Shown here one piece after another: positions 1 through 64,000 of a DNA stretch of 64,000 nt. The DNA comes from a virus. Position 1 is the first letter of the stretch. The number at the start of each line of letters is the position of its first letter. The stretch lies in the IMG/VR virus record IMGVR_UViG_3300006149_000007; one strand, written 5' to 3'. The position numbers and the translations under genes were made by a program. The notes beneath the pieces are model-generated. The model ran no database searches. It was not told the origin of the DNA and saw only the letters and a list, made by a program, of their open reading frames with translations.

Positions 1-106
1 GTCGCAATATAGCACTGCGGTAGCATGGAAACTATTACCCGAACCCTACCACCCATAACCGCAAAGGAGTTGATTACATTGCAGGAATTTATAACTATCG
101 AGGCAG

Positions 107-997
107 GTGGTTGAATTGAATGGATGGTTTAAGTTTCACAGGAAAATATTTGAAAACCCGATATGCAACAAAGATTCCGAGTATTTTCATGTTTGGTGTT
201 GGATTTTAGCAAACGCTGAATTTGAGGAAAAGAGAGTGCTGTTTGGTGGAGAAGATATTGTTTTGCAAAAAGGGCAGATGATAACGACATCAAAAGAAAT
301 CGCTCAAAGTCTGAATATAAACGAGAGTAAAGTCAGAAGAATTTTGAAAAGCCTTGAAAATGCCAAACAAATTGACAGACAAACAAGCACGAGAAACTCA
401 CTAATTACGGTGGTTAATTGGCATTTGTACCAAAATAGTGACGGACAAAATGACGAACTAGTGACGGACAAGTGGCAAACAACTGACGGACAAGTGACGG
501 ACAAGCGACAAACGAGTGGCGAACCTTCTTATTATATAAAGAATAAAAGAATGGAAGAAAAGGAAGAAGATAAGAAAGAGGAAATCGTTTCCCCAGTTTC
601 CGAATTTTCAAACTGCTCTGATATTCAATCTATACTGACGGCATGGAACGAATTGGAGCGATACGGCATAAAGGCAGTAACAAAATTAAAAAGCACAACT
701 AAAAGATACAATTGGTTGTCAGCAAGGATAAAGGAATACAGCGTTGATGATGTGCTGACTGCCATAGAAAACATAAAACAGAGTGATTTTTTACAAGGCA
801 AGAACAACAGAGGTTGGGTAATAACATTTGATTGGTTTGTAAGACCAAACAATTTCCCAAAGGTTCTTGATGGGAATTATTCAAAAAATGATATGCAGAC
901 CGAAAGAAAGTCTTATGTGGGCAACTCAAGGGATGAACAATTTCAAAGGCTTATGGAACAGATAAGGAGGGATGAAGAAAATGCGAATAGAGGATAG
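107..997 (+). CDS. phage replisome organizer / DnaD-like replication initiator
   Basis: 296-aa ORF with GTG start. N-terminal winged-helix-like region (WFKFHRKIF...TSKEIAQSLNINESKVRRILKSLE) is typical of Firmicute phage replication organizers. Iterons lie inside the gene and a loader-like ORF follows. Confidence 0.6.
   Translation: MVELNGWFKFHRKIFENPICNKDSEYFHVWCWILANAEFEEKRVLFGGEDIVLQKGQMITTSKEIAQSLNINESKVRRILKSLENAKQIDRQTSTRNSLITVVNWHLYQNSDGQNDELVTDKWQTTDGQVTDKRQTSGEPSYYIKNKRMEEKEEDKKEEIVSPVSEFSNCSDIQSILTAWNELERYGIKAVTKLKSTTKRYNWLSARIKEYSVDDVLTAIENIKQSDFLQGKNNRGWVITFDWFVRPNNFPKVLDGNYSKNDMQTERKSYVGNSRDEQFQRLMEQIRRDEENANRG
439..504 (+). repeat. iteron cluster (4x TGACGGACAA plus one degenerate copy), candidate origin
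   Basis: Perfect 10-mers at 439, 462, 484 and 495, with TGACGAAC at 451. They sit in the linker of the replisome-organizer gene. Confidence 0.55.
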
Positions 998-1652
998 CCG
1001 CAAACTGATAGCGGTGCTTATGGTTACATATCCGAACTATAAACCGATTGATACAGAATTAGCGGCTAAAACATGGGCAGATGTAACAGAGGAATACACT
1101 TATGAGCAAGTAGATATGGCGTTGCGAAGTTATATAAAGTCAAATACAAGCGGTTTTGCTCCTGCTCCTGGTCAAATCATAGATAAGATACATACCATGA
1201 CACAACCGCAGGAATTAAACGAAATGGAAGCATGGTCACTTGTCTATAAGGCAATCTGCAACAGTACATACAATTCTGTTTCAGAGTTTGAAAAGTTGCC
1301 GCCACTTGTTCAAAAAGCAGTAGGGTTGCCAGACAGTTTGCGAGAATGGGCGATGACGGAAAACCTTAATCACGAGGTTGTGATGTCCAACTTTCAGCGG
1401 GCATACAAAACAGAACTGAAACGCCACGAGGAATTTCAAAGAATGCCGCAGAACGTCCGAAAACTCATAGAAAAGGCAAATGTCGGCTCATATTCGGCTC
1501 AAATAGCCGAGAGAAGACAGCAAGCCATAGAAAGTGCCAGCGATAGGAAACAAGCCGAAATCAAGGCATTAGAGATGAAACATGAGGGCGTACCAATGCC
1601 AGAGAGATATAAGGAAAGATTGGAGGATATGAGGGATGAAGATATTGTATGA
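972..1652 (+). CDS. helicase loader-like protein (SPP1 G39P-like N-terminus)
   Basis: N-terminus LIAVLMVTYPNYKPIDTELAAKTWADVTEEYTYEQVDMALRSYI fits the G39P loader/inhibitor pattern. Lies directly after the organizer. True start is probably the ATG at 981. Confidence 0.5.
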   Translation: MKKMRIEDSRKLIAVLMVTYPNYKPIDTELAAKTWADVTEEYTYEQVDMALRSYIKSNTSGFAPAPGQIIDKIHTMTQPQELNEMEAWSLVYKAICNSTYNSVSEFEKLPPLVQKAVGLPDSLREWAMTENLNHEVVMSNFQRAYKTELKRHEEFQRMPQNVRKLIEKANVGSYSAQIAERRQQAIESASDRKQAEIKALEMKHEGVPMPERYKERLEDMRDEDIV

Positions 1653-2046
1653 ATTATCAATAAAATTCCCGGAAAGTGTAGAATTGATAAAACACGAAGT
1701 TGATGAATGCGGAGTTTTTGCCAACGGCGAAACATGTAAATTAAATGGGGTTATAGCTCAAAGTGTAGTTTGCGGTCAATTCGGAAGTCTGACTGATTTA
1801 TTATGCAATTTTAATATAGGCATACATGGATTTTTTGATGAAAATGCGGTTTTCCACGACATGAGAGGAAAATTTTCTACTGGTTGGACTGATTTTAAAG
1901 ATGAAATTCATTTTTATTCTTATAGAAAAGGAGATTGTTTGGCGGTATTGAAACAGCTTTACAAGTTGCTTGGGGAGCAAAATAAGAAGATTGCAGAAAT
2001 GAGAAGGAATATTTCAAAATTCAGAAAGGGAAATAGCAATGGATAA
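1636..2046 (+). CDS. hypothetical protein
   Basis: 136-aa ORF, co-oriented, overlaps both neighbours by a few nt (translational coupling). Confidence 0.45.
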   Translation: MKILYELSIKFPESVELIKHEVDECGVFANGETCKLNGVIAQSVVCGQFGSLTDLLCNFNIGIHGFFDENAVFHDMRGKFSTGWTDFKDEIHFYSYRKGDCLAVLKQLYKLLGEQNKKIAEMRRNISKFRKGNSNG

Positions 2047-2449
2047 TAAAATCACAGTCTACACAGACGGTTCGGCCCTAAACAATGGAAGTTCTGACAG
2101 CGGTTGCGGCTGGGCTTGCAAGCTGATTTACCGGGGGCATGAGTTAATGAAATCTGGCGGCGACAAGGGAAAGACAAATAATGTAATGGAAATGACAGCT
2201 GTATTGCAAGCCATGAGAGCCATAACGGACAAGTCTATTCCAGTGGAAGTGTTTTCAGACAGCAAGTATGTGGTAGAAACACTGAACGGAAATTTTAAGA
2301 TTAAGAAGAATGTGGAGTTATGGCAAGAACTTATGGCAGAGAAAGGGAAGTTTGCGGATATTAAGTTTATTTGGGTTAAGGGGCATGACAAAGACAGGCA
2401 TAATATTGAGGTTGATAAAATGGAGGTTATGGAGGCGAGGAAAGTATGA
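2039..2449 (+). CDS. rnhA: ribonuclease HI
   Basis: Motifs VYTDGS, TNNVMEMTA, FSDSKYV and WVKGH...N..VD match the RNase HI DEDD catalytic core. Confidence 0.8.
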   Translation: MDNKITVYTDGSALNNGSSDSGCGWACKLIYRGHELMKSGGDKGKTNNVMEMTAVLQAMRAITDKSIPVEVFSDSKYVVETLNGNFKIKKNVELWQELMAEKGKFADIKFIWVKGHDKDRHNIEVDKMEVMEARKV

Positions 2450-2772
2450 GTTTTGATTATCAGAAATTTACATACCATTTGAGAGAGGCGAAAGAAAAGG
2501 CTCTTGAAGTGGTTGCAGGAGATGATGGAGGAAGTGCAAATTTAGACAGACTTGCAATATCACTTCCAAGATTGAAGGAAGAAAAAGTTATTGAGGCAAT
2601 CAAAAAGGCAGGACTATGGACGAGTGGTAGACGTAATTGGATTGGAAAGAGATATTTTATCTCTGCTCCACATGGTTCACAAGGAAACGACAACACAAGA
2701 CAGATTGAGGCTATGAGAGATTATCTCAAAGAAAAAGGATATGATGTTTTGATTTATTATCAAATGGATTAA
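2446..2772 (+). CDS. hypothetical protein
   Basis: 108-aa ORF with ATGA overlap to rnhA. Confidence 0.45.
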   Translation: MSFDYQKFTYHLREAKEKALEVVAGDDGGSANLDRLAISLPRLKEEKVIEAIKKAGLWTSGRRNWIGKRYFISAPHGSQGNDNTRQIEAMRDYLKEKGYDVLIYYQMD

Positions 2773-2779
2773 AAAAATT

Positions 2780-3337
2780 ATGGAGGTAAAGAGGTTTCTG
2801 TGCAGAATAAAGTCGGCTTTACTCCAAAAAATTATGACAGAACGATATGAGGAATACCATTTTTACAAGGATTTGAAAATCTGCGTCCGCTGTCACAAGA
2901 ATTTAGCAGAACCGCACAAGGTCATGTGTTTGGAATGTGCCGATAAAGACAGCGAACAGAGTAAAAAGAACAGGCAGAGAAATTTAGAGAAACATAAGAA
3001 ACGGGATTTAGATAAATACAACAGATTGAAAGAAATGGGTATCTGCACATACTGTAAGCACGAAAAGGCGGTTGTAGGAAAGACAAAATGTGCGAAATGC
3101 CTTGCAAAGATACGGAATAAGAGGAATGCAAAGAAAGCCGACATTGACCGTTCGGAACGTGTGTCGTATGGGATTTGCTATATATGCGGCAAGGATAAGG
3201 TTATGGACGGCAAGGGAGTTTGCGAGAAATGCTATGAGAAACGCATGGAGAGCATAGGGAAGATTATGTATCTTCCAGGAAGTGATTTTTGGAGGAATGA
3301 CAATAAACTGGTTTTTGGAAATGGAGGTAGGGAATGA
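2780..3337 (+). CDS. multi-CxxC zinc-ribbon protein
   Basis: Three repeats of CxxC-x(8-12)-CxxC (CVRCHK..CLEC, CTYCKH..CAKC, CYICGK..CEKC). Confidence 0.5.
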   Translation: MEVKRFLCRIKSALLQKIMTERYEEYHFYKDLKICVRCHKNLAEPHKVMCLECADKDSEQSKKNRQRNLEKHKKRDLDKYNRLKEMGICTYCKHEKAVVGKTKCAKCLAKIRNKRNAKKADIDRSERVSYGICYICGKDKVMDGKGVCEKCYEKRMESIGKIMYLPGSDFWRNDNKLVFGNGGRE

Positions 3338-3603
3338 GTAAATCTATTTTAGTGATTGATACACCGGAAAGTTGCGGTCAATGTCCATGTTTTCTTGAAG
3401 TTGCGACAGATTGTTGTGGAATGAATGGAAAGGATATTGACAGTCATAGTAAACCTGATTGGTGTCCACTGAAAGATGTGCCAAAGAAAACAAGTGTTGG
3501 AATTGAGATTTGTATCGGAAATAAAACAGAATGTGTGAAAAGTTACGTTGATGGCTACAACGCTTGCATTGATGAGATTTTGAAAGGAGATGTTAGAGAA
3601 TGA
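3334..3603 (+). CDS. hypothetical Cys-rich protein
   Basis: 89-aa ORF with ATGA overlap; contains CGQCPC and CCG motifs. Confidence 0.45.
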   Translation: MSKSILVIDTPESCGQCPCFLEVATDCCGMNGKDIDSHSKPDWCPLKDVPKKTSVGIEICIGNKTECVKSYVDGYNACIDEILKGDVRE

Positions 3604-3803
3604 AGGAAACACCGAGGGTTGAGATAAAGGACAAACTGAATCTGACGATTGAAGAAGCGGCGGCATACAGCAATATTGGCATTAACAAGATTGGAGAGCT
3701 GATTAAACAGCCGAGATGTCCATTTGTTATATACATAGGAAGAAAGCGGCTAATTAAACGGAAAGAATTTGAAAAATTTATTGAAAATCAAATACAAATA
3801 TAA
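3600..3803 (+). CDS. xis: excisionase-type helix-turn-helix DNA-binding protein
   Basis: LTIEEAAAYSNIGINKIGELI...IGRKRLIKRKEFEKFI is a MerR/excisionase-family HTH. Lies immediately upstream of the integrase. Confidence 0.6.
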   Translation: MKETPRVEIKDKLNLTIEEAAAYSNIGINKIGELIKQPRCPFVIYIGRKRLIKRKEFEKFIENQIQI

Positions 3804-3885
3804 ATTTATGTGGAAATATAAAGCCTTATGTGGTAATATATAAGTTACTGTATTAAGGCTTTTTTCACAAGAAAGGAGCCGGATA

Positions 3886-5016
3886 ATGGGAAAGGATTTA
3901 AGAGGAAAGGAGTTAGGAGTTGGCATTTGCCAAGTAAAAAGTGGCAAATATGTTGCAAGGTTTACGAACCGCAACGGGAAACGCATTAAAAAAGTATTTG
4001 ATAAGCTGCAAGAGTGCAGACAATGGCTTGCGGATGCACAGTTTGAGGATGAACACGGGAATGTATTGCAAGGAGAGAATCCGACAGTGGACGCATGGTA
4101 TCATTACTGGATTGATAATGTAAAGGGCGATAACATCCGATTTAACACTCGAAGAAATTATAACGAGCGTTATGACAAGAACATAAAGCCGCTGATTGGG
4201 GATATGCTTTTAAAGGATGTAAAGCCGTTGCATTGCCAGAATGTGCTTAATCAAATGGCAGATAGATACGCAAATTCAGTCATTGAACATAGTCGCCTGG
4301 TTATGTGGATGATGTTTGACAGTGCAGTTGAAAATGAATTGATTGCCAAAAATCCAGTAACAAAGAGTGTCAAATGCACAAGTGGACGAAAGTCAAAGGA
4401 AATGCGGGCATTGACGATTGAAGAACAGAAGTTATTTCTTGAGACCGTTAATGGGACAAGCAATTACAACCAGTATGCTTTGCTTTTGCAGACGGGGCTA
4501 CGAACAGGGGAAATGATAGGATTGCGGTGGTCGGATGTGGATTTTGAAAATCGGGTATTACATATCCGCCGCACAATGGAGTACCGACACTCTGTAGGAG
4601 AATGGAGAATCGGGGAGCCTAAGACAAAGAACAGCGTTAGAGATGTGCCATTGACACAAGAGGCGGTTGATATTCTAAAAAACCAGAAAGAAAAGCTAAA
4701 AACACTGAAAGTCAGACCGATAGAGTTTAAGGATATCGTTTTCCTCTGCCGGGATGGTACGCCAACCAAGAATAGTGCGTATGATACAAAGTTATTCTAT
4801 TATTGCGACAAGGCAGGAATACCGAGGTTTTCCATGCATGTTTTAAGACACACTTTTGCTACCAGGTGCATAGAAGGTGGTATGCGTCCAAAGACATTAC
4901 AAACAATATTAGGACATTCAAGTATAGGAATTACTATGAACTTGTATGTTCATGTGACGGATGATGAAAAGGTAAAAGAAGTACAAAATATTGAAAAAAT
5001 ACTTAAAATCATCTAA
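3886..5016 (+). CDS. int: tyrosine site-specific integrase
   Basis: 376 aa. C-terminal catalytic signature GLRTGEMIGLRW, HVLRHTFAT, LGHSSIGITMNLYVH (R..HxxR..Y). SAM-like N-terminal core-binding region. Confidence 0.9.
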   Translation: MGKDLRGKELGVGICQVKSGKYVARFTNRNGKRIKKVFDKLQECRQWLADAQFEDEHGNVLQGENPTVDAWYHYWIDNVKGDNIRFNTRRNYNERYDKNIKPLIGDMLLKDVKPLHCQNVLNQMADRYANSVIEHSRLVMWMMFDSAVENELIAKNPVTKSVKCTSGRKSKEMRALTIEEQKLFLETVNGTSNYNQYALLLQTGLRTGEMIGLRWSDVDFENRVLHIRRTMEYRHSVGEWRIGEPKTKNSVRDVPLTQEAVDILKNQKEKLKTLKVRPIEFKDIVFLCRDGTPTKNSAYDTKLFYYCDKAGIPRFSMHVLRHTFATRCIEGGMRPKTLQTILGHSSIGITMNLYVHVTDDEKVKEVQNIEKILKII

Positions 5017-5018
5017 AA

Positions 5019-5281
5019 TTGGTACTTAAATTGGTACTCGAAGAAATATAGATATTAAGAAAACCGCCTATTTTAAGGCATTTACAAGGAGGAATATATA
5101 AAAATGAAACTGGGAATCGTAGGATTTTAAGGATTTTTATATAATTATTTATATTACCTTATATTCTTACAAATCCGCATAAATACAGTATTTTATGCTG
5201 ATTTAAGTTTTATGTATTTATTTATAAGTTTTTATAATTTTATATCAAATTGGTACTCAACTGGTACTCGGTTGGTACTCG
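5019..5281 (+). other. candidate attP (arm-type repeats plus core inverted repeat)
   Basis: Five direct (T/C)TGGTACT(C/T) copies at 5019, 5031, 5250, 5261 and 5272, spaced 11-12 bp. They flank an AT-rich stretch containing GCATAAA-N8-TTTATGC (5177-5198). Confidence 0.5.
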
Positions 5282-5442
5282 AAATTTTTTACAAATGAAA
5301 GCCTTAATACAGTTTTTTAATTGAATATATATTTGACGATTGACTTTTAAGCGACCATTATACACCTATTATTGAGCCAATAACGGACTGTTATAGGTTC
5401 TTTTTTTATGCGAAAATATAAACGTAAGGAGGTAAAAGTCCT

Positions 5443-5619
5443 ATGTTTACAGACACAGTTCTCGAAAAAATCTTCGCACATGTGGAAATGCAGAAAATCC
5501 CTATCGGTTTTCAGTCAACAGCCGTTCATGTGTTTGAAGAAATATTAAGTGATAGATTGGAGGAAAACCCTTATGTCAGCTTATCCGAACTATTCGTTTC
5601 AACCACAGCAGATGAATAA
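5443..5619 (+). CDS. small hypothetical protein (58 aa, below ORF-track cutoff)
   Basis: Strong RBS AAGGAGG lies 8 nt upstream of ATG 5443. Reads MFTDTVLEKIFAHVEMQKIP... and ends at TAA 5617-5619. Confidence 0.3.
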   Translation: MFTDTVLEKIFAHVEMQKIPIGFQSTAVHVFEEILSDRLEENPYVSLSELFVSTTADE

Positions 5620-6064
5620 CCCATATCAGGGCAGTTATCAGTCCATTCAGAACCCGTATATGGCACAGATGGGGCAGTATCAGCAGAATTTTCAGCCGCA
5701 GGTACAGCAAGTACAACAGCAACAGCAGGGGATAATCGGAAAGATTGTAAACGACTTTTCCGAACTGACCGCTAATGATGTTCCTATGAACGGAAGTGCA
5801 GCATTTTTTCCAAAAGCTGACGGTACAGAATTGCAAGTCAGAAGTTGGACACCTAACGGAACGATACAGACAATCGTTTACAAGCCCGTACAGCCCGAAA
5901 ACCAGTCGGAGGGTACAAATATTCCGCAGATGGATTTTAACGCCTTAAATGAGGACGTGAGAGCTTTGAGAGAGGATATTCTGGCAAGGCTTGACGCAAT
6001 AGAAAAGTCGGTGAGCAAGCCAAGTGCAAAAGGGAAGAGGACAGAGGTAGTCGAAAATGAGTGA
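5573..6064 (+). CDS. Q/N-rich low-complexity protein
   Basis: The ORF-track entry is 5549..6064, but the start is likelier ATG 5573, after GGAGG. N-terminus is ~60 aa of Q/N/Y/P-rich sequence (QPQQMNNPYQGSYQSIQNPYMAQMGQYQQNFQPQVQQVQQQQQ). Confidence 0.5.
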   Translation: MSAYPNYSFQPQQMNNPYQGSYQSIQNPYMAQMGQYQQNFQPQVQQVQQQQQGIIGKIVNDFSELTANDVPMNGSAAFFPKADGTELQVRSWTPNGTIQTIVYKPVQPENQSEGTNIPQMDFNALNEDVRALREDILARLDAIEKSVSKPSAKGKRTEVVENE

Positions 6065-6260
6065 AGTTAAAGAAAATACAGCAGTTGAAGAAAATAAAGA
6101 ATGGAAAACGAACGGGTTTGATTGGATTTTTATACTTATTCGTATGCTTTGCTTTGGCAGTTGGGGAAACTCTGAAAATCCACGCATTTCCGAACTTGAA
6201 AAGCAAGTCGCAAGGCTTGAAGGACAGATGTCTATGATTGGAGGTAATCGGTATGAATAG
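6057..6260 (+). CDS. hypothetical protein (hydrophobic segment plus short coiled coil)
   Basis: 67-aa ORF overlapping the upstream stop. Confidence 0.4.
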   Translation: MSEVKENTAVEENKEWKTNGFDWIFILIRMLCFGSWGNSENPRISELEKQVARLEGQMSMIGGNRYE

Positions 6261-6362
6261 AAGAAAACAGGCGCAGATTGCACAGGCAATGAAGAGCCGT
6301 TCCAATATAGTAAAACAGTTTGCAAGAAAAAAGTCTGAAAAGAAAAGCAAGGGGGTATGACC

Positions 6363-6605
6363 ATGAATCCTATGATGGCAATGATTGGACAGATGATGAA
6401 AGGTGGAATTAACCCACAAAATATGATGAAACAAATGATGAATAACAATCAGATAATGAGCAATCCAATGGGAAAGAACATTATGGAAATGGCGCAGAGT
6501 GGAAACATATCTGGCATTGAACAGCTTGGAAGAAATATTGCAAAGGAAAGGGGAATTGACTTCGACAAAGCATTTTCGGAGTTTAAAAGCCAATTCCCGC
6601 AATAA
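6363..6605 (+). CDS. Met/Asn-rich small protein
   Basis: MNPMMAMIGQMMKGGINPQNMMKQMMNNNQIM... RBS AAGGGGG lies 7 nt upstream of ATG 6363. Confidence 0.45.
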   Translation: MNPMMAMIGQMMKGGINPQNMMKQMMNNNQIMSNPMGKNIMEMAQSGNISGIEQLGRNIAKERGIDFDKAFSEFKSQFPQ

Positions 6606-6607
6606 GG

Positions 6608-7432
6608 CTATTTGTGTACTTTTTCCGTAAAGGCTCTTTCAACAGACCATCCTTTTCTTAATCGGTTATGGAGAACATCCCAACTCATATCAAGAATGTC
6701 AGACCATTCTTTTAATGTTTTGGTTTCTCCATGATATTCAATCAAAAGATTGCTTGATTTGTTTATGGATTGTTCTGCTTGAGTAGCCCACCGACAGTTA
6801 GATGGTTCATAGTTACCGTCATTGTCGATACGGTCAATGGTATATCCGTCAGGACGACCGCCTATGCCTTCAGACCATTTTGCAAAACTCCAAAAATCGT
6901 GCCATTCCTTACATACGGTTATTCCACGATTTCCATAAAGGTAATACTTTGGGTGATTTGGATTCTCACAACGACCAATCATATTTTTCCAAAGACCGTA
7001 AAGCGGATGTAGCGTTCTGCCGTCTATATATGCTGGACTGTTTTTCAGCAAGCAACCGCAACTTTTTAACTTTCCGTTTTTGAATTGGTACGGAAGAATG
7101 CGAATAGTGTTTCCACATTCGCAAAGGCAGTCAATATACTGCCGTTTATCGCTTGGTTTTCTTTCTGAAAAACCTATGGCAGTAAGTAGATAAGACTTTT
7201 TGCCTATGAAATCTTCAATTTTAACTTTTATAGGCTGTTTGTTTGAAAAAGAACAATTACCGCAAGACTTTTGAAGACCTCTTATTACTCTATCAGGAGC
7301 ATAAGAAACGATTTTACCGCAATCGCATTGAAAATCAAAAGCATTTGGAATGTCTGAATTTTCAGACTGCTTAACAACAGTGAGATAACCATACCGTTTT
7401 CCGGTATAGTCAGAAATATGGTATTTGAGCAT
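6608..7432 (-). CDS. zinc-ribbon-repeat / HNH_3-like endonuclease-family protein (paralog A)
   Basis: Two G.R.G.L.V..W.C.C.CGN....SCGC modules, followed by YGNRGITVCKEW...TIDRIDNDGNYEPSNCRWATQAEQ and a C-terminal HTH-like tail. Confidence 0.55.
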   Translation of the reverse strand: MLKYHISDYTGKRYGYLTVVKQSENSDIPNAFDFQCDCGKIVSYAPDRVIRGLQKSCGNCSFSNKQPIKVKIEDFIGKKSYLLTAIGFSERKPSDKRQYIDCLCECGNTIRILPYQFKNGKLKSCGCLLKNSPAYIDGRTLHPLYGLWKNMIGRCENPNHPKYYLYGNRGITVCKEWHDFWSFAKWSEGIGGRPDGYTIDRIDNDGNYEPSNCRWATQAEQSINKSSNLLIEYHGETKTLKEWSDILDMSWDVLHNRLRKGWSVERAFTEKVHK

Positions 7433-7614
7433 AAAAACAACACCGTCCTTTCAGTGTAAAAAGTCCTTTTTCGTTAAGTGCGGAAACCATTAAGGACTTA
7501 TGGCTTTCGGGTCGCGATTCCCTATCCGCACATAAATATTATATCACAAATCATAGATAAAATCAATAATTTTCATAAGTTAGCATATTAGAGGTTGCGC
7601 GCATAATACCTAGG

Positions 7615-7648
7615 TTCCTCTTTATGAAATATATCCATAAAGGAGGAA
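7615..7648 (+). promoter_or_regulatory. RBS-sequestering hairpin upstream of 7656 ORF
   Basis: TTCCTCTTTATG (7615-7626) pairs with CATAAAGGAGGAA (7636-7648): 12 bp with one bulge. The 3' arm contains the AAGGAGG Shine-Dalgarno. Confidence 0.45.
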
Positions 7649-7655
7649 AACTAAT

Positions 7656-8549
7656 ATGTTTAGTAGTGGAAATTGTGGTGTGCCTATCACAATGAATGTA
7701 GAACCTGCCGGGTCAAACTGCAATAACGGTAACGGAATGTGGGGCGGCGATGGTGCATGGTGGATTGTGATTTTTGTTCTCTTTTTCGCTTTTGGAGGCT
7801 GGGGCAATAACGGATGGGGTGGCAACGGCGGAAACGGCGGTGCAGTACCTTATGTGGTTGGAAACAGCTACACAGACGCTTCCATTCAGCGTGGATTTGA
7901 CACGCAGGCAATCCTTGGCAAGTTAGACGGTATCAACGGCGGCTTGTGTGATGGATTCTATGCGGTAAACACTTCAATCCTTAATGCACAGAGCGGTATC
8001 CAGAACAGCTTGTGTCAGGGCTTCAACAGTGTGAACACAAACATCATGCAGGGTAACTTCGGGTTACAGCAGGCTATCAACAATGCGGCTGTAGCGAATA
8101 TGCAGGGGCAGAACGCTTTGCAGGCACAGTTATCTGACTGCTGCTGCACAACACAGAGAGCCATTGACGGTGTAAACTACAACATGGCTACAAACACCTG
8201 TTCGATTACAAATCAGATGAACAACAACACGAGAGATATTATTGATTCACAGAACGCAGGAACTCGTGCTATCCTTGACTATCTGTGTCAGGATAAAATC
8301 GCAACCTTGCAGGCAGAGAACCAGAGCCTTAAACTGGCGGCTTCGCAGGCAGACCAGAACAACTTCATTGCGGCGAATCAGAGCGCACAGACAGCGGAGA
8401 TTATTCGCAGACTTGGTGCAGACTGTCCTCAGCCGGCATATGTTGTTCAGCCTCCGCAGCCTGTCACATTCCCGACTAATTGTTGCGGTGGCGTAAATTA
8501 CGCCGGATATGGCAATAACGGCTGTGGCTGTAACAGCGGTTGTTGCTAA
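7656..8549 (+). CDS. Gly/Asn/Gln/Cys-rich membrane-anchored low-complexity protein
   Basis: 297 aa. One hydrophobic segment WWIVIFVLFFAFGGW flanked by GNG/GWG repeats. About 16 Cys, including a C-terminal NGCGCNSGCC. Confidence 0.55.
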   Translation: MFSSGNCGVPITMNVEPAGSNCNNGNGMWGGDGAWWIVIFVLFFAFGGWGNNGWGGNGGNGGAVPYVVGNSYTDASIQRGFDTQAILGKLDGINGGLCDGFYAVNTSILNAQSGIQNSLCQGFNSVNTNIMQGNFGLQQAINNAAVANMQGQNALQAQLSDCCCTTQRAIDGVNYNMATNTCSITNQMNNNTRDIIDSQNAGTRAILDYLCQDKIATLQAENQSLKLAASQADQNNFIAANQSAQTAEIIRRLGADCPQPAYVVQPPQPVTFPTNCCGGVNYAGYGNNGCGCNSGCC

Positions 8550-8755
8550 TGTACGGTAACGGCAGGCAATGGTCTTTGATAGATATGCTCACGATGTTTG
8601 ACACTTTCCTGCAAATGGCTGACTTTCAGATGAATGTTCAGCAGTCATCAAATGACGACATTATGCGGGAACTTGGCAGGCAGAACGAGAAGTATCTTGA
8701 GAAGATTATTGCAAATCAGGAAGAAATCTTGAAAAAACTCGCCGATTTAGGCTGA
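8549..8755 (+). CDS. hypothetical protein
   Basis: TAATG overlap with the preceding stop; 68 aa. Confidence 0.4.
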   Translation: MYGNGRQWSLIDMLTMFDTFLQMADFQMNVQQSSNDDIMRELGRQNEKYLEKIIANQEEILKKLADLG

Positions 8756-8788
8756 TTATTCCCCATTTATGGGTTGATTATAAGCAAA

Positions 8789-8817
8789 GGGCGAGATGTA
8801 ACAGTCTTGCCCCTTTT
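8789..8817 (+). terminator. rho-independent terminator
   Basis: GGGCGAGA/TCTTGCCC stem (8 bp, one G-U) followed by TTTT. Confidence 0.55.
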
Positions 8818-8886
8818 GCGTTGCACATTGAAAACTGAATATTGGCTGGTAATTTGTGCGTTTCATAAAAACTTTGTAAAAACCTC

Positions 8887-8915
8887 TTGACACTTATACG
8901 TCAATGACGTATAAT
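8887..8915 (+). promoter_or_regulatory. consensus sigma-A promoter with embedded perfect palindrome (operator)
   Basis: TTGACA (8887-8892), 17-bp spacer, TATAAT (8910-8915). TATACGTCA-A-TGACGTATA (8895-8913) is a perfect 9-1-9 inverted repeat spanning the spacer and the -10 box. Confidence 0.65.
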
Positions 8916-8949
8916 AGACACAACAAAAGAAGTTAAGGAGGTTTTTGAT

Positions 8950-10125
8950 ATGGGTAAAATATATGAAGTTTTTGAGGGAAACATGGAAAGACTTGAAAAG
9001 AAACTGACAAGGATTTCTAACAAGTGCAAAAAGTACAGTTGCGATTTCAGATATGAGAAAGTCGGAGAAGCTTTCCGCAAGATGAAAGATGATAATGGCA
9101 AAGAGTATACTGCGAGATTTGTTCAGATTGAGGCAGAAGGAACAGCAATTATCAACGATTGGCGGTTTATCGCAAGTGTTGAGCATACAGAGAACGGAAA
9201 CATTATTAAGAAATGCTGTTATGATGTGGAAGTTCCTGAAAAATACTACGAAAGCAAGCCGATATGTGAACATTGCGGTAGCAACCGTTACAGAAAGAAT
9301 ACCTACATTGTTCAGAACGTGCAGACAGGAGAATTTAAGCAAGTAGGAAAGTCTTGCTTAACAGATTTTACAAACGGAATGAGTGCGGAGTATGTGGCAC
9401 ATTATATAAGCCTTTTCGATACTCTTATCGAGGGAGAATATATTGAACCGGGATATAGAGCAAAGAATTATATCGAGATAGGCGAGGCGCTAAGATATGT
9501 TGCTGAAACCACAAGGCATTTCGGATATGTAAAAACGGACGGAGAAAGACCTACGAAGTACAGAGCAAGAGATTATTACGAAGCAGACCACGGAATGGCA
9601 GGATTTTTACAAGAAGAATTTGAAAAAGAAATGTGGGAAGTTTCTTTTGACGCTAATTCTGATTATGCAAAAGAGATTTCTGCAAATGCTCTTGAATGGG
9701 TTTTAAGGCAGGAAGCAAACACCGAGTATATGCACAATCTGAAAACAGTGTGCAGTGCAAGTCATGTGACTTTTGAAAATTTTGGAATACTCACAAGTCT
9801 TATCCCGTCATACAACAGAGCAATGGAAAGAGAACAGAGGATAGAGGCGGAAAGAAGCGCTGATATGAAGTCAGAGCATATCGGGAAGGTCGGAGACAGA
9901 ATTACAATCCTTATATCTGATTACAGAGTTATTACAAGTTGGGAAACACAGTATGGGGTAACTGCAATCTATAAGATAACGGACGAAAGTGGAAATGTGT
10001 TTACATGGAAAACAAGTGGCTGTATAGTAGAAGATACAAAGAAGATTTCCGCAACTGTAAAATCTCATAACGAGTACAGTGGAACGAAGCAGACGGAAAT
10101 TACAAGATGCAGAGTGGTATCTTGA
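8950..10125 (+). CDS. hypothetical 391-aa protein with central Cys cluster
   Basis: Strong RBS AAGGAGG. Contains CEHCGSNRYRKNTYIVQN..GKSC and a beta-rich C-terminal domain. I recognise no family. Confidence 0.55.
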   Translation: MGKIYEVFEGNMERLEKKLTRISNKCKKYSCDFRYEKVGEAFRKMKDDNGKEYTARFVQIEAEGTAIINDWRFIASVEHTENGNIIKKCCYDVEVPEKYYESKPICEHCGSNRYRKNTYIVQNVQTGEFKQVGKSCLTDFTNGMSAEYVAHYISLFDTLIEGEYIEPGYRAKNYIEIGEALRYVAETTRHFGYVKTDGERPTKYRARDYYEADHGMAGFLQEEFEKEMWEVSFDANSDYAKEISANALEWVLRQEANTEYMHNLKTVCSASHVTFENFGILTSLIPSYNRAMEREQRIEAERSADMKSEHIGKVGDRITILISDYRVITSWETQYGVTAIYKITDESGNVFTWKTSGCIVEDTKKISATVKSHNEYSGTKQTEITRCRVVS

Positions 10126-10142
10126 TGATACGGAGGACTGAC

Positions 10143-10316
10143 ATGACAATACAAGAATTGAGGTCAAAAACAGGCTTATCACAATCAAAATTCGCTGAAT
10201 ATTTCGGCTTGCCACTACGGACAGTGCAAGAATGGGAGCAAGGCAGGCGGAAACCGCCAGACTACATACCGAAACTTTTAGAACGAATATGGAATTTAGA
10301 AACTACCAGCCAATAG
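10143..10316 (+). CDS. XRE-family HTH protein (MqsA/HigA-like antitoxin-type)
   Basis: MTIQELRSKTGLSQSKFAEYFGLPLRTVQEWEQGRRKPPDY. The EWEQGRRKP motif is typical of antitoxin-type HTH proteins. GGAGG lies upstream of ATG 10143. Confidence 0.65.
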   Translation: MTIQELRSKTGLSQSKFAEYFGLPLRTVQEWEQGRRKPPDYIPKLLERIWNLETTSQ

Positions 10317-10334
10317 GAGGTTGGTAGTTTTTTA
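10301..10334 (+). terminator. rho-independent terminator
   Basis: AACTACCA/TGGTAGTT 8-bp stem followed by a T-run. Confidence 0.6.
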
Positions 10335-10359
10335 TTTGGAATAATGGAGGTTAAAATAT

Positions 10360-10764
10360 ATGGCTTGTAAAAATACTTGTCGTTTATGCGACAAATTGAT
10401 TATCTCGACCGCAGTAACCTTTACAGCCGGAACAGGTCTTGTGATTACAATTCCGGCAGGAAGTTACAACGACGGATGCAAATACTGTATTGTTGTAGGT
10501 CAGAACATTCCGGCAGAAACAACGATTACCGCGCCTGTATTTATTCAGGTTGGTACGGGAGCAGTGCTTTATCAACTTACACAGCCTTGCTGTGACCAAG
10601 TAACGGCTTGCGGAATTAAAACCCGAACAAAGTATTGTACAAGAGTGCATACAAGCGGCGATACTGGCACATTCAGGCTCTTAGAGAGGGTTTGCTGTGT
10701 AACTGACAACTTGAGAGCGTTAAACGGTGACGGTACACCTGTAACGCCGACACCGGGAGCATAA
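10360..10764 (+). CDS. Cys-rich beta-type protein
   Basis: 134 aa with 11 Cys (CKNTCRLC, CKYC, PCCDQVTAC, VCC). Confidence 0.5.
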   Translation: MACKNTCRLCDKLIISTAVTFTAGTGLVITIPAGSYNDGCKYCIVVGQNIPAETTITAPVFIQVGTGAVLYQLTQPCCDQVTACGIKTRTKYCTRVHTSGDTGTFRLLERVCCVTDNLRALNGDGTPVTPTPGA

Positions 10765-10781
10765 GGAAAGGAGGAATTAAC

Positions 10782-11648
10782 GTGGATACGAAACACATTC
10801 ATTGTATGCTTGAAAAGATTGCCGAGTACGGCAAACAGATGATGGAAGAAGCAGTAGGAGCAGGGAATGTCAACCTTGAAATGGCAGGAAAGATTGTCGA
10901 CATGGTCAAGGATTTGGCTTGCGCTGAAAAAGACGCTCTGATTGCCAAAGAAATGCGGAAAGCACATGAAGATGAAGAAGCAGAAGAAAAATACATGATG
11001 AAGATGCTGAAAGAGGAAAACAAAGACGAATACAAAGAGATGAAAGAACAGTACGGAGATGAAGCTGACAGGCGTTTTTATGATAGTTGGAGACACGCAG
11101 ACGGTTCATTCGCAAGGAAAGGAACGGGCGAATATCGACCGAGAAGTTATTATAGGCGCAGAGGATATGCAGAGCCTATGTATCATATGCCCTTAGATAT
11201 GTACCATGACTATACACCAGAAGAACTCCGAGATATGGATAAGGAGAGCAGGGGCGTTATGTATTTCAGTTCCCCTATGAGTGGAAACATGAGCGGAGGA
11301 AATGCTTCTGGAAACAGTGGAAACTCTGGAAATTCTTCTGATGGAGGTACAAGGTCATACACAGATGGGTACAACGACGGAAGCCGCCGAGGATATGAAG
11401 AAGGAATGAGAGACGGAAGAAATCAAGGTGGAAATTCCCGTTATGAAAGAGCAAAGAGAGGATATGAAGAAACAAAGGAAAAGCACAAGGGTAATACGCC
11501 AGAAGACAAGCAATTAACCATGCGTGAGGCTGAAAAAGTGTTAAATGTCGTTTTTGACGAGATTGACGAAATGCTTCAAGACGCTACACCAGAAATGAAA
11601 AATATGGTTAAGACTAAGACCATGACGAGAATGCAGAAGATACAGTAA
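10782..11648 (+). CDS. charged low-complexity protein
   Basis: 288 aa with GTG start. Has E/K-rich and SGN/GNS repeat tracts (SGNMSGGNASGNSGNSGNSS). Confidence 0.45.
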   Translation: MDTKHIHCMLEKIAEYGKQMMEEAVGAGNVNLEMAGKIVDMVKDLACAEKDALIAKEMRKAHEDEEAEEKYMMKMLKEENKDEYKEMKEQYGDEADRRFYDSWRHADGSFARKGTGEYRPRSYYRRRGYAEPMYHMPLDMYHDYTPEELRDMDKESRGVMYFSSPMSGNMSGGNASGNSGNSGNSSDGGTRSYTDGYNDGSRRGYEEGMRDGRNQGGNSRYERAKRGYEETKEKHKGNTPEDKQLTMREAEKVLNVVFDEIDEMLQDATPEMKNMVKTKTMTRMQKIQ

Positions 11649-11667
11649 AAATCGGAGAGGGGGAAAT

Positions 11668-11829
11668 TTACTTTTCCCCTCTTTTAGAAATGTATTCCAC
11701 AATAGCCGCCTCAACGATTTTGCTAATCGGTATCATGGTTTGTTTGGAGTAATCCTTTAACATTTTATCGACTTCTGGCGGCAATGTAGAAGAAAACCGT
11801 ACTTTGTTTTTGAGAGTATCGCTTGCCAT
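11668..11829 (-). CDS. ribbon-helix-helix (CopG/Arc-like) protein, 53 aa
   Basis: Not in the ORF track (<60 aa). Minus-strand sequence is MASDTLKNKVRFSSTLPPEVDKMLKDYSKQTMIPISKIVEAAIVEYISKRGEK, which has a beta-alpha-alpha RHH pattern. Confidence 0.5.
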   Translation of the reverse strand: MASDTLKNKVRFSSTLPPEVDKMLKDYSKQTMIPISKIVEAAIVEYISKRGEK

Positions 11830-11878
11830 AGGTAAACCGCCTTTCTTTATTGTTATTTAATCTTAATTCATTTTTTGC

Positions 11879-11907
11879 TTGAAGTCAAGTGAAATAAATG
11901 TTATAAT
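11879..11907 (+). promoter_or_regulatory. sigma-A-type promoter (extended -10)
   Basis: TTGAAG, 17-bp spacer, TGtTATAAT. Confidence 0.45.
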
Positions 11908-11943
11908 ATTAAATAAGATTAAGTAATATATGGAGGCGGTTTT

Positions 11944-12804
11944 ATGGCAAAAGCTATTGACTTAACAGGGCAGAAGTTTGGCAGATTAACTGTTGTTTCA
12001 AGGGCAGAAAACAGAAACGGAAAAATAATATGGCATTGTAAATGCGACTGTGGAAATGAAAAAGATGTTATATATGATAATCTAAAACGAGGAAGAACGC
12101 AAAGTTGTGGCTGTGTGCAAAAAGAGATAGCAAGTAATTTATGCAAAAATTTATCGAAAACACAAAGACCATATGAGGATTTGACTGGAAGAAGATTTGG
12201 GAAACTTATTGTTGTTAAAAGAAATAAAAATATAAAATCAAATCACATTCATTGGGATTGCAAATGCGATTGCGGGAATATAACTACCGTTTCAGCTACA
12301 CATCTTAGAAGCGGTCATACAAAATCGTGTGGTTGCTATCGTATCGATTTTGAGCCAGAAGTTAAAAAACATGGTATGTCTGACACGAGGCTTTATAAGA
12401 TTTGGCAAGGAATGAAAGGTAGGTGTTGTAGAGCTTCAGAGCCTACTTATAAATGGTATGGCGGCAGAGGGATAGTGGTATGTGAAGAATGGCTACATAA
12501 CTTTCAAGCGTTCTACGATTGGGCTATTTCTAATGGATATGCCGATAATTTGACAATCGAGAGAAAAGATGTGAATGGCGATTATTGCCCCGAAAACTGT
12601 TGTTGGATACCATTAAAGAAACAGGCTCAAAACACAAGGGCAACTAGGTTTTTGACTTATAACGGAGAGCGCAAGTCCTTAACTGAATGGTCTGAAATTA
12701 CGGGCATAAAAAGCGGAACTTTGCACGGAAGGCTTGAAAGAGGATGGTCTGATGAAAAGTGCATAGAAACCCCAGTGAATAAGAAATATAGGAACAAAAA
12801 TTGA
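11944..12804 (+). CDS. zinc-ribbon-repeat / HNH_3-like endonuclease-family protein (paralog B)
   Basis: Same architecture as 6608..7432: two ...W.CKCDCGN...SCGC modules, then YGGRGIVVCEEW, TIERKDVNGDYCPENCCW, and an HTH-like tail. Confidence 0.55.
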   Translation: MAKAIDLTGQKFGRLTVVSRAENRNGKIIWHCKCDCGNEKDVIYDNLKRGRTQSCGCVQKEIASNLCKNLSKTQRPYEDLTGRRFGKLIVVKRNKNIKSNHIHWDCKCDCGNITTVSATHLRSGHTKSCGCYRIDFEPEVKKHGMSDTRLYKIWQGMKGRCCRASEPTYKWYGGRGIVVCEEWLHNFQAFYDWAISNGYADNLTIERKDVNGDYCPENCCWIPLKKQAQNTRATRFLTYNGERKSLTEWSEITGIKSGTLHGRLERGWSDEKCIETPVNKKYRNKN

Positions 12805-12818
12805 AAGAGGGTGCAAAC

Positions 12819-13139
12819 ATGACATACATAATGAACGGAATACTATGGACTGTCCGTTTCGTGAATAGCAGTAGTCCGTTGCTTATGAGAAGCAACAATA
12901 CAATGACAATCGGAATGTGCGATATAAACCGACATGAAATATGCTTGTCTGATAAGCTACATGGCGCAATGCTCCGCAAAGTGCTTATTCACGAGGTCAC
13001 GCACAGCGCAATGGCAAGCTATGGCATAGAAATGAGCATAGAGCAGGAGGAGATTTTTTGTTCACTTGTATCGACATACGGCGATGAAATTTTCGGTGTT
13101 GTGGATAATCTGTTTACGATTTTAAGGAGGATAGCATAA
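12819..13139 (+). CDS. HExxH zinc-metallopeptidase-like protein
   Basis: LIHEVTHSAM motif; 106 aa counted from ATG 12819. Confidence 0.5.
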   Translation: MTYIMNGILWTVRFVNSSSPLLMRSNNTMTIGMCDINRHEICLSDKLHGAMLRKVLIHEVTHSAMASYGIEMSIEQEEIFCSLVSTYGDEIFGVVDNLFTILRRIA

Positions 13140-13309
13140 TGATTGACGTTGACAAGTGTGTAAAGGAACAGGCGGAAAAGTTAGAAAATGCAACAGATGA
13201 GCAAAAACAAAATTTTATTGAAATGGCTACGCATTTTGGAAATTTCTTTAACTGTCTATGCAAACAAAGTGAAAGGGGTAAGAATGGAGAAAATAACACA
13301 GATTCTTAA
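13139..13309 (+). CDS. small hypothetical protein (56 aa)
   Basis: TAATG coupling to the upstream gene. Not in the ORF track. Confidence 0.3.
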   Translation: MIDVDKCVKEQAEKLENATDEQKQNFIEMATHFGNFFNCLCKQSERGKNGENNTDS

Positions 13310-13503
13310 ATATGTTCAGAAAACCAATCCGACCATGACAAAGGATAAACTGCTTGAAGAATTATCCAAGTGTTGATATTCGGCGGTTGCGCTTTGCATG
13401 GTGTGTGAGAATTATAAGAGGCTTACTTGCAATGAGTAGGCTTTTTATTGTTTTGTCAGTCATTTTATGGTAAGATAGATAAAAATAATTCGGAGGCGAT
13501 TTT

Positions 13504-13818
13504 ATGATTATATACAGACCGCACAGGGGCGGATTAGCGGATGCACTTGCTCAAGCAAAGGAATTTCAAAACGAAGAGGAAATGAAAGCCTATATCTATG
13601 AGGATTGGAAGAAGCTATATATGGAATTGGGTTTTAAGTCTGCGCCGTTTGAAATTAAAGACATTGTGATTGACGGTGAAGCATTAGATGATACCCATTG
13701 CGGCTGGCACGATACGAAGTATGTCTGCGTAAAACGCATGGGGGAAGATATTTATGATTGCCCACAATGTATAGGAATGTGTGCAACAGATTATGAAAGA
13801 ACAGAAGTGGCGGTTTAG
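13504..13818 (+). CDS. hypothetical protein
   Basis: 104-aa ORF with RBS GGAGG upstream. Confidence 0.5.
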   Translation: MIIYRPHRGGLADALAQAKEFQNEEEMKAYIYEDWKKLYMELGFKSAPFEIKDIVIDGEALDDTHCGWHDTKYVCVKRMGEDIYDCPQCIGMCATDYERTEVAV

Positions 13819-13959
13819 TCTGTCGCTTTTATTATGTCCTATGAAAACGCTGAACGGCTCAAATTTGCCTTTAAATTGATTTGACAATATTTTATAGGGT
13901 AATAAAATAAAACGCCTTAAATCGCACAATACAACGTTTGAAATCCATCGCAAGAAAAT

Positions 13960-13985
13960 AGCCTGCGGTTGCAGGCTTAGTTTTT
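13960..13985. terminator. bidirectional terminator
   Basis: AGCCTGC-GGTT-GCAGGCT perfect 7-bp stem with an A-run before it and a T-run after it. Sits between convergent genes. Confidence 0.6.
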
Positions 13986-14174
13986 ATTTCTTCCTTTTTT
14001 ACAATTCCGGCAACTCCAAAAACAATCATAGTCACGGTTTCCGACAATATCCATATAATTGTTATTATATACTGCTCCGCATTCGTATTCTTTGCTGTAT
14101 GCGTTGCATTCATCATCGCCCGTTCTCCATGTGTTTATAATTTTTCCCATGTCATTACATGTAGGTTTTTCCAT
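13977..14174 (-). CDS. small Cys-rich protein
   Basis: 65-aa ORF, last gene of the minus-strand islet. Confidence 0.4.
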   Translation of the reverse strand: MEKPTCNDMGKIINTWRTGDDECNAYSKEYECGAVYNNNYMDIVGNRDYDCFWSCRNCKKGRNKN

Positions 14175-14278
14175 GTATATTTTCTCCTCTTTTTTGTGGT
14201 ATTTTAATTATAATTCCGCTGCGGGTGCGTGTCAAGGCGGAAAGGGCGGATTATGAGGTTATTCCGCCCTTTTTTTGA

Positions 14279-14989
14279 TTATTCTTCGCCCCAAAGAATC
14301 CTTTCTGCCTCATCTTCTCCGACTCCGTTACCCTGCCAATCTGCAAGGCACGGGGCGCTTTTGTCGGCGGAAATTATCAAGTCTGCCGCATGACTCCACC
14401 CGATTCCGTACGGAAGCGGATTCCCTACTATGTCTTTGGACGCTTGCCAATGCAGCGGGTCTTCTGTGAGAAGTCGCTGTAATATCTTCCCGCAGTTTGT
14501 GCTATTGCAGAGCTTTTCGAATTCCGGACAATGTTCTGCTGCATTACGGAATCCCTTTAAGCCACCGTAATACTTGTCTTCATTTTTCAAATCTGAAAAA
14601 TAAGAATATCTTTCCGGCAAAAGCGACAAATGCTGATTGCCACTCCCTAATTCTTTTATCATGGATTCAAAGTCTCCATACAGCCGGAGGAACGAAGAAA
14701 ACCCGCTGTTTCTCCGGTGGCATTTAACCGGACACGAACCGACCAAAAACTCATGGGCCTTTTCGTCGCCACCCAGCACAGGGATGACCAGTTTTCCGTC
14801 CTCCATATTGGCAGGATGGATATCCAGCGGCAAAGTTTCTCCAAACTTCTCCATGCTCCACCCGTTAACAATTTCTGCCGCTTCGCTCTCTGGCATATTT
14901 GTCAAGATGTCGATGTCCCTTGGCCTATTAGCCCTTGTCGCGAAATTTCCAGTTACAGCAGAGCCGAAAATAACTAATACTTTTTCCAT
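14279..14989 (-). CDS. Pol-beta-superfamily nucleotidyltransferase with C-terminal Rx4H (HEPN-like?) domain
   Basis: VIFGSAVTGN-x11-RDIDIL is the GS...DxD NTase motif, with a third acidic residue at LPLDIH. The C-terminal half carries R148-NAAE-H153. The gene is visibly GC-richer than its flanks. Confidence 0.65.
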   Translation of the reverse strand: MEKVLVIFGSAVTGNFATRANRPRDIDILTNMPESEAAEIVNGWSMEKFGETLPLDIHPANMEDGKLVIPVLGGDEKAHEFLVGSCPVKCHRRNSGFSSFLRLYGDFESMIKELGSGNQHLSLLPERYSYFSDLKNEDKYYGGLKGFRNAAEHCPEFEKLCNSTNCGKILQRLLTEDPLHWQASKDIVGNPLPYGIGWSHAADLIISADKSAPCLADWQGNGVGEDEAERILWGEE

Positions 14990-15051
14990 ATATTTTTCTT
15001 TCTCCCCTATATCCCTGGGGGCCAGGAATTTTTAGAATTTCAGAAAATTTA

Positions 15052-15426
15052 TTAAATAAGATTAACAAAGTGATCGCTTTTAGAATCTTGATATTTGCTA
15101 TAACTGTCACATTTCCAGTAAGCACGTTTTTTACCATAATTGTGCCATACAATAAATTTAATTCCATATTCTCCATCAAGTAACAATTCTGTCTTCTTTG
15201 CTGCTATTTTTAAATATTCTTCATGGCTTACTTCAAGCTTCTCAACCATCTCGGCTTCTTCTTTAGCTTCCTGCCATGCCATTTTTAAACATTCACCAAA
15301 AACCGCTTTTTCCTCTCTTTTAAGATTGCGAGATCTGCTCTCGATAACGGAAATCATATTTTTTGTTTTCAAATCAATATCTTTTTTAATTTCCCATGCT
15401 CTTTTCATAATTTCACTTCTTGTCAT
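15052..15426 (-). CDS. hypothetical protein
   Basis: Start is likely ATG 15426 (MTRSEIMKRAWEI...), preceded by AGGAGG. First gene of the minus-strand islet. Confidence 0.5.
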   Translation of the reverse strand: MTRSEIMKRAWEIKKDIDLKTKNMISVIESRSRNLKREEKAVFGECLKMAWQEAKEEAEMVEKLEVSHEEYLKIAAKKTELLLDGEYGIKFIVWHNYGKKRAYWKCDSYSKYQDSKSDHFVNLI

Positions 15427-15532
15427 AACTTTATGCCTCCTGAGTTTGTTTTTGTTTCTTTCTATAATTATAATATCACTTTTATAAGAAATAGTCAAGC
15501 TTTTTTATAACTTTTTTAAGAAATATTTTCCG

Positions 15533-15561
15533 TTGACTTTTTTAGCTTGATATTGTATAGT
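15533..15561 (+). promoter_or_regulatory. sigma-A-type promoter
   Basis: TTGACT, 17-bp spacer, TATAGT. Confidence 0.5.
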
Positions 15562-15583
15562 AGATATTAAAAGGAGGGATAGC

Positions 15584-15817
15584 ATGATTAAGTATAAAAT
15601 AAATATAGCGGACGCTTTGGAACGTGCGGGATTTAACACATACAAAGCAAAGACGACCAAGCTATTAAGTCAAGATACGCTAAAAAAAATAAAATGCGAA
15701 GATACTAATATATCATTAGAGAGTATCAATCGAATTTGTATGATTTTAGATATGCAACCAAAAGACCTAATAGAGTATGTAGAAAATGAGGAAGAAAAAA
15801 AGAAATATAAATTTTGA
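15584..15817 (+). CDS. small HTH DNA-binding protein (Cro/CI-type)
   Basis: NIADALERAGFNTYKAKTTKLLSQDTLKKIK...SLESINRICMILDMQPKDLIEY. Confidence 0.55.
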   Translation: MIKYKINIADALERAGFNTYKAKTTKLLSQDTLKKIKCEDTNISLESINRICMILDMQPKDLIEYVENEEEKKKYKF

Positions 15818-15934
15818 AAATATCTCTTTACAAAGTGATAAAAGTATGATATTATATAATTGTCCAAAGGGAACAGAGGACAATAACCGACAAGGCAGAG
15901 GGCAAGTGAAACCTCAAGGAGAAAGGAGAAAATC

Positions 15935-16120
15935 ATGGAAGATATGACAGAACAGGAAGTTAAACAAAGCCTTATAGACAATTACATTAATCTGTTAAGG
16001 ATTAAGGCATCAGAAACAGCAACAAACAAAGAACTGAATATCCAGCTTGAAGTTGCAAAGATAAAATTATCCTCATACAGCATTGATACAGCGGGAATTG
16101 AAAAGATGATTTTGGGATAA
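15935..16120 (+). CDS. hypothetical protein
   Basis: 61-aa helical ORF with RBS AAAGGAG. Confidence 0.4.
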   Translation: MEDMTEQEVKQSLIDNYINLLRIKASETATNKELNIQLEVAKIKLSSYSIDTAGIEKMILG

Positions 16121-16239
16121 CAGAATAAGTGTTCACAGAAAGGGCGGGCTTGCCACCGCCCCAACTGTAAAACAGATTATAGCAGATTGTGGAATATAAA
16201 TCAAATAAATTTTGGAAAGGCGGCTGGAAGGTGAGAATT

Positions 16240-16470
16240 ATGAAAACATTATCTTATATTTACGGAACAGAGCAGGAAATCGAAATTGGGGCAGAATTGT
16301 ATTTTGGGCAATTATGGGATGGAAACGGCGACGGCGAGGAATTGCTGAACAGCGGTGAGATTGCTGTCTGGGACGAAGAAACGGAAACTGACAACATTGT
16401 CAGTTTCGAGATTATCGAACCGAGCGAGGACATTTTAAATGCCCTTGTAAGGGTAACGGATTTATATTAA
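16240..16470 (+). CDS. highly acidic small protein
   Basis: 76 aa from ATG 16240, with 19 D/E against 2 K/R. Confidence 0.45.
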   Translation: MKTLSYIYGTEQEIEIGAELYFGQLWDGNGDGEELLNSGEIAVWDEETETDNIVSFEIIEPSEDILNALVRVTDLY

Positions 16471-16492
16471 GGCGCATTTTGCGCCTTTTTTT
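16469..16492 (+). terminator. rho-independent terminator
   Basis: AAGGCGC-ATTTT-GCGCCTT followed by a T-run. Confidence 0.65.
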
Positions 16493-16510
16493 GAATGAAA
16501 GGAGATAATT

Positions 16511-17221
16511 ATGGCATATATAAGAGCAAAGGACCGGATTGGCACAATGGTTAATGGGTTTTATATACAGGACATAAAAAGAGAGAATAATAAAACGTTT
16601 GCATATATAAAGTGTCCTTATTGCAAAAAGCAAAAATGGACAAGACTGGATGATGTTGCAGCCGGAAAAGTTGTATCTTGTGGTTGCTATAACGCAGAAA
16701 ATAACTACAAGAAACCTATAGATATAAAAGACAAGATTTTTAATTATCTAAAAGCATTGGAGCCAACGAAAGACAGGGATAAGTCCAACGGCTCTATTAT
16801 TTGGAAATGCAAGTGTAAGTGTGGAAATATTGTTTTTATTTCCGCAGCAGACTTGGTAGAAAAAAGAGTACAGAGTTGCGGATGTCTTGCTGTGGAAGTA
16901 CATTCTAAAAGCGGGAAAATTGCAGGAAAAAGTGTTGTGGAAAACTTTTGTGTAGAAGGCACAAATATTAAAAATTTAACTGCAAAAATCTCAAAAAATA
17001 ATACATCTGGAATAAAAGGTGTAACATGGGATAAAGCGCGGCGAAAATGGCTCGCACAAATCGAATTTAAAGGGAAAAATTACAACCTTGGTCGATTCGA
17101 TAAAAAAGAAGACGCTGCGGAGATAAGAAAAATAGCAGAAGAAAATTTGTTCGGAGATTTTTTACAATGGTTCGCAGAAAGTTTTCCGGAACGCTGGAAT
17201 AAAATAAATAAAAATAATTAA
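16511..17221 (+). CDS. zinc-ribbon-repeat protein with AP2-type DNA-binding domain (paralog C)
   Basis: Two C..C...SCGC modules as in paralogs A and B. C-terminus GIKGVTWDKARRKWLAQIEFKGKNYNLGRFDKKEDAAEIRK is an AP2/ERF-like domain. Confidence 0.6.
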   Translation: MAYIRAKDRIGTMVNGFYIQDIKRENNKTFAYIKCPYCKKQKWTRLDDVAAGKVVSCGCYNAENNYKKPIDIKDKIFNYLKALEPTKDRDKSNGSIIWKCKCKCGNIVFISAADLVEKRVQSCGCLAVEVHSKSGKIAGKSVVENFCVEGTNIKNLTAKISKNNTSGIKGVTWDKARRKWLAQIEFKGKNYNLGRFDKKEDAAEIRKIAEENLFGDFLQWFAESFPERWNKINKNN

Positions 17222-17269
17222 AAAGCAATACATTTGCAAAGTTATACTTTTTTGATATAATATTATTGT

Positions 17270-17340
17270 TAATAGTAATGCATGGCGTGTTGCAATAATA
17301 ACATATAAAGATTTTTTTTAATTAATAGTAGTGCATGGCG
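17270..17340 (+). repeat. 18-bp direct repeat pair
   Basis: TAATAGTA(A/G)TGCATGGCG at 17270-17287 and 17323-17340. Confidence 0.6.
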
Positions 17341-17370
17341 CATTTGTAAATTTCTTTTAAAAAAATATGC

Positions 17371-17399
17371 TTGACAGTTTCCGGAAGTTGTGTTATTTT
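17371..17399 (+). promoter_or_regulatory. sigma-A-type promoter (extended -10)
   Basis: TTGACA, 17-bp spacer, TGtTATTTT. Confidence 0.45.
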
Positions 17400-17665
17400 A
17401 TCTAATTTTTATAATATACTTAAATACTGTATATAATATTATAATATACTAAGAGATATACTATATTTATTGTAATTAATATCTATACAGTAAAACATAG
17501 CATAGTGTATAGTATAAGCCAATACAGTATAGTATACACATATACAGATTATAGAATATACGTTCTTTAAATACACAGTTGACAGATAAATAAATCCATG
17601 GTATAGTTTAAATAATTTAACAGATTTACTTAATTTTTAGGATGGAATTGTAGAGGGAAACTTGG

Positions 17666-17716
17666 AACCCGGATTGTCTAGTCGCTTACTAGGCTTTCCG
17701 GGTTATTTTTATTTTT
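17666..17716 (+). terminator. terminator/attenuator hairpin in leader
   Basis: AACCCGGA/TCCGGGTT 8-bp stem enclosing CTAGT/ACTAG, followed by ATTTTTATTTTT. Lies just upstream of the TerS-like ORF. Confidence 0.55.
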
Positions 17717-17723
17717 AGGCAGA

Positions 17724-18368
17724 TTGGAGGTGTGGGACGTGGAGAAAGTGCAGGAACAGAAGCAAGAGGTATTTGAAAACGATATAGCGTTATATCTCAA
17801 AATGTTTTGTGAGGAACAGAAGATTGAGGATATGCGGACGGCTTCACAAAGCGTCTGGAATGCCGCGTTGATGTATATCAAACGCCATGTATTTAGTGAT
17901 AGTAGTATATTAAAGCTATCTACACCTTTAGAGGGTTATGTAAATAATAATTATACTACAGATAATAATATATATAAATTAAATAACAGTAACTGTAATG
18001 CTTATGATATAGATAAGCTAAATGGTATCTGTGATTATTATATATATATCTGCATGATGTATGATAAAGAGGTATCTGTTATAGGGTTTAGTAATTTGAC
18101 TGGTGTGAGTGATACTGTAATATACGAGTGGGGAGCAGATGACAGCAGAAAGCTAAGCTCTGCGGGTTCGGCTATATACAAAAAACTTAACCAATACCGG
18201 GAGGAAAGCCTATCAAACAAACTCGTAACGGGTAGGCAAAACCCTGTGGGCGTGTTGGGTGTGCTGAATCGGCATTATGCCTGGAATATGCCGGGCGTTA
18301 GGGAGGATAAGAACAGTAAGAGGGTTATATCTGCCGAAGAGCCTATCAGATTGGATGTTAGAGATTAA
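17724..18368 (+). CDS. putative terminase small-subunit-like DNA-packaging protein
   Basis: C-terminal part GFSNLTGVSDTVIYEWG...IYKKLNQYREESLSNKL..GRQNPVGVLGVLNRHYAWN resembles HTH-type TerS proteins. Likely GTG start at 17739. Weak call. Confidence 0.35.
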   Translation: MEVWDVEKVQEQKQEVFENDIALYLKMFCEEQKIEDMRTASQSVWNAALMYIKRHVFSDSSILKLSTPLEGYVNNNYTTDNNIYKLNNSNCNAYDIDKLNGICDYYIYICMMYDKEVSVIGFSNLTGVSDTVIYEWGADDSRKLSSAGSAIYKKLNQYREESLSNKLVTGRQNPVGVLGVLNRHYAWNMPGVREDKNSKRVISAEEPIRLDVRD

Positions 18369-18599
18369 TAATTAAATTGCAACAAATAAATTGTGTAAAA
18401 ATTTAATACAATTATCTCAGTGCAAAGCCTTAAAATCATTTAAATTTTTTACACACAATTATATACAATTTAAAAACCGCATAAAATCAACGTTTTTAAT
18501 AAATAAAAGCTATTTATTTATCGGTTAAGGATTGATTTAACCGATAGAATAGCTTAATTGTCAGAATATTCATAAAAATAGAAACAATAGGGTGGGGGT

Positions 18600-18623
18600 T
18601 ATATAGAACACGTGTTCTATATA
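18600..18623. repeat. perfect 24-bp palindrome
   Basis: TATATAGAACAC|GTGTTCTATATA. Confidence 0.8.
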
Positions 18624-18739
18624 TACTTAGTCCCTTGAACTCCCGTAAAAATAAAAAACCCCTTTATATACTAGTCTTAAAAATTTTTTAAAAATAAAAA
18701 GGCTATATATATTATATATTTCATACATAATTAGAACTA

Positions 18740-18965
18740 GTGACGGTTTTTCTTCGGATGGCAGACAGGTGCATTTGTCAGTAAAGACATACAAAATCCT
18801 ATGCAGTCCTCATAAACATAAATTGGACGGTGGATAGTTGATGTAGTGGGCCAACGCAGGATTAACAGTCATCTTCGCGAGTGTACGGTTCGAATTCGTG
18901 CCTATCTATGCGGTGTAGTAGCACTACACTAGACAGGAGTAAGGCGGTCACTGCCCTGTCGAATC
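18740..18965 (+). ncRNA. candidate structured RNA (unclassified)
   Basis: ORF-free and GC-richer than the flanks. Stems: GTGTAGT-AGC-ACTACAC (18913-18929), GACAGG/CCTGTC (18932-18960) with an inner stem, and a T-arm-like GGTTCGAATTC (18887-18897). Confidence 0.35.
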
Positions 18966-19035
18966 AAAAATAATGCTGGCAGGAACATTCTTTCTGCCAG
19001 ATAAACCGCAAAATGAAGTTAGGAGGGATTTTGAT

Positions 19036-19230
19036 ATGAAATGTTGTAGATGTGGCGATAGTCCAGAAAGTGGAAAAAGTTTTATTCCGATTGATGCGGC
19101 AGGAGCGCCGAACAGAAGATGGTGCTGCACGCAGTGTGCTAATTTGGTTGAAAGACAGCAAGCGAAAAACGCACTCGGAAAAGAGGGAATGGAAATATCA
19201 AGAATGATTGACTCTAAATTTTTGAAATAA
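19036..19230 (+). CDS. small Cys-rich protein
   Basis: MKCCRCGDSPESGK...WCCTQCANL, with RBS AGGAGGG. Confidence 0.4.
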   Translation: MKCCRCGDSPESGKSFIPIDAAGAPNRRWCCTQCANLVERQQAKNALGKEGMEISRMIDSKFLK

Positions 19231-19340
19231 CCTCATAAAAGCCATTTTAACGCTGTACCATATATTTCCTCACAAAAACACAAAAGAGGACGATTTGGGG
19301 CAAATAGGAGTGTTAGGGAGGTATTGAAAGGAGAAATTAC

Positions 19341-19913
19341 ATGAAGAAAATTCCAACACTGTTTGAAAGAGTATATGAAAATCACAAAGTCGTTGACTGT
19401 CTGCCGAATGTAACCACAGGAATGGAATGGGTACTTGAGGGAGAGGGCGTTGCAACGGTCAAAATTGACGGTTCGTGCTGCTCAATCATCAATGGCGAGT
19501 TTTATAAGCGTTATGATGCTAAAAAGGGGCGTAAAGTTCCAGATGGTGCTATTAAGTGTCAAGATGAACCAGACCCGATTACGGGGCATCTGCCTTGTTG
19601 GGTAAAATGTGACAGGGATAACCCGTCTGATAAGTGGTTTTGGGCGGCTTATGATTGCGCAATGATTGATTGTTTGAGCAAATTACAAGACGGAACATAT
19701 GAAGCTATTGGAAAGCATTTTCGCAACAATTCCTACAACATGGATTATGATGTGCTTGTACCACATGGCAGACAGGAAGTAGAGGTTGAACGTACATTTG
19801 AGGGCATAAAGAAGTATCTTTCAGAAAATTACATTGAAGGCATTGTTTTCTGGAAAGATGGACAACCTCAATGCAAGATAAAGAGGTCGGATTTTAGATT
19901 TGACTGGAAATAG
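19341..19913 (+). CDS. minimal ATP-dependent RNA (or DNA) ligase-like nucleotidyltransferase
   Basis: Motif I is VKIDGS (KxDG), motif IV-like is EGIVFWK, motif V-like is CKIKRSDF. 190 aa. Confidence 0.6.
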   Translation: MKKIPTLFERVYENHKVVDCLPNVTTGMEWVLEGEGVATVKIDGSCCSIINGEFYKRYDAKKGRKVPDGAIKCQDEPDPITGHLPCWVKCDRDNPSDKWFWAAYDCAMIDCLSKLQDGTYEAIGKHFRNNSYNMDYDVLVPHGRQEVEVERTFEGIKKYLSENYIEGIVFWKDGQPQCKIKRSDFRFDWK

Positions 19914-19919
19914 TTTCAA

Positions 19920-19991
19920 GGCGATATAGCCAAACGGTCAAGGCGGCAGTCTGCAAAACTGCTATTATCAGTTCGATTCTGATTATCGCCT
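19920..19991 (+). tRNA. tRNA-Cys: tRNA-Cys (anticodon GCA)
   Basis: Acceptor GGCGATA/TATCGCC. D-arm contains GG. Anticodon stem GCAGT/ACTGC with loop CTGCAAA. T-arm ATCAG-TTCGATT-CTGAT. No encoded CCA. Confidence 0.85.
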
Positions 19992-20096
19992 TTATAACGG
20001 ACTAGACAAAGCTAGTCGAAAAGCAAAAAACTCCGTAACTTGCCTGTCCGTTATTCAAATAAATTTACGGAGAGAAAGCATTGCGGAGGTGCGAAT

Positions 20097-21131
20097 ATGG
20101 ATTTTAGAAGCTTATTTATAGACAAAGATAAAATTGTAATGGCAAATATGGAACTGGGAGTTGCACTCAACAGCCTTGACGAAGCAATAGTGCTTAATCA
20201 GTTAAATTACTGGATTGAACGCAATAAAGACGCAAATAGGAATTTCCGAGACGGTCATTACTGGGTATATAATTCATACGAAGCGTGGAAAAAACAAGAT
20301 TTCCCTGTTTGGTCTGCAACAAAGATTAAACGGATATTTACAAGCCTTGAGGGGAAGGGGATTGTTTTATCTGCAAATTACAATAAACTTGCCATTGATA
20401 AAACAAAGTGGTACACGATTGATTATGACAAATTAAAAAAGTTTATTGAAGAATACTCGAAAGGTCAAAATGAAACACCGACAGACCAAGATGAAATATC
20501 GAAAGACGCTGATGACCAACCGATAGACCAAAATGACCAGACGTTAGACCAAAGTGAAAGAGCATTACCAGATACTAACTACAGAGATTATTCTACAGAG
20601 AATACTAACAGAGATTTACATACAGATACTACAAAGGATAAAACATTATCTAACGATAATGGAGAGGTAAAAACATCTTCTTCTGAAAACCGAAAGAAGA
20701 TGTCCGTACCAAAAACCGCCTTAGAAAAATATTTCGGCAAAAAAGCAGATGAACAGGACATGATGAAGCGGCTTGCCGATATCTGCATATCCAACTATGA
20801 CGAGGAAACCGCAAAAGATATATTTGAAACCATAGAGCATTATTTTAGGCGATATACTGACAAGACGGGGCTGATACACCCAATACTGAAAGATGAAACT
20901 CTTATACGCATAACAGAGAAAATGGATTGCTTTTATGATAGCGAATATTCACATTTTGAACGCCTGATAGGACAAGACCATGCTTTTATGAAAATGGTTG
21001 ACATGTTCTTTGACGGAGATTTTGGGGCGGTTAAGGGAAACGAAACGAATTATCATCTCCCTGCATTTATGACAGACGGAGTTTTGAATCGATTAGGGCA
21101 AAGGTTGTTTGAGTTAGGGGAGGTAGAGTGA
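20097..21131 (+). CDS. second replication-initiator-like protein (winged-helix N-terminus)
   Basis: LNQLNYWIERNKDANRNFRDGHYWVYNSYEAWKKQDFPVWSATKIKRIFTSLEGKGIV. The acidic linker carries iterons. ATG 20097 follows GGAGG. Confidence 0.5.
   Translation: MDFRSLFIDKDKIVMANMELGVALNSLDEAIVLNQLNYWIERNKDANRNFRDGHYWVYNSYEAWKKQDFPVWSATKIKRIFTSLEGKGIVLSANYNKLAIDKTKWYTIDYDKLKKFIEEYSKGQNETPTDQDEISKDADDQPIDQNDQTLDQSERALPDTNYRDYSTENTNRDLHTDTTKDKTLSNDNGEVKTSSSENRKKMSVPKTALEKYFGKKADEQDMMKRLADICISNYDEETAKDIFETIEHYFRRYTDKTGLIHPILKDETLIRITEKMDCFYDSEYSHFERLIGQDHAFMKMVDMFFDGDFGAVKGNETNYHLPAFMTDGVLNRLGQRLFELGEVE
20483..20552 (+). repeat. iteron cluster, 5x (A/T)GACCA(A/G)
   Basis: Copies at 20483, 20513, 20525, 20534 and 20546, inside the linker of the Rep-like gene. 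Confidence 0.5.
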
Positions 21132-21132
21132 T

Positions 21133-21657
21133 ATGGCTTACAGAAGTCCAGAAGAACAAGTAAGTAAAAAATTACGAGAAAAGATTTTGAAAAGGGATAA
21201 TTACACTTGCAAATATTGTAGGAAGAAATTTCCTGCTGAAGATTTACAGATAGACCATATCAGACCTGTTTGTTTAGGCGGCGATAACAGAGAAAGCAAC
21301 TTAACAACTGCTTGCTGGAAGTGTAATAACGAAAAGGGAACAAATTTAATGCCGGAATTAGAAACGGAAGAAAACAAGAGAGATTTTGACGAGAGATACA
21401 GACAAAAAGTAAAAAATTATGGATATTATACGAATTACATCAAGAAAGTATTTGTTTCAAGCGGTGTGGACTGCCTTATGTTGTCAAGACCGCAAATTAA
21501 TAGATATGTTAAAGCAAATATAAAAAACGATGAAGATTTTGAAAATTTCAAAATAAAGTTGAAAGAAATCGGAGCAGGTGGAATGAAAAAGGAATTTCTT
21601 AGATTTTTTGCAAGCGAGAGCAGAAAAAGGCTGAATAGTAGGAAAAAATCGGTATAG
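21133..21657 (+). CDS. HNH endonuclease
   Basis: CKYCRKKF...DHIRPVCLGGDNRESNLTTACWKCNNEKG. Confidence 0.85.
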   Translation: MAYRSPEEQVSKKLREKILKRDNYTCKYCRKKFPAEDLQIDHIRPVCLGGDNRESNLTTACWKCNNEKGTNLMPELETEENKRDFDERYRQKVKNYGYYTNYIKKVFVSSGVDCLMLSRPQINRYVKANIKNDEDFENFKIKLKEIGAGGMKKEFLRFFASESRKRLNSRKKSV

Positions 21658-21751
21658 AAATGACGGAGAGATTGTATTGAGTTTCCCACACTTTATGTCT
21701 GACACGATACGAGGAAATTTAGCAAATAGGCTTTGGAAGTAGGGAGGTAGT

Positions 21752-21985
21752 ATGATGTGTGAATTTTGTAAAGATATATGCAAACTTAAAAGAATAGATA
21801 ATCAGCATTTCAAAGGCTATTACCCAAAAGAAAATATAACACAGATTGTTCAGGACAAAGACGGAAAATTCCATATATGGTTTGATGGATTCGGAAATTG
21901 TTTTCAATGCGGAATAGACATTGAGGATATTAAGTTTTGTCCAAAATGCGGCAGGAATTTGACGGAGGTATCAACCCATGACTAA
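21752..21985 (+). CDS. small zinc-ribbon protein
   Basis: CEFC...CFQC...CPKC. Confidence 0.4.
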   Translation: MMCEFCKDICKLKRIDNQHFKGYYPKENITQIVQDKDGKFHIWFDGFGNCFQCGIDIEDIKFCPKCGRNLTEVSTHD

Positions 21986-22030
21986 AACCGAACTACTCTC
22001 AACCTACACAGCGGAAAGGAAAATAAAGCC

Positions 22031-22756
22031 ATGAACATATCAGACATTCAGAAATGCCAAGAGGAATACGAGAAAGTTTTGAAAGAAAGCCCTCTTAATG
22101 GAACAATAGATAAAATCTGCAAAGATATTCTTGAACAGAAAAATAATGCTATGGCAATGGAATTTACAAGGATAATCTCCGACTTGCTGAAAAGATACGG
22201 TGTGTATTTGCATTGCACGGAAACCAAATTTGGACGGAAGATAACCACAAATTCCATTGAAGAAAAATATGGGATTGTATTTGACAGCATGGACTTCTCA
22301 CAACATGACAAAGAATTTACGGATAAAATCGAAGAATTACAATCCGAAGTCAATCACTACCGCAAATCCTTTGAGGACGCAAAGAAAGAGCGTGACTGCC
22401 AGATTGCGGAGTATCAGAACAGAACCGAAAAGGATAAAACAGAACTAGAAAGAGCCAAAAACACCATAAACCAGATTGATAATATTCTGGAAAAGTTATT
22501 CGGTGTTCGGCATGATGTTGGAAAGCCAGATGAATTTGAAAAGATTTTGGCTGATAGAGCAAAAGGCAATGCTTCTGATTTTCTACCGGCAGAACCTATA
22601 AAAGTTGCGGATATGTTGATAAACGTAATGTGTGAGCCGTGTGCAAGCGTATTATCGTTTGGAAAGCCATATAGCATGTATGATATGTCAGAGTTAAGAC
22701 AGATTGCGGAACATTTGCTTGTGTATTGCAATCATAACGAGGAGGTAGGAGAATGA
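22031..22756 (+). CDS. hypothetical protein (central coiled coil)
   Basis: 241-aa ORF. Confidence 0.5.
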   Translation: MNISDIQKCQEEYEKVLKESPLNGTIDKICKDILEQKNNAMAMEFTRIISDLLKRYGVYLHCTETKFGRKITTNSIEEKYGIVFDSMDFSQHDKEFTDKIEELQSEVNHYRKSFEDAKKERDCQIAEYQNRTEKDKTELERAKNTINQIDNILEKLFGVRHDVGKPDEFEKILADRAKGNASDFLPAEPIKVADMLINVMCEPCASVLSFGKPYSMYDMSELRQIAEHLLVYCNHNEEVGE

Positions 22757-22947
22757 GTTTATCAACAGTAATTCAGAGCATAGAGCGAGAAATGTTTGAC
22801 AGGGCGACAAAAAGAAACTGCGGAAACTGTAAATGGTGGGCAGATAATGAAGTTTGTGTAAATGGGGATTCAGAACAGGTTGCGGATTTTACAGACAAAG
22901 ACTTTTCTTGCGACCACCACGAATTTAAGGAGAGTGAAGAAGCATGA
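22753..22947 (+). CDS. small Cys-containing protein
   Basis: ATGA overlap with the upstream gene; 64 aa. Confidence 0.4.
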   Translation: MSLSTVIQSIEREMFDRATKRNCGNCKWWADNEVCVNGDSEQVADFTDKDFSCDHHEFKESEEA

Positions 22948-23090
22948 GTAAACGAGAATTAAAACTTCATCTTGAAGAAAAATTAGAGGAAATTAGCGAA
23001 ATCTTAGACAAAGGAAACGACTGCGAACTCCGCGCATCTCCTAATGGCGTGGCTGTCATTAAGGTCAAAAAGGAGGTTGTGTCAAAATGA
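22944..23090 (+). CDS. small hypothetical protein (48 aa)
   Basis: ATGA coupling at both ends. Below the ORF-track cutoff. Confidence 0.3.
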   Translation: MSKRELKLHLEEKLEEISEILDKGNDCELRASPNGVAVIKVKKEVVSK

Positions 23091-23248
23091 TTATTGTAAA
23101 TTGTCCACATTGTGGAAAACAACATGTGTTACTGCCTGATGAAATTGAAAGATTGTTTAGGGGAGGAAAAGTGGTAATTACAGAATGTTCATGCGGTCAT
23201 ATGTATACTGTTGAACAGGGAGACGATTGCTATTTTACAAGTAAGTGA
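23087..23248 (+). CDS. small zinc-ribbon protein (53 aa)
   Basis: CPHC...CSC. ATGA coupling to the upstream ORF. Confidence 0.3.
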   Translation: MIIVNCPHCGKQHVLLPDEIERLFRGGKVVITECSCGHMYTVEQGDDCYFTSK

Positions 23249-23255
23249 GGTATAT

Positions 23256-23681
23256 ATGAAAGTAATATTTCTTGATGTAGACGGAGTATTGAACCACGGA
23301 AAACAAATAGAAAAAGTGGAAGATGATAAAATAGGACTCCTAAATCAGATTGTCAAGGCGACAAATGCAGAAATAGTTCTATCTTCTGATTGGCGTTATT
23401 GGCTCAATACAGATGATGAAGATGTGATACTTTTGGAAAGGAAATTAAGCAGTGTTGGCATAGATATTATGTCAAGTACACCCATAACAAAACATGGGTA
23501 TAGAGGGGCAGAAATATACCAATGGATAAACGAATGGAATGGAGAACAGATTGAAAAATTTGTAATTCTTGATGATAGAGATGATATGAAGCCATATATG
23601 AATAGATTGGTTCAGACATCTTTTGATTTAGGATTGCAAGAAAAGCATGTTAAAAGAGTAATACAATTATTAAACGAATAA
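23256..23681 (+). CDS. HAD-superfamily phosphatase-like protein
   Basis: Motif I FLDVDGVLN, then LSSDWR and a late ILDDRDD. This pattern resembles HAD domains seen in RNA-repair proteins. Confidence 0.6.
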   Translation: MKVIFLDVDGVLNHGKQIEKVEDDKIGLLNQIVKATNAEIVLSSDWRYWLNTDDEDVILLERKLSSVGIDIMSSTPITKHGYRGAEIYQWINEWNGEQIEKFVILDDRDDMKPYMNRLVQTSFDLGLQEKHVKRVIQLLNE

Positions 23682-23744
23682 AATATCTAAGGCTTACCCG
23701 AAGCGTGGGTAAGTATCAAACCGAAGTGTGGTTTTTCTTTTAAG

Positions 23745-25550
23745 TTGGAAGAAAGGAGGACTGCGCTTTTGTCTTTAGAACTTCAAAAAGCCATATCTGG
23801 CTATGAATCCTATATTGAGAAAAAAGGTTATACATACGAAGTGGCAAATGCCTACCATAATGCCGTGTTCTTTGCATCCGAAAAGGATAACGATTTGCAA
23901 GAAGCATTAAAAATATCTATCAGGGCGAAAGAAGTATTAAATCAATTCTGCGTAAATCAGTATAAAGGCGACATATGGGAGCTTGAAAAATTCTGTTTTG
24001 CCAACAAGACAGGGCATGAAATGGTGGATAAGTGGTATGAGATATTGAAGTTGGAAGCTCCGTATAAGTTTGAGAGTTTTATTTACTACATGGAGAAAAA
24101 CAGACCGTATGCAAAGCGGTTTTATCTTCCGAGAAGAAATCCTATGAAAATAGTTGTCAGTGACCTACAGGATTTAGAGGATAGGACAAGTGGTAAAAAA
24201 TTCTATGGTTTATCCATGCCAAGCCGTGTTGGAAAGTCCACTGACTGTATATTTTTTCTTTCGTGGATAGCCTTAAAACGCCCAAACAGTCACTCTGCTA
24301 TGGGTGGACACTCTGGAATACTTGCGAAAGGATTTTACAAGGAACTGATGAACCTAATCGCAACGCCAGAGTACACATTTAAAGAATTATTCGATTATCT
24401 GCACCCAGAATATCAAAATAGACCATTTCTGACAGATAAGAGTGCGGACGAATTTACAATCACATTGGGAGACTCAGACCGATTCGCAACAATCACTTGC
24501 CGAGGAATTGATGGAACATGGACGGGGGCTATTGACGTATCAGAGGACGGTTATCTGTATGTGGACGACCTTGTAAGGGACAGGCAGCATTCATTAAGTC
24601 CCCGAAGAATGGAAGAAACCTATCAAGAGTACCTAAACAAGATGGTTGACCGTAAAAATGATGGGGCAAGGGAGCTTATGGTAGGTACTCTATGGAATGT
24701 ATTAGACCCGTTGGAACGAATAAGAAAAGAGGAAAAAGACAATCCAAAGTATGGATTTAGAAAAATTCCTGCCTTAAATGAGAAAGATAAAAGTAATTTT
24801 GCTTATGAGATAAACGGATTTTCCACAAAATATTATCACGAAATGAGGGATAGGCTCGATAAAGCAGAGTGGATGGCTAAATTCATGCAGCAGCCGTTTG
24901 TAAGAGAGGGATTATTATTCCCGACAGATGAATTACAATTTTTTAACGGAATATTGCCAGACGGAGATTTTCGGATTGTTGCGGTAGTTGACGTAGCCTG
25001 GGGCGGCGGCGACAGCTTATCAATGCCAATCGGTGCAGAATATGAAAGTGGAGACGTATATGTGTTTGCATGGGTATTTAACAAAGGGGCAAAAGAAGTC
25101 ACATTACCACTTGTGACAGGGCAAATCATAAACAACCGCATAAGACAGATACGGTTTGAGGGAAACACGGGCGGAGATTTGTACTGCAAATATGTTGATG
25201 AAATGTTGCAAAAGCAAGGGTGGAAATGTAGCTGCACACACAGAAAAGCACCTAACACTATGGAGAAAATGTCCAAAATTATAGCATATTCGGGAGATAT
25301 AAAGAGAAAGTATCATTTTCTGACTTCAAAGATACCAACGCAAAAAGAACGAGAGAGGGATAATGAGTTAGGCATTGTTCGGTATGTCAGAGATAAAGAA
25401 TATCAAGATGCTATGGACGAACTGGAAACCTTTGTAACGATAGGAAAAAACGACCACGAAGACGCAGCAGACGGATTAACACAGCTTGAAATGTTTATAG
25501 AAAATCCGGGCGGAATAAGGCAAACAATCATAATGCCAAGCCCAATCTAA
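23745..25550 (+). CDS. terL: terminase large subunit
   Basis: Walker A-like SRVGKST and Walker B-like YLYVDDLV. C-terminal nuclease region carries acidic motifs. True start may be TTG 23769, after AGGAGGA. Confidence 0.85.
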   Translation: MEERRTALLSLELQKAISGYESYIEKKGYTYEVANAYHNAVFFASEKDNDLQEALKISIRAKEVLNQFCVNQYKGDIWELEKFCFANKTGHEMVDKWYEILKLEAPYKFESFIYYMEKNRPYAKRFYLPRRNPMKIVVSDLQDLEDRTSGKKFYGLSMPSRVGKSTDCIFFLSWIALKRPNSHSAMGGHSGILAKGFYKELMNLIATPEYTFKELFDYLHPEYQNRPFLTDKSADEFTITLGDSDRFATITCRGIDGTWTGAIDVSEDGYLYVDDLVRDRQHSLSPRRMEETYQEYLNKMVDRKNDGARELMVGTLWNVLDPLERIRKEEKDNPKYGFRKIPALNEKDKSNFAYEINGFSTKYYHEMRDRLDKAEWMAKFMQQPFVREGLLFPTDELQFFNGILPDGDFRIVAVVDVAWGGGDSLSMPIGAEYESGDVYVFAWVFNKGAKEVTLPLVTGQIINNRIRQIRFEGNTGGDLYCKYVDEMLQKQGWKCSCTHRKAPNTMEKMSKIIAYSGDIKRKYHFLTSKIPTQKERERDNELGIVRYVRDKEYQDAMDELETFVTIGKNDHEDAADGLTQLEMFIENPGGIRQTIIMPSPI

Positions 25551-25565
25551 AGGAGGATTGCATAC

Positions 25566-26006
25566 ATGACAACCAAGGAATATTTATCTCAAATAAGTAG
25601 ACTTGACCGCATGATAAAAAATAAGCTGACAGAATTGGCACAGTTAAAGGAATTATCATACGGATTATCCGCCATACCAAACGAAGAAAGAGTGCAGACA
25701 ACACCTAACCACGACAAAATCGGTACAGCGTTTTGTAAAATAGAATCAATGGAAGAAAGTATTGATAAACTGATAGATGAATATGTGGATAAGAAAAATG
25801 AGATAATCTCACAAATTGACAGCATGGAAGATGAAACACATTATGATGTCCTATTTTCAAGATACATAGAAAAAAAGACTTTTGAAAAAATTGCTACGGA
25901 TATGCACTACTCATTCCGAAACACAACAAGGTTGCATGGCAGGGCATTGCAGGAATTTGAAAAGAAATATGGAGAATTATATCTTGAAAGTGAAAATGTG
26001 TCCTAG
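25566..26006 (+). CDS. sigma-70 region-4-like phage transcription regulator (DUF1492-like)
   Basis: C-terminal YDVLFSRYIEKKTFEKIATDMHYSFRNTTRLHGRALQEFEK is an HTH of sigma r4 type. Confidence 0.5.
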   Translation: MTTKEYLSQISRLDRMIKNKLTELAQLKELSYGLSAIPNEERVQTTPNHDKIGTAFCKIESMEESIDKLIDEYVDKKNEIISQIDSMEDETHYDVLFSRYIEKKTFEKIATDMHYSFRNTTRLHGRALQEFEKKYGELYLESENVS

Positions 26007-26084
26007 AATGTCCTATTGATATTTTGATATAGTTATACTCGAAGAACGTACAGAGTTTTCATTGAAAATACTCCCGAACGAAAA

Positions 26085-26112
26085 GGCGTTGCACGGCGGC
26101 AGCGTCTTTTTT
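26085..26112 (+). terminator. leader terminator/attenuator
   Basis: GGCGTTGC/GCAGCGTC 8-bp stem (2 G-U pairs) followed by TTTTTT. Confidence 0.5.
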
Positions 26113-26142
26113 CGTGGGGAAAACGATTTAAGGAGGGGAAAC

Positions 26143-26370
26143 ATGAGGACACGAAACATAATCCCCGACTTCACAAAACCAGAAATTGATTACATCATAG
26201 AGAACGCCAACTTTACCGAGCAGGAATTACAGTTTTTCAATCTGCGGAATAAGGAATACTCCTACGAACTCTGCGCCGAGGAAATGAATGTTGGCGTAAC
26301 GACGGTAAAGAAGATTGCGAAAAAGACCATGAATAAGATTTTGAAAGTCATAGCACATATGGATATTTGA
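26143..26370 (+). CDS. small sigma-r4/ArpU-like late regulator
   Basis: LQFFNLRNKEYSYELCAEEMNVGVTTVKKIAKKTMNKI. Confidence 0.45.
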   Translation: MRTRNIIPDFTKPEIDYIIENANFTEQELQFFNLRNKEYSYELCAEEMNVGVTTVKKIAKKTMNKILKVIAHMDI

Positions 26371-26394
26371 TTTGCGTGGAAAGAGAGGGTAATT

Positions 26395-26628
26395 ATGGAT
26401 TTGGCAACAGATTTAGATAGACGAGTAAAAAAGATGAAACAAGATTTACGGTTTGGACTTAAACCCAAAAACTGCAAGCATTGTTATGGAGCAAGTGCTG
26501 GAGTTATGGGTGTTCATTATTCTTGTGACTGTGAAAAAAGTAAGATGTACCGAAGTTATCCGCTTATTATGTGTCCGCAAGATTGTGAATTTTATGAAAA
26601 AGAAGAACAAGCAACTACCGAGAAATAA
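26395..26628 (+). CDS. Cys-rich small protein
   Basis: 77-aa ORF with CKHC, SCDC and CPQDC. Confidence 0.4.
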   Translation: MDLATDLDRRVKKMKQDLRFGLKPKNCKHCYGASAGVMGVHYSCDCEKSKMYRSYPLIMCPQDCEFYEKEEQATTEK

Positions 26629-26658
26629 TCGGCGGTTGTTTTTATTTTGGAGGGAATT

Positions 26659-26823
26659 ATGAAATTTTGCATACACGACTGGAAACGGATAGAAAAAGCA
26701 AAACACGCCTATTACGATTATGGCGGCATGGAAGTATTGACTGCTATGTGCGTGTGTAAGAAATGTGGAAAGAAAAAAGTCCGTAAATTTGCAGGAAAAT
26801 ATGTCGGACAGTTGTTCGGTTAG
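26659..26823 (+). CDS. small Cys-containing protein (54 aa)
   Basis: RBS GGAGGG upstream. Below the ORF-track cutoff. Confidence 0.3.
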   Translation: MKFCIHDWKRIEKAKHAYYDYGGMEVLTAMCVCKKCGKKKVRKFAGKYVGQLFG

Positions 26824-26833
26824 ATGGTGCGAT

Positions 26834-27034
26834 ATGAAGAAATATAAACCAGTAAAAATACTTTGCCCAAAATGTAATTCTTATGTAGGAACATGGGACG
26901 GGCGGCCAACAATGAATTTTATCGCAAGATGTAGCAAATGCAGAAAGCGTGTTGTTTACCATGTTGAAAGTGGAGAGATTGAATTAAAACCGTTGCCGCT
27001 AAGAACGTGCGGTAGCGGTTTAACTTTTTGTTAG
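26834..27034 (+). CDS. Com-like zinc-ribbon protein
   Basis: ILCPKCNSYVG...IARCSKCRKRVVY is a two-CxxC architecture like the Mu Com translational activator. Confidence 0.4.
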   Translation: MKKYKPVKILCPKCNSYVGTWDGRPTMNFIARCSKCRKRVVYHVESGEIELKPLPLRTCGSGLTFC

Positions 27035-27045
27035 GCGGTGGTTAA

Positions 27046-28602
27046 ATGCAGTATGGCAGAAAAATTTTATATACAGATGAGCCGGAAATCACATACGAAA
27101 ACATCATTGGCGTTGTTCAAAAAGTAATTTCCGACCACGAAAGCAACGCAAGCGAAATTGACCGCCTAATTCGTTATGACGCAGGGGAGCAGGAAAAAAC
27201 ACGCATTAAAACATACCGTAGCGATATTGACAACTGGTGCGTGGATAACTTAGCAAATGAAGCGGTAGAATTTTGGCTTGGTTATTTATGGTCTAACCCT
27301 ATGACACTTGTACAGACAGATGAACTTGAAGAATCAAGGAAAGGTGTAATTGCAGGAATATCAGCACTGAACAGGTGTTATCGGGCAGAGAAAATAAAAA
27401 AGAAAAATCAGAAGTTAGGGCGTTTTGTTGAAATCGGAGCATTGGGATATACTCATGTTTCCACAAACGAAGAATGGCAAGAGGGAGATAGCTACTTCAA
27501 ATTAGAAGCATTAGACCCTAGAACAGCCTTTGTTATTCGGTCAAGTTACTATATAGACCAACGTGTCATGCTTGGTGTGACATTTAGAAAAGACGACCAA
27601 GGAAACAGATTTTTTACTTGCTATAGTAAAGATAGACGGTTTGAGATTAAAAACCTAATAGAAATCGTAAATGGAGAAAAAACAGGAAAAATCATATGGG
27701 GACATGACTTGCGAAGCGGAGAAGAAAACCCATTGCATATAGTGCCTATAGTGGAATGGATAAGAAGTTATGACCGTATGGGATTGTTTGAACGCCAAAA
27801 GCCGGAAATGGATAACTTAAATCTTCTTATTTCTGACTTTACAAATGATGTCGACCAAAATACACAGGCAATGTGGCACTCGAATGATGTAGAATTTCCG
27901 ACAGAGAAGATTAAATTATCTGACGGAACAGAAAAAGAAGTTGCAGTTAAACCAAAATCGGGCGAGTGGTTGCAGACATTCACGCCACAGGACGGTAAAA
28001 CACCGATTGTTGAGGCACTGGCTATTAACTACGACTATCCCGGAATGCTACAAAACATTATTACAAGGCGAGCATTGATTTTGCAAAAGATGAATGTTCC
28101 ACAGAGAAACGACAACAGCGGAGGCAGTACAGGAGTTGCGATGTCAGACGCTACCGGTTGGAGTGCGGCTGAAATGGCGGCAAGCAAACAGCAAAACATT
28201 ATGGAAGATTGCAAAATGGAGGAAGTAAAGGTTGTATTGGCGGCAATAAAAAATTCAAGTTTTATAAAGCCAGACAATCCGCTTTTGAAACTTACCATAT
28301 CCGATATTCAAGCAAACACAAACAGACAAAAGACCTATGAACTTACCGTAAAAACAAATGCCATGTGTACTTTGCTTGCAAAAGGTTTTGACCTTGACGA
28401 TGTTTTGACGATTGCGCCGCTATTCTCTGACCCAAACCAAGTGTCAGTAAGAAGTGGGGCAGGGGTAAGGAGATACCAAGAGGCAAATATATTTAATACC
28501 GCAACACAAACAGAAAAAACAGAAAAAAAACGACCATTCCCTGATTATTCAGACCAAGAGAGCAATTCGCCAAACATTGGAGGAATGGAAATAGAAAATT
28601 AG
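27046..28602 (+). CDS. portal protein
   Basis: 518 aa. Lies between TerL and the scaffold/capsid genes, with an SPP1 gp6-like size. Confidence 0.8.
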   Translation: MQYGRKILYTDEPEITYENIIGVVQKVISDHESNASEIDRLIRYDAGEQEKTRIKTYRSDIDNWCVDNLANEAVEFWLGYLWSNPMTLVQTDELEESRKGVIAGISALNRCYRAEKIKKKNQKLGRFVEIGALGYTHVSTNEEWQEGDSYFKLEALDPRTAFVIRSSYYIDQRVMLGVTFRKDDQGNRFFTCYSKDRRFEIKNLIEIVNGEKTGKIIWGHDLRSGEENPLHIVPIVEWIRSYDRMGLFERQKPEMDNLNLLISDFTNDVDQNTQAMWHSNDVEFPTEKIKLSDGTEKEVAVKPKSGEWLQTFTPQDGKTPIVEALAINYDYPGMLQNIITRRALILQKMNVPQRNDNSGGSTGVAMSDATGWSAAEMAASKQQNIMEDCKMEEVKVVLAAIKNSSFIKPDNPLLKLTISDIQANTNRQKTYELTVKTNAMCTLLAKGFDLDDVLTIAPLFSDPNQVSVRSGAGVRRYQEANIFNTATQTEKTEKKRPFPDYSDQESNSPNIGGMEIEN

Positions 28603-28661
28603 CTATCAAGCGTTTAGAGAAATCTAAACGCTTTTTATATTGTCAGGAGAAGTGACATTAA

Positions 28662-29330
28662 ATGGAGCGAACGCCGGAGAAGGGCGGTAAAACGAGCGAA
28701 TTTAAGGAAAGGAAGGTAAAAAAAATCATGGAAGAAACAACAAAGAATGTAACTGAAAATCAGCAGACGGAAAAACCAGAAGGGCAACAGGAAACCAACA
28801 CAAAGCCGGAAAACCAGCAGGAAACCAAAACATCGAACGAGGAGTATATGGCTCAAATCGCAGAGTTAAAAGTTCAAGTGCAAAAATTGCAAAACAAAAA
28901 TAATGCTCTTAGTTCTGAGAACGCAGAACAGAAAAAGGCAATTCGGGCAAAGCAGACCGCAGAGGAAGCAGAGGCAGAGGAAAAAGCTGAGGCGCAGCGT
29001 AAATCGGATGAAGAAAAAGAGGCAATGCGAAAAGAACTGAACCACATCAAGGCGGTTGCGGCTTATAAGAACATTCCTGATGAAAAGACGGTGGAAAACC
29101 TAATTGCGGCGATTGATGAAAACGACCACGCCTCCATTTCGGCCATTATCGAAAGGGAAAAGGAAAAGGCAGTCAAAGAGGCTAAGGCAGAGTGGCAGAA
29201 GTCCATTCCGCAGCCGCAGTTTGGAACGGGAGAGTATTCTTCCATGAGTAAAAAAGACATTATGGCAATCAAGGACACAGCCGAGAGGCAGAAAGCAATT
29301 TTAGCGAACAGACAGATGTTCGGAATTTAA
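28662..29330 (+). CDS. scaffolding protein
   Basis: E/K/Q-rich helical 222-aa protein immediately upstream of the capsid gene. Confidence 0.6.
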   Translation: MERTPEKGGKTSEFKERKVKKIMEETTKNVTENQQTEKPEGQQETNTKPENQQETKTSNEEYMAQIAELKVQVQKLQNKNNALSSENAEQKKAIRAKQTAEEAEAEEKAEAQRKSDEEKEAMRKELNHIKAVAAYKNIPDEKTVENLIAAIDENDHASISAIIEREKEKAVKEAKAEWQKSIPQPQFGTGEYSSMSKKDIMAIKDTAERQKAILANRQMFGI

Positions 29331-29350
29331 GAAAGGATAGGTAAATAAAA

Positions 29351-30262
29351 ATGGCAGGAGTAACAAGAGAAACACCAGAAACAAATTTGATTAAGAGCGC
29401 AGACCTTGCGAGAGTTCGTGAGGTCGATTTTGTTTATATGTTTGGAGAAACATTGGCAAAGCTCATTGAGGCATTGGGTATCACAAGAAAGATTCCAAAG
29501 CAGGCAGGAACAGTTTTGAAGTATTACAAGGCGGTCGGTACGCTTGAAAGCGGGCAGGTGCCGGAAGGTCAGCTTATTCCGCTTTCCCATTACCGCACAG
29601 AGCCGGTAGATTTTGAGGAAATCAAGCTGGAGAAGTGGAGAAAGGCAACGACCGCAGAGGCGATTATGGATAAGGGATATGAGCAGGCAGTCCTTATGAC
29701 AAATGCGGAGATGAAGAAAGATATCCAGAAGGACATCAGGAAGAAGTTTTTCGCCTCCCTTGCAAAAGGCACAGGAACAGCAAGCGGAGCAAAGTTACAG
29801 CCCGCCCTTGCGAACGCATGGGGCAAGTTACAGGTGCTTTTTGAAGATGACGCAATCGACGCTGTATATTTCCTCAACCCGGAAGATGTTGCGGAATATC
29901 TCGGCGAGGCTCAAATTATCGCACAGACCGCTTTTGGAATGACCTACATCGTAAATTTCCTCGGTCTTGGAACGGTCATTATGAACGGTTCTGTACCGAA
30001 AGGCACATTTTATGCAACTGCAAAGAACAACCTTATCTTGTACTATATTAACGCAGCAGAATCCGACCTTGCCCTTGCGTTTGATTTGACAATGGACGAG
30101 TTGGGGCTTATCGGTATGCACGAGGAACCGGATTACAAGACTATGACTGCTGAAATGGTTGCGACTTCCGGCATTACGCTGTTTGCAGAGCGTATTGACG
30201 GCGTGGTAGTCGGAACAATCGGAGGCGGCGTGGCAGGAGCAAGCGAAGAAACAGGAGCGTAA
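29351..30262 (+). CDS. major capsid protein
   Basis: 303 aa with strong RBS, positioned after the scaffold gene. Confidence 0.75.
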   Translation: MAGVTRETPETNLIKSADLARVREVDFVYMFGETLAKLIEALGITRKIPKQAGTVLKYYKAVGTLESGQVPEGQLIPLSHYRTEPVDFEEIKLEKWRKATTAEAIMDKGYEQAVLMTNAEMKKDIQKDIRKKFFASLAKGTGTASGAKLQPALANAWGKLQVLFEDDAIDAVYFLNPEDVAEYLGEAQIIAQTAFGMTYIVNFLGLGTVIMNGSVPKGTFYATAKNNLILYYINAAESDLALAFDLTMDELGLIGMHEEPDYKTMTAEMVATSGITLFAERIDGVVVGTIGGGVAGASEETGA

Positions 30263-30275
30263 AAGGAGTGATTGT

Positions 30276-30635
30276 ATGTATGAGGTAATCCATTACTTTA
30301 CCGACTTGCAGGACAATGAATATCCGTACAATGTGGGGGATATATTTCCTCGCGACGGATTGGCGGTCAGTGAGAAACGGATAAAGGAACTTTCGGGCAG
30401 TAACAACAAGCAGTATAAACCGCTGATTAAACTTGTGGAGGAAGAACTACCGTTTACCGACAATGACATTGAGTTAGAGGAAGATTCGGCGAAGAAGAAA
30501 TACACAAAATCCGAAATTAACCGCATGAGTACCGCAGAATTGCAGAACTTAGCGGCGTCAGAGGGCATTGAGAACGCTTTTGAAACAAGCGGAAGTAAGT
30601 TAAAAGACATTCTGGCAGAACATTTCGGTCTGTAA
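30276..30635 (+). CDS. hypothetical head-associated protein with C-terminal HeH/Rho-N-like motif
   Basis: MSTAELQNLAASEGIENAFETSGSKLKDILAEHFGL. Confidence 0.4.
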   Translation: MYEVIHYFTDLQDNEYPYNVGDIFPRDGLAVSEKRIKELSGSNNKQYKPLIKLVEEELPFTDNDIELEEDSAKKKYTKSEINRMSTAELQNLAASEGIENAFETSGSKLKDILAEHFGL

Positions 30636-30648
30636 AGGCGGTGGAACT

Positions 30649-31005
30649 ATGGAAGAAATCGACAGCAGCATGACCGTAGGGCTTGAACAGGAGATTTTTG
30701 CAGACCTCTCCACTGAACTGTCCGCATCTGATGAGAATTTGAATGAAACTCTCCTGCTGTCAAAGGTCAGAAATGCCATGCGAGAGGTCAAGAGGGCAAG
30801 GAATTACCCTAAAAGTTATACGGACAGCCAGATTGAAGTGGATATGTACGATTATTTCAGTAACATACGGAATATCGCACTGTATGACTACAATCAAATC
30901 GGGAATGAGGGGCAACAGTCCGGTAGCGAGAATGGCACTAGCCGTTCATACGTGGATAGAAACACATATTTTTCCGGCATATGCCCATTTGTAAGGGTTT
31001 TGTAG
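30649..31005 (+). CDS. head-tail connector (gp6-like)
   Basis: Called from size and position only. Sequence includes LLLSKVRNAMREVKRARNYP. Confidence 0.5.
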   Translation: MEEIDSSMTVGLEQEIFADLSTELSASDENLNETLLLSKVRNAMREVKRARNYPKSYTDSQIEVDMYDYFSNIRNIALYDYNQIGNEGQQSGSENGTSRSYVDRNTYFSGICPFVRVL

Positions 31006-31114
31006 AAGATTGTGCGTGGCTGTCCTATTGCGGTGCGGTAGGGCGGTTGCAGGGTGTCCGTCATCAAGCGGTGGAGGGCAGACGGATTTAAGAAACAGAA
31101 AGGATTGATAAGTT

Positions 31115-31507
31115 ATGACATTACCAATCGTTATCAGCCTTGCAGGAGTGGCGATAAGCCTTGTATCTGTAAGTGCTATGATTTATTTCAACAAAAAGAA
31201 TGGAAAACATACCGATGATGAAGATTTGAAAGAACAAATCAGAGAAAAAATGAACGACTTAAAAGAGCGTGAACGAGAGAGAGCGAAAGACATTGAGGAC
31301 AGGACAAGGGAAAATACGATTATCAATACAAAACTTGACAATATCAATTTTTCCAATCAGGAAATCAAAGACAGGCTAAATTCTGCAATAAAGCAGATAC
31401 AAGACCACGGCGACCGACTTATTAAAGTTGAGGAAAGTGTGAAATCTGCTCATCATCGGTTAAACACCCTTGAGGAGCGTATTGAGGAAAAGGAGGACAA
31501 AAAATAA
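31115..31507 (+). CDS. N-terminal TM plus coiled-coil protein (XhlA-like?)
   Basis: TM segment LPIVISLAGVAISLVSVSAMIYF followed by a long charged helix. Precedes the holin-like gene. Confidence 0.35.
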   Translation: MTLPIVISLAGVAISLVSVSAMIYFNKKNGKHTDDEDLKEQIREKMNDLKERERERAKDIEDRTRENTIINTKLDNINFSNQEIKDRLNSAIKQIQDHGDRLIKVEESVKSAHHRLNTLEERIEEKEDKK

Positions 31508-31770
31508 TGGATATAATGCAAATCGGAAGCGTAACAGCTATTGTTGTGATAGCGTATTTAATCGGACTTGGAGCAAAGAACATTTCCACGATCAAAGACG
31601 AGACGATCCCTGTTATCGTCGGCGTATGCGGCGGTATCTTGGGCGTTGCCGGAATGTTCGTCATGCCTGATTTTCCGGCACATGACATTCTGAACGCTAT
31701 CGCAATTGGAATTGTCAGCGGACTTGCAAGCACTGGCGTAAATCAGGTATGGAAACAGGCTAAGAAGTAG
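31507..31770 (+). CDS. putative holin
   Basis: 87 aa with 2-3 TM segments and a charged C-terminus (WKQAKK). Confidence 0.5.
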
Positions 31771-31781
31771 GAGGATTTTCT

Positions 31782-32063
31782 ATGAAATACAGAAAGAAAC
31801 CCGTTGTAATTGATGCTGTTCAGTGGAACGGATTGAACCTTGAGGAAATCAAAGAGTTTGTCGGTAAAGATTTGGAGTACAACATTCTTGATACAGCCTG
31901 GGAAGTAGGCGAAGGAGCACCTCATGTGATTATGAAAATACATACATTAGAGGGTGACATGGAAGTGAGCAAGGAAGATTTCGTTATCAAGGGTGTAAAT
32001 GGAGAGTTTTACCCTTGCAAACCAGACATCTTTGAAAAGACCTATGAGGCGGTGGTTGATTGA
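31782..32063 (+). CDS. conserved phage protein, copy A of a duplicated gene
   Basis: [12 protein letters not shown]...[18 protein letters not shown]. Paralog of 33833..34117. Confidence 0.5.
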
Positions 32064-32500
32064 GAACCCTCCGAAAAAACAAACAATCCATGAAATACGC
32101 CCTCCAAAACGCCGAAATCCCAATCTACCAAACAGACGAGGACGGCAACATTCTCTACTACGAGGACAGCGAGGGAAACAAGATACCGCTTGAAACAGGA
32201 GAAACGGAGATAGGTTTTGGTGAGCCTATTCCTTTTTTGGCTAACATCAATAATAAACTTGATGAAGTCGCATGGCGTGAGTATGGGATTGACAACTCCA
32301 CGAATTACGCCCAAATCGTAGCGAGCAAAAATGTTTTGCCATTAAAGGCAGGAAGTATCATATGGAAAAAGTCGGAAGTCGGATATAAAGACGAGGCACA
32401 TACAATTATTGATGATACAACCGCTGATTATGTAGTAAAAGGCGTTGCAGACGAGGGATTGTCGGTTGACTTGTTTCTGTTGCAGAAGAATTTGAAGTGA
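32060..32500 (+). CDS. hypothetical structural protein
   Basis: 146-aa ORF with overlapping stop/start. Confidence 0.4.
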
Positions 32501-32509
32501 GGTGAAAGT

Positions 32510-32674
32510 ATGGCAAAGAAAGAATTATTTGAGCATAAATGCGAGAAATGCGGAAAACCGCAACCAAAAGACGAAAGCAAGTCTAATGGAAATTGGGATG
32601 TTTACAAGACAAATCAGACTTGCGAATGTGGCGGTAAATTCGTTACATATGTAAACGGTCAGAAAATGGGGTAG
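32510..32674 (+). CDS. small zinc-ribbon protein (54 aa)
   Basis: CEKCGK...CECGG. Below the ORF-track cutoff. Confidence 0.3.
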   Translation: MAKKELFEHKCEKCGKPQPKDESKSNGNWDVYKTNQTCECGGKFVTYVNGQKMG

Positions 32675-32678
32675 CGGT

Positions 32679-32942
32679 ATGACAACAAGAGAGTTTGAAG
32701 ATTTCTTGGAAAAAGAAATTATGACAGAGGAAGATAAAAAGAATATCTTTGCCCCGCCGCTTGAACCGCAGATTGCATTAAACATTCTGATTGAACATTT
32801 TCTCGGAAAAGACTGGTACACTCCTAACCCAATCGGAGTAAAGCAAGTGAATACAGAAGCGGTGCATGAAATTCTTAACAAATACCCAAAGAAAAAAGGA
32901 TTACTTGAAAGGCTGGTGGAATTTTGGAAAAGAAAACAGTAA
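32679..32942 (+). CDS. hypothetical protein
   Basis: 87-aa ORF. Confidence 0.4.
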   Translation: MTTREFEDFLEKEIMTEEDKKNIFAPPLEPQIALNILIEHFLGKDWYTPNPIGVKQVNTEAVHEILNKYPKKKGLLERLVEFWKRKQ

Positions 32943-33289
32943 ATATTCTTGGATCGGAATACACGATTGAGAAAAAGGCATACAAAGACGAACCTACATT
33001 TGAAAAACGTGGAATTGATGGATATTGCGATGGACGGTTAAGGAAAATTGTACATTGCGATATGGTAACACACCCGATTATGAAAGAAGAACCAGAAGAA
33101 TATTGCAAGGTTTGTGAAAAGCAGACACTTAGACACGAAATTATTCACGGATTTTTCAACGAATCGGGGCTTATGGAAAGTTCTGCACAATATACAAGCG
33201 GTTGGTCACAAAATGAAGAAATGGTTGACTGGTTCGCAATCCAATCTCCAAAGATTTTCAAGGTGTTTCAGGAATTGGATATTTTGTAG
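32924..33289 (+). CDS. HExxH metallopeptidase-like protein
   Basis: LRHEIIHGFFNESG motif. Confidence 0.5.
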   Translation: MEKKTVNILGSEYTIEKKAYKDEPTFEKRGIDGYCDGRLRKIVHCDMVTHPIMKEEPEEYCKVCEKQTLRHEIIHGFFNESGLMESSAQYTSGWSQNEEMVDWFAIQSPKIFKVFQELDIL

Positions 33290-33301
33290 GAGTGGTAGCC
33301 T

Positions 33302-33832
33302 ATGGCAAAGAAAATTCTGAAAAGCGACCTGTCAGTCAGCGGAATTAAGGCACTCCAAAAGGAGTTGGAGAAATACCGAGATAGCCTAACCTATAAAGCC
33401 AGACTTCTTGCGGAAAAACTTAGCGAGCGTGGCGTAGAAATTTCCAGAGTACAGATAGCCGACCTTGACGCAATTTTTACGGGAGAGCTGATACAGAGTT
33501 TGCACAGCGAGTACAAGAACAGTACACCGTATGGGGCGATATTTGCAATCGTGACCGACAGCGACCATGCGGCATTTGTGGAGTTCGGAACCGGACAGCG
33601 AGGAGAAGATAAACCATATCCCTATCCTCTGCCAGAAGGCGTGAGCTGGGATTACAATGTCGGTAAGACGATACGGCAGAACGCAGTAACGGGTAGATAT
33701 TACTGGTTTTATCCAGGGCAGGACGGATTGTGGCACTATACAGAGGGAATGCCCTCTCGTCCTTTTATGTACCTGACAAGCATGGAACTAATAAGAGAAG
33801 TGCCTAAAATCGCAAAGGAGGTGTTTAAGTAA
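33302..33832 (+). CDS. HK97 gp10-family head-tail joining protein
   Basis: ...TDSDHAAFVEFGTGQRGE is a pattern typical of the gp10 family. Confidence 0.6.
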   Translation: MAKKILKSDLSVSGIKALQKELEKYRDSLTYKARLLAEKLSERGVEISRVQIADLDAIFTGELIQSLHSEYKNSTPYGAIFAIVTDSDHAAFVEFGTGQRGEDKPYPYPLPEGVSWDYNVGKTIRQNAVTGRYYWFYPGQDGLWHYTEGMPSRPFMYLTSMELIREVPKIAKEVFK

Positions 33833-34117
33833 ATGAAATATAGAAAGAAACCCGTTGTAATTGAGGCGTTTCAGTATGACGGAGATTTGAAAGGTTCTGA
33901 TGGCAAGTATTATGTGCCGGATTGGGCGGTAAAGGCATATGAAGACGGAACAATGTATTATGGAGAACTTGACGGACAACCGGGCGAGTTATTTATTAAG
34001 ACGTTGGAGGGCGCTCATCATGCGAGTGTTGGAGATTATATCATTCAAGGCATAAACGGAGAGTTTTACCCTTGCAAGCCCGACATCTTTGAAAAGACCT
34101 ATGAGGCGGTGGTCTAA
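33833..34117 (+). CDS. conserved phage protein, copy B of a duplicated gene
   Basis: [12 protein letters not shown]...[19 protein letters not shown]. Confidence 0.5.
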   Translation: MKYRKKPVVIEAFQYDGDLKGSDGKYYVPDWAVKAYEDGTMYYGELDGQPGELFIKTLEGAHHASVGDYIIQGINGEFYPCKPDIFEKTYEAVV

Positions 34118-34519
34118 TTGCTTGAACTAAACATGCTTGAAAGCATTATATTTTCAAGGATAAAAGCCGAGTTTTCGCCAAAGATAAAGGCAAAATACAA
34201 AGACCTATCGTTTACCACACAAGAGGAAAGCAAGGTCAAGCCAAAATTTCCCAACGTGTATTTATACCTCATGCCGGGAACAGAAACAGGGCTGACGCTT
34301 GAGAGGACAGTATTTGAGGAAGGATTGTTTACATTCCAAATTCGCGTGACAAACAACAGCGGGCAAACCGCAGTACAGGAAACCATAAATGAAGTCATAA
34401 GACTTATGAAGAAAATGTCATTTGAAATCGTTGCGACGCCAGTATATGAAAATGACGCAGATACACAATGGTCTGTCATGCGTTTTCGGCGCACGATTGG
34501 AAGGAATGACGTATTGTAG
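34118..34519 (+). CDS. tail completion/terminator-like protein
   Basis: Lies before the major tail gene; TTG start. Call is positional only. Confidence 0.4.
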   Translation: MLELNMLESIIFSRIKAEFSPKIKAKYKDLSFTTQEESKVKPKFPNVYLYLMPGTETGLTLERTVFEEGLFTFQIRVTNNSGQTAVQETINEVIRLMKKMSFEIVATPVYENDADTQWSVMRFRRTIGRNDVL

Positions 34520-34574
34520 CAAACGCCTTAACGGGCGTTATTTTTATGCAAAATTTTAAGGAGGAAAACAGATT

Positions 34575-35078
34575 ATGGCAACAGGATTAAAAAGCAGGAT
34601 TATCTATCGGGAACAGCCTGCAAGCCCGACAGAGGGCGCATATTGGGCAGGTACATATAAATTACTGATGAGAGCAAAAAGTATTCCAAGCCCGTTCGGG
34701 AGCCAAAACACGGTGGATACTTCCACATTGGAAGATTTAGTTGAAACGCAGGAGCCGGGAAGACGGTCAGCGGCATCAATGGAAGTTCCGGGGGCGTTTG
34801 AAAAGGCATATAAAGACGAAATGGCGGAGAATGAGGGAAAGAAACTTGACTTCTGTATTTTGTACGGCACAGACGGAAAAGGAAGCGAGGGTATCTGTGC
34901 ATTTAAAGGACAGGAAAGTTTTGCGCCAGATGAAGCAACAGACGACCATCTGACAGGAACGGCAACTGTATCCGTATCAACAGTTCCTAGATGGATTGAA
35001 GACGACTACACAGTATCGGTAACAGAAGACCCTGACACAGGATATCCTACGTCAATTACACTGACAAAAAAAGCGTAA
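34575..35078 (+). CDS. major tail (tube) protein
   Basis: 167 aa with strong RBS, directly upstream of the chaperone pair. Confidence 0.6.
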   Translation: MATGLKSRIIYREQPASPTEGAYWAGTYKLLMRAKSIPSPFGSQNTVDTSTLEDLVETQEPGRRSAASMEVPGAFEKAYKDEMAENEGKKLDFCILYGTDGKGSEGICAFKGQESFAPDEATDDHLTGTATVSVSTVPRWIEDDYTVSVTEDPDTGYPTSITLTKKA

Positions 35079-35225
35079 GCTATTCGTCAAGAAAATCAAG
35101 AAGTAAGGCTGTGACGGATAGCGAGGATATAGAAACAGCCGAAGCAGATTATCAATTTTAAAAAATTCAAGGCGGTGTAAATACCGCCTTTTTTAAGAAA
35201 TATAAAAAAAGGAAGGTAAAATATT

Positions 35226-35660
35226 ATGGCAATGGAATTAAAAGTAAAGGATAAAGTATATAAAGTAAAATTCGGATTCAATAGTTTCTGCGATACGGAC
35301 CTTATGGACAGAACAAGCGATTTGATAAAAATTTTCAGTGATTCAGAAGTGACAGATGATAATGAGGTAAATGGAATCGGAAAAATAAAAGAATTGTTTA
35401 GCTGCACAAGAGATTTATTATTTGTCGGATTTCAAAAATTTAATCCCGTTGAAACTGTGCAGCAAATCGGAGATATCCTCGATGATTACCTCGATGAAGC
35501 GCAGGAAGAAGATAAGAGAGGAATTCTTGATTTGTTTACCAAACTAACAGAGGAGTTAATGAATGAGGGTTTTTTAGGGGGTCTGATGAAGCAGATAACA
35601 GAAACAACAGAGGTGAAAGTTACGAAGATTCCACAGGACCACAAGAATCCACAGAAGTAA
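35226..35660 (+). CDS. tail assembly chaperone (G-like)
   Basis: Acidic 144-aa ORF preceding the tape-measure gene. Contains a slippery site near its 3' end. Confidence 0.65.
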   Translation: MAMELKVKDKVYKVKFGFNSFCDTDLMDRTSDLIKIFSDSEVTDDNEVNGIGKIKELFSCTRDLLFVGFQKFNPVETVQQIGDILDDYLDEAQEEDKRGILDLFTKLTEELMNEGFLGGLMKQITETTEVKVTKIPQDHKNPQK

Positions 35661-36013
35661 AGCCGTATGCACAGGCGATATATGAGGATATTTTGCCCTT
35701 TCATCTTACAATCGGCGTGTCATGGGAACGATTTATGGATAGCTGCCCAAGAGAGCTTGAACCGTTTTTAGCAGCATACAAACTGCAAATAAATAGAGAG
35801 GATATAAAACAATGGCAATTAGGACAATATATGGCGGCAGCTATAACATGCAACTTCTCAAAACAAAAATATCCGAAAAAACCTATCTTTCAGATAAAAT
35901 GTAATATATCACATAATAGTTACAAAGAATCGCAGGAAGAAATTGCGGTGTTTGAAATGAAGCAAAGAATAAATCTTTTAAGAGCGCAAGGGCTTCCGGA
36001 AAGCCCATTATAA
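35226..36013 (+). CDS. tail assembly chaperone G-T fusion (via -1 frameshift)
   Basis: A -1 slip at 35570-35576 joins the G ORF to the frame of ORF 35693..36013 (ELEPFLAAYKLQINRED... is T-like). Confidence 0.55.
35570..35576 (+). promoter_or_regulatory. -1 programmed frameshift slippery heptamer T_TTT_TTA
   Basis: The zero frame reads GG[T TTT TTA]. The -1 frame is open from 35567 to 36013. Confidence 0.6.
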
Positions 36014-36178
36014 GGTGGTACGGGTTCAAATCCTGCCGTCTTTTTCATCAAAAAACACAAATATGGTAATTCCGGCAGGGATAGGAGTGTACAGCCGAAA
36101 GCGGTAAGCCTTAACCGCTTCCCTGCTGATTACAGATAAGGCGATTCTAACAAAATAAATTATAGGAGGTATGAATTT

Positions 36179-36841
36179 ATGTTAGTAGAAATTATAGGAA
36201 AGAGAAATGAAGAGAGGCTTATAACGACAAGCCTAAAGGTGGCAGAAGTTTTTGAAAGGGAGCACAAAGATGTTCTCGAAAGTATCAGAAATCTCACAGC
36301 GGAAAAGTCCGCAGCCAAATTCTTCAATGAAACAACATACAAAAGCAGAGGAAAAGAATATCCAATGTATGAAATAGATAGGGACGGATTTTCTTTGCTT
36401 GTCATGGGGTTTAATGGAGAAAAGGCGTTGAAGTGGAAATTGAAATACATAGACGCTTTCAACGCAATGGAAAACGAACTGAAACGCATTTATACCGAAC
36501 GTCAGCAATGGCAGATTGAACGTGACAAGGGCGTTGTTATCCGGCATATCCTTACAGACACAATTAAGATGAAAATTGCAGACAGCCCGCATAAACGTTT
36601 TGCATATCCAAACTATACAAATTTAATTTATCGGGCTTTGTTTGATAAGACGGCAAAGGAACTTGAACAAGAATATGGCGTTAAATCCAAAGAGAACCTT
36701 AGAGATTTCTTTACAGGAGAAGACTTATCAAGAGTTCAAAGCATGGAAATGCTTATTTCAAGTCTTATTAACTGCGGTTGGGGATATTCAGAAATAAAAG
36801 AATTTGTTCAGAACAATACAAGAAAAATGATTGAATCTTAG
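36179..36841 (+). CDS. Rha-family phage regulatory protein / antirepressor
   Basis: ITTSLKVAEVFEREHKDVLESIRNL...YEIDRDGFSLLVMGFNGEKALKWKLKYIDAFNAME. Its C-terminal domain is shared with 44414 and 56442. Confidence 0.7.
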   Translation: MLVEIIGKRNEERLITTSLKVAEVFEREHKDVLESIRNLTAEKSAAKFFNETTYKSRGKEYPMYEIDRDGFSLLVMGFNGEKALKWKLKYIDAFNAMENELKRIYTERQQWQIERDKGVVIRHILTDTIKMKIADSPHKRFAYPNYTNLIYRALFDKTAKELEQEYGVKSKENLRDFFTGEDLSRVQSMEMLISSLINCGWGYSEIKEFVQNNTRKMIES

Positions 36842-36888
36842 AAGATAGCATCAGCTATCTTTTTTTGATTTTGAAAAGGAGGTGAAAC

Positions 36889-38888
36889 ATGGCGACAATA
36901 GAAACTTTGGATATACAAATAAACGCTTCTACTGATAAAGCCTCTAAGGCAATCGACAAACTTGCAACCGGAGTAGGACATCTTGCAGACGCAATGAATA
37001 AGTTTCAATCGGTCAAAGCAGAAAATTTTACTACCGTTAAAAATGGAATCGAAAAACTTGGACAAACAAATACCGAAAATTTATCAAAACTTGGAAGAGC
37101 TTTAAAATCTCTTGGTAAGGGCATGAGTTCGTTTAATGCTGTGTCATTCGGTGAAGACAAGTCAATCAGCATAAATAATATGGCGAGTTCTTTAGATAAG
37201 ATAGCCTCCATTCCTGACATTCCGATTGCTAAAATAAAAGTTTTGCCTCAAGCAGCAAAAAACATATCAAAATTTTGCCAAGAGATAAGCAAGATTAATC
37301 AAGTTACGTTTGATTCAACGAAAATTTCTGGAATTATTAGTCCTTTATCTGGATTAGATACAGAGAAGTTAGTTCCAATAACAGCGAAACTTCCTAGCAT
37401 TGCGAACAATTTATCTAAATTTTATTCAAAGATAAGTCAAACCAACATAGTTGATTTTGATATATCAAATCTTACAAGTTTAATAACAAAACTCGGAAAA
37501 AAATCAGGGGACATATCTTCAATAGAGAAATCCGCTTCAAAATTACCTACTATCGGTTATCACTTATCTAATTTCTATTCCCAGATAAAGAAGTCAGGAA
37601 CGATTAATTTTGATATAGCAGGATTATCAAAATTGATAACAGGTCTTGAAAAAGTTTCAGGGGAAACAAGTTCTGTAGAAACGATTGCGGCGAAACTTCC
37701 TATTATCGGAAGTAATTTATCTAAATTTATTAGAGAAGTAAATAAAGCTGGAAAAGTTACTTTTGATATAACAAGTCTTGCGAATTTGATTTCAGGTATC
37801 GGAAAATTAGAAAGCAAAACAGCAACGACATCAACAACAAATTTGCCTAGAGTAAGTAAGGATTTACAAAAATTTATCAAAGGATTGAATGGATTAGAGA
37901 AAGTTACCTTTGATGTAGCAGGACTTTCAAATTTGGTAAATTCTATATCGAAATTAGGGGGCGGTTCTGTTTTATCTGCTGTTGAAAATATTCCGCGCAT
38001 TACAGCAGCATTAAAGGATATGATGACAGAATTATCATCAGCTCCAAGGGTATCAAGGAATATTATTGATATGACAAACGCCCTTGCCAGATTAATAAGT
38101 CAAAGCAGGTCAGCGTCGTCAGCAAGCGAAAAATTCAGTTCTTCAATGAACCGTACAAGTTCTTCGGTTTCAAAGTCACATCAACAGCTTAAAAACCTGA
38201 CTTTAAATCTGAAATCTGTAACTCAGCAATTATTGGCGGCTTCAGGAATATATTTAAGTATTTATGGAGCAGTAAGAGGTTTCAAAAGTGCCGTTCAAAG
38301 CTCTATGGATTACGTAGAGGACCTGAACTATTTCAATGCTGCATTTGGGCAAGTGGCAGAAAGCGCAGATTTATCAAACTGGAAAGAAGCTGGGTATAAT
38401 TCGGCAACTGCATACTACAATTCTTTCGCAGAAAGAGCCGAACAGATAACGCAGAAGATGACAGGATATCAGGTATCGCAAAGCGGAATGCTTCTATCTA
38501 CTGGCGAAAAGAATCTTGGTATAAATCCAAGCCAATTAATGAATTATCAGGCTGTATTCGGGCAGATGTCATCATCTATGGGGACCACATCAGAAAATGC
38601 TTTGCTTCTGTCTGATGTTTTAACCAAAATAGGTGCTGACCTTGCTTCTGTGAAAAATATGGACTTTGATAAGGTCTGGAATGATATGTCAAGTGGCCTT
38701 GCTGGTATGTCGAGAACGCTTGACAAGTATGGCGTAAATATCCGAAACGTCAACTTACAGCAGAAATTAAATGAATTAGGGATTCAGGCAAACATAACGA
38801 AGCTGAACCAGAACGAAAAAGCGCTTTTGAGAACTATTATTTTGCTTGATACTACACGTTACGCGTGGTCTGATATGTCGGAAACGAT
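36889..38888 (+). CDS. tail tape measure protein, exon 1
   Basis: ORF-track 36889..38922. Has TMP-like repeats and the ...LNQNEKALLRTIILLDTTRYAWSDMSETI motif. Proposed 5' splice site is after U38888. Confidence 0.7.
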
Positions 38889-39151
38889 AGACAATAGCAA
38901 TAAGCTATTACTTGTCGCCTAATATGGCAACATATTAGTGAAAATCGAGGTATTAAGCGGGAACCCTAAACCGAAAGGCATGGGAATCCGAACCGAAGGC
39001 TGTGCAAAGCGCAGTCAGGGGCAACGCATAGGCAGCGAAAAGATATAATCTGCCCACGAGACCTCGACAACCTTATAGGTTGAAAAGATATGCTGACCTT
39101 ATGGGAAACCATAAGAAATAAAGGATAAAAAGCCTTTATGATAACAATGTG
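38889..39151 (+). mobile_element. group I-like self-splicing intron (ORF-less, ~263 nt)
   Basis: P1-like helix with a U38888-G38914 wobble. GNRA-capped hairpins at 38919-38938 and 39098-39115. Long-range pairing TCGAGGT/ACCTCGA. Terminal G39151. Removing it restores the TMP reading frame and motif. Confidence 0.6.
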
Positions 39152-42100
39152 AAATCAACCGGCAAATCAGCTTCGTCTTTTACAAGCAAATTTTAGCAAC
39201 TTAGGGCGGACCATAGGAAATATATTCCTGCCAATCGTAGCAAAAGTATTGCCATATCTCAATGCAGTAGCAATAGCTTTGCAAAGACTTGCAGAAAAAA
39301 TTGTGTTGCTGCTAGGCTTCGAGGATTTTGACTGGGGCGGCTTAGGCAAAAGCGGAGGTACTACCTCTGACGCATTGAGCACTATCTATGACGAAACGGA
39401 AAATGTTTCTGACGCAATGGGCGACGCAACGAAGAAGACGAAAGAGTTTCAAAATCAGCTCCTAGGCTTTGATGAAGCTTACAAATTATCCGAGCCGGCA
39501 GAAGATACATCATCTTCTGCAACGGGAGCAGGATTAAGCGGACCAGATACCGCAGCTTTGGATGCAGCGTTTAAAAAGATTGCAAACGAATATCAGGCGG
39601 CATGGACAGCGGCTTTTGAAAAAATGGAACAGGAATCAACAGCGATTGCGGATAGGATAATCAGTGCCTTTGAACGTGGCGATTATAAAGGTATCGGAAC
39701 ATACATAAGCACAAACATCTCTGACGCATTAGCTTCTATCAACTGGGATTCTGTTTATCAAGGTGCAAGGAATTTCGGGACTGGTCTCGCCGAATTTATG
39801 AATGGGTTAATCACACCGGATTTGTTCGGAAATGTCGGAAAAACGATTGCAGGGACTTTGAATACAAAACTTTATGCGGTGTTATCTTTTGGGCAGACAT
39901 TTGATTTTACGAATCTAGGAGAATCCATAGCAGCAGGAGTGAACAACTTCTTTGCGACGTTTGATTTTGGAAGTCTGGCGGAAACATTAAATGTTTGGGC
40001 GAAAGGTATATTAAACACTGCTATTACAGCGCTTGATAATATTGACTGGGGAATGATAGGGAAGCAAATAGGAACTTTCCTAGCAGATATTGACCTGTTT
40101 GAAATTGGATTTAAAGTAGTGCAAGCTTTATGGAAAGGTATTAATGCTGAATTTGATTTGCTTGTTGGAGCGTTTGAAAAAGCGCCGTTAGAAACTATAA
40201 TAGTATCTTTTGCGACAATGCCAAAGTTATTAAAGGCGATTATGACAAGCAAATTTATAACAGGATTCAAGAAACTCGCAAATGGAATTAAATTAGTTTC
40301 TGGTGCATTAATAGGCAATCAAACTGCTATTACTGCTCTTTCAAGTCAATATCCAAAATTATCAAAAGCAATTAATATTGCTAAAGATTCTTTTAGAGCA
40401 TTAAGAACAGGAATTTCAAACGGAAATGTTTTCAATGGTGTAAAACTTGCGATAGAAAATCTTAGAAATAATTTAACCGGATTACAGAAAGGTGCAATTA
40501 CGGCAGTTGCGGGATTTGCAGAATTTAAAGTTATATCAAATACCTTTGAGGGATTAATTTCAGGAAATGAAAATTTATTAGAGGGCATAATGAAAATAGG
40601 CGGAGTCGCAGCAGCAGCGGCAGCAGCAATGTATACAGCTCTTGGACCAGCCGGGCTTGCGATAGCGGCAGTTATAGGTGCTGTTGGTGCAGTAAAAGGA
40701 ATAAGTGACGCATTTGAAGAAATAAGAATTAAGGAATTTGGAGAAATAATCAAAAATGCCATGACAAATCCGGGAGGCGTCCCGTTAAGCGAAATTACTT
40801 CTCAATTTGCAAACGCTTTTTCTGAAGCTGCTAGTGGATTCGATATAATAAAAGAAAAATCTTCTGAAATGGACAGTGTTCAAAAAAATGTTGAAAGTAC
40901 ATGGACGGAAATTTATAAAATACAGGAGGCAATGGATAATGGAGTTCTTTCTGTTGAAGAAGGAAAACAAAAGCTATCCGATTTGTTCTCAGAACTTGCA
41001 ACATTAACAGAAACAAAATTTTCCACAATGAACACAGTTATCATGTCTGTTTATGGGGAAGGAGGCTCTTTTCACAATGCTTTAGATAGTATAGGTGCTG
41101 ATACTGAAACTGCTATTGATACAATGATATCCTATGGATATCAGAATAGTGAAAGAGCAAAAGAAATAGCAAAAGAACTTTCGGGAATGAATATAGATTC
41201 TGATGAATACAAAAGTTTAGTTTCTGAACTTGCAACATTAACAGGGGAGATGTCGAAGTTTGAGCAAGCAACAAGTGATTTTGCTTATGATATGAACTCT
41301 TTACAAGGAAAAATTTCTTATGAAGAAATTTTTCCAAATGGAGAATTTGATGCAGATGCTTTAAAACAATATCTTGGAGAGGCTTCAATAGCGCTTTATG
41401 ATTATGAAGATACTATTGAAGAAGCTGGAAAGGAATTAAAGCAATATTGGGAAGAAATCTATAATAGTTCGACAGCTACCGAAGAACAAAAAGCAATAGC
41501 GAGAGCTAATATAGAATATATACCGCAAGCAATAGAGAGTATGAAATCCGAGGCAGAAGAGCAAATATTAAGTTTTACTGATATGTTGCAATATGATTTT
41601 CTTACAAAACTTCCAACGATTGTTGACAATGCAGCAAATGAGTGGGAGTCTAAAAAACCTACAGAGAAATTTTGGGCTAGTATTTGGCAAGGTAAAGATG
41701 CTCAAAGCACATATATAAGAGAATCTACTCATGAATTTTATGAAGGCATGAATACTTTATCAGATTCAATAGAGGAAAAATTTGGAGAGTTAGGAATTAA
41801 AGGAGCTGGTTGGTCAAAAGAAGCCGGAGAAGAAATTCTTAATGGCATTTTTGAATTTGGATATAGTGAAGAAAATGTAGCAAGGTTAGAGTCGAATTAC
41901 GAAGAAATAATAAGTGATGGACTAGAAAAAGCAAAAACAAATGTAAGAACAACAGCTTCCGAAGTCGGAACTTCTATCACTGATGGAACATCAGATGGGA
42001 TATTGATTTCTTCGTGGAAAGTAAGCGAAGCTACTGGAAAAATGATAAACAAAGCTATTGAGGCAGCAAGAGAAAAGGCTCAAATTCATAGTCCATCTAA

Positions 42101-42896
42101 AGTTTTTCAAGAAATGGGTGGATATATAGTTGAAGGATTTAGTTCTGGAATATCAAATAATATAAATTTTTCTCAATCAAAAGTGCAACAATGGATAGAT
42201 AACACAAGACAGATAATGTCAAATTCTAATCTATTAAGTTTATCACAGCAAAATGGATTAAATGTTGTTTCAGGTTTTAATCAAGGAATAAATGGAGGCG
42301 CTTCAAGTACATATGATACAATAAATTATTATACAGAAAGGATAAAATCCGGTTTTTCAAATATATCAAATTCATTTTATGATATCGGAGAATCAGCAAT
42401 GCAAGGATTTTCCAATGGACTTTCAGATAAGCAGCAAGAAATATACAATAAAGCACAGACAATTTCTAAAAACCTTGCAAAAACAATCAAATCTGCGCTA
42501 AGTATCCATAGCCCGTCAAAGGTCATGTTCGAGTTAGGCGATTATACCATGCAAGGATTTAAAAATGGATTGGAGCATTTGTACCAACCAATATTATCAT
42601 CAGTTCAAGGATTTAGTTCGGATTTGCAAATTGCTCCTGCACCTGATTTAAAAAGTATTTACAGAGATTATCAATATGCAGATATGAATTATTCTATGTC
42701 CTATGAAGGAATAGAAGATTATCAAAGCAATTACCAAAATAGCAACGCAGAAACAAACGCTTTGCTTAGAGAATTGTTGTCGGCGGTTAGAGAAGGAAAA
42801 ATCATACAAGTAGATGGTAAGCAACTCGGAAAAACCGTTCAGGAGCAAGATAAAGCGCATTTTGCAATGACAGGAAAAGGAATGTTTATATATTAG
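39152..42896 (+). CDS. tail tape measure protein, exon 2
   Basis: The frame of ORF 39249..42896 is open back to 39153. It encodes NQPANQLRLLQANFSNLGRTIGNIFLPIVAKVLPYLNA, which is conserved TMP core. Confidence 0.7.
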
Positions 42897-42971
42897 TTTT
42901 AAAATATTTAACAATATTTGACAATATTCTACTTTTGTGATAGACTTTAATATTATTATTACAAAAGGAGA

Positions 42972-43940
42972 ATGAGAATGAAAAAACTTATAGCTTTAAT
43001 AATGTGTAGTATTTTAATGTTAACAGGTTGTAAAAATGATAAAGCCAGCAATAAAAACGTATCGTCAAAGGAAACCAGCCAAAATAATATTGAAAAAGTT
43101 TTTGATGTAGACAAAAAAGGTTTAGAATCAAAAGGATATGAGAATCTTGCTGATATTGCATATGGAAGAATTACTGAAATAGAAGGAAAAATAACTGTAT
43201 TTTTGGCTTATTATCAAAACGAACCAGAAATATCATTTTATTTATTAGCAAAGATAATGCAATTATTAGATAATAATGTGAATTTTCTTATAACATGGGA
43301 CTCGAAAGATTATGATATTAATGAAGAAAAAATGAATAAAGTAGGAAAAGATAGTTTTGAATCTATATTTCCGAATGATTGGCATGATATAATTAAAAAA
43401 TCATTATCTGATGGAAGCAGTATAGAAGATTTTGTTTCTAAAAGTTCAGCAGATATGATTGATAAAGTCGCAGAGAAGTTTGTTTCTAAATATTTAGAAG
43501 ACAATCAGGCAGAGATTATTTCGCAGCAAGAGTATAATACAAATAGTGGTAAATTTTCTATGAAAATAGAAAAACACGAAGAAAAATTAAGTCTTGATAT
43601 TCAAGGAATTGAAAGTACAGAAGAAAAAGCATATTTGATGTTTTCTGCATTTTTGATTGAATTTAATAATATTGGAGATGAATTTAGTGATTGTTCCTGC
43701 ACAATAAGATATAATGATATTTATGTTCTTTACCAGCGCGTTAATGAAAATGTATCAATTATAAGTGGGCTTAACAAAGATGGCTCTTTTACTATGGATA
43801 TGCCAGACTGGGTCGATAAAAATATTAGTGATTTGAATATGGCGGAAGATGAAGTAAATAAATATCTTTTAGATTTAGAAACATATATAAAAAATTTTGG
43901 AAAATTATCAGGTTATAAAATGGGATATTTATTACAATAA
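42972..43940 (+). CDS. lipoprotein
   Basis: Signal peptide with lipobox MLTGC; AT-rich gene. Confidence 0.6.
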   Translation: MRMKKLIALIMCSILMLTGCKNDKASNKNVSSKETSQNNIEKVFDVDKKGLESKGYENLADIAYGRITEIEGKITVFLAYYQNEPEISFYLLAKIMQLLDNNVNFLITWDSKDYDINEEKMNKVGKDSFESIFPNDWHDIIKKSLSDGSSIEDFVSKSSADMIDKVAEKFVSKYLEDNQAEIISQQEYNTNSGKFSMKIEKHEEKLSLDIQGIESTEEKAYLMFSAFLIEFNNIGDEFSDCSCTIRYNDIYVLYQRVNENVSIISGLNKDGSFTMDMPDWVDKNISDLNMAEDEVNKYLLDLETYIKNFGKLSGYKMGYLLQ

Positions 43941-43965
43941 TAAAAAACTTAAACGGAGGATAACA

Positions 43966-44166
43966 ATGAAAAAATACATAATACGATTCTTAGTATTCTT
44001 GGTTGCATTTGCAATAATATTCTTGTCTCTGATAAATGCTAATAATCATCTTGAGAGTGGAGAATCTATAGCTTTTACTTGGATTGCAAGATTATACACT
44101 TATGCGCCATTAATCATTATATTACTTCTGGTGATTATTATTATATTGCTGATAAAGAAAAAGTAA
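43966..44166 (+). CDS. small two-TM membrane protein
   Basis: TM segments FLVFLVAFAIIFLSLI and LIIILLLVIIIILLI; ATG 43966 follows GGAGGA. Confidence 0.5.
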   Translation: MKKYIIRFLVFLVAFAIIFLSLINANNHLESGESIAFTWIARLYTYAPLIIILLLVIIIILLIKKK

Positions 44167-44212
44167 GAAACTTTTAATACGGGCAACCTTAAATTCATAT
44201 AGCGATTTATCA

Positions 44213-44236
44213 AGAGGGTAGAAATGCCCTCTTTTT
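44213..44236 (+). terminator. rho-independent terminator
   Basis: AGAGGG/CCCTCT stem followed by TTTTT. Confidence 0.6.
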
Positions 44237-44270
44237 GTATGCAAAAAATTTATAAAAAATTTACAATTCA

Positions 44271-44310
44271 CATAACTTATCATAAGTTATCATAACTTGT
44301 TATAATTTAT
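44271..44310 (+). promoter_or_regulatory. 10-bp-periodic operator-like repeats overlapping a promoter
   Basis: Four 10-mers: CATAACTTAT, CATAAGTTAT, CATAACTTGT, TATAATTTAT. They contain ATAACTTAT-C-ATAAGTTAT, a perfect palindrome, and TGtTATAAT, a -10 box at 44301-44306. Confidence 0.5.
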
Positions 44311-44413
44311 CACGAGCTATTTTGAAGCGCTTTGGCAGGATTTACAAGGTTATTCTTGTGTGATATGATGACGCAAAATCTACACAATAAAAATCATAAA
44401 GGAGGAAAATGAT

Positions 44414-45067
44414 ATGTTGGTGGAAACGAGAAAATTAAACAAAAGAGAAATCAATGTTGTTACAAGCCTTGATGTGTCTGAAACATTTGAGAAGGAACAT
44501 AGAAATGTATTAGCTGATATTCGCAATATTCAAAGCGAAATTAGTACCGCTGAATTTTCAGCTCTATTCTTTGAAGATGAATACAAGGCTTCTAACGGAA
44601 AGAAGAACCCCATGTATTACATGAACCGAGACGGGTTTACACTTCTTGTAATGGGTTATACCGGAGAAAAAGCCATGAGGTTTAAGTTGGCGTACATCAA
44701 TCAGTTTAACCAGATGGAGGAACTTCTCAAAGGCAAACTAATTGAAAGAGAAAAAGGAATTGTAGTTCGTCAGGCTTTTACAAAGGCATTAAAACAAAGT
44801 GGTGAAAATGAACGTATGCACAACCACGCATATTCGACTTACACTGACTTGATTTATAAAGTGGTATTTGGAAAGAACGCTAAACAGCTAAGAGAAGAAT
44901 ACGGAATAACCAAGCAGGATAATTTAAGGGATTTATTTGCACAGGAAGAGCTTGCAAAGGTAAAGTCTGTTGAAATGGTTGTCAGCGGTCTTATGGATTG
45001 CGGCTGGGGTTATGATGATATAAAAGCATTTGTAATGAATGGAGCGAAAAAGTTGATAGCAGCTTAG
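44414..45067 (+). CDS. Rha-family regulatory protein / antirepressor
   Basis: VVTSLDVSETFEKEHRNVLADIRNI...YYMNRDGFTLLVMGYTGEKAMRFKLAYINQFNQME. Confidence 0.7.
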   Translation: MLVETRKLNKREINVVTSLDVSETFEKEHRNVLADIRNIQSEISTAEFSALFFEDEYKASNGKKNPMYYMNRDGFTLLVMGYTGEKAMRFKLAYINQFNQMEELLKGKLIEREKGIVVRQAFTKALKQSGENERMHNHAYSTYTDLIYKVVFGKNAKQLREEYGITKQDNLRDLFAQEELAKVKSVEMVVSGLMDCGWGYDDIKAFVMNGAKKLIAA

Positions 45068-45099
45068 AATTTCAATACAGTTAATAAACATGGTAATTA

Positions 45100-45158
45100 C
45101 AGCAAAGATAGGGTCGCTCCCGAAAACGTCAAGCCTTAGGCGCTGCTTTGCTGTTTTT
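45100..45158 (+). terminator. terminator-like long hairpin
   Basis: CAGCAAAG...CTTTGCTG followed by TTTTT. Confidence 0.4.
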
Positions 45159-45183
45159 ATAAACAAGGTGAATTTACAGAAAG

Positions 45184-45981
45184 GTGGTAAATACTGTGAA
45201 TGATTTAATTATTAAAAATGTACCGTTTTGCCAAGCTGAATTATTGGCGGTACAGGATAAGGAAACAGGAAAGATTTATGCAGGAATAAACTGCATATTA
45301 AAAGAACTTGGATTTGATGATAGGCAGATTGAGTACAGGAGAAATAAATGGAATGATGATAAAATTATTTCCAAAGGGGTACAAAAATTTTCGTACCCAT
45401 CAGAAAACAGAGGGTATCAAGAGACGTACTGCATAGACATTAAGAAACTTCCTATTGCTCTTGCTAAAATTGAGATTACGCCTAAAATGGAAAAGAAAAT
45501 ACCAGAACTATCTGTTAGATTAGAGAAGTATCAAGATGAATGTGCGGATATTTTGGCAGAAGCTTTTATCCCTATATTCAAGAAGAAATCAGCCATAGAA
45601 GAATTACAGGAAATACAAACCAGAGCTATTCTTGAGGTTAATGAGAAAGTTGGAGAAGTGGAAAACAGGGTAACAAAACTTGAAAACAACATGACAATAA
45701 CCCATGAGCAGATACAGATAATTAAGAATCGAGTAAATGCAAAGATTGTAAAAGATATTTTAGGCGGATATGAAAATAATGCTTATAATGATATACATTT
45801 AAGAGGAAAAGTTTACAGTCGATTCAACAAAGACTACTGTGATTACTTCCGCATAAACGCAAGAGCGAATACATTAGCTTCAAAATTTGATGAAGCTTTG
45901 CACTACATAGATATGTGGGAACCGGACACAAATATAAAGCTGACAATACAATATGCCAATGCTCAAATGAATATTTCTTAG
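45184..45981 (+). CDS. P22 Ant-like antirepressor (N-terminal AR domain plus ORF6C-like C-terminus)
   Basis: VPFCQAELLAVQDKETGKIYAGINCILKELGFDDRQ...LPIALAKIEI...LEKYQDECADILAEAF. Confidence 0.55.
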   Translation: MVNTVNDLIIKNVPFCQAELLAVQDKETGKIYAGINCILKELGFDDRQIEYRRNKWNDDKIISKGVQKFSYPSENRGYQETYCIDIKKLPIALAKIEITPKMEKKIPELSVRLEKYQDECADILAEAFIPIFKKKSAIEELQEIQTRAILEVNEKVGEVENRVTKLENNMTITHEQIQIIKNRVNAKIVKDILGGYENNAYNDIHLRGKVYSRFNKDYCDYFRINARANTLASKFDEALHYIDMWEPDTNIKLTIQYANAQMNIS

Positions 45982-46018
45982 AATATTTTTAGAATCTGGC
46001 GAAAGATGACTATATTGA

Positions 46019-46744
46019 ATGAAGAAATGTTTTAAACATATGCAAGAATTAAAAATTTTTGAGAAAGAAGAGTTTGGAGCAGTAAGAATTGTAATAGTTG
46101 AGGATGAACCGTGGTTTGTGGCGAGTGACATTTGCAAAGCATTGGAAATCCAGAATGTGACGCAGGCGGTTCAGAAGTTAGATGATGATGAACGGTCTAT
46201 GTTCAACATAGGGCGTCAAGGAAGTGCCAATTGCGTGAACGAATACGGATTATACAACCTTGTATTGTCGAGCCGAAAGAAAGAAGCTAGGGAATTTAAG
46301 CGGTGGATAACCCACGAGGTACTCCCATCAATCCGCAAGCATGGAATTTATGCAACCGATAATGTGATTGATGAAATTCTGAACAATCCTGACTTTGGTA
46401 TAGAACTTCTGACAAAATTAAAAGAAGAGCGAAAAGCAAGGGTTGAAGCAGAGAAAAAGAACGCTATCCTTATGCACGTCAATAAGACATACACCATGAC
46501 AGAAATAGCCAAAGAGTTAAATTTAAAATCAGCAACGGAGCTTAATAAAATACTTGCGGAAAAGAAAGTGCAATACAAGGTAAATGATACATGGGTACTA
46601 TACTCTGATTATAGCAATTTGGGTTATGAGGACATCAAACAGGAAGTTCTTGATAATGGAAAAGTTATCTATCATAGAAAAATAACGCAAACAGGAAGAA
46701 AATTTATACTGGGATTGTTTAATAATCAAAAATATGTGAAATAA
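46019..46744 (+). CDS. BRO-N / KilA-C antirepressor
   Basis: FGAVRIVIVEDEPWFVASDICKALEI...EFKRWITHEVLPSIRKHGIY is a Bro-N domain. The C-terminus is a KilAC-like HTH. Confidence 0.75.
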   Translation: MKKCFKHMQELKIFEKEEFGAVRIVIVEDEPWFVASDICKALEIQNVTQAVQKLDDDERSMFNIGRQGSANCVNEYGLYNLVLSSRKKEAREFKRWITHEVLPSIRKHGIYATDNVIDEILNNPDFGIELLTKLKEERKARVEAEKKNAILMHVNKTYTMTEIAKELNLKSATELNKILAEKKVQYKVNDTWVLYSDYSNLGYEDIKQEVLDNGKVIYHRKITQTGRKFILGLFNNQKYVK

Positions 46745-46766
46745 AATTAAAAGATATTGAATATAT

Positions 46767-46796
46767 CGGCGGCATCTAAAATAGATGCTGCTTTTG
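46767..46796 (+). terminator. rho-independent terminator
   Basis: CGGCGGCATCT/AGATGCTGCT stem followed by TTTT. Confidence 0.6.
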
Positions 46797-46860
46797 TTAT
46801 ATAAAACAGAAGCATTTTAGTAAAATTGTAGATTATATTTTTGAAATAGGAGGTATAAGA

Positions 46861-47244
46861 ATGATTCTGGAATACAGGGAAGATAATGCTGACGATTTTA
46901 TATGGCATATGATTGAATCAGACCATATAGCGAAAAGCTGTTTCCACATTGAAGAAGATATGAAAATGTTGTCCGAAAAATCAGGAGACAGCGTATCTGA
47001 CAATTTTCATGAAATACACAACATTGCAAAGAAGATGATGAACAAGGCAGGATATTGTTCATATTTTTACACACATCTTCATGCCACAAACAAAGAAAAA
47101 ATAACGTACATAAAAGAAATTGTAATGATTGTACTGGACAGGAATAAAGGAACTGAAATTCATTTCTTTGATTCAGAATATCCGTTCAGAATTTGCTCTA
47201 AAGACGGAACAATAGTAGAAGAATCAATGCATTTTAAAATTTAA
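46861..47244 (+). CDS. hypothetical protein
   Basis: 127-aa ORF with RBS AGGAGG. Confidence 0.5.
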   Translation: MILEYREDNADDFIWHMIESDHIAKSCFHIEEDMKMLSEKSGDSVSDNFHEIHNIAKKMMNKAGYCSYFYTHLHATNKEKITYIKEIVMIVLDRNKGTEIHFFDSEYPFRICSKDGTIVEESMHFKI

Positions 47245-47246
47245 AC

Positions 47247-47269
47247 TGGCTCCCCGTTTTGAGGAGCCA
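47247..47269. terminator. bidirectional hairpin between convergent genes
   Basis: TGGCTCC/GGAGCCA stem. Confidence 0.45.
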
Positions 47270-47275
47270 TGAGAA

Positions 47276-47467
47276 TTATTCCTTGATTGAGTTAAGTATG
47301 GAACATTGTCTTGGGTGATGACAGCACCCAGTAACACTTGAAAATTCACAGATAAGTCTGCCGTTTTCAAATTTGTTTGGTTCATCTTCCAGCGTGGAAG
47401 TTGATATTTTCTCGAACTCAACAGAATAATTTCTTTTCTGCTTATTACAGAAACCATGATAAACCAT
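47276..47467 (-). CDS. small hypothetical protein
   Basis: 63 aa. Strong minus-strand RBS GAAAGGAGGTG lies 6 nt before the ATG. Confidence 0.45.
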   Translation of the reverse strand: MVYHGFCNKQKRNYSVEFEKISTSTLEDEPNKFENGRLICEFSSVTGCCHHPRQCSILNSIKE

Positions 47468-47543
47468 AGACGCACCTCCTTTCTTTCGTGATACCCTGAT
47501 TATACCACAGATATAGAAGAATGAAATTTTTGTTTTACACCAT

Positions 47544-47572
47544 TCGACAAGATTTCCTTTTTATGGTATAAT
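47544..47572 (+). promoter_or_regulatory. promoter P1 of a repeated promoter family
   Basis: TCGACA, 17-bp spacer, TGgTATAAT. Confidence 0.55.
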
Positions 47573-47599
47573 GTGGAAAACACGAAAGAGGGATAATGA

Positions 47600-48469
47600 A
47601 TGAAAAAACTAATATATAATGAAAATACCAAAGAAATAGATGTTATGGAGCAAAAAAATTGTTCAGAGAAAGAGAAACCGAAAGGATTTAAAGCATGGTT
47701 AAAAAATAATAAGATTTTCTTTGAAATTTTTTCTTTATTTTTCGTTGGAGTTATGAGTATTATATTGTCTGTGGTTGGATTACGAATAAATAAAAAAACT
47801 GCGGAAATATATCAAAAGCAATTAAAAATCGAGGAAGATAATAGAGAACCACTTTTTCAATTAAAGACCGAATTGATTAATGAAAACATTGAAAAAAATC
47901 AAAAAGAATACCGACATATAATAAAAAATGAAGGAGGGAGTATTTCATATGCTACTGCAATGATTAGAAAATATATAGAAGTTGGAATTATATCCATAGA
48001 AGGTAAAGAAATAATTGAACCAATTATTTTTAGAGCTCCAATTTCTGATAGACATTATACAGAAACAAGATTTGGCGTTCAGTATAATGAGTTTGATAAA
48101 AATTTTGTTTTGCATGAAATTGATTGCAAAGAAGATATGCTTACATTTAGTGATGAGTTATCAGGTAGGATTGCATTACTTATAGATGATACTAGGTTCT
48201 ATAGTAGTGGTATACACACATATATAGAAATTGTTTATAATGATTATCAAAACAAGCAAGTTAAAGAAAAATATGAAATAAATAATGTTTATTTTACTAA
48301 AGGCGATAAACAATATTATACTAAAAGCATGTCACCAGAGTATGATGAAGATAATATTATATATTTAGATGAAGTAAATGAAAATAATATGGAATCTATT
48401 GCCAAACAGGCGAAAAAAGAGTTTGACCGACGCTGGAATTTAGAAGAAAATCAAAATATTGAGAAATAA
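47600..48469 (+). CDS. single-pass membrane protein
   Basis: 289 aa with TM segment IFFEIFSLFFVGVMSIILSVVGL; very AT-rich. Confidence 0.55.
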   Translation: MKKLIYNENTKEIDVMEQKNCSEKEKPKGFKAWLKNNKIFFEIFSLFFVGVMSIILSVVGLRINKKTAEIYQKQLKIEEDNREPLFQLKTELINENIEKNQKEYRHIIKNEGGSISYATAMIRKYIEVGIISIEGKEIIEPIIFRAPISDRHYTETRFGVQYNEFDKNFVLHEIDCKEDMLTFSDELSGRIALLIDDTRFYSSGIHTYIEIVYNDYQNKQVKEKYEINNVYFTKGDKQYYTKSMSPEYDEDNIIYLDEVNENNMESIAKQAKKEFDRRWNLEENQNIEK

Positions 48470-48504
48470 AAATATTTATTTTTCAACTTTCTTTCCGGTA
48501 CTAC

Positions 48505-48533
48505 CTGACAAATATTCCCTATCATGGTATAAT
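48505..48533 (+). promoter_or_regulatory. promoter P2 of a repeated promoter family
   Basis: CTGACA, 17-bp spacer, TGgTATAAT. Confidence 0.55.
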
Positions 48534-48556
48534 ACAAAAAAACAAAAGAAAGGGAG

Positions 48557-49036
48557 ATGTACATGGCGTTAATTAAGTGTCCTGAATGTGGAAAGATGAT
48601 ATCCGATATGACAGATAAATGTACTGATTGTGGATATCCTATATATTTAATGAAAAGAACAATAAAAAAATGCCCATTTTGTGGCGGAATAAATTATGGA
48701 TATGATTCAACTTGCAAGAACTGTGGCGGAGAATTAGAATTAGAGCCAGAAGACACAAAATTGAATAGTGTTTCGCAATCATATAGAATTAAACACCAAA
48801 GCGAAAAGATTCAGGAAAATATACGTGTTGTCACAATATACGGAAAAGCAGTAAATAAATACGTAGCGTTACTATTGTGTATATTTTTTGGATATTTTGG
48901 TGCACATAAATTTTATGAAGGAAAAACAATCATGGGATTAATCTATTTATTTACATTAGGATTGTTTGGATTTGGTTGGCTTATAGATATTATAATTATT
49001 GCGACAAATCCGAATCCATATTATGTACAAACATGA
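48557..49036 (+). CDS. double zinc-ribbon plus TM2-domain membrane protein
   Basis: CPECG..CTDCG and CPFCGG..CKNCGG, then LLCIFFGYFGAHKFYEGKTIMGLIYLFTLGLFGFGWLIDIIII, a TM2 domain. Confidence 0.65.
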   Translation: MYMALIKCPECGKMISDMTDKCTDCGYPIYLMKRTIKKCPFCGGINYGYDSTCKNCGGELELEPEDTKLNSVSQSYRIKHQSEKIQENIRVVTIYGKAVNKYVALLLCIFFGYFGAHKFYEGKTIMGLIYLFTLGLFGFGWLIDIIIIATNPNPYYVQT

Positions 49037-49122
49037 ATCCAAAACAGAAAATTGTTATGAGGTAGCAGGATTTTGTTTTTTGCTATCTTTTGGCAAAATT
49101 TTAAATTTTCTCTTGACAATAA

Positions 49123-49151
49123 CTGACAAATTCTTCCTTTTGTGGTATAGT
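49123..49151 (+). promoter_or_regulatory. promoter P3 of a repeated promoter family
   Basis: CTGACA, 17-bp spacer, TGgTATAGT. Confidence 0.55.
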
Positions 49152-49182
49152 TAAGAAAACTACGAAAGGAAGAAATTTTGAT

Positions 49183-51096
49183 ATGGGGCTATTTGGGAAC
49201 TCAAAGCAAAATAAAGAAATTATAAATAACTTTTCATCTCAAATATTGAAACAACAAGAAATTATAGATAACTTAACAAAGGAAAATACTTTACTAAGAA
49301 AAGAATATAATAAAAATAAATCAAAAAAAGAACCTAAAGATAGTATATTCGAATTAAACAATGGGGAATATACCGGAGGTGTTGAAATACCTGCTGGAAT
49401 ATATGATTTGAAAATTTTATTTGGTTATGGAACTATGGAAATAAAAAGTTTTAACCGAATTTTTTTCAGACTATCAGAAGAAACTATTGAAAATTCAACA
49501 GAATACAACTGTGTAAGTATTTACAGAGGAACATATATAAAAATAGAAGGATATGTAAAAGTACAATTTAAACTTAGCGAATATAGTCTTTTAGAAAAAG
49601 AAGTCAAAAATCTCAGAAAGGAAAAGTTTGAATTAATAAAGGATATAGAGTATATAAGGGAATTAAAAAGTTCTGATAAAACAAATTCTAAAAATAAATT
49701 TGTTTTATGTGCAGGCAAATATAGAGGTGATATTGATATTCCTGTTGGCATGTATTCTTTGAAAATAATATCTGGGTACGGATTAGTAGAAATAGACAAA
49801 CCAGATGATATTTGGTTCTGGATGTATTCAGACGAAAAAGAGGCGAAGAAAAATGGTGGTACTAAAACATATAAAAACCTTGAAATTAGTGAAAAAAGTA
49901 TATTAAAAATTGGAGAAAGCGCAACAATAGAATTTTCTGCATCAAAAAAATGTGATTTTTCAGAAGAATATATTGATAGCAAGGAAGAAACTGAAACAAG
50001 ACTGCCTGAAATTAAAGAAGAACTTGAATCAGAAAAATATGATATAGAATATGAATTAAATATTTTAAAAGAAGAATTAAAAAGATTAAACGATGAATGT
50101 ATAAGAAAATATTATCAATTTTCTTCTTATGAATCCTTAACATCTCAAGATTGCAAAAACGAACTTGCTGTATTGAAACAGCAAGAAATCAGAATGAGAA
50201 GAGAAGAAAAAGATATTACCAAGCAAAATGGTGTAAAAATGGAAGCAAAAGATAAAAGAATTGTAAGGCAAATGCTTAGAACATTTAATGCTGAATGTGA
50301 TAATATTATGATGAACATTTCTTTGAAAAATATTGACAGAGCGAGAAATCAGATACAAAAGTCTTTTGAAACTATTAACACTATATATACAAATGGAAAT
50401 TGGCTTAGTCATTCTTTGCTGGAATTGAAATTACAACAAGTTACCTTAATGTACACATATGAATTGAAATATGAGCAAGAAAAAGAAATTCAAAAAGCAA
50501 TCAAAGAACAAATGATTGAAGAAGCAAAGGCAGAAAAAGAGATTGAGCAGCAAAAGAAAAAGATAGAAAAAGATTTACAGCAGCATTTAAGTGAAGTAAA
50601 TCGAATGATGAAGTATATGCAAAAAACGCAGATAGATGTTGAAAAACAGTTATACATGGATAAGATAAAAGAATTGGAAGAAAAGATAAAACTTCTCGAA
50701 GCTGATAAAGAAACAGTATCAGAAAGGCAAGCCAATGCTAAGGCCGGATTTGTTTACATTATATCAAATATAGGTTCTTTTGGAGAAGGTATATATAAAA
50801 TTGGAATGACAAGGCGACTTGAACCTATGGAAAGAATAAGAGAGCTAAGTTCTGCTTCTGTTCCGTTTGAATTTGATGTACATGCTATGATATTTAGCAG
50901 TAATGCGCCAGAACTGGAAACCATTTTACATAAACATTTTTCTGACAGAGCAGTTAATAAAGTAAACCCAAGAAAAGAATTTTTTAGAGTAGATATTGAT
51001 GAAATAGAGAGAGTAGTTAAGGAAAATTATAATGATACTGTGCAGTTTACAAAGATACCAGTAGCGACAGAATACAGACAGTCTATGGATTCTTAA
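49183..51096 (+). CDS. DUF4041-like coiled-coil protein with C-terminal T5orf172 (GIY-YIG-related) domain
   Basis: C-terminus GFVYIISNIGSFGEGIYKIGMTRRLEPMERIRELSSASVPFEFDVHAMIFS...EFFRV. The N-terminus has two G.Y.G..DIP.G.Y beta-repeats. Confidence 0.65.
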   Translation: MGLFGNSKQNKEIINNFSSQILKQQEIIDNLTKENTLLRKEYNKNKSKKEPKDSIFELNNGEYTGGVEIPAGIYDLKILFGYGTMEIKSFNRIFFRLSEETIENSTEYNCVSIYRGTYIKIEGYVKVQFKLSEYSLLEKEVKNLRKEKFELIKDIEYIRELKSSDKTNSKNKFVLCAGKYRGDIDIPVGMYSLKIISGYGLVEIDKPDDIWFWMYSDEKEAKKNGGTKTYKNLEISEKSILKIGESATIEFSASKKCDFSEEYIDSKEETETRLPEIKEELESEKYDIEYELNILKEELKRLNDECIRKYYQFSSYESLTSQDCKNELAVLKQQEIRMRREEKDITKQNGVKMEAKDKRIVRQMLRTFNAECDNIMMNISLKNIDRARNQIQKSFETINTIYTNGNWLSHSLLELKLQQVTLMYTYELKYEQEKEIQKAIKEQMIEEAKAEKEIEQQKKKIEKDLQQHLSEVNRMMKYMQKTQIDVEKQLYMDKIKELEEKIKLLEADKETVSERQANAKAGFVYIISNIGSFGEGIYKIGMTRRLEPMERIRELSSASVPFEFDVHAMIFSSNAPELETILHKHFSDRAVNKVNPRKEFFRVDIDEIERVVKENYNDTVQFTKIPVATEYRQSMDS

Positions 51097-51271
51097 AATG
51101 GAATGTAAAATTTTTAAATTTTCCTCAATAATAAATAACGAAAGGATTAATTTTATTTATGAAAAGACTAATGATTATGTTGCCGATGTGTAATATTCCT
51201 CTTATAACTTATAGAATTGAAGGGTATTGCAAAAATAAAATAATGATAAAAAACTAAATGGAGGATTACTT

Positions 51272-52213
51272 ATGAAACGAAAGAAATTTATTAATTTGCT
51301 AATGTCTTTGTTGTTAATATGTTCTCTGTCTGCATGTTCAAAAAAATCAGAAAATAAACCAGAACAACAAAAAGAAACCGAAAGTCAATCAAAAGAAGAA
51401 ATCAAAAAATCAGAAGATGACATTACTGAGTTTGAAAAGATAAAGGAGTCAATTTTTGAAGAAGCAAGAAAAGAATCAAATTCTGATGAAACTTTATTGT
51501 ATTTGGTGCAATTATTTGAAGAAACTTATTCATTAGTTTCAAAAGTAAATACTTGGGAGGAGTTTATAGAAATAGGAGACGACAAAGGAATATTTACTTA
51601 TGCAATAGCTTGTTTTGTAGAAAAATCAAAAGATGGAACAATATTACATGAAGCAGGAGAAGAAGCTTGGCAGGCAATAGAAGCTTTATATAATAATGAT
51701 GGTTCATACAAAACTCATATAGAAAAAGTAAAATCCATTTGGGAAGAAAGCGGAAATTTTTTATATGAATCGATTTATCGTGAAGGTCAATACAAAGTAG
51801 GAGTTGATATTCCTTCGGGCGAATATGTGATTTTTTCGGGTTATACAAATTCGGGTTATTTTTCACTTACATCAGATTCTAACGGGAACGATATAATAGC
51901 AAATGAAAACTTTGATTATAATTCAATAATAACTATATATGACGGAGAATATATAGAGCTATCGAGAAGCAAAGCGGTTCCTATATCAGAAGTTACAAGC
52001 CTTCCAAAAGATAAATCGGATATGTTTAAAATCGGAGTTCATTTGCCTGCTGGAGAATATAAACTTATAGCCGATGAAGTTGGTGGGTATTATTGTGTAT
52101 ATAATGATAATAGGCAGCAAGACATAGAATCTAATGATAATTTTAGTGGGCAATCTTATGTTACTGTTAAAGACGGTCAATATTTAGTTTTGTCAAGATG
52201 CAGAATAGAGTAA
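51272..52213 (+). CDS. lipoprotein with two G.Y.VG.DIP.GEY repeats
   Basis: Lipobox LSAC. Repeats QYKVGVDIPSGEYVIF and FKIGVHLPAGEYKLI resemble those in the 49183 protein. Confidence 0.6.
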   Translation: MKRKKFINLLMSLLLICSLSACSKKSENKPEQQKETESQSKEEIKKSEDDITEFEKIKESIFEEARKESNSDETLLYLVQLFEETYSLVSKVNTWEEFIEIGDDKGIFTYAIACFVEKSKDGTILHEAGEEAWQAIEALYNNDGSYKTHIEKVKSIWEESGNFLYESIYREGQYKVGVDIPSGEYVIFSGYTNSGYFSLTSDSNGNDIIANENFDYNSIITIYDGEYIELSRSKAVPISEVTSLPKDKSDMFKIGVHLPAGEYKLIADEVGGYYCVYNDNRQQDIESNDNFSGQSYVTVKDGQYLVLSRCRIE

Positions 52214-52248
52214 TGTTAAAATAAAAATATAATTTTTCAAATTTCCTC

Positions 52249-52278
52249 TTGACAAAATGTAGCAACATAATATATAAT
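52249..52278 (+). promoter_or_regulatory. sigma-A-type promoter
   Basis: TTGACA, 18-bp spacer, TATAAT. Confidence 0.5.
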
Positions 52279-52314
52279 TAAATCGTAACCAAAATTTGAA
52301 AGGAGGTTGATAGC

Positions 52315-52494
52315 GTGTCACCCAGAACGGGGCAAAAAATCAAAGACAACCCGAAAGATTTTATGCTTAGAACAAGACTTGATAGCGAAACACTTGAAAA
52401 ATTGGATTATTCTGCTGAAAAGTTTGGCGTAAGTCGGTCAGAGGTTGTCAGAAATGGTATCGAAAGTGAATACCAAAAAGCAAGAGAACAGTAA
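52315..52494 (+). CDS. ribbon-helix-helix protein (copy 1, 59 aa)
   Basis: GTG start after AGGAGG. Reads VSPRTGQKIKDNPKDFMLRTRLDSETLEKLDYSAEKFGVSRSEVVRNGIE. Confidence 0.5.
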   Translation: MSPRTGQKIKDNPKDFMLRTRLDSETLEKLDYSAEKFGVSRSEVVRNGIESEYQKAREQ

Positions 52495-52624
52495 AAGAGC
52501 AATCGGCATAACTTGGCGGTCAGCGATTGCTCAATCCCAACACCCTAAAAAAGTGTCTATTGATATAATACCACTTTTTTTAGGGAATGTCAAAAACATT
52601 TTTTAGAAAGGTGGTATTTTTTTA

Positions 52625-52720
52625 ATGAGCAGCAAAGAAAACAACGAAGAAACTGAAAACATCACACCAGAACCAATCACAACCGAACATCTTGCTCTTG
52701 AGGTTTTGAAAATTTTTTAA
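52625..52720 (+). pseudogene. truncated copy of the 53100 gene
   Basis: MSSKENNEETENITPEPITTEHLALEVLKIF stop. It shares TTEHLALE(I/V)LK with the 53100..53372 product but lacks the TM segment and C-terminus. Confidence 0.4.
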
Positions 52721-52729
52721 AATTAGGGG

Positions 52730-52770
52730 TTGACTTGTGCCCGTACTAATGTTAATATAAATGTACGGGC
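52730..52770 (+). promoter_or_regulatory. promoter with flanking 8-bp inverted repeat
   Basis: TTGACT, 17-bp spacer, TAATAT. GCCCGTAC (52739-46) and GTACGGGC (52763-70) bracket the -10 box. Confidence 0.5.
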
Positions 52771-52787
52771 GAAAGTGAGGTGATAAA

Positions 52788-52967
52788 GTGTCGCCACGTA
52801 CAGGCAGACCAACAGCCAATAAAAAGACAGAACGGTTAGAGATACGTCTTGCACCTGATGAATTAGAACTGATAGAGAAATGTTCTGAAATTCTTGGAAT
52901 TAGTAAAACAGATGTAATAAATAAAGGTGTAAAATTGGTGAAGGCTGAAATTGACAAGCAAAAATAA
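52788..52967 (+). CDS. ribbon-helix-helix protein (copy 2, 59 aa)
   Basis: VSPRTGRPTANKKTERLEIRLAPDELELIEKCSEILGISKTDVINKGV. Confidence 0.5.
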   Translation: MSPRTGRPTANKKTERLEIRLAPDELELIEKCSEILGISKTDVINKGVKLVKAEIDKQK

Positions 52968-53099
52968 GAGTAATCGCTCAACCTACCACAGCATTGCGAT
53001 TACCCTTGTTGGCACCAGAGGTTTCCCACTGATAAATCTAATTATATCAGATATGGAAGCCTCTTTCAAGAACTTTTTTTGAAGGAGGTATTATTTTAA

Positions 53100-53372
53100 A
53101 TGAATGACAATGAAAAGATTACAACCGAGCATCTCGCTCTTGAAATCCTGAAGCAGGAGCAGGAAAAATCAAAGGCGAAGAACGTCGGCATTATCAGCTT
53201 AACCGTAGCAGTAGTCATCATCGCTATCGGAATGGCGCTTATCAACTACCAGAACGACCACGAATGGCGTGCTTTATTCGATTCCTACGACTTTATCTCA
53301 CAAGACGGTGAAGGCTTCAACAACGTTAATTCTGGCACACAAGGCAATCTGGATAATTCAGACGCAGAATAG
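53100..53372 (+). CDS. single-TM small protein
   Basis: 90 aa with TM segment IISLTVAVVIIAIGMALI. Confidence 0.5.
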   Translation: MNDNEKITTEHLALEILKQEQEKSKAKNVGIISLTVAVVIIAIGMALINYQNDHEWRALFDSYDFISQDGEGFNNVNSGTQGNLDNSDAE

Positions 53373-53382
53373 GGGGTGTGGC

Positions 53383-53568
53383 ATGAAAAGAACAGTAAAG
53401 CAGAGAGTTGATGAATACGTCAAGAAACACCCTGAAGTCCATAGTAGCCTTTTGGTTATGGATATGAATGATATAAGGGAACTCGGAAACATGGTTGATG
53501 TTATCAGTACCGCATTTGCTTATGGCTACATGAAGGGCGCAAAGGCGAAGAAAGGCGGTGCAAGATGA
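53383..53568 (+). CDS. hypothetical protein
   Basis: 61 aa from ATG 53383, after GGGGG. Confidence 0.4.
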   Translation: MKRTVKQRVDEYVKKHPEVHSSLLVMDMNDIRELGNMVDVISTAFAYGYMKGAKAKKGGAR

Positions 53569-53672
53569 TAGCTTATAAAGCAGCTTTATTAAAACTTCTT
53601 GACCGCTTGTCAGACAAGTCAATCAAGCGTTTGTATCAGCTTGCAGAGTATCTTTATGTTTATAAAGAGTAG
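53565..53672 (+). CDS. small hypothetical protein (35 aa)
   Basis: ATGA coupling to the upstream gene. Confidence 0.25.
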   Translation: MIAYKAALLKLLDRLSDKSIKRLYQLAEYLYVYKE

Positions 53673-53685
53673 GAGGTGTGAAAAA

Positions 53686-54471
53686 ATGAACGATATGATT
53701 GTAAAGAATGTTGATGTTCTTGGCGATAGCATTATGGCGGCGAAGGATAGCGACGAAAATGTGTATGCAGGAGTAAGCTATTTTTGCAACGCTCTTGGTA
53801 TGAGCAGAGGTCAAAAGAACAGACAAGTCATAAATGTCCAGAAGGACGAAACTTTAAAGAGAGGGTGTATCAAATTAGGTGCAGGGGTACTTGATGAAGG
53901 CAATGAAACAATCGCATTAAGAATTGACTTTATACCTTTATGGCTTGCTAAAATTTCCATTACGGACAAGACAAAGCGAGAAAATCCCGAACTTGCCGAC
54001 AAACTCTTAGAGTACCAGTTAAAGGCAAAGGACATTCTTACGGAAGCATTTATGCCAAAACAAAGTATGCCACAAACAACAGACGGAAAAATAGCCTTGC
54101 TTGCGCAGGGGCATACGGAACTGAAAGCAGAAGTTGACGAAATCAAGGTGGATTTACAGGCTTTGAAACTCGACTTGCCGCTTATGCCGGTAGAAGCTGA
54201 TGAAATTTCAAATCGAATCAAAAAGCGTGGTGTAGAAATTCTCGGCGGTAAATCATCATCGGCATACAATGACCGCAGTATCAGACAGAAATTATATAAT
54301 AACTATTATTTCTACCTGAAACAGAATTTTAATGTCGGCTCGTATAAAGCCATAAAACGGAATAGACGCAATCAGGCGTTAGAAATTATTGAAGAATATA
54401 AGCCACCGTTGTTTCTGAAAGAAATGATAGAAGAATCGAATACGGCGAAGAAAGGCGTTTCTAATGACTGA
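53686..54471 (+). CDS. P22 Ant-like antirepressor (second copy of this architecture)
   Basis: VYAGVSYFCNALGMSRGQ...IPLWLAKISI...LLEYQLKAKDILTEAF. The C-terminus is ORF6C-like (ILGGKSSSAYND). Confidence 0.55.
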   Translation: MNDMIVKNVDVLGDSIMAAKDSDENVYAGVSYFCNALGMSRGQKNRQVINVQKDETLKRGCIKLGAGVLDEGNETIALRIDFIPLWLAKISITDKTKRENPELADKLLEYQLKAKDILTEAFMPKQSMPQTTDGKIALLAQGHTELKAEVDEIKVDLQALKLDLPLMPVEADEISNRIKKRGVEILGGKSSSAYNDRSIRQKLYNNYYFYLKQNFNVGSYKAIKRNRRNQALEIIEEYKPPLFLKEMIEESNTAKKGVSND

Positions 54472-54637
54472 TAAGGTACATGAATATTCAGAAAAGCACA
54501 TCGGGTTTCTTACTGAATGGGAACATGGAGAGCCGGTTGGAAGTTGGATTAACAACGAAGGTTTCCTGTGTATCATTTACGAAGACGGCGCATGGTGGCA
54601 TTACAAGGTAGAAAATGATAAATTGGTATGGTGGTAG
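54464..54637 (+). CDS. small Trp-rich protein (57 aa)
   Basis: Start overlaps the upstream stop. Below the ORF-track cutoff. Confidence 0.3.
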   Translation: MTDKVHEYSEKHIGFLTEWEHGEPVGSWINNEGFLCIIYEDGAWWHYKVENDKLVWW

Positions 54638-54688
54638 ATAACCACTAGAAGCTGACTTAACGGCTTGACGGAGAGAAAGAGGCACATA

Positions 54689-55027
54689 ATGAAAATAAGA
54701 AATTTGACACCCCACGATATTACGGTTTTTGCGGATGATTATAATGAAATGCCTTATATTATCCCTACTGCTGGTATTGTTGCAAGAGTTTCCACTACAC
54801 AAGAAACTGTTGGAAATATTAATGGTATACCGGTACAAAAGGTAAAATATGGTAGTGTGGAAAACTTACCAGAACCACAGGAAGATGTAGTATTTATAGT
54901 ATCCCAAATGGTTTTATCCGCATTAAACGGAAGTCGAACAGATGTATTTGCTCCGGATACAGGGAAAGGAGCTGTACGAGACAAAGAAGGTAAAATTTTA
55001 GGGACCCTTAATTTGATAGTTTTATAA
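54689..55027 (+). CDS. hypothetical protein
   Basis: 112 aa from ATG 54689. Confidence 0.45.
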   Translation: MKIRNLTPHDITVFADDYNEMPYIIPTAGIVARVSTTQETVGNINGIPVQKVKYGSVENLPEPQEDVVFIVSQMVLSALNGSRTDVFAPDTGKGAVRDKEGKILGTLNLIVL

Positions 55028-55072
55028 TAAAATAAGCTGAGCTATCAGCTATACAGGCAGAAAGGGAAAACT

Positions 55073-55237
55073 ATGGTAGCAGTTAAAGTATATCGTTGTG
55101 GTCCTCATATTTTCCGAAATAAAGAAGAACGTAACAGGCATGCGGCAGAGCATGGACAACACGGATATGGAAACTATGTATATTGCACAGTTGACATAAA
55201 AAATATCGGAAAAACGCTATTTTATTATTATAAATAA
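55073..55237 (+). CDS. small hypothetical protein (54 aa)
   Basis: RBS AAAGGGA upstream. Below the ORF-track cutoff. Confidence 0.3.
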   Translation: MVAVKVYRCGPHIFRNKEERNRHAAEHGQHGYGNYVYCTVDIKNIGKTLFYYYK

Positions 55238-55252
55238 GAGGAGGCGTGTGTT

Positions 55253-55456
55253 ATGAAAATTTATATTATAACAGCGGAAACGCTGATGGATAAAGATGAG
55301 CGTGCTGTTGAGTTTACTTTGCTTGGAGCGTATACGAGCTTAAGAAAAGCAAAGAAAAAGCACAAAGAAGCAGAAAAAAAATTTGTGATTGCGAAGCTGA
55401 CAACAGTTAATAGCAGAACAGATTGTTGGGAGCAAATCGGACACTATTACGAATAA
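55253..55456 (+). CDS. hypothetical protein
   Basis: 67-aa ORF with RBS GAGGAGG. Confidence 0.4.
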   Translation: MKIYIITAETLMDKDERAVEFTLLGAYTSLRKAKKKHKEAEKKFVIAKLTTVNSRTDCWEQIGHYYE

Positions 55457-55471
55457 AAGAAAGGAAATGGT

Positions 55472-56227
55472 ATGGCAAGACCACCAAAACAGGGACTTGA
55501 CTACTTTCCTTTTGATACTGATTTTTTTCAGAATAAAAAAATTAAAAAGTTAAAAGCAGAGTATGGTGCAGATGGTATTGCTATCTATATGTACCTGCTC
55601 TGCGAAATATATAAAAACGGGTACTACATCATAGCTGACGAAGATTTTATAGATTCTATGGCTGACGACCTGAGAATGAACGTTAATAAAATAAACCTAG
55701 TTTTGAGATTCTTGCTGGGGCGGTCACTGTTTGACAACACACTTTTCCAGTCGGACACTGTCTTGACTAGCGTATCTGTACAGAGGCGTTATCAGTTCGC
55801 AGTCCAAGAGCGTATAAATGACCATAGTGCAAATATAGAGGATTTCTGGCTGTTAAAAAAATCAGATACAGAAACCCTTGGACAAGTGCACCCATTTTTA
55901 AAAAATTCCGAGGAAAAATTCGCAAAGGAAAGTAAAGAAAATAAAAGTAAATTAAATGAAAGTATATTAGAGCGTAAAGAGGGGAAAACTCTCACGCCCG
56001 AGGAAAAAGAACGGCTAATAAAAGAATATGGTGTTGAGGTAACGGAAGACTACATACGGCGTACCACACAATACCATTGTTGCAGTTATGCCACAATCAG
56101 GAAATGGATAGCGGAGGACAAAGAGAAGGAACAGAGCCGAAAGCCAAAAAAGAATACCTTTAACAATATTCCACAACATGATTATGATTTTGATGAATTG
56201 GAAAGAAAACTATTAAAAAGAAACTAG
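55472..56227 (+). CDS. DUF4373-type (Lin1244-like) replisome-organizer N-terminal domain protein
   Basis: MARPPKQGLDYFPFDTDFFQNKKIKKLKAEYGADGIAIYMYLLCEIYKNGYY. Confidence 0.55.
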   Translation: MARPPKQGLDYFPFDTDFFQNKKIKKLKAEYGADGIAIYMYLLCEIYKNGYYIIADEDFIDSMADDLRMNVNKINLVLRFLLGRSLFDNTLFQSDTVLTSVSVQRRYQFAVQERINDHSANIEDFWLLKKSDTETLGQVHPFLKNSEEKFAKESKENKSKLNESILERKEGKTLTPEEKERLIKEYGVEVTEDYIRRTTQYHCCSYATIRKWIAEDKEKEQSRKPKKNTFNNIPQHDYDFDELERKLLKRN

Positions 56228-56233
56228 ATTTTC

Positions 56234-56262
56234 TTGACATAAAGATTTTATAGTGGTATTAT
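56234..56262 (+). promoter_or_regulatory. sigma-A-type promoter (extended -10) with ~180-nt leader
   Basis: TTGACA, 17-bp spacer, TGgTATTAT. Confidence 0.5.
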
Positions 56263-56441
56263 ACAAATTAATTGAATAAATTCAGATAAATCATGATTAA
56301 TTCATGTGTAAGATACAGTTTTAATTTATTTTTAGTGTTCGGAGATTCGAAACCCTAGCACATCGGCAGACATTTTTGTCTGTTTGGTGAGCTGGGGTTT
56401 TCCTTTTAGAAAAAATTATCAATATCAGGAGGAATAATATT

Positions 56442-57134
56442 ATGAATGAGATTATCGAAACAGCAAACAGGACACCAATTGAGATTGCATTACAGATTGA
56501 TGACGAAGGGTACACTACATCAAGAAAATTGTACTTTTGGTTATACGAAAATGGTACCCATTATGCAAAATGGCTTAAAGAAAACGTGACAGAAAATCCG
56601 TTTGCAGAAGAAAATGAGTTTTCGCCAATCTTGCGAAAACCCCAAAAACAGGGAGGTAGACCGACAGAGGACTACAAAATCACAGCTTCACTTGCAAAAA
56701 GAATTTCTATGGCTGATAAGTCAGAGCGTGGAGAACAAGCAAGAAATTATTTCATAGGTTGCGAACAGGCACTTGTTAGAATTGCAGAAGAAAGACACAA
56801 AACAGAGATGGAAAGAGCCAAAGGAATCGCGGTAAGACAGGCATTAACAAAGGCAATTCAGCAATCAGGCGAAAATGACCGTATGCACGGACATGCTTAT
56901 TCAACATATACAGACGTGATGTATAAATCTATATTTGGAAAAAATGCAAAACAGTTACGAGTAGAATATGGAATTACAAAAAAAGATAATTTAAGAGATA
57001 TTTTTTCTGAAGAGGAATTAAATCGGGTACAAAATGCAGAAATGATGATTAGTTCTCTTATTGGGTATGGTTGGGGTTTTTGTGATATAAAAGATTTCAT
57101 GTTAAATAAGGCAAATAAGATGATTACAGAATAA
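56442..57134 (+). CDS. AntA-type antirepressor with the Rha-paralog C-terminal domain
   Basis: HYAKWLKENVTENPFAEENEF...GGRPTEDYKITASLAKRISMADKSERGEQARNYFI. The C-terminus is about 65% identical to that of the 44414 protein, by eye. Confidence 0.6.
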   Translation: MNEIIETANRTPIEIALQIDDEGYTTSRKLYFWLYENGTHYAKWLKENVTENPFAEENEFSPILRKPQKQGGRPTEDYKITASLAKRISMADKSERGEQARNYFIGCEQALVRIAEERHKTEMERAKGIAVRQALTKAIQQSGENDRMHGHAYSTYTDVMYKSIFGKNAKQLRVEYGITKKDNLRDIFSEEELNRVQNAEMMISSLIGYGWGFCDIKDFMLNKANKMITE

Positions 57135-57161
57135 AATTATTACTTATGGAAGGAAAAACGT

Positions 57162-57530
57162 GTGCAATATTTAAAAATATCTGATACAGATGTATCGCAA
57201 TATATACAAACATTATCAATCGAGCATGAGCCGGTATGGTCCACAAATGCCGGTAGAACATTAGACGCAACATTTGTAGGGGATATAATCGCTTGGAAAT
57301 GGAAGCTGCAAATCACAACCAAACCTTTAACGCAGAAAGAAAGCGCAGTAATTAAGGGGTTAATTGAAAATACTGCATTTTTTAATGTAAGTTTTATAAG
57401 CCCTAATAGCACATCTGATGTTTTGCAGACAGCCAGCATGTACACAAACGCACCGGCTAGTACGTTGTACAGTTACCATGAAAATTTAATTCGGTATCAG
57501 GGACTTTCTTTTAATTTAATAGAACAGTAG
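57162..57530 (+). CDS. small distal-tail-type protein
   Basis: GTG start. Lies immediately upstream of the giant tail-tip/fibre gene and is coupled to it. Call is positional only. Confidence 0.4.
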   Translation: MQYLKISDTDVSQYIQTLSIEHEPVWSTNAGRTLDATFVGDIIAWKWKLQITTKPLTQKESAVIKGLIENTAFFNVSFISPNSTSDVLQTASMYTNAPASTLYSYHENLIRYQGLSFNLIEQ

Positions 57531-60500
57531 GTGAATGTAATGTATAAAGGAACTTCTAAAGAATTTAACAATTTAATAGAGCAAAACGGAGGGAGAACTT
57601 TTAAAATCAGGCTGGCGGCACCTTCTTTTTCAATTGAAACCGGAATTAAAAAAGTTACCTTTAATGCCGGCTCCAGTTCTGATGAAAGCATTACTGTTGG
57701 TTCAGCTATGTCTGCTTACATAGAAGTTACAGTGGAAAAGATACCTCATATCGTTACAGGACAGTCTATTTCCTTTGATTTGGGGCTGGAAGTGAATGGA
57801 GACATAGAATATATGCCTATGGGTATTTTTAAGGCAAATAAGCCCGAAATGACGGACTATGAAATAACATTTAAGGCATATGACAGAATGACACAGGCAG
57901 AAAAAAATTACGTCTCTGATTTAAAATACCCGACAGATACCGTGAAAGTTATGCAGGAGATTGAGAAAAAGCTTGGAATCAAATTTATTACAGACATCTC
58001 TCCGATAACCTTAAATAATCCAAGCACAGAGGAAGGCAGCAGCAATATTGTATTTGCTGGATATACCACGAGGGAAGCGATTGGATATATCGCAGGATTA
58101 TATGGCAAATTTGCAGTATTTAACCGGTTGGGGCAACTTGAATTTCGGTGGTATGAGGACAGTGGATTTGAAGTACCAGTATCGAAATGCTATTCTTTTG
58201 TGAAAAATGAAAACAACTATACTGTAAATAAGATTATTGGAACCGCCGTAGATAACACTCAGTATGAAGCCGGAAGCGGAATCACTGGCATTTCTTTTAG
58301 CAATCCTTTTGTGACGCAGGAGATTGTGAATAGAATCCATACAGATATTGGAGGATTTACTTATCGTGGCGGTGAAACGCGATTCTTGGGAGACTGTCGG
58401 ATTGATGTATGGGATATTGTAACTGGCACAGATTTATTCGGTAATACTTATAAATTGCCTGTTATGGAGATTGTACATGAGATTGACGGCGGTCTGACAA
58501 CAACTGTAAAATCGAAAGTAAGCGACAGCGAAAATGTAGAAGATACCTTTAAAGGGCCGGTTGTAAAAGCAATGGAGCGCACTCATGCGCAGCTTCTTGT
58601 TGTAAACAATTTAATTGCTTCCAAAGCAAGTATAGAATATCTGGAAGCAAATTACATAAAAACAGATGAGCTTGACGCAGTAGAGGCAAATATCGAAAAT
58701 GCAGTTATTACAAATTTGCAAGGAAAGTTTGCAAGTATAGAATATTTGGAAGCAAATTATGCGGCAATTGATTTTGCAAATGTACAAAAGGCGTCTATAG
58801 GAACAATGCTGGCTGATGTAGGACTGATATCTTCCGCTACGATTGTAGATGGACATGTAACAGGTTTCCTTGACGCAGTAAAAGTAAATGCCAGCAATAT
58901 TACAGCAGGAGTTTTAGACGCTGGAAACATAGAAGTAGTAAACTTAAAAGCTGCAAGCATTACAGTAGGACAGATAAATGGATATCAGATTGCGCCTGGA
59001 GCGATTGATATGAATAATCTGGCCGAATCTATTACTAATGAAATAAATTCTGCTAGTTCAAACGCGCAAACAGCTCTTGATGAAGCATTAAAAGCATTTA
59101 ACGAATCACAGGCGGCAGCTCTAGCGGCAGGAACAGCACAAGCGACAGCAAACGGGAAAAACACTGTTTATTATCAAGCGTCTGCACCGACAACAGCTAA
59201 GAAAAATGATATCTGGTTTAACACCTCAAAAGATAATCAAATGTCTATATATAACGGTTCTAAATGGGTGGCAGAGCAGTTTGGGGCTGGCGCAATTGCA
59301 GATAATACTATTACGGCTGCACAGATAGCAACAGAAGTAAATACAAAAATAGATAATGCCTTTAATAATGCCAATGCAGCAAATACAATAGCAAATTCGG
59401 CATTGACTACAGCAGATGGAAAAAATACAGTTTTTTACCAAACAGCGGCACCAAGTGGTGGAAAATACAAGGTAAATGATACATGGTTTGATACGGATGA
59501 CGGAAACAAAATGTATTACTGGAATGGTTCCGCATGGGTGGCAAAGCAGTTTGGAACAAATGCGATAGCCAACGCAAGTATTACAAATGCTCTTATTGCC
59601 AACGCAACAATCCAGAGTGCCAAAATCGCAAGTCTGGATGCAGCGAAAATTACCACTGGTACATTAAACGCTGCAAGGATAGGTTCAAAAAGCATTACAG
59701 CAGACAAACTTGTATCTAAAACAATTACAGCAGCAAGTGGAGTAATAGCAGACGCGGCAATCTTAACAGCAAATATATCAGATTTGGCAGTAACAGGAGC
59801 GAAGCTTGCAAATGCGACAATTGGAACTGCTAAAATAGCAGACGCAGCAATTACCAGTGCAAAAATTGCAAATCTAGATGCAGGGAAAATTACTACAGGA
59901 ACTTTAAATGCTGATAGAATTGGCGCAAATACTATAACAACAATTAAAATTGCTGTAGGAGATTTTATAAACTACGCTTCTTGGAAAGATAAAACTGCTG
60001 CCACATCTCCATTTACTAAAAGAAATTCTCCTTGGTCCATTGACACAACTGTTTATAGAACTTCCAAGGCAAGTTATAAATTTGTAGGAACAGCTGAAGC
60101 AAGTATGACTGAAATTGTAATTCCCGTAAACATAGGGGAAGAAATATATGCTGAATTTTGGTATAAAACAGATTCAGGATGGACATGTAATACTGGAAAC
60201 AGTAAGTTAAGGTTCGGTTCCAGCAGTGGCGGTTTATTGACCCAATTCGCAGTATCTGCAACTGCACAAACATCTTGGACAAAAGTTAGCGGAACTTATA
60301 AAGTTACAACCTCGGCGGGACCTTATATATCTGTAAGTTTTAACATGTCTGGCACAGCAGCAGGAAAAAGTATTTGGATAGATGATATTACCATTAAAAA
60401 AAGGACCACGGGAGAACTAATTGTAGACGGTGCGATAACAGCTGCTAAATTATCCGCAAATGCGGTCACAGCGGACAAGATAAATGCAGGGGCGATTACA

Positions 60501-61778
60501 ACAGCCAAAATAGCAACAGGAGCGATAACATCTGGAACTATAGCTTCTGGTTCAATTACAACGGATAAACTAGCAGCAAATGCGGTCACAGCCGCCAAAA
60601 TAGCCTCAAGGACTATTACAGCAGATAGAATTGTTTCTGGCACAATTACAGCCAACGAGATAGCAGCAAGTGCAATTACAACAGATAAGCTGGCAGCAAA
60701 TTCTATAACAGCAGCAAAAATAGCAAGTGGGGCGATTACAGCAGATAAAATAGCAGCTGGGGCAGTTACGGCAGCAAAAATAAGTGTTACAGATTTAAAA
60801 GCACTAGGGGCCAAAATCGCGGGGTTTGAGATAACAGATACCTACATCCGTGCAACAGATGATACAGTAGGAATGGGTAGAACAGCGGACTGGGCATTTT
60901 GGGCAGGTGGCGGAACAGTAGAAACAGCAAAATTTCGAGTGAAAAATGCCGGAGATGTATATATGTCATCAGCAATAATTACAGGCGGGAGTGTGTCTAT
61001 TTCTGCTAAAAATGAAACTGCAAAAATAACAATAAAATCTACAACAAACTCTGCTATATATACATCAATATCTCCAATGTATACATGGCTATATCATAAT
61101 TCCAACAGTTATATGAGATTATCTGGGTATAGTGGCGGTTCTATCACAATGACAAATGGCGGAACACAAACAATAAATATAAATGCTGTTACTGGTATTA
61201 CTGCAAATTCAATAAGTAGTACAGGAAGTATAACTGGAACAAATTGTACTTTTAATGGACAAACAAATATAAAAGGAGGAATTGAAATATTTCATGCAAC
61301 TCCTTATATAGATTTTCATTATAATAATTCTACAGCGGATAATACAGGAAGAATTATAAATACATCTAATGGTGTGCTTACTGTGTATAACACGATTACT
61401 AATGCGTCTGACAGAAGACTTAAAAAGAATATAGAAAAATTAGATGATAAATATATAAGTGTTTTGGAAAAGTTAAATCCAGTGAAATATCGCTTTATAA
61501 AGGGTGACGAAACTCTTAATCTGGGGTTTATAGCCCAAGATGTAGAAAAGGCTTTAATAGAATCTGGAATTAAAGACATGCCATTAATTACAAAAGGAGC
61601 AGATGAAATATATGCATTAGATTATAATGGAATTATTCCGTTGCTTGTATTAGGATATCAAAAACAGAAGGAGCAGTTAAACAAGCAGGAAAGTAAAATT
61701 AATTATCTTGAAAACATGATAACACACCTTATCGGAATCGCAATGAATCCGGCAAGGGTTGAAACATATCAAAATTAA
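57531..61778 (+). CDS. tail tip / fibre protein with C-terminal S74 intramolecular chaperone domain
   Basis: 1415 aa. N-terminus resembles a phage minor structural protein. Long AITxxKIA-type repeats. C-terminus SDRRLKKNI...LNPVKYRF...LGFIAQDVEK...YNGIIPLLV. Confidence 0.8.
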   Translation: MNVMYKGTSKEFNNLIEQNGGRTFKIRLAAPSFSIETGIKKVTFNAGSSSDESITVGSAMSAYIEVTVEKIPHIVTGQSISFDLGLEVNGDIEYMPMGIFKANKPEMTDYEITFKAYDRMTQAEKNYVSDLKYPTDTVKVMQEIEKKLGIKFITDISPITLNNPSTEEGSSNIVFAGYTTREAIGYIAGLYGKFAVFNRLGQLEFRWYEDSGFEVPVSKCYSFVKNENNYTVNKIIGTAVDNTQYEAGSGITGISFSNPFVTQEIVNRIHTDIGGFTYRGGETRFLGDCRIDVWDIVTGTDLFGNTYKLPVMEIVHEIDGGLTTTVKSKVSDSENVEDTFKGPVVKAMERTHAQLLVVNNLIASKASIEYLEANYIKTDELDAVEANIENAVITNLQGKFASIEYLEANYAAIDFANVQKASIGTMLADVGLISSATIVDGHVTGFLDAVKVNASNITAGVLDAGNIEVVNLKAASITVGQINGYQIAPGAIDMNNLAESITNEINSASSNAQTALDEALKAFNESQAAALAAGTAQATANGKNTVYYQASAPTTAKKNDIWFNTSKDNQMSIYNGSKWVAEQFGAGAIADNTITAAQIATEVNTKIDNAFNNANAANTIANSALTTADGKNTVFYQTAAPSGGKYKVNDTWFDTDDGNKMYYWNGSAWVAKQFGTNAIANASITNALIANATIQSAKIASLDAAKITTGTLNAARIGSKSITADKLVSKTITAASGVIADAAILTANISDLAVTGAKLANATIGTAKIADAAITSAKIANLDAGKITTGTLNADRIGANTITTIKIAVGDFINYASWKDKTAATSPFTKRNSPWSIDTTVYRTSKASYKFVGTAEASMTEIVIPVNIGEEIYAEFWYKTDSGWTCNTGNSKLRFGSSSGGLLTQFAVSATAQTSWTKVSGTYKVTTSAGPYISVSFNMSGTAAGKSIWIDDITIKKRTTGELIVDGAITAAKLSANAVTADKINAGAITTAKIATGAITSGTIASGSITTDKLAANAVTAAKIASRTITADRIVSGTITANEIAASAITTDKLAANSITAAKIASGAITADKIAAGAVTAAKISVTDLKALGAKIAGFEITDTYIRATDDTVGMGRTADWAFWAGGGTVETAKFRVKNAGDVYMSSAIITGGSVSISAKNETAKITIKSTTNSAIYTSISPMYTWLYHNSNSYMRLSGYSGGSITMTNGGTQTININAVTGITANSISSTGSITGTNCTFNGQTNIKGGIEIFHATPYIDFHYNNSTADNTGRIINTSNGVLTVYNTITNASDRRLKKNIEKLDDKYISVLEKLNPVKYRFIKGDETLNLGFIAQDVEKALIESGIKDMPLITKGADEIYALDYNGIIPLLVLGYQKQKEQLNKQESKINYLENMITHLIGIAMNPARVETYQN

Positions 61779-61796
61779 GAAAGAGAGGTAAAGATT

Positions 61797-62027
61797 ATGT
61801 TAGAAGTAAGAAAAAGTACTACATTATCAGGAACTATTTCATTGGAAGAGGAAACAGTAGAAGGAACACAAAAAACACCTGTGCTTTATATATCTTCCAC
61901 TATCAACGAAGATGGCTTACCAAGTACCACTGAAAGCTATCAGAACAAGCAGCTTTATCTTGCAAATAAAGAAGCGATAAGACAGGATATAAATGAATTT
62001 AAAGACATGGTAGACAATTTAATGTAA
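61797..62027 (+). CDS. hypothetical protein
   Basis: 76-aa ORF with RBS AGAGAGG. Confidence 0.4.
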   Translation: MLEVRKSTTLSGTISLEEETVEGTQKTPVLYISSTINEDGLPSTTESYQNKQLYLANKEAIRQDINEFKDMVDNLM

Positions 62028-62046
62028 GAAAGAGAGAGGTAAAAAA

Positions 62047-62445
62047 ATGAAGATGACCTTGAATGAAGTACTAGAAAATCACAAAAACCTATTGGAAATA
62101 TCAGGAAAGAAACTTCCAGTCCGCTTTTCTTATGCGGTCTCCAAAAACTTAAAGAAGCTGGGAGACGAAGTAAGACTGATTCAGGAAGAACAAAGCAAGT
62201 TGGCGAAAGAATACTGTGAGAAAGACGAGGAAGGGAAGCCGAAGCAGAACGATAAAGGATTTTTGATATTCAAGGATAACGGAAAAGAATTTATGACTGA
62301 ATATAATGAATATCTAAATACAGAAATAGAAGTAGATGTACATAAAATCCCGTTTGCAGAGATTGAAAGAACAGAGGAAGATAGGTATGATATTCTGTCT
62401 CCGGCGGAGCTTGCCGGAATTGAATTTATGATTGAGGAGGAATAA
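62047..62445 (+). CDS. hypothetical protein
   Basis: 132-aa ORF. Confidence 0.45.
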   Translation: MKMTLNEVLENHKNLLEISGKKLPVRFSYAVSKNLKKLGDEVRLIQEEQSKLAKEYCEKDEEGKPKQNDKGFLIFKDNGKEFMTEYNEYLNTEIEVDVHKIPFAEIERTEEDRYDILSPAELAGIEFMIEEE

Positions 62446-62447
62446 AT

Positions 62448-63527
62448 ATGGAATTAAAATTAATTGATTTATCTTATCACAATGGAGCGATTGATTTTGT
62501 AAAAGTAAAAACACAGGTAGACGGAATAATCTTGCGCTGCGGATATGGCAGTAATATTACTAGCCAAGATGATAAGAAGTTTAAAGAGTATGCAGATAAC
62601 TGTGTTAAATGCAATATTCCATTTGGCATTTATTTGTATTCTTATGCTAAGACAATGGAAGAAGCTAAATCAGAAGCGGAACATTGTTTGCGACTGGCAG
62701 AACCGTATAAAAACAATTTATTTTATCCAATATACTTAGACTTGGAAGAATCTGGAACAGAATCAGGGGCTGTGGATAGAGCACTTGTATTTGGGGGAAT
62801 CGTAGAAAAAAATGGTTATTGGTGTGGAATTTATGCAAATGAATACTGGTGGAATAAACCACTTGCCGGAGGTAATCTTGATAGATTTACCAAGTGGGTT
62901 GCAAAGTATGGGAAAAATGACGGCATTCCACATGAGAAGCCGAATATTTCCGGTACATATGATATATGGCAGTATTCTTCTACCGGAAAAGTAGACGGAA
63001 TTAGCGGGAATGTAGATGTGAATATCTGTTACAGAGATTTACCTGCTGAAATTAAACCAAATGCACCTCAAGAGCCAATTTTACAACCAGCACAAAGAAC
63101 TTATGCACATAAAATCGGGGAACATGTTGTTTTTAGCACTTGCTATCGTGCTTCCACAGACCCAATTTCGGCACATCTGTCCGCTGTCCAGATGTCAAAA
63201 AACCACGGAGTAATTACAAGGATTGTAGATGCAGCAAATCCGTATCTGCTGGACGATGGCTTGTGTTGGGTAAACGACGGAGATATTCGAGGATTATATA
63301 CGGCTCTCGCACTAGCTCCAAAACCAGTTCCACAGGTAAGCTATTATCCGAGATACACTGGAAATAGTGTCAGTATTGTAGATGGATTGCAAACTGTGGG
63401 AGTAGAAAGTTCCTTTGCAAACAGGGCAAAAATTGCAGAAAGAAATGGAATTGCAGGATACAAAGGAAACGTAGAACAGAATAATACAATGCTTTCTTTA
63501 CTCAAAAACGGAAAATTAATTAAATAA
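62448..63527 (+). CDS. endolysin, GH25 muramidase plus C-terminal cell-wall-binding region
   Basis: IDLSYHNGAIDFVKVK..VDGIILRCGYG...DIWQYSSTGKVDGISGNVDVNICY. Confidence 0.85.
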   Translation: MELKLIDLSYHNGAIDFVKVKTQVDGIILRCGYGSNITSQDDKKFKEYADNCVKCNIPFGIYLYSYAKTMEEAKSEAEHCLRLAEPYKNNLFYPIYLDLEESGTESGAVDRALVFGGIVEKNGYWCGIYANEYWWNKPLAGGNLDRFTKWVAKYGKNDGIPHEKPNISGTYDIWQYSSTGKVDGISGNVDVNICYRDLPAEIKPNAPQEPILQPAQRTYAHKIGEHVVFSTCYRASTDPISAHLSAVQMSKNHGVITRIVDAANPYLLDDGLCWVNDGDIRGLYTALALAPKPVPQVSYYPRYTGNSVSIVDGLQTVGVESSFANRAKIAERNGIAGYKGNVEQNNTMLSLLKNGKLIK

Positions 63528-63542
63528 CCAGAAAGACAAAAT

Positions 63543-63569
63543 TCCCTGCTGTTTTATATTCAGCAGGGA
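63543..63569. terminator. bidirectional terminator
   Basis: TCCCTGCTG/CAGCAGGGA stem between convergent genes. Confidence 0.6.
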
Positions 63570-63575
63570 GCGAAT

Positions 63576-63899
63576 TTAATCACGATTATGTTTAATCAAA
63601 TTTGGTAAAATCTTATAATTATTCTTTCCGTCAGTCAACACAAAATCTGACATCACTCTGTCCAAAGTTTTCTTGTCTAGTTCTTCTTGCAATCCCAAAA
63701 CATCAATCAAGGATATATCATGCGCTTCACAGATTTTTTCAGCGATTTCAAATGTGATATGAGACTTTCTACTCAATATATTATTTACTGTCCTCGCTGA
63801 TACTCCTGCTTCATCAGCAAACCTTGTAATTGTATAGTGCCCTTTCTCAATTTTTTCTAAGACTAGTTCTGATAAGTTTTTCAAATACTCTTTTTTCAT
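63576..63899 (-). CDS. XRE/CI-like repressor
   Basis: YTITRFADEAGVSARTVNNILSRKSHITFEIAEKICEAHDISLIDVLG. Oriented divergently from the rest of the genome. Confidence 0.65.
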   Translation of the reverse strand: MKKEYLKNLSELVLEKIEKGHYTITRFADEAGVSARTVNNILSRKSHITFEIAEKICEAHDISLIDVLGLQEELDKKTLDRVMSDFVLTDGKNNYKILPNLIKHNRD

Positions 63900-63912
63900 A
63901 TGCGTTTTAACG

Positions 63913-63954
63913 AATAGATTTTACAAAATATGGATATAACAACGCAAATCTATT
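63913..63954. promoter_or_regulatory. operator-like inverted repeat in the divergent control region
   Basis: AATAGATTT (63913-21) and AAATCTATT (63946-54), upstream of the repressor gene. Confidence 0.4.
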
Positions 63955-64000
63955 TTTCAATACCTCCTTTAATTATAGTATATTTTATACATGGGGGGGG

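Follow-up and report, generated by a model that had tools for sequence, protein, structure and literature searches.

GOLLD and ROOL, the described phage RNAs with which the present region is most directly compared, lie in phage tRNA islands, and the linkers of GOLLD can hold tRNAs (PMC5737381). Annotation of phage tRNA islands usually proceeds gene by gene, and what tRNA detectors miss gets ignored. A second frame of reference is provided by MALAT1/mascRNA and by mitochondrial tRNA punctuation, where RNase P and RNase Z, two enzymes that recognise the acceptor stem, the T arm and the elbow, cleave a transcript at a tRNA-shaped element within it. The region discussed in the following occupies positions 18369-19035 within 64,000 nt of the IMG/VR record IMGVR_UViG_3300006149_000007, this whole stretch of DNA being referred to as the window, a phage genome segment with nearly all of its genes on the + strand. 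The region is a composite of an AT-rich spacer (18369-18774) and a conserved modular unit (18775-19035) rather than one RNA gene, the conserved and modular portion amounting to ~260 nt as judged from its relatives. In the preliminary description it had been taken for a single unit of ~600 nt, which could not be upheld, the AT-rich 5' two-thirds having no homologue except for a block of 73 nt. The analysis establishes the anatomy of the region, its conservation and covariation, and the swapping of a central cassette among relatives; what looks like 'empty' intergenic DNA holds conserved, covarying hairpin modules together with tRNA-shaped cassettes of very different sizes. The coordinates of the features are compiled in the table.

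Table. Features of the region 18369-19035 and of its surroundings in the window.
Feature	Position	Strand	Remarks
TerS-like (small-terminase-like) gene	17724-18368		just 5' of the region
AT-rich spacer	18369-18589		follows the TerS-like gene; holds imperfect inverted repeat and 49-nt hairpin
Clade-conserved 73-nt block	18590-18662	+	G-run, variable middle, then conserved 3' part
G-run of block	18590-18598		GGGTGGGGG; start of the block
3' part of block	18626-18658		CTTAGTCCC..AAAAATAAAAAA
Window-specific AT-rich filler	18663-18774		weak sigma-70-like site TTTAAA-17-TATTAT (18687-18715)
Conserved leader ('core')	18775-18830	+	hairpin A, linker, hairpin B, tail
Hairpin A	18776-18779 / 18786-18789	+	loop AGTAAA
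Linker between hairpins A and B			ACAAAATCC (AAAAUCC as RNA)
Hairpin B	18799-18803 / 18811-18815	+	loop CAGTCCT
Leader end after hairpin B			ACATAAATTGGACGG (as RNA ACAUAAAUUGGACGG)
Degenerate tRNA-like element	18831-18909	+
Conserved three-hairpin trailer	18909-19012	+
H1	18912-18919 / 18923-18930	+	then TAG
H2	18932-18937 / 18955-18960	+	GACAGG/CCTGTC with inner stem
A-rich linker	18961-18975	+	between H2 and H3
H3	18976-18985 / 18991-19000	+
Possible closing helix	18909-18914 / 19005-19010	+	TGCGGT/ACCGCA
RBS	19021-19027	+	AGGAGGG
64-aa Cys-rich ORF	19036-19230	+	ATG at 19036; between the region and the RNA ligase
RNA ligase, 190 aa	19341-19913		phrog_14301, E = 9e-55
tRNA-Cys	19919-19992		no encoded CCA; Rfam and ARAGORN default
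int-alpA RNA (RF02996)	19995-20070		directly after tRNA-Cys, ahead of RBS/ORF; Rfam
DnaD-like initiator gene	20040-21131
Large terminase (TerL)	23745-25550
HNH endonucleases	encoded in window		
Portal protein	encoded in window

The surroundings of the region are largely those given in the preliminary description. No ORF of at least 60 aa occurs in 18369-18947, the only ones present having 45 aa (+) and 55 aa (-), and the RNA ligase and the tRNA gene (tRNA-Cys) said to follow are indeed found downstream, with a 64-aa ORF that gave no match in family searches intervening before the ligase. The product of 17724-18368 is probably a small-terminase-like protein; this protein and three of six diverged homologues gave weak, near-full-length matches to the P22 gp3 family. 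Further downstream an HNH gene and TerL span 21133-25550, and an uncharacterised 156-aa ORF immediately precedes TerL. Among the DNA-binding proteins of the phage are, besides the TerS-like protein, the products of a 77-aa repressor-like ORF (15584-15817) and of a 146-aa regulator gene (25566-26006). The AT-rich character of the 5' part is equally clear (23% GC in 18369-18740 versus about 36-47% in the flanks), as are two of the repeats reported for it: the 49-nt hairpin at 18508-18556 folds with -21.4 kcal/mol (z = -7.2, with none of 200 shuffles equally stable), and the 24-bp palindrome at 18600-18623 is perfect; when the AT-rich part was subjected to 2000 dinucleotide shuffles, arms of 12 nt were reached only once. 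The long-range inverted repeat can be confirmed as well, with arms at 18389-18404 and 18442-18460 and a fold z of -2.2 versus shuffles, but the start given for its second arm (18462) is 20 nt off. Apart from these only weak 11-nt repeats were found (18617-18713), and no iterons.

Conservation within this AT-rich part of ~400 nt is confined to the block 18590-18662, the only stretch shared with relatives. For the spacer in front of it (18369-18589) neither GenBank phages nor the fetched relatives provided a DNA homologue, and in relatives a small hairpin alone stands at the equivalent place. The filler behind it (18663-18774) takes the place of a stretch of 2.7-5.7 kb that in relatives contains ORFs and tRNA genes and also a longer 5' RNA module, as seen in comparison with the relatives L198 and L300; its weak sigma-70-like site scores 9/12 in the promoter scan, the region overall being not above chance. 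In blastn the block itself aligns with L141, L130 and others at 81-84% identity (43 nt), and it recurs ~200 nt past the homologous gene in about 60 distinct relatives, the ORFs after it being different. Across these relatives it is composed of the G-run, a variable middle and CUUAGUCCC...AAAAAUAAAAAA, and the 24-bp palindrome is just the window's version of the variable middle. An RNA fold for 18590-18662 was rejected for want of a consistent structure; in particular, pairing of the G-run with a C-run is unsupported, because the changes are uncompensated and the alifold result is inconsistent. A further proposal, that the TTTCCTCA-A-rich part of the block is a repeated phage promoter, was dismissed as well, with two copies only in the window. 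The block could serve on the DNA as a site for protein binding, or it could mark a module boundary.

The true relatives are gut viral contigs of IMG/VR and MAGs of Lachnospiraceae/Clostridia, and a search of GenBank phage DNA in near and distant modes gave no match to the window. Relatives of the terminase-like gene are followed by an array of tRNAs (Gln, Tyr, Glu, Arg, Ser, Trp and Met), and their match to the window is confined to short blocks. For the 3' half the closest relatives are L198/L301, L300, L248 and L302. L300 aligns over the whole of 18775-19014 with 76% identity, and in L198/L301 the ~96 nt between leader and trailer are swapped for a different tRNA-like element of about 200 nt. 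Because relatives align in separate blocks around a replaced middle, three modules are distinguished in the 3' half, namely leader, cassette and trailer. The stretch 18775-19035 would be a shrunken version of the tRNA island found at the same position in Lachnospiraceae phage relatives. In these relatives the terminase-like gene and the leader are 2.7-5.7 kb apart, the interval containing ORFs, canonical tRNAs and a 5' module of 240-290 nt. The latter contains a covarying stem around UAGCGGAAUGCUGUUAAG; the covarying P1 of the module occurs as CCCCG/CGGGG, CCTCA/TGAGG, CCCCA/TGGGG and CCCAC/GTGGG. The motif of this module and its possible 3' partner were searched for in the window and are absent there. 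As the window is without the 5' module, its copy may be a non-functional remnant, and the region is a reduced, possibly vestigial copy.

The leader is 92-97% identical to those of L081, L198, L302 and L303, with the neighbouring protein merely 30-60% identical; the comparison of 18775-18832 with L198 alone gives 96.6%. In an alignment of 24 distinct sequences hairpin B shows compensatory changes at four of its five pairs, with stems such as CUAUG/CAUAG, CUGCA/UGCAG and CCGCA/UGCGG; 97.7% of the cells pair, and none of 500 shuffles attains the observed values. Hairpin A is invariant across the same set, which is in part a matter of ascertainment because many loci were fetched by that very motif. 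A covariance model of the leader (R1) gave 70.5 bits at the leader and no other site in the window. In an unbiased set of 80 loci a covariance model found 33 full copies and 9 with just hairpin B and the A-rich tail, hairpin A being dispensable in some relatives. In 80 loci fetched through the RNA ligase R1 had zero matches, which links the leader motif to the clade of the terminase-like gene rather than to the ligase. A leader scan of the genome collection returned about 28 matches, near the roughly 35 estimated by chance; real leader loci among them number only six, all in Clostridia/Lachnospiraceae MAGs, and cyanobacterial matches were also listed. The leader fold is not more stable than its shuffles.

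At 18831-18909 follows what appears to be a decayed tRNA-like element, in which the acceptor/T-arm 'minihelix' and the elbow features alone seem intact. The acceptor stem TGGATAG/CTATCTA pairs at 7 of 7 positions, the T arm TACGG-TTCGAAT-TCGTG is canonical (5/5 pairs and a loop of the TTCRANY type), and the T-arm-like GGTTCGAATTC pointed out earlier lies within it, at 18887-18897. The D loop keeps its GG (AGTGGG) above a D stem of just 2 bp, an extra base separates the T stem from the acceptor stem, and the anticodon stem as folded by ARAGORN has two mismatches around the loop TTAACAG, the alternative being a 5-bp stem with an 8-nt loop; a regular tRNA would have a 5-bp anticodon stem and a 7-nt loop with U33 and purine 37. 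CCA is not encoded, as is also the case for the tRNA-Cys of the window. A tRNA was accepted with at least 29 bits on the Rfam model RF00005 or an ARAGORN call at default settings. RF00005 gave no match to 18831-18909 at E<=10, even in a search of 301 nt; ARAGORN at default called tRNA-Cys alone in the window, and only at the 80% threshold (-ps80) did it name the element 'tRNA-Val(aac)'. The fold is not more stable than shuffles. When the 64-kb window was searched on its two strands, the combination of a perfect T arm with a 7/7 acceptor turned up at this element and at tRNA-Cys alone. Of 19 distinct relatives, 15 (16 if L252, read by eye, is counted) have at the same offset past the leader a cassette of 48-251 nt closed by a 7-bp acceptor and a canonical T arm, and among these cassettes there are ten or so different complementary acceptor sequences. 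The cassette of L088 is a bare minihelix of 48 nt, consisting of acceptor and T arm only, that of L300 is a tRNA by ARAGORN at default, and that of L248 reaches 42.6 bits on the Rfam tRNA model. L300 also has an extra tRNA, whose insertion site is bordered on either side by a copy of a duplicated ATAAACC segment.

The trailer begins 1-6 nt past the 3' end of a tRNA or tRNA-like element in all types of loci in which one precedes it, following canonical tRNAs in L302 and L141; in type A loci the leader is joined to the trailer with no tRNA-like element between them, and in L238 and L243 the leader occurs without this trailer. Over 18909-19012 its MFE is -37.9 kcal/mol (z = -4.5), and none of 200 shuffles is as stable. 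The 3' part had been characterised as GC-normal and packed with stems. The former is borne out (39-46% GC); as to the latter, the listed stems exist, both GTGTAGT-AGC-ACTACAC (18913-18929) and GACAGG/CCTGTC (18932-18960) being present, but 18730-19035 folded whole is no better than its shuffles (z = -1.1 on +, -0.7 on -), and it is 18909-19012 that exceeds them. The trailer is 96% identical to L198/L301 and 91% to L302, and its RNAalifold consensus consists of the three hairpins, with five H1 pairs changed on both sides. Among other clades the stems of H1 and H2 differ and the layout is the same; in L302 a long apical insertion lies within H3, the stem being preserved. A closing helix TGCGGT/ACCGCA is tentative: it is part of the MFE fold predicted for the window, and L248 and L300 preserve it, but neither L198 nor the alifold consensus has it. 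In the window, L198 and L248 the trailer is directly continued by a Shine-Dalgarno sequence and an ATG, both conserved, after which the ORFs differ; positions 18929-19033 correspond to 7692-7796 of L198 at 96.2% identity, and L198 and L248 then encode an ORF of 121 aa. An exact-pattern scan of IMG/VR for the trailer brought up a single true homologue, L198, the other 35 matches being due to chance. Alignment of relatives in search of covariation, as recommended at the outset, thus met with compensatory changes in hairpin B (4/5 pairs) and in H1 (five pairs), drawn from few independent lineages, and conservation among the relatives likewise sustains the earlier impression of an RNA-like, structured 3' half with a tRNA-like T arm in a phage tRNA neighbourhood. 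A layout parallel to this one exists 1 kb downstream in the window, where tRNA-Cys (no CCA) is followed by the int-alpA RNA and then by RBS/ORF.

How these modules might act together can be rationalized on the basis of the tRNA processing enzymes. Acceptor stem, T arm and elbow are kept across the cassettes while the decoding part decays or expands, and it is therefore proposed that the tRNA-like element serves as RNase P/Z punctuation of the operon RNA, with the flanking hairpins capping the new ends; we regard this as probable on balance, transcription, cleavage and stabilisation being inferred. A promoter scan placed near-consensus sigma-70 promoters upstream of the region at 17233, 17371 and 17579, and a scan for terminator-like sites found none in 18369-19035, so that the segment is most likely part of an operon transcript. 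On this model, transcription of 18775-19035 would start at the strong promoters in 17233-17607 and take in the flanking genes as well. RNase P would cut after the leader, at about 18830/18831, and RNase Z just past the discriminator, at about 18908-18909, where no CCA is encoded, the tRNA-like element splitting the operon RNA as punctuation. The leader hairpins would remain on the 3' end of the upstream RNA and cap it, and those of the trailer would remain at the 5' end of the downstream mRNA, guarding it against exonucleases such as RNase J1; protection of this kind against 5'-exonucleases may be considered plausible in a Firmicute host. Among the options named in the preliminary description, 'leader RNA' comes closest for 18909-19035. 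If the cassettes are punctuation, they would illustrate how host tRNA enzymes allow a phage to cut and stabilise pieces of a long late transcript.

The strong conservation of hairpin A and the linkers, itself partly a matter of ascertainment, exceeds what a simple end-cap role explains. One may think of an undescribed modular RNA family in the tRNA islands of Lachnospiraceae phages, built of leader, swappable cassette, trailer and 5' module and having a purpose beyond processing, a possibility to which we attach a low probability. It would accommodate inserts of up to about 170 nt, might, for instance, decoy host defences directed against tRNAs or carry small RNAs that it presents or stabilises, and its conserved hairpins would recruit a specific partner. 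Rather unlikely in our estimate, and at the same time the most interesting alternative, is a new class of large modular phage ncRNA resembling GOLLD, with a 5' domain, a linker for tRNAs or tRNA-like elements and a 3' domain, of which the window would hold a 5'-truncated copy; leader and trailer would then belong to a single folded RNA with its own function, for instance as scaffold, cage or decoy. The 240-290-nt module of the relatives, with its covarying P1, does stand upstream of the leader, the span from there to the trailer is about 400-900 nt, and the location is a tRNA island as for ROOL and GOLLD, with linkers that can hold tRNAs in the case of GOLLD (PMC5737381). However, Rfam gives no match to either family, no supported long-range pairing was found between the modules, and the modules are independent of each other, as seen from leaders without the trailer (L238, L243) and from trailers after ordinary tRNAs (L141, L302); the window, moreover, is without the 5' module. 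If the cassettes were scaffolds or decoys, they would join ROOL and GOLLD as a further, new type of phage RNA.

The swapping of cassettes can also be looked at from the side of the DNA. Flanks that are 96% identical around unrelated cassettes, the many kinds of cassette at one junction, the extra tRNA of L300 between its duplicated ATAAACC segments and the block 18590-18662, which likewise precedes different ORFs in different relatives, would all be expected if leader and trailer were homology arms, that is, module boundaries for the recombination of tRNA cassettes, any RNA structure being incidental. Such arms would fit the swapping and leave unexplained the compensatory changes that preserve pairing in hairpin B and H1; selection at the level of the RNA is suggested by how stably the trailer folds (z = -4.5), and the elements are always on the transcribed strand beside tRNAs. 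We consider this reading unlikely. That 18831-18909 is a working, if unusual, decoding tRNA (for instance Val-AAC, or one that suppresses frameshifts through an anticodon loop of 8 nt) between ordinary precursor ends is quite unlikely: its acceptor stem, T arm and D-loop GG are intact, ARAGORN calls it at relaxed settings and the sister cassettes of L300 and L248 pass standard tRNA detection, but RF00005 at E<=10 and ARAGORN at default both fail, the D stem has two pairs, the anticodon stem two mismatches and the T/acceptor junction an extra base. Anticodons with A34 are atypical in bacteria, which also counts against it, and at 48 and 113-251 nt sister cassettes are of sizes that rule out decoding. 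That the AT-rich half (18369-18774), with its palindromes, is a replication origin or a cos/pac site is disfavoured, the two readings together being very unlikely. An origin would be expected to have iterons or DnaA boxes beside an AT-rich unwinding element, with conservation among relatives. It is true that this half is AT-rich and ORF-free, that it contains a significant perfect palindrome and a long hairpin, and that it lies directly after the small-terminase-like gene and 1.3 kb before the DnaD-like initiator gene. Yet it is not conserved save for the 73-nt block, has no iterons and only weak 11-nt repeats, and the cumulative GC skew makes no turn at the region; candidate iterons (tandem 21-nt and 14-nt repeats) are found instead at 20458-20631, inside the initiator gene. 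As regards packaging, no relative's contig ends here, and possible ends lie upstream of the preceding gene, the contigs of two relatives starting within 2 nt of each other at 342 nt upstream of the terminase-like gene; the HNH gene and TerL, moreover, are located at 21133-25550, with the 156-aa ORF directly before TerL.

Turning back to the described systems, the candidacy for ROOL or GOLLD that had been raised for this region found no backing when all 4227 Rfam families were run at gathering score and at E<=10 over the window and nine sets of relatives: neither family was matched at either level. At gathering score the 64-kb window contains only tRNA-Cys and the int-alpA RNA, and the window and relatives together only tRNAs, int-alpA and unrelated ribozymes. 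Searches at E<=10 of 18200-19400 and 18740-19040 returned neither ROOL (RF03087) nor GOLLD (RF01998), and on the strength of these 1.2-kb and 301-nt searches ROOL, GOLLD, HEARO, tmRNA, YrlA and the tRNA model are excluded. HEARO, YrlA and other Rfam families were discarded as candidates, with only chance-level covariance-model matches (snoR11, K10_TLS, ceN54 and serC on the region, E about 1-10), and so was tmRNA, a tRNA-like domain combined with a tag-peptide frame, of which none was found by Rfam or, in the window segment, by ARAGORN at default or -ps80. The motifs of leader, cassette and trailer are uncatalogued in Rfam. The sole Rfam model that aligned to the leader region of a relative is cow-rumen-3 (RF03083), at 7348-7490 of L198; the two have AUACUAGUU, a hairpin with a CAGUA loop and a linker rich in A in common, and the alignment stops exactly at the leader end, but with 12.3 bits versus a gathering score of 86.7, E = 4 and many non-canonical pairs. 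It was not reproduced on the window or L113, a literature search on cow-rumen-3 or comparable phage tRNA-like cassettes turned up nothing, and the alignment is put down to chance or, at most, regarded as a very distant lead.

The resemblance to GOLLD is one of architecture only. It comprises the 5' module of the relatives, a tRNA-containing linker and a 3' module, with a tRNA-like element between leader and trailer, in a Firmicute phage context beside tRNAs and in a tRNA-island location. GOLLD differs by its family model, which is not matched here, and by a conserved 3' domain of ~400 nt that includes pseudoknots and E-loops; in the window conservation extends over about 260 nt and not over the 580-800 nt of GOLLD and ROOL, the modules occur independently, and multistem junctions and pseudoknots are not demonstrated. 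With the pseudo-tRNAs of phages the element has in common that it retains an acceptor stem, a T arm and the GG of the D loop and that CCA is not encoded, but it is missed by standard tRNA detection, sister cassettes range up to 251 nt or down to a 48-nt minihelix, and the flanks are conserved hairpins. The int-alpA RNA of the window, which stands after a tRNA and before RBS/ORF, repeats the layout of the trailer 18909-19012 and differs from it in sequence and fold, the trailer giving no match to the int-alpA model. As for the phage tRNA islands themselves, the region has the same genomic position as the arrays of its relatives (Gln, Ser, Tyr, Arg, Met and others). MALAT1/mascRNA and mitochondrial tRNA punctuation are eukaryotic or organellar and, in contrast to them, the present locus has no triple-helix element and its cleavage is only inferred; the logic proposed for it would nonetheless be the same, a tRNA-shaped element within a longer transcript whose new ends, once cut, are capped by structured elements.

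Two bases separate the tRNA-Cys gene, in which CCA is not encoded, from a downstream int-alpA RNA (RF02996, 19995-20070, 40.1 bits), the 3' end of which lies directly before a ribosome-binding site and the ATG at 20097 that is likely the start of the DnaD-like gene. The TTG start listed for this gene (20040) would fall within the int-alpA motif. The same arrangement, with a tRNA directly before int-alpA, is found in two relatives, L037 and L248.

The 214-aa ORF at 17724-18368, which precedes the large terminase gene by 5.4 kb, and several of its diverged homologues gave weak matches to the P22 gp3 small-terminase family that cover nearly the whole profile; from about 17900 to 18100 the gene carries a low-complexity insert that is AT-rich (23.5% GC) and rich in Asn. 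Three near-consensus sigma-70 promoters (at 17233, 17371 and 17579) lie in the ORF-free region preceding it, which also has a 20-nt tandem repeat at 17507-17547 and is 80-85% conserved relative to L198 and L300, the adjacent coding sequence not being conserved. The start points of two independent viral contigs, L137 and L149, lie no more than 2 nt apart, 342 nt before the terminase-like gene. Their common start may represent a physical genome end (cos); many other contigs carry this start sequence internally.

The leader upstream of the RNA ligase gene shows 82% conservation relative to L198 and L300, and its segment TTTCCTCACAAAAACACAAAAG resembles the 3' part of the clade-conserved block at 18590-18662. 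Related phages carry further RNAs, with the RAGATH-27 site of L248 residing within a tRNA array; no Pistol ribozyme, type II hammerhead or RAGATH-27 RNA was found in the window. Also absent from the window is the 5' RNA module of the relatives, which has no Rfam entry and usually lies directly 3' of tRNA-Gln or tRNA-Ser. Its stem covaries among the relatives (CCCCG/CGGGG, CCUCA/UGAGG, CCCCA/UGGGG, CCCAC/GUGGG) and encloses UAGCGGAAUGCUGUUAAG and a small hairpin.

Features in the window and in related loci
Feature	Position	Remarks
ORF-free region upstream of terminase-like gene	17222-17723	second such region; 19-31% GC
RNA ligase leader	19239-19325	intergenic
tRNA-Cys, int-alpA RNA, DnaD-like gene start	19919-20100	in this order
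Tandem repeats	20458-20631	21 nt x 3.8 and 14 nt x 2.8 copies; within DnaD-like/replication-initiator gene
Contig starts of relatives	L137 1-20; L149 1-20	CGCAGGATCACCGGCAGG
Pistol ribozyme, type II hammerheads, RAGATH-27 RNA	L081 2491-2556; L136 2092-2159; L238 2005-2073; L248 5971-6054	related phages; all (-)
Conserved 5' RNA module	L198 7185-7432; L113 4858-4960; also L248, L300	relatives
Leader-like loci	L240, L255, L261, L262	cyanobacterial MAGs; TTGTCAGTAAAGACATTAAAATCC, then GC hairpin

The two-hairpin phage leader has the same layout as the four cyanobacterial loci, which have TTGTCAGTAAAGACATTAAAATCC in common, followed by the GC hairpin CCCCC-GGACT-GGGGG. No tRNA was found near these loci; one of them, L255, has a group II intron domain V 2.8 kb further downstream. 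The likeness may reflect either a chance match or a distant relative. The tandem repeats in the initiator gene are candidate origin iterons, their placement being that known from lambdoid O genes, where the origin iterons lie inside the gene.

Follow-up and report, generated by a model that had tools for sequence, protein, structure and literature searches.

The locus and its features

The DNA analyzed is a stretch of 64,000 nucleotides, referred to below as the window, taken from the virus record IMGVR_UViG_3300006149_000007 of IMG/VR. The whole of the window is phage DNA. It contains genes for an integrase and an RNase H, HNH endonucleases, a DnaD-like protein, a tape-measure-like protein, a tail fiber, a GH25 lysin, and an antirepressor gene block, and a gene for an SPP1-type portal is located downstream of the large terminase gene. 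No DNA-level relative of the whole region was found among 50,697 phage records. The virus is a temperate siphovirus-like phage of roughly 64 kb, and its host is probably Blautia or another member of the Lachnospiraceae. The ligase gene that is the main subject of this report is located in a small RNA island, at the point where the early/replication genes give way to the packaging genes. The features of this island, and of a phosphatase gene farther downstream, are given below; positions are those of the window.

18800..19013, + strand: conserved non-coding cassette leader, with blocks approximately 90-96% identical in the relatives L087, L090, L255, and L256
19036..19230, + strand: small Cys-rich (zinc-ribbon-like) ORF, 64 aa, immediately 5' of the ligase
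19341..19913, + strand: RLIG1-family (DUF5565-type) RNA ligase, 190 aa, nucleotidyltransferase domain only
19920..19991, + strand: phage tRNA-Cys, anticodon GCA (Rfam RF00005, 67.5 bits; gathering score 29)
19995..20070, + strand: match to the int-alpA RNA motif (Rfam RF02996, 40.1 bits; gathering score 35.8)
23256..23681, + strand: stand-alone capless HAD phosphatase, HAD_SAK_2 (PF18143, E = 1.2e-25)

The ligase ORF starts with ATG, and the sequence GGAG is present 8-9 nt upstream. An identical ligase was found on 22 metagenome contigs, and the layout of the locus was unchanged on them.

Catalytic residues of the ligase

A first-pass annotation of this DNA had described a 190-aa ORF with the covalent nucleotidyltransferase motifs KIDG, EGIVFWK, and KIKR and nothing else. 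The three motifs are present in the translation (KIDG as K41-D43-G44, EGIVFWK with E166, and KIKR as K179-K181) and correspond to catalytic residues in the solved structure of Yasminevirus RLIG1. The second part of the description is also borne out, in that the protein consists of a nucleotidyltransferase domain only, has no further Pfam domain, and stops directly past motif V. All seven catalytic residues were identified, namely K41 and D43 (motif I), R57 (motif Ia), E121 (motif III), H142 (motif IIIa), E166 (motif IV), and K179 (motif V). On the basis of HMMER alignments and the numbering of Hu et al. (PMC11494293), K41 and D43 align with K73 and D75 of YspRLIG1, and R57, E121, H142, E166, and K179 align with R89, E174, H195, E240, and K253, respectively. 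Mutation of the residues of motifs I, Ia, III, IIIa, IV, and V in YspRLIG1 resulted in less adenylylation and less ligation (PMC11494293). The seven residues were invariant in an alignment of close homologs. Across a set of 46 diverse homologs, with identities down to 37%, D43, G44, E121, H142, and E166 were invariant, and K41, R57, and K179 were at least 90% conserved.

Family assignment of the ligase

The ORF at 19341-19913 was matched over its full length by PHROG 14301, which is annotated as 'RNA ligase' (E = 8.7e-55). When used as a single sequence in phmmer, the ligase matched Yasminevirus RLIG1 (PDB 9c6l) with an E-value of 8.5e-11, and a profile of the 46 diverse homologs matched the same entry with an E-value of 1.3e-25 over profile positions 31-192. 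The Pfam model PF17720 (RLIG1) scored 21.3 bits on the ligase, which is just under the gathering cut-off of 25, and aligned with residues 111-189 only. Relatives that are 42-60% identical to the ligase passed this cut-off (25.5-50.5 bits), and a precomputed PF17720 match is carried by many relatives that are 65-80% identical; the sub-threshold score of the phage ligase is therefore attributed to the model, which was built chiefly from animal proteins of greater length. An AlphaFold2 model of the ligase (pLDDT 92.6) was compared with known structures using Foldseek. The best match was 9c6l (TM 0.75, probability 1.00), and the top 12 matches were all chains of 9c6l or 9c6m (TM 0.68-0.75), which were also the sole significant ones. 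The next match was the Naegleria Rnl5 ligase, with an E-value of approximately 0.03.

Profiling of the ORF against the known ligase families had been proposed in the first-pass annotation. The ORF was thereby identified as RLIG1/DUF5565-type, and no other ligase family was matched; for the Rnl1 family, there was no match by either sequence or fold. An identity as one of the Rnl1-5 ligases or as a DNA ligase was considered and set aside in favor of RLIG1, since no sequence match was obtained and the only fold match, to Naegleria Rnl5, was marginal. Sequence comparison thus firmly assigns the ORF to the RLIG1/C12orf29 family (PF17720, formerly DUF5565). Rather than a novel type of ligase, it represents one further, well-delimited member of a known family.

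The first-pass annotation had also called the enzyme unusually small. This is correct when it is set against the classical ligases, but within the bacterial and phage branch of the family a length of approximately 190 aa is the norm. A word-indexed search gave 5,377 relatives, the majority with lengths of 185-218 aa, and an exhaustive search yielded 1,512 ligase clusters at 50% identity. Relatives were found from Blautia, Dorea, Ruminococcus, Oscillospiraceae, and other gut and rumen taxa, and the homologs in phages of Mycobacterium, Ralstonia, and Cellulophaga were already annotated as 'RNA ligase'. Ten longer relatives (265-329 aa) contained the RLIG1 domain alone, with no second recognizable domain.

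Several members of the family have been characterized. Human RLIG1 is a 5'-phosphate/3'-hydroxyl RNA ligase that joins open hairpin loops and leaves duplex nicks unsealed (PMC9931718). Hu et al. showed that the human enzyme can join tRNA in the anticodon loop and reported that 'several' purified homologs from bacteria and viruses also join tRNA halves, the halves that are joined carrying 5'-phosphate and 3'-hydroxyl ends; the fold of RLIG1 was termed 'minimal and atypical' by the same authors (PMC11494293). ATP-dependent auto-adenylylation and RNA joining were reported for human, Yasminevirus, bacterial, and phage homologs (PMC11494293).

It is highly improbable that the ORF encodes a DNA ligase or is an inactive remnant carried along as a passenger gene. 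Such a reading could appeal to the lack of every accessory domain (the OB fold and the C-terminal domains of Rnl1 and Rnl2) and to the fact that the substrate choice of a ligase is not revealed by sequence alone. However, the catalytic residues are all intact and are conserved across the 1,512 clusters, the significant matches in both sequence and fold were to RNA ligases only, and human RLIG1 seals nicks in neither DNA nor RNA duplexes (PMC9931718).

The tRNA-Cys gene and the edges of the cassette

The tRNA-Cys gene was placed at 19919-19992 by ARAGORN. When the start at 19920 given by Rfam is used, the distance between the ligase stop codon and the tRNA is 6 nt, and the Rfam coordinates therefore agree with the first-pass annotation, in which a tRNA-Cys(GCA) had been reported 6 nt past the end of the ligase. 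The tRNA forms a full cloverleaf with four paired arms, an anticodon loop with the sequence CUGCAAA, and U73 as the discriminator, and CCA is not encoded. U73 and the anticodon GCA are identity elements for CysRS. There was no terminator-like site between the ligase and tRNA-Cys, and for this reason the two genes are probably co-transcribed. The junction of 6 nt is kept in L087 and L256, whose ligases are 81% and 73% identical to that of the window, respectively. In L090 (ligase 88% identical), genes for tRNA-Pro, Ser, Cys, and Ile are found 1-3.5 kb downstream instead. The tight adjacency of ligase and tRNA is a trait of this phage lineage.

The int-alpA motif is located directly 3' of tRNA-Cys and 5' of the DnaD-like ORF, and bounds the ligase-tRNA unit on its downstream side. 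In L087, L090, L032, and L255, this motif likewise comes after the tRNA block. In two relatives, a phage tmRNA is inserted directly behind tRNA-Cys.

On the upstream side, the conserved leader contains a tRNA-like element at 18831-18909, which is made up of an acceptor-like stem and a T arm and is followed by conserved hairpins. Convincing D or anticodon arms are absent from this element. It was detected by ARAGORN at a relaxed threshold only, and the Rfam tRNA model gave no match to it. In four relatives, the acceptor and T stems of the element show changes on both sides with the pairing kept; in a hand-cut alignment, 10 of the 13 pairs had changes on both sides, and 98.5% of the cells were paired. 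The segment between the acceptor and T stems ranges from 43 to about 150 nt among relatives, and the MFE z-score of the element (-0.5) is unremarkable. A search by exact pattern returned no copy from IMG/VR and just 2 further copies from metagenomes. The Cys-rich ORF that follows the leader was called in the identical metagenome contigs, where the gene has 64 aa, and at the same position in L087, where it has 61 aa; no family match was obtained for it in Pfam or PHROG.

Neighbors of the ligase across its family

The neighbors of the ligase were recorded at 80 viral loci from IMG/VR and at 80 loci from species-representative genomes. At none of these 160 loci did a tRNA lie 300 nt or less from the ligase. 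Within 5 kb, a tRNA was present at 37 of the 80 viral loci and at 10 of the 80 genome loci, the remaining 70 genome loci having no tRNA nearby; when the viral loci were grouped at 80% ligase identity, a tRNA within 5 kb was found in 6 of 15 groups. The viral set contained 69 tRNAs, of which 68 were located 0-5 kb upstream of the ligase and 1 was located further upstream. For comparison, a tRNA within 5 kb was found at 24 of 80 phage loci centered on the HAD phosphatase. The ligase preceded terL by approximately 74 nt at 46 of the 80 viral loci. Position may explain part of the association between ligase and tRNA, as both belong to the accessory genes found ahead of the terminase. In the annotated phages Collard, phi10:1, and RP12, the ligase has no tRNA, kinase, or phosphatase nearby. 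In a published analysis covering 390 bacterial DUF5565 genes, more than 20% of the neighborhoods contained tRNA genes, a significant over-representation (PMC10364804).

Other genes that may be involved in RNA repair were found near a minority of the ligases. RtcB adjoined the ligase at 7 loci (4 genome and 3 viral), calcineurin-like metallophosphoesterases were located beside it at about 20 loci (with three clusters of 7, 7, and 5 genome loci), and an HNH+AAA_33 protein was found near it at 4 genome loci. These neighbors fit an RNA-repair theme. Similar counts of metallophosphoesterases were obtained within 10 kb of the HAD genes, and enrichment around the ligase is therefore not claimed.

The arrangement of the locus could also suggest that the ligase serves the RNA metabolism of the phage itself and not defense, for instance in the processing or joining of transcripts, in RNA circularization, or in the maturation of the tRNA, the tRNA-like element, or the tmRNA. 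The ligase is flanked by the tRNA-like element upstream and by tRNA-Cys, then by the tmRNA in relatives, downstream. Processing by RNase P yields 5'-phosphate and 3'-hydroxyl ends, and ends of this kind are what this class of ligase acts on. Nevertheless, tRNA-Cys and the tmRNAs are intact and unpermuted and do not need ligation, no split or permuted RNA gene was found, and for most members of the family an RNA gene nearby is missing. We regard this role as unlikely.

The HAD phosphatase and its relation to the ligase

The HAD-type phosphatase that the first-pass annotation had placed at 23256-23681 was recovered as a full-length match to PF18143 (90.9 bits, cut-off 27.5), a Pfam family named for predicted RNA-repair phosphatases and described as 'HAD domain in Swiss Army Knife RNA repair proteins'. 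The protein has 141 aa when counted from the ATG that is common to all homologs. Its gene is located 3.3 kb downstream of the ligase; the large terminase gene (PHROG 38, E = 6e-40) follows it at a distance of 64 nt, and 7 unrelated genes of the window lie between the HAD gene and the ligase. The HAD motifs are D7xD9, S43-S44, R83, and D106-D107; among 35 homologs, D7, D9, S43, S44, and R83 were invariant, and D106 and D107 were at least 90% conserved. Judging from these motifs and from an AlphaFold2 model (pLDDT 95.9), the protein looks like an active enzyme. No structural match was obtained at E <= 0.001. The weaker matches in fold were to HisB-N (TM 0.62), to the phosphatase domain of T4 Pnkp (TM of approximately 0.5, E of approximately 0.01), and to the phosphatase domain of Pnkp1. 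The gene was seen in 17 contigs.

Stand-alone 'Swiss-army-knife' HADs of jumbo phages were predicted to be RNA 3'-phosphatases by Iyer et al. (PMC7824862); for the HAD_SAK_2 family of this type, the source is Burroughs and Aravind 2016, as summarized in PMC7824862. The HAD of the window may accordingly be listed as a candidate RNA 3'-phosphatase, a role that for HAD_SAK_2 is a family-level prediction. In 11 of 60 HAD lineages, the gene is located within 1 kb of phage tRNA arrays, in some cases just 6 nt away. Together with the RNA role predicted for the family, this location suggests that the HAD may be tRNA-related in its own right.

The first-pass annotation had combined the ligase, the HAD, and a spare tRNA into one system. 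In a T4-like heal-and-seal arrangement of this kind, the HAD would remove a 3' or 2',3'-cyclic phosphate, the ligase would seal the break, tRNA-Cys would be the spare, and the host would provide the 5' kinase. The family name of the HAD, the prediction for its jumbo-phage counterparts (PMC7824862), the weak fold matches to the phosphatase domains of T4 Pnkp and Pnkp1, the 11 lineages next to tRNA arrays, and the occurrence of both genes in this phage (the ligase on 22 contigs and the HAD on 17) are all in keeping with such a system.

The co-occurrence of the two genes was evaluated using tblastn, followed by HMMs (83 ligases and 35 HADs) on the six-frame ORFs of 80 + 80 + 80 loci. A HAD within 10 kb was found at 0 of 163 other ligase loci (80 viral, 80 genome, and 3 annotated phages), and a ligase within 10 kb was found at 0 of 80 viral loci centered on the HAD. 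On the basis of these 243 other loci, the HAD was rejected as a conserved partner of the ligase. Within the DNA examined, the HAD is absent from the close relatives L087 and L090; L087 keeps both the ligase and tRNA-Cys, but its pre-terminase slot is filled by an unrelated gene of 150 aa. The seven intervening genes and the lack of a HAD structural match at E <= 0.001 also count against a joint system.

The remark in the first-pass annotation that no kinase was seen holds for the whole window. The Walker-A pattern [GA]xxxxGK[ST] was absent from every reading-frame segment of at least 70 aa in the 64 kb, and no kinase family was found among the window ORFs scanned. The best-known anticodon nucleases, which are PrrC, RloC, and the colicins, leave 2',3'-cyclic-phosphate and 5'-OH ends. 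Since the window has no kinase, a T4-like pathway for such ends is incomplete, and 5'-OH ends could not be sealed without one. With the pairing missing from the 243 other loci and no P-loop kinase at hand, the proposal that ligase, HAD, and spare tRNA form one system could not be upheld, and we consider it quite unlikely.

Proposed role of the ligase

In the reading that we consider probable, the ligase is a phage enzyme of the RLIG1 family, located in a phage tRNA island and acting in sealing-only RNA repair, and the HAD is an independent accessory gene. By homology with the characterized members of the family, ATP would adenylylate K41 of the ligase. The AMP would then move from K41 to a 5'-phosphate RNA end, and attack by the 3'-hydroxyl end would close the break. 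Breaks in single-stranded loops, such as the anticodon loop of tRNA, would be the preferred substrates. The ligase and tRNA-Cys would be carried on one transcript, from which tRNA-Cys would be freed by RNase P. During infection, the ligase would reseal tRNA or structured RNA that has been cut by nucleases leaving 5'-phosphate and 3'-hydroxyl ends, and tRNA-Cys (together with the tmRNA in relatives) would serve as spare translation capacity. The HAD would be an independent occupant of the slot before the large terminase, where trimming of RNA 3'-phosphates is a possible function.

Metal-dependent nucleases of the PIN, Toprim, and HNH types leave 5'-phosphate and 3'-hydroxyl ends, and PrrC-type enzymes do not. 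The ends produced by PrrC, RloC, and the colicins are unusable by a sealing-only ligase, which counts against a repair role. We know of no nuclease in the host of this phage that cuts tRNA-Cys or leaves suitable ends.

The suggestion of a tRNA-repair counter-defense in the first-pass annotation was retained in part. Hu et al. predicted that viral RLIG1 counters host immunity in the manner of T4 Rnl1 (PMC11494293), so that the core of this idea is a standing prediction for the family; the heal-and-seal form modeled on T4 was given up, there being no kinase. In an extended form of the idea, the tRNA-like element, the Cys-rich ORF, the ligase, and tRNA-Cys (with the tmRNA in relatives) would make up a dedicated, co-transcribed counter-defense island aimed at a metal-dependent (PIN, Toprim, or HNH) host tRNA nuclease. 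The tRNA-like element, which is variable, would serve as a decoy or a processing signal, and the HAD would extend the range to 3'-phosphate ends. Because the breaks would have 5'-phosphate and 3'-hydroxyl ends, kinase and phosphatase would not be needed. We hold this extended form to be rather improbable.

If the ligase works as set out in the preferred reading, that of sealing-only repair, this phage lineage would be a compact natural case of tRNA repair without healing, carried out by an enzyme of 190 aa that ranks among the smallest polynucleotide ligases, and it would provide a handle for finding the host nuclease that the ligase answers. The enzyme family, the joining of tRNA halves, the enrichment near tRNA genes, and the idea of counter-defense have already been published, and the value of the present finding is therefore confirmatory. 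What is added, besides one more member of the family, is a negative result, namely that the ligase does not have the HAD phosphatase as its conserved partner.

Comparison with known systems

A functional analogy can be drawn with T4 Rnl1 and Pnkp, which repair tRNA cut by PrrC. Both phages have an ATP-dependent RNA ligase of the same superfamily and a HAD-type phosphatase in the genome, and the logic of restoring the tRNA pool would be shared. T4 Rnl1 has a C-terminal domain for tRNA specificity, whereas the ligase described here does not belong to the Rnl1 family and has no such domain. In contrast to T4 Pnkp, there is no polynucleotide kinase, and the phosphatase stands alone in a gene of its own, without conserved linkage to the ligase. 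Unlike the T4 system, the ligase alone could not mend breaks with 2',3'-cyclic-phosphate and 5'-OH ends.

Like the Swiss-army-knife HADs of jumbo phages, the HAD of the window is a stand-alone domain with all of the HAD catalytic motifs. It differs from them in being carried by a temperate phage of roughly 64 kb, immediately ahead of the terminase gene, and in having no adjoining ATP-grasp ligase partner of the kinds (Rnl1/Rnl2) described for jumbo phages. The similarity between the ligase and Naegleria gruberi Rnl5 (PDB 5cot) is marginal (TM 0.3-0.48); unlike the phage ligase, NgrRnl carries an OB-like domain at its N terminus, and its activity is the sealing of nicks in duplex RNA.

The closest known relative in structure is RLIG1 itself. 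The phage ligase has 190 aa, compared with 277 aa in Yasminevirus RLIG1 and 325 aa in human RLIG1, and in the alignment with the Yasminevirus protein it is without the N-terminal extension and two internal insertions. The fold (TM 0.75) and the residues of motifs I, Ia, III, IIIa, IV, and V are common to the Yasminevirus and phage enzymes. RLIG1 and the phage ligase are alike in having a nucleotidyltransferase domain without a separate RNA-binding domain, and homology predicts that they share the same 5'-phosphate/3'-hydroxyl RNA ligation chemistry.

RNA elements around the tRNA-Cys gene and at related phage loci

The int-alpA RNA motif (Rfam RF02996) was detected in the window with 40.1 bits, compared with a gathering score of 35.8; it begins 4 nt past tRNA-Cys and lies just ahead of a DnaD-like ORF (ATG at 20097). 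This motif was also found 3' of the tRNA block in phages with ligases 81% (L087) and 88% (L090) identical to that of the window, and in a further related phage locus (L032). At another such locus, L255, two copies follow the tRNA block, one of them 4 nt past tRNA-Cys.

int-alpA motifs
19995-20070, window
2614-2680, L087
9539-9607, L090
8673-8739, L032

In the closest non-identical relatives, a phage-encoded tmRNA is located 3-4 nt past tRNA-Cys (Rfam 92.5 and 76.7 bits), and the tag peptides of the relatives' tmRNAs are ANEKLAMVA and ADRKLAMVA. No tmRNA was found in the window with ARAGORN or Rfam.

Phage tmRNA genes
1947-2249, L087
8690-8993, L090
1226-1528, L088 (related phage locus)

In the tRNA blocks located upstream of the ligase gene in some relatives, ARAGORN also called possible suppressor tRNAs ('Stop' tta; L028 and L030) and possible tRNAs with odd anticodons, of four bases in L050 (gaaa) and of two bases in L028. 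Related phage loci further contain type II hammerhead ribozymes, which score 62 and 45 bits, as well as a RAGATH-27 RNA with 92 bits.

Hammerhead or RAGATH-27 RNAs
2732-2801, minus strand, L032
3230-3298, minus strand, L007
6053-6136, minus strand, L255

A tRNA-like element in the conserved leader

The conserved leader upstream of the ligase (18800-19013) contains a tRNA-like element.

18831-18909, window, tRNA-like element

Its acceptor-like stem is 7 bp long, and its T arm carries the canonical TTCGAAT loop; no convincing D arm or anticodon arm was seen. The element was called by ARAGORN at a relaxed threshold only and was not matched by the Rfam tRNA model. Across L087, L090, L255, and L256 (ligase 73% identical), the blocks on either side are 90-96% identical, and the stems differ in sequence with pairing kept, two-sided changes being counted at 10 of 13 pairs in a hand-cut alignment. 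The insert that separates the stems ranges from 43 to about 150 nt among these loci. One possible reading is a structured RNA or processing signal of a new kind; alternatively, different decayed or intron-bearing tRNA genes could share one slot.

A 24-bp perfect palindrome (TATATAGAACAC-GTGTTCTATATA; 18600-18623) is located in an AT-rich stretch without ORFs that extends from 18368 to 18800.

The position upstream of the large terminase gene

The slot just upstream of the large terminase gene is occupied by the HAD phosphatase gene in the window (23256-23681) and by the ligase, approximately 74 nt upstream of the terminase gene, in 46 of 80 related IMG/VR loci (L001-L080). This slot looks like an exchangeable position for accessory genes.

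At L018 (10650-13433), the ligase-adjacent terminase large-subunit homolog has 918 aa, versus 601 aa in the window; by eye, its extra segment looks like a putative intein.

Elsewhere in the window, a low-GC stretch (44414-57131, 28-38%), with tail genes on one side and tail-fiber and lysin genes on the other, is dense in antirepressor- or regulator-type genes.

Antirepressor- or regulator-type genes, 44414-57131
Rha
two P22_AR_N+ORF6C paralogs
Bro-N/ANT
AntA
Lin1244_N
DUF4041/T5orf172 protein

Genomic neighborhoods of HAD and ligase genes

The HAD-centered viral loci (L095-L174) were grouped at 70% identity into 60 lineages. A phage tRNA array lies within 1 kb of the stand-alone HAD_SAK_2 gene in 11 of these and within 5 kb in 20 (example loci: L100, L120, L128, and L160). 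Only 6 nt separate the tRNA from the HAD gene in L128, and 32 tRNAs are present at L160. RtcB was found within 10 kb at 4 of the 80 loci.

In the species-representative genome set, some RLIG1-like ligases adjoin calcineurin-like metallophosphoesterases (Pfam Metallophos), some RtcB (PF01139, E 1e-60), and some an HNH+AAA_33 P-loop protein.

Example neighbors (metallophosphoesterase, RtcB, or HNH+AAA_33)
770-1552, L189
10564-11223, L231
6993-7697, L192
3186-4400, L182
13248-13946, L185

Follow-up and report, generated by a model that had tools for sequence, protein, structure and literature searches.

The window analysed here, the whole 64,000-nucleotide stretch of IMG/VR virus record IMGVR_UViG_3300006149_000007, comes from a gut-type, long-tailed phage. 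We infer its host and lifestyle solely from an integrase gene (3886-5016) and CI-like HTH genes elsewhere in the phage; no match to the phage was found in GTDB species genomes. The tape-measure gene (TMP; 36889..42896), identified by PhageMin_Tail and TMP PHROGs, lies on the + strand, as do all features below unless stated otherwise. Its stop (42896) and the start of a small tail gene (57162-57530) bound an interval of 14,265 bp (42897-57161). This small gene encodes a 122-aa tail-tube-fold protein (DUF6711), a minimal Dit candidate: its AF2 model has a pLDDT of 86, and its Foldseek matches are tube and baseplate tube-fold proteins (TM 0.4-0.57). It is followed by the gene of the Tal/receptor-binding protein (57540-61778; 1412-1415 aa, Peptidase_S74 C-terminus). 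An earlier note on this DNA had placed these boundaries correctly, and its premise that Dit usually comes directly after the TMP holds in Anaerostipes phage AC844P2, in IMG/VR loci L003 and L004, and in Clostridium phage Maintenon. It had also counted about 27 co-oriented ORFs in the interval. The non-structural block is real, but the public calls give 24 genes, 23 on the + strand and one on the minus strand (47276-47467). Pfam, PHROGs, and lipobox scans bore out its list of contents: lipoproteins, membrane proteins, antirepressor families, T5orf172, RHH, P22-Ant-like, DUF4373, and AntA. For the island proteins, we use "antirepressor" as a family label assigned from sequence.

The TMP gene is split by a 263-nt group I intron (38889-39151), with exon 1 at 36889-38888 and exon 2 at 39152-42896. 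Against Rfam Intron_gpI, the intron scores 32.5 bits, where gathering requires 50. Joining the exons gives one unbroken ORF (1914 aa), whose junction (SETI/NQPANQ) agrees with uninterrupted homologues. At the intron position, L023 and L041, two of the related loci, have a GIY-YIG homing-endonuclease gene between two TMP ORFs. HNH genes lie at 16511 and 21133.

An arrangement of this kind, in a record of metagenomic origin, could arise from unrelated contigs joined at 42.9 kb and/or 57.1 kb, and many assemblies break at 53279-53306. Yet both junctions are crossed at 100% identity by an 86.6-kb JGI contig and by separate Logan assemblies from other projects. The TMP/lipoprotein junction is spanned by the 100%-identical contigs L016-L018 (JGI and Logan assemblies, several projects), the AntA/DUF6711 junction is spanned by twelve further contigs, and the TMP-lipoprotein and antirepressor-DUF6711 adjacencies also occur in relatives. 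We give a negligible probability to a chimeric assembly, a concern raised in the earlier note.

The first part of the island (42.9-52.2 kb) holds envelope, antirepressor-like, and defence genes. The conserved gene at its left edge (42978..43940) encodes lipoprotein1, a 320-aa protein with a signal peptide and the lipobox LTGC. Directly 3' of the TMP stop, it has a sigma-70-type promoter (42918..42946; TTGACA, 17 nt, TG-extended TAGACT). The family is rare (63 representatives among 1.84 billion proteins), and homologues lie directly 3' of the TMP in L023 (60% identity), L025 (46%), and L041 (59%). The promoter elements are kept in these three loci (83% column identity) even though the proteins are 46-60% identical. 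The gene has a GC3 of 0.17. The AF2 model of the protein (pLDDT 80) gave no informative fold match in the PDB, and no characterised exclusion protein matched any of the island envelope proteins. Throughout the close lineage, lipoprotein1 comes directly after the TMP, and similarity in the N-terminal two thirds of the protein goes in step with that of the TMP, as might be expected if it and the small island proteins were lineage-specific components of tail or baseplate assembly, core rather than accessory. This is very unlikely: the protein carries a signal peptide and lipobox, and its gene has a conserved promoter of its own and a very low GC3; Dulem virus 39, with homologous TMP, DUF6711, and Tal, lacks lipoprotein1; and all the other cassettes are replaceable. 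We regard lipoprotein1 as a candidate superinfection-exclusion protein.

Downstream lie the gene of a 66-aa membrane protein with two TM segments (43966..44166), an intrinsic terminator (44212-44233), and the gene of the Rha-type antirepressor-like protein Rha-b (44414..45067; Pfam Phage_pRha, 108.6 bits), whose C-terminal domain is common to Rha-a (36179) and AntA (56442). The next gene, Ant-a (45196..45981; domain match and public gene call), encodes an antirepressor-like protein with P22_AR_N and ORF6C. Its int-alpA-type structured leader RNA (45101..45168) matches Rfam RF02996 at 38.3 bits, over the gathering score of 35.8, and a covariance model built for this analysis at 72.7 bits, with compensatory pairs. 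Leaders of this type lie 5' of several accessory genes, and a second DnaD-like gene elsewhere in the phage (20040-21131) has the same kind of leader. The gene of a Bro-N + KilA-C (ANT; KilAC) protein (46019..46744) and a terminator (46768-46792) precede a convergent pair, in which a 127-aa gene (46861-47244) and a 63-aa gene (47276-47467, minus strand) share a bidirectional terminator hairpin (47247-47269); other genes take the place of this pair in L036. Two membrane-protein cassettes follow, each with its own promoter: one for a 289-aa single-TM protein (from 47600; promoter 47544) and one for a 157-aa protein with a Zn-ribbon and a TM2 domain (48563, block end 49036; promoter 48505). Both (47600..49036) are replaced in L036, and Zn-ribbon membrane proteins recur at the island site in Dulem virus 39, L023, L025, L027, and L041.

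This part also encodes a 637-aa homologue of SNIPE/PD-Lambda-1 (49183..51096), with DUF4041 and a T5orf172/GIY-YIG nuclease domain (PADLOC PD-Lambda-1, E 4.6e-107; Pfam DUF4041/SNIPE, T5orf172, and MUG113). The nuclease SNIPE is documented to cleave phage DNA while it is being injected, to associate with tape-measure proteins, and to leave prophage induction unharmed (PMC13190303). Whereas E. coli SNIPE has a transmembrane anchor, no TM segment was found in the island homologue (49183..51096), for which we assume membrane targeting. The protein is 91% identical in L036; L041 has instead an Mrr_cat nuclease with a related N-terminus. The N-terminus of the SNIPE homologue contains two copies of a repeat that is common to lipoprotein2 (51272..52213; 313 aa, lipobox LSAC). 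The latter is 52% identical to a 409-aa lipoprotein of the L027 island, and an HNH protein stands in its place in L036.

The second part (52.2-57.1 kb) opens with a cassette (52249..52494) in which a consensus promoter (TTGACA, 18 nt, TATAAT) precedes RHH1, a 59-aa ribbon-helix-helix repressor-like gene (52315-52494; Pfam RHH_1, phrog_876). The RHH_1 match, at 21.1 bits, is just past the cutoff of 20.5; RHH1 is 97% identical in L036. A predicted antisense small-RNA unit on the minus strand (52490..52593; promoter 52593-52565, hairpin 52532-52497 and U-run) would give an RNA some 65-70 nt long that ends at the stop codon of RHH1. The RHH2 cassette (52702..53117) likewise comprises a promoter, a 59-aa RHH-like gene (52788-52967), and its own predicted antisense unit (52958..53069, minus strand; promoter 53069-53041, hairpin 53003-52970 and U-run). 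Relative to L036, it is an insertion or duplication, and a 99-aa membrane-protein gene is cut into a 31-aa remnant (52625-52720) and a 90-aa ORF. The promoter hexamers, TG motif, and compensated terminator stem of the antisense units are kept in five copies from four phages. Unlike sar of phage P22, the predicted RNAs have no overlap with the ribosome-binding site of the gene that follows, so their target and mode of action (interference or pairing) are uncertain. A tight operon follows (53100..54637), encoding the 90-aa TM protein (53100), 61-aa and 35-aa proteins, Ant-b (53686-54471; the second antirepressor-like protein with P22_AR_N+ORF6C), and a 57-aa protein. L025, L036, and L041 carry its homologues in matching order, and Ant-b is 95% identical in L036. 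The next block (54689..56227) encodes an Unk_01-type small protein (PADLOC, "sometimes fused to CARF"), 54-aa and 67-aa (DUF7336) proteins, and a Lin1244_N/DUF4373 DnaD-like protein of the "replication initiator" type (55472-56227; 95% identical in L041, 68% in L036). In the last cassette (56234..57134), a promoter (56234-56262) and a structured leader of 180 nt, which includes a terminator-like hairpin (56350-56400), precede an AntA-type gene (56442-57134; 82% identical in L023) that ends 27 nt before DUF6711.

The two parts differ in composition, as claimed earlier: GC is 0.303 in the first and 0.372 in the second, compared with 0.395 for the structural genes. Within the first part, composition is again mosaic, with GC3 of 0.17-0.23 in envelope and defence genes and 0.30-0.37 in antirepressor genes (0.3-0.5 in structural genes). 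Intergenic gaps are also longer, with a median of 67 bp in the island against 14 bp in the head-tail genes. Near-consensus promoters are predicted in island gaps at 52249, 47544, 48505, 56234, and 42918, and none was found in the intergenic gaps of the structural block (23-42.9 kb). Convincing + strand terminator hairpins are predicted at 44212, 46768, 47247-47269 (bidirectional), 53059, and in the last leader. The earlier claim of many internal promoters and terminators holds for these sites, but the overall counts for the whole region are only about 2 sd above those of shuffles (100 promoter-like sites vs 80.6+/-9.5; 15 terminator-like sites vs 8.2+/-3.0). The analysis shows a non-structural accessory island, with deviant composition and its own predicted promoters and terminators, that physically interrupts the tail genes. 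How late transcription crosses it is a legitimate question, although not one specific to the island, because terminator-like hairpins are also found inside the structural operon (28608, 34522, and 36840).

The same junction is occupied in relatives. All those with TMPs 50-92% identical have an island there, of 2 to >10 kb and with the same order of gene classes: 10.4 kb in L041, at least 10 kb in L036, 5.05 kb in L025, 2.1 kb in L028, at least 4 kb in L023, and at least 5.5 kb in L027. In Dulem virus 39, it consists of one Zn-ribbon membrane gene (0.54 kb), and more distant phages have no island between TMP and Dit. The conserved order runs from a lipoprotein with its own promoter to membrane and Zn-ribbon proteins and a defence nuclease (SNIPE, or Mrr_cat in L041), then to one or more RHH repressors, each with a convergent antisense unit, a P22-Ant-type protein, a DnaD-like protein, a last antirepressor-like protein, and Dit. 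Wherever the junction was captured, the gene before DUF6711 is antirepressor-like (Bro-N in L036, Bro-N/ORF6C in L025, Rha in L028, AntA in L041); L023 also ends in AntA, its contig stopping short of DUF6711. Cassette swaps relative to L036 and L041 could be mapped at the nucleotide level, and N-terminal domains are also exchanged between relatives. As judged from such comparisons of sequence, the island is shown to evolve as cassettes are replaced or inserted and N-terminal domains swapped. Relatives do carry genes at this position, then, but not the uniform core content that the earlier note had considered. Because same-junction islands, class order, and swapped cassettes are found across relatives, this is an old, lineage-typical hypervariable region, expanded here, and not one recent insertion.

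The earlier note had read 52.2-57.1 kb as the early region of another element. A discrete foreign element (satellite, transposon, or integrative) inserted once, with this part as its early and replication region, would account for the Lin1244_N gene, regulators, and small ORFs, which look like an early region, and for a composition unlike the flanks. That composition is, however, mosaic gene by gene. No recombinase, integrase, transposase, or relaxase domain was found in the island ORFs scanned with Pfam and PHROGs, which comprised all but a few very small ones, and no direct or inverted repeats flank the island. Moreover, RHH, the 61-aa protein, Ant-b, Lin1244_N, and AntA are at the same junction in relatives with TMPs 54-92% identical, where single cassettes differ, and the phage has the second DnaD-like gene, with a similar leader, elsewhere. 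We find a single foreign insertion very unlikely; for the RHH and P22-Ant part, an immI-like module of secondary immunity is a better reading than a foreign early region.

Another reading makes the antirepressor-like, T5orf172, and HNH genes mainly selfish, homing-type, or otherwise self-propagating; they would gather at any site that tolerates insertions and do little good to phage or host, and the island would be a graveyard or landing pad, not an organised functional locus. Selfish elements do abound in the genome (the TMP intron, the GIY-YIG gene there in relatives, and the two HNH genes), T5orf172 is a GIY-YIG-like domain, there are six Rha/Bro/Ant/AntA paralogues, N-terminal domains are swapped in situ, and frameshifted copies are occasionally seen in other samples (L010 and L020). 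Yet the ORFs are intact, and SNIPE is an experimentally validated defence family. Class order, the lipoprotein promoter, the RHH genes, and the antisense units are kept across diverged relatives, and this conservation of order and regulatory elements argues for selection. We therefore give the selfish reading a small, though not trivial, chance.

The closest known system is the ant moron of phage P22, in which sieA, mnt, arc, sar, and ant lie between genes 16 and 9. It comes in ten types in sixteen genomes and affects read-through into the tailspike gene (PMC8022706; PMC2629481). We consider it likely that the island is a lineage-specific, greatly expanded equivalent of this moron, hypervariable and independently transcribed, between TMP and Dit/Tal. 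It is not a new kind of system but a much enlarged counterpart of that variable region. The island would be tolerated at one late-operon junction, with the component for DNA injection (TMP) on one side and the tip that recognises the host (Dit and Tal/RBP) on the other. A first layer could be a prophage-expressed barrier to DNA entry: the lipoproteins and small membrane and Zn-ribbon proteins may act as superinfection-exclusion factors at the envelope, while the SNIPE-type GIY-YIG nuclease, or the Mrr-type one filling its slot in a relative, would cleave the DNA of incoming siphoviruses where it is injected. A second layer would be an immI-like secondary immunity circuit, in which RHH repressors made from strong promoters, with the convergent antisense RNAs, may silence the downstream antirepressor operon of P22-Ant type during lysogeny. 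The several Rha, Bro, AntA, and DnaD-like proteins could be further regulators or antirepressors, probably directed against resident or competing prophages. During lytic growth, the tail-tip genes might be reached by terminator-resistant late transcription that crosses the island, in the way that P_late transcription crosses the P22 ant moron, or from the promoter and leader of the last cassette (56234-56441).

A second, smaller moron lies between the tail chaperone genes and the TMP (36074..36841), the position of the HK97 gp15 moron (PMC3594210). It consists of an int-alpA-type leader (36074-36141) and Rha-a (36179-36841), with a terminator at 36840-36863. In relatives, this site holds T5orf172 (L023), YjcQ (L028), or Rha (L041, 96% identical).

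The interval between the stop codon of the tape-measure protein (TMP) gene and the start of a gene encoding a DUF6711 protein measures 14,265 bp (42897-57161). It contains 24 genes in the public gene calls of identical contigs, 23 on the plus strand and one on the minus strand (47276-47467). The earlier note had described about 27 co-oriented ORFs; the island of genes stands, with fewer members and one of them in the opposite orientation. To the left lies an ORF matching tape-measure PHROGs (39249-42896, plus strand; phrog_1686, E 1.6e-43), with an ORF carrying PhageMin_Tail upstream of it (36889-38922). The right boundary is the DUF6711 protein itself (57162-57530, 122 aa), which is followed by a 1412-1415-aa protein (57540-61778) with similarity to tail and Tal PHROGs at its N-terminus and a Peptidase_S74 domain at its C-terminus, and then by a small gene, a phrog_1401 protein and a GH25 endolysin. 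Domain searches confirmed the gene inventory drawn up from the sequence (lipoproteins, antirepressors, T5orf172, RHH, DUF4373, and AntA proteins). They identified two lipoproteins with lipoboxes (lipoprotein1, 42978-43940, and lipoprotein2, 51272-52213), four membrane proteins, a 637-aa DUF4041+T5orf172 protein (49183-51096), two RHH-type proteins of 59 aa each (RHH1, 52315-52494, and RHH2, 52788-52967), and, further, Rha, P22_AR_N+ORF6C (45196-45981), and Bro-N+KilA-C proteins in the left part, and a second P22_AR_N+ORF6C protein (53686-54471), a Lin1244_N (DUF4373) protein, and AntA (56442-57134) in the right part. A small protein of the island (54689-55027) matches the PADLOC family Unk_01 ("unknown small protein, sometimes fused to CARF"; E 5.5e-23).

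The island differs from the structural genes in composition and in spacing. Its GC content is 0.327, against 0.395 in the structural block, and it divides into two parts as had been proposed, the first one AT-rich (0.303 at 42.9-52.2 kb, then 0.372 at 52.2-57.1 kb). The left part is itself a mosaic: five cassettes (lipoprotein1, a 289-aa membrane protein, a Zn-ribbon/TM2 protein, the DUF4041+T5orf172 protein, and lipoprotein2) have a GC3 of 0.17-0.23, and the three antirepressor-like genes lying among them have a GC3 of 0.30-0.37. The median intergenic gap is 67 bp in the island and 14 bp in the head-tail genes, with gaps of at least 80 bp making up 12 of 25 in the former and 4 of 20 in the latter.

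Distal tail proteins (Dit) have a tail-tube-like N-terminal fold, form a ring between the tube and Tal, and are encoded by a gene adjoining Tal. The DUF6711 gene is always directly upstream of Tal. The AF2 model of its product (pLDDT 86.4) produced Foldseek matches to tube, baseplate tube-initiator, and Hcp-fold proteins (TM 0.4-0.57, best E 7e-4), a fold class that is also that of tube and terminator proteins. The Dit proteins of SPP1 and TP901-1 are twice the size of this 122-aa protein, and PDB sequence searches with DUF6711 and with the Tal N-terminus were empty. The model is consistent with a minimal Dit without being diagnostic of one, and we treat DUF6711 as the Dit candidate.

The comparison of the same junction across phages revealed how variable it is. 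Dit normally comes directly after TMP, as the earlier note stated, and so it does in Anaerostipes phage AC844P2 and Clostridium phage Maintenon, where the small tail genes and Tal lie within a few bases of the TMP gene. The same is true of two IMG/VR loci (L003 and L004), which have only the Tal gene in common with the window (81-93% nucleotide identity, from 57540) and show the order TMP, 16-bp gap, DUF6711-like gene, and Tal, without an island. In Dulem virus 39 (41-46% for TMP, 44% for DUF6711, and 51% for the Tal N-terminus relative to the window), a single gene for a 113-aa Zn-ribbon membrane protein separates TMP and DUF6711. The closer metagenomic relatives, which we gathered using homologues of TMP, DUF6711, and the lipoproteins, all carry an island at the TMP/DUF6711 junction; with Dulem virus 39, seven relatives have differing islands at this same place. 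The island of L028 has 2.1 kb (lipoprotein and Rha) and that of L025 has 5.05 kb (a lipoprotein1 homologue, DUF4352, a Zn-ribbon protein, RHH, P22_AR_N, two 61-aa genes, and Bro-N/ORF6C). That of L023 has at least 4 kb (a lipoprotein1 homologue at 60%, Zn-ribbon/S26, YjcQ, Rha, and AntA at 82%) and that of L027 at least 5.5 kb (a TM protein, a Zn-ribbon TM protein, a 409-aa lipoprotein 52% identical to lipoprotein2, another Zn-ribbon TM protein, Mrr_cat, and more genes, the last one RHH). The two largest belong to L036 (at least 10 kb, with 77-93% nucleotide identity to the window in shared segments) and L041 (10.4 kb and 17 genes; TMP 90-92% and DUF6711 86% at the amino acid level). Broader searches were less productive: megablast of 38-62 kb against GenBank phages gave no match, nothing was retrieved by IMG/VR scans with the TMP C-terminus and with DUF6711, by GTDB genome scans with DUF6711 and lipoprotein alignments, or by a JGI metagenome scan with the lipoprotein alignment, and the IMG/VR scan with the Tal N-terminus returned only loci sharing the Tal gene. 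One further locus (L024, JGI 3300010163, 4506-17000) has a TMP homologue 63% identical to the part of TMP encoded by exon 2, followed by minus-strand genes and RepA_N/ParA plasmid-like genes instead of Dit and Tal; it could be a phage-plasmid or another arrangement.

Across the relatives, the order of gene classes is constant: a lipoprotein directly 3' of TMP, membrane and Zn-ribbon proteins, antirepressor-like genes, a nuclease, RHH, a small membrane protein with a 61-aa gene, an ORF6C-type antirepressor, small genes, Lin1244_N, a last antirepressor-like gene, and DUF6711. Within this order the cassettes are exchanged. The nuclease slot is occupied by the DUF4041+T5orf172 protein in the window and L036, and by Mrr_cat in L041 and L027. 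The window and L036 differ by at least six cassette replacements, which include a 127-aa/63-aa pair, two membrane proteins, the Unk_01-type gene (whose place in L036 is taken by a 95-aa gene unrelated to it), lipoprotein2 (an HNH protein in L036), AntA (Bro-N in L036), and a 416-bp insertion (52702-53117) that brought RHH2 and split the gene of a 99-aa membrane protein. This last cassette resembles an insertion or duplication (window 52625-53372 compared with L036 5881-6180), and it leaves 31 aa of the 5' part as a remnant (52625-52720), together with an ORF of 90 aa whose N-terminus was re-created, ITTEHLALE being repeated. Relative to L041, N-terminal domains were swapped (Rha/T5orf172 and P22_AR_N/ORF6N), with the C-terminal domains and upstream leaders retained. 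The comparison that had been suggested for finding island-less variants did uncover junctions with a small island or none.

An island of this kind could result from the joining of unrelated contigs in a chimeric assembly. Exact-protein look-ups retrieved numerous contigs of several projects from Logan, JGI, and NCBI MAGs, among them a JGI contig of 86.6 kb; their identity to the window is 99.97-100%. The junction of TMP with lipoprotein1 is spanned by L016-L018, and the stretch from AntA through DUF6711 to Tal by L006-L016. These independent assemblies cross both junctions and exclude a chimera, so the island is not an assembly artefact. They represent one genotype, and while they confirm the assembly, none of them is an island-less variant. 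At least six independent assemblies of this genotype begin or stop inside a 28-nt overlap (53279-53306) that occurs once in the window. We found neither an alternative context for it nor a repeat accounting for the recurrent break. Its cause may be heterogeneity of the population or a repeat at another place in the metagenomes.

The island could also be a single foreign mobile element inserted at the TMP/Dit junction, or contain the captured early region of another element, as the earlier note had supposed for its right-hand part. We disfavour this: no recombinase was found in the island ORFs scanned against Pfam and PHROGs, no flanking repeats or att sites were found around the island, it is a mosaic in composition, and relatives keep the right-hand genes at this junction. 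A motif repeated at both island edges, TTTAACAATATT, was considered and rejected, its six occurrences (2.2 expected) being reached in 2 of 100 shuffles and not above chance. The reading of the interval as an accessory island is supported.

Near-consensus promoters of the sigma-70 type are predicted in gaps of the island at 52249 (12/12), at 47544, 48505, and 56234 (11/12 with TG), and at 42918, and none was found in the intergenic gaps of the 23-42.9 kb block. The promoter between the TMP stop and lipoprotein1 shows 83% column identity across four phages and is better kept than the flanking proteins. Hairpin/U-run terminators are predicted on the plus strand at 44212, 46768, and 53059, and a bidirectional one lies between the convergent gene pair (47247-47269). 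It had been claimed that internal promoters and terminators interrupt the late operon. The promoters do sit in the gaps, but the counts over the whole island exceed those of shuffles by just about 2 sd, and terminator-like hairpins occur within the structural operon too (28608, 34522, and 36840). The AntA stop and the DUF6711 start are separated by 27 nt, with no terminator in this gap. The AntA leader folds with z = -3.7 and has a long hairpin (56350-56400) followed by UUUUCCUUUU; a tRNA-like remnant considered in this region was dropped on inspection in favour of the hairpin. The candidate routes of late transcription to DUF6711 and Tal are read-through from upstream and the promoter with leader at 56234-56441. 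Searches of 10-24 kb with Pfam and PHROGs recognised no Q-, ArpU-, RinA-, or sigma-like late regulator, and no antiterminator or late activator.

The right part of the island contains the two RHH genes. RHH1 matches Pfam RHH_1 (21.1 bits, cutoff 20.5), RHH2 has sub-threshold matches to NikA/TacA RHH proteins, and both match phrog_876 (E 1e-12 to 1e-13). Their profile matches CopG, TacA, and MazE in the PDB, all weakly, and no direct similarity of either protein to Arc or Mnt was detected. Each RHH gene is followed immediately, on the opposite strand, by a predicted promoter (TTGACA/TTGAAA, 17 nt, TGnTAT(A/T)AT) and, about 45 nt past it, by a hairpin with a U-run that ends at the stop codon of the RHH gene. 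Five copies from four phages show these elements either invariant or compensated, in surroundings that have diverged. They are predicted to produce convergent antisense RNAs of 65-70 nt (in the window, about 52558 to 52490 and about 53034 to 52960), which would overlap no ribosome-binding site. Downstream of the RHH/antisense units, there is a tightly packed operon with a P22_AR_N antirepressor. P22_AR_N is clear in both of its copies (51.3 bits at 53686-54471 and 51.8 bits at 45196-45981, cutoff 30.7), and the C-terminal half of these proteins is ORF6C instead of the C-terminal domain of P22 Ant.

The 637-aa nuclease aligns almost over the full length of the PADLOC model of PD-Lambda-1 (PDLC03976, E 4.6e-107, positions 50-470 of 491). 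Its DUF4041 domain (PF13250, 50.5 bits, cutoff 27) is now called "SNIPE" in Pfam, and residues 522-614 match, at the family level, the nuclease domains T5orf172 (66.9 bits) and MUG113 (69.1 bits). SNIPE is a membrane-bound GIY-YIG nuclease of E. coli that cuts phage DNA during injection, associates with tape-measure proteins, and defends against diverse siphoviruses, leaving prophage induction unaffected (Saxton et al., Nature 2026; PMC13190303). The homologue of the window shares with SNIPE the DUF4041 domain, the C-terminal GIY-YIG/T5orf172 nuclease, and a variable N-terminal "adaptor" region. It has no TM anchor, no 19-residue window reaching a Kyte-Doolittle value of 1.6. This does not exclude it from the family, 34% of whose members are without a TM helix and rely on membrane-targeting domains of other kinds (PMC13190303). 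It belongs to this TM-less minority and, unlike SNIPE, is encoded by a phage, in a tail operon and close to TMP. A further difference is that its N-terminus (49183-49962) holds in duplicate a repeat of about 85 aa (G.Y..G.(D/E)IP.G.Y...), which is found also on a secreted lipoprotein and on the Mrr nuclease of a relative: in two copies in lipoprotein2 (E 5e-4), in the L027 lipoprotein (7505-8734), and at the N-terminus of the L041 Mrr_cat nuclease that occupies the SNIPE slot (14152-15354, E 5e-11). The repeat is thus present on proteins predicted to be outside as well as inside the cell. It may be a sensor or adaptor module.

Lipoprotein1 belongs to a rare family. Its model (pLDDT 80) has no meaningful neighbour in the PDB (TM 0.2 or less), PDB sequence searches with the lipoprotein profiles were empty, and its public start codon differs from that of the 322-aa form. 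A structural role in the tail, next to whose genes it lies, is unlikely given its signal peptide and lipobox, its own promoter, its low GC3, and its absence from Dulem virus 39. Our working model for both lipoproteins is Ltp, the superinfection exclusion lipoprotein of the Streptococcus thermophilus phage TP-J34 (PMC3952083), likewise a prophage-encoded surface lipoprotein of a Gram-positive siphovirus. No similarity of Ltp to either of them in sequence or fold was detected. Ltp is encoded in the lysogeny module, whereas the lipoproteins of the window are in the tail operon, and their function in exclusion is a presumed one.

The closest known counterpart of the island is found in P22-like phages, which carry immI (mnt, arc, sar, ant) and sieA between genes 16 and 9 (PMC2629481, PMC8022706). 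Named the ant moron by Villafane et al. 2008, it was found to exist as ten types among sixteen genomes (PMC2629481; see also the phage L genome paper, PMC8022706), and it affects the frequency with which P_late transcription reaches the tailspike gene (PMC8022706, PMC2629481). Both regions are inside a late operon, with genes of DNA-delivery proteins on one side and that of the receptor-binding protein on the other. Both vary in length and content among relatives whose structural genes remain syntenic, and at both the last tail gene is reached by late transcription only through the region. They share small RHH repressors, a P22_AR_N antirepressor, and membrane proteins that block DNA entry, a role that those of the window may have. 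In P22, the small antisense RNA sar controls ant, and Ant inactivates the prophage repressor; the antisense RNAs of the window are predictions that may correspond to sar. By analogy, the island would not be required in morphogenesis. The differences are also clear. The phage of the window is a low-GC siphovirus with a 1914-aa TMP and not a podovirus, and its island has 24 genes in 14.3 kb compared with 0-6 genes in P22-like phages. It includes several antirepressor-like paralogues, SNIPE (Mrr in relatives), a DnaD-like gene, and leaders of the int-alpA type. Its RHH cassettes are in tandem on the same strand, unlike the divergent mnt and arc, and its antisense units are 3' of the RHH genes and leave the next ribosome-binding site uncovered.

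The moron definition of Hendrix and Juhala, said to go back to Juhala et al. in 2000 and to phages HK97 and HK022, reportedly includes an own promoter and terminator, deviant composition, absence from relatives, and expression from the repressed prophage. The island has predicted promoters (42918, 47544, 48505, 52249, and 56234) and terminators (44212, 46768, and 47247-47269) of its own, and its base composition deviates. Single cassettes come and go among the window, L036, and L041, and of the region as a whole a single gene remains in Dulem virus 39 and nothing in AC844P2, L003, and L004. The position in the tail operon is a further likeness to the morons of HK97 and HK022, as are, with HK97 gp15, products that are envelope proteins likely to block injection. 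The island differs from these single-gene morons in being a cluster of about a dozen transcription units, and it has no sequence relationship to gp15. From P22 comes the further property of a hypervariable site in the late operon, here the succession of TMP, island, and DUF6711-Tal. Because topology, gene classes, and evolutionary behaviour match those of P22, we read the island, by analogy, as an ant-moron-type region that has expanded to at least four times the size and belongs to an unrelated type of virion. Its lipoproteins, membrane proteins, and SNIPE would form a barrier to DNA entry expressed by the prophage, and the RHH repressors, antisense RNAs, and Ant an antirepressor circuit similar to immI, to which Rha, Bro, AntA, and DnaD-like proteins may add further regulators. 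The anatomy of the island, its pattern among relatives, and the assignment of its genes to families are observed; expression during lysogeny, activity in exclusion or defence, the antisense RNAs, and the targets of the antirepressors are what we infer in this scheme. The novelty is a very large version of a known phage region, with no new principle demonstrated.

A second, smaller moron (36074-36863) lies between the tail chaperone genes and TMP and consists of an int-alpA leader, a Rha gene (36179-36841), and a terminator. The site contains Rha also in L041 (96%), T5orf172 in L023, and YjcQ in L028. It is exactly the site of the original HK97 gp15 exclusion moron (PMC3594210). The leaders are three-way-junction RNAs of the int-alpA type (RF02996), found at 19995-20070, 36074-36141, and 45101-45168 (plus strand) and at 7465-7532 (minus strand), with a weak one at 3799-3858 (plus) and others in L041 (11519-11586 and 12337-12404) and L023 (13549-13628). 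They are directly 5' of accessory and regulatory genes, in the window a DnaD-like gene, the Rha gene of the second site, the left P22_AR_N gene, a minus-strand 274-aa gene, and possibly the integrase. Compensatory changes affect 10 of the 17 pairs, and a TG-extended -10-like motif is just upstream of the copies at 36074 and 45101 (the most similar pair in the window) and of both L041 copies. After the closing stem come a U-rich run (present in the Rfam consensus and clear in the 45101 copy) and then a Shine-Dalgarno sequence, so that these RNAs may serve as attenuator-like leaders close to a promoter. Those of L041 lie where cassettes meet.

The TMP gene (36889-42896) is split by an ORF-less group I intron of 263 nt (38889-39151). 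Such introns are marked by a catalytic core, a U ending the 5' exon, a terminal G, and restoration of the host gene in frame. The match to Rfam RF00028 (E 1.9e-6 locally) reaches 32.5 bits, short of the gathering score of 50. The 5' exon ends in T and the intron in G, and removing the intron results in a single 1914-aa ORF whose junction matches intact homologues. In L023 and L041, a 324-aa GIY-YIG/NUMOD1 homing-endonuclease gene is present between two TMP ORFs at the position of the intron. Since the genome carries this intron and HNH genes, it is partly plausible that the island is purely a graveyard of selfish genes; this would leave the conserved order, the promoters, and the antisense units unexplained.

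The expanded ant-moron-type reading accommodates a bolder version, which we consider improbable. The junction would be an organised, exchangeable arsenal and not a passive dump, with cassettes swapped at conserved boundary elements (int-alpA leaders and inter-domain linkers), the repeat of about 85 aa acting as a sensor or adaptor shared by effectors (the GIY-YIG SNIPE, the Mrr nuclease, and secreted lipoproteins) that all act on incoming tape-measure/injection complexes, and RHH/antisense units gating the transcription of the tail tip. If true, a single regulated module would connect superinfection defence with prophage warfare and with the stoichiometry of the tail. More generally, the analogy extends the ant moron concept, a hypervariable secondary-immunity/exclusion region before the receptor-binding gene, to uncultivated low-GC siphoviruses. 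The interval from TMP stop to DUF6711 start is a defined address for mining prophage-borne entry-defence genes, one that holds a phage-encoded TM-less SNIPE and, in the same slot of a relative, an Mrr nuclease with a related N-terminal domain. The natural series of islands (0, 0.5, 2, 5, 10, and 14 kb) provides a model for late-operon read-through and tail-protein stoichiometry, and the antisense units and int-alpA leaders are candidate conserved regulatory RNAs.

Other loci of the window were also of interest. A set of genes resembling RNA repair (19341-23681) surrounds a phage tRNA-Cys (19919-19992) and includes an RNA ligase (19341-19913, phrog_14301) and a protein with the HAD_SAK_2 "Swiss-army-knife RNA repair" domain (23211-23681). 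HNH endonucleases are encoded at 16511-17221 and 21133-21657. A GP3_package-like protein (17724-18368) is encoded 5 kb upstream of the large terminase (23745), a distance that suggests another accessory insertion between packaging genes. Given that the matching JGI contig has 86.6 kb, the genome probably exceeds 64 kb by far and has its modules in an unusual order. The lysogeny/early region starts directly after the endolysin gene (63576-63899 in the window, minus strand; 10299-14249 in L006, a contig of the same genotype) and contains two divergent HTH_3 CI/Cro-like genes, another Rha, and an FtsK/SpoIIIE-like ATPase; the tyrosine integrase is far from it (3886-5016).
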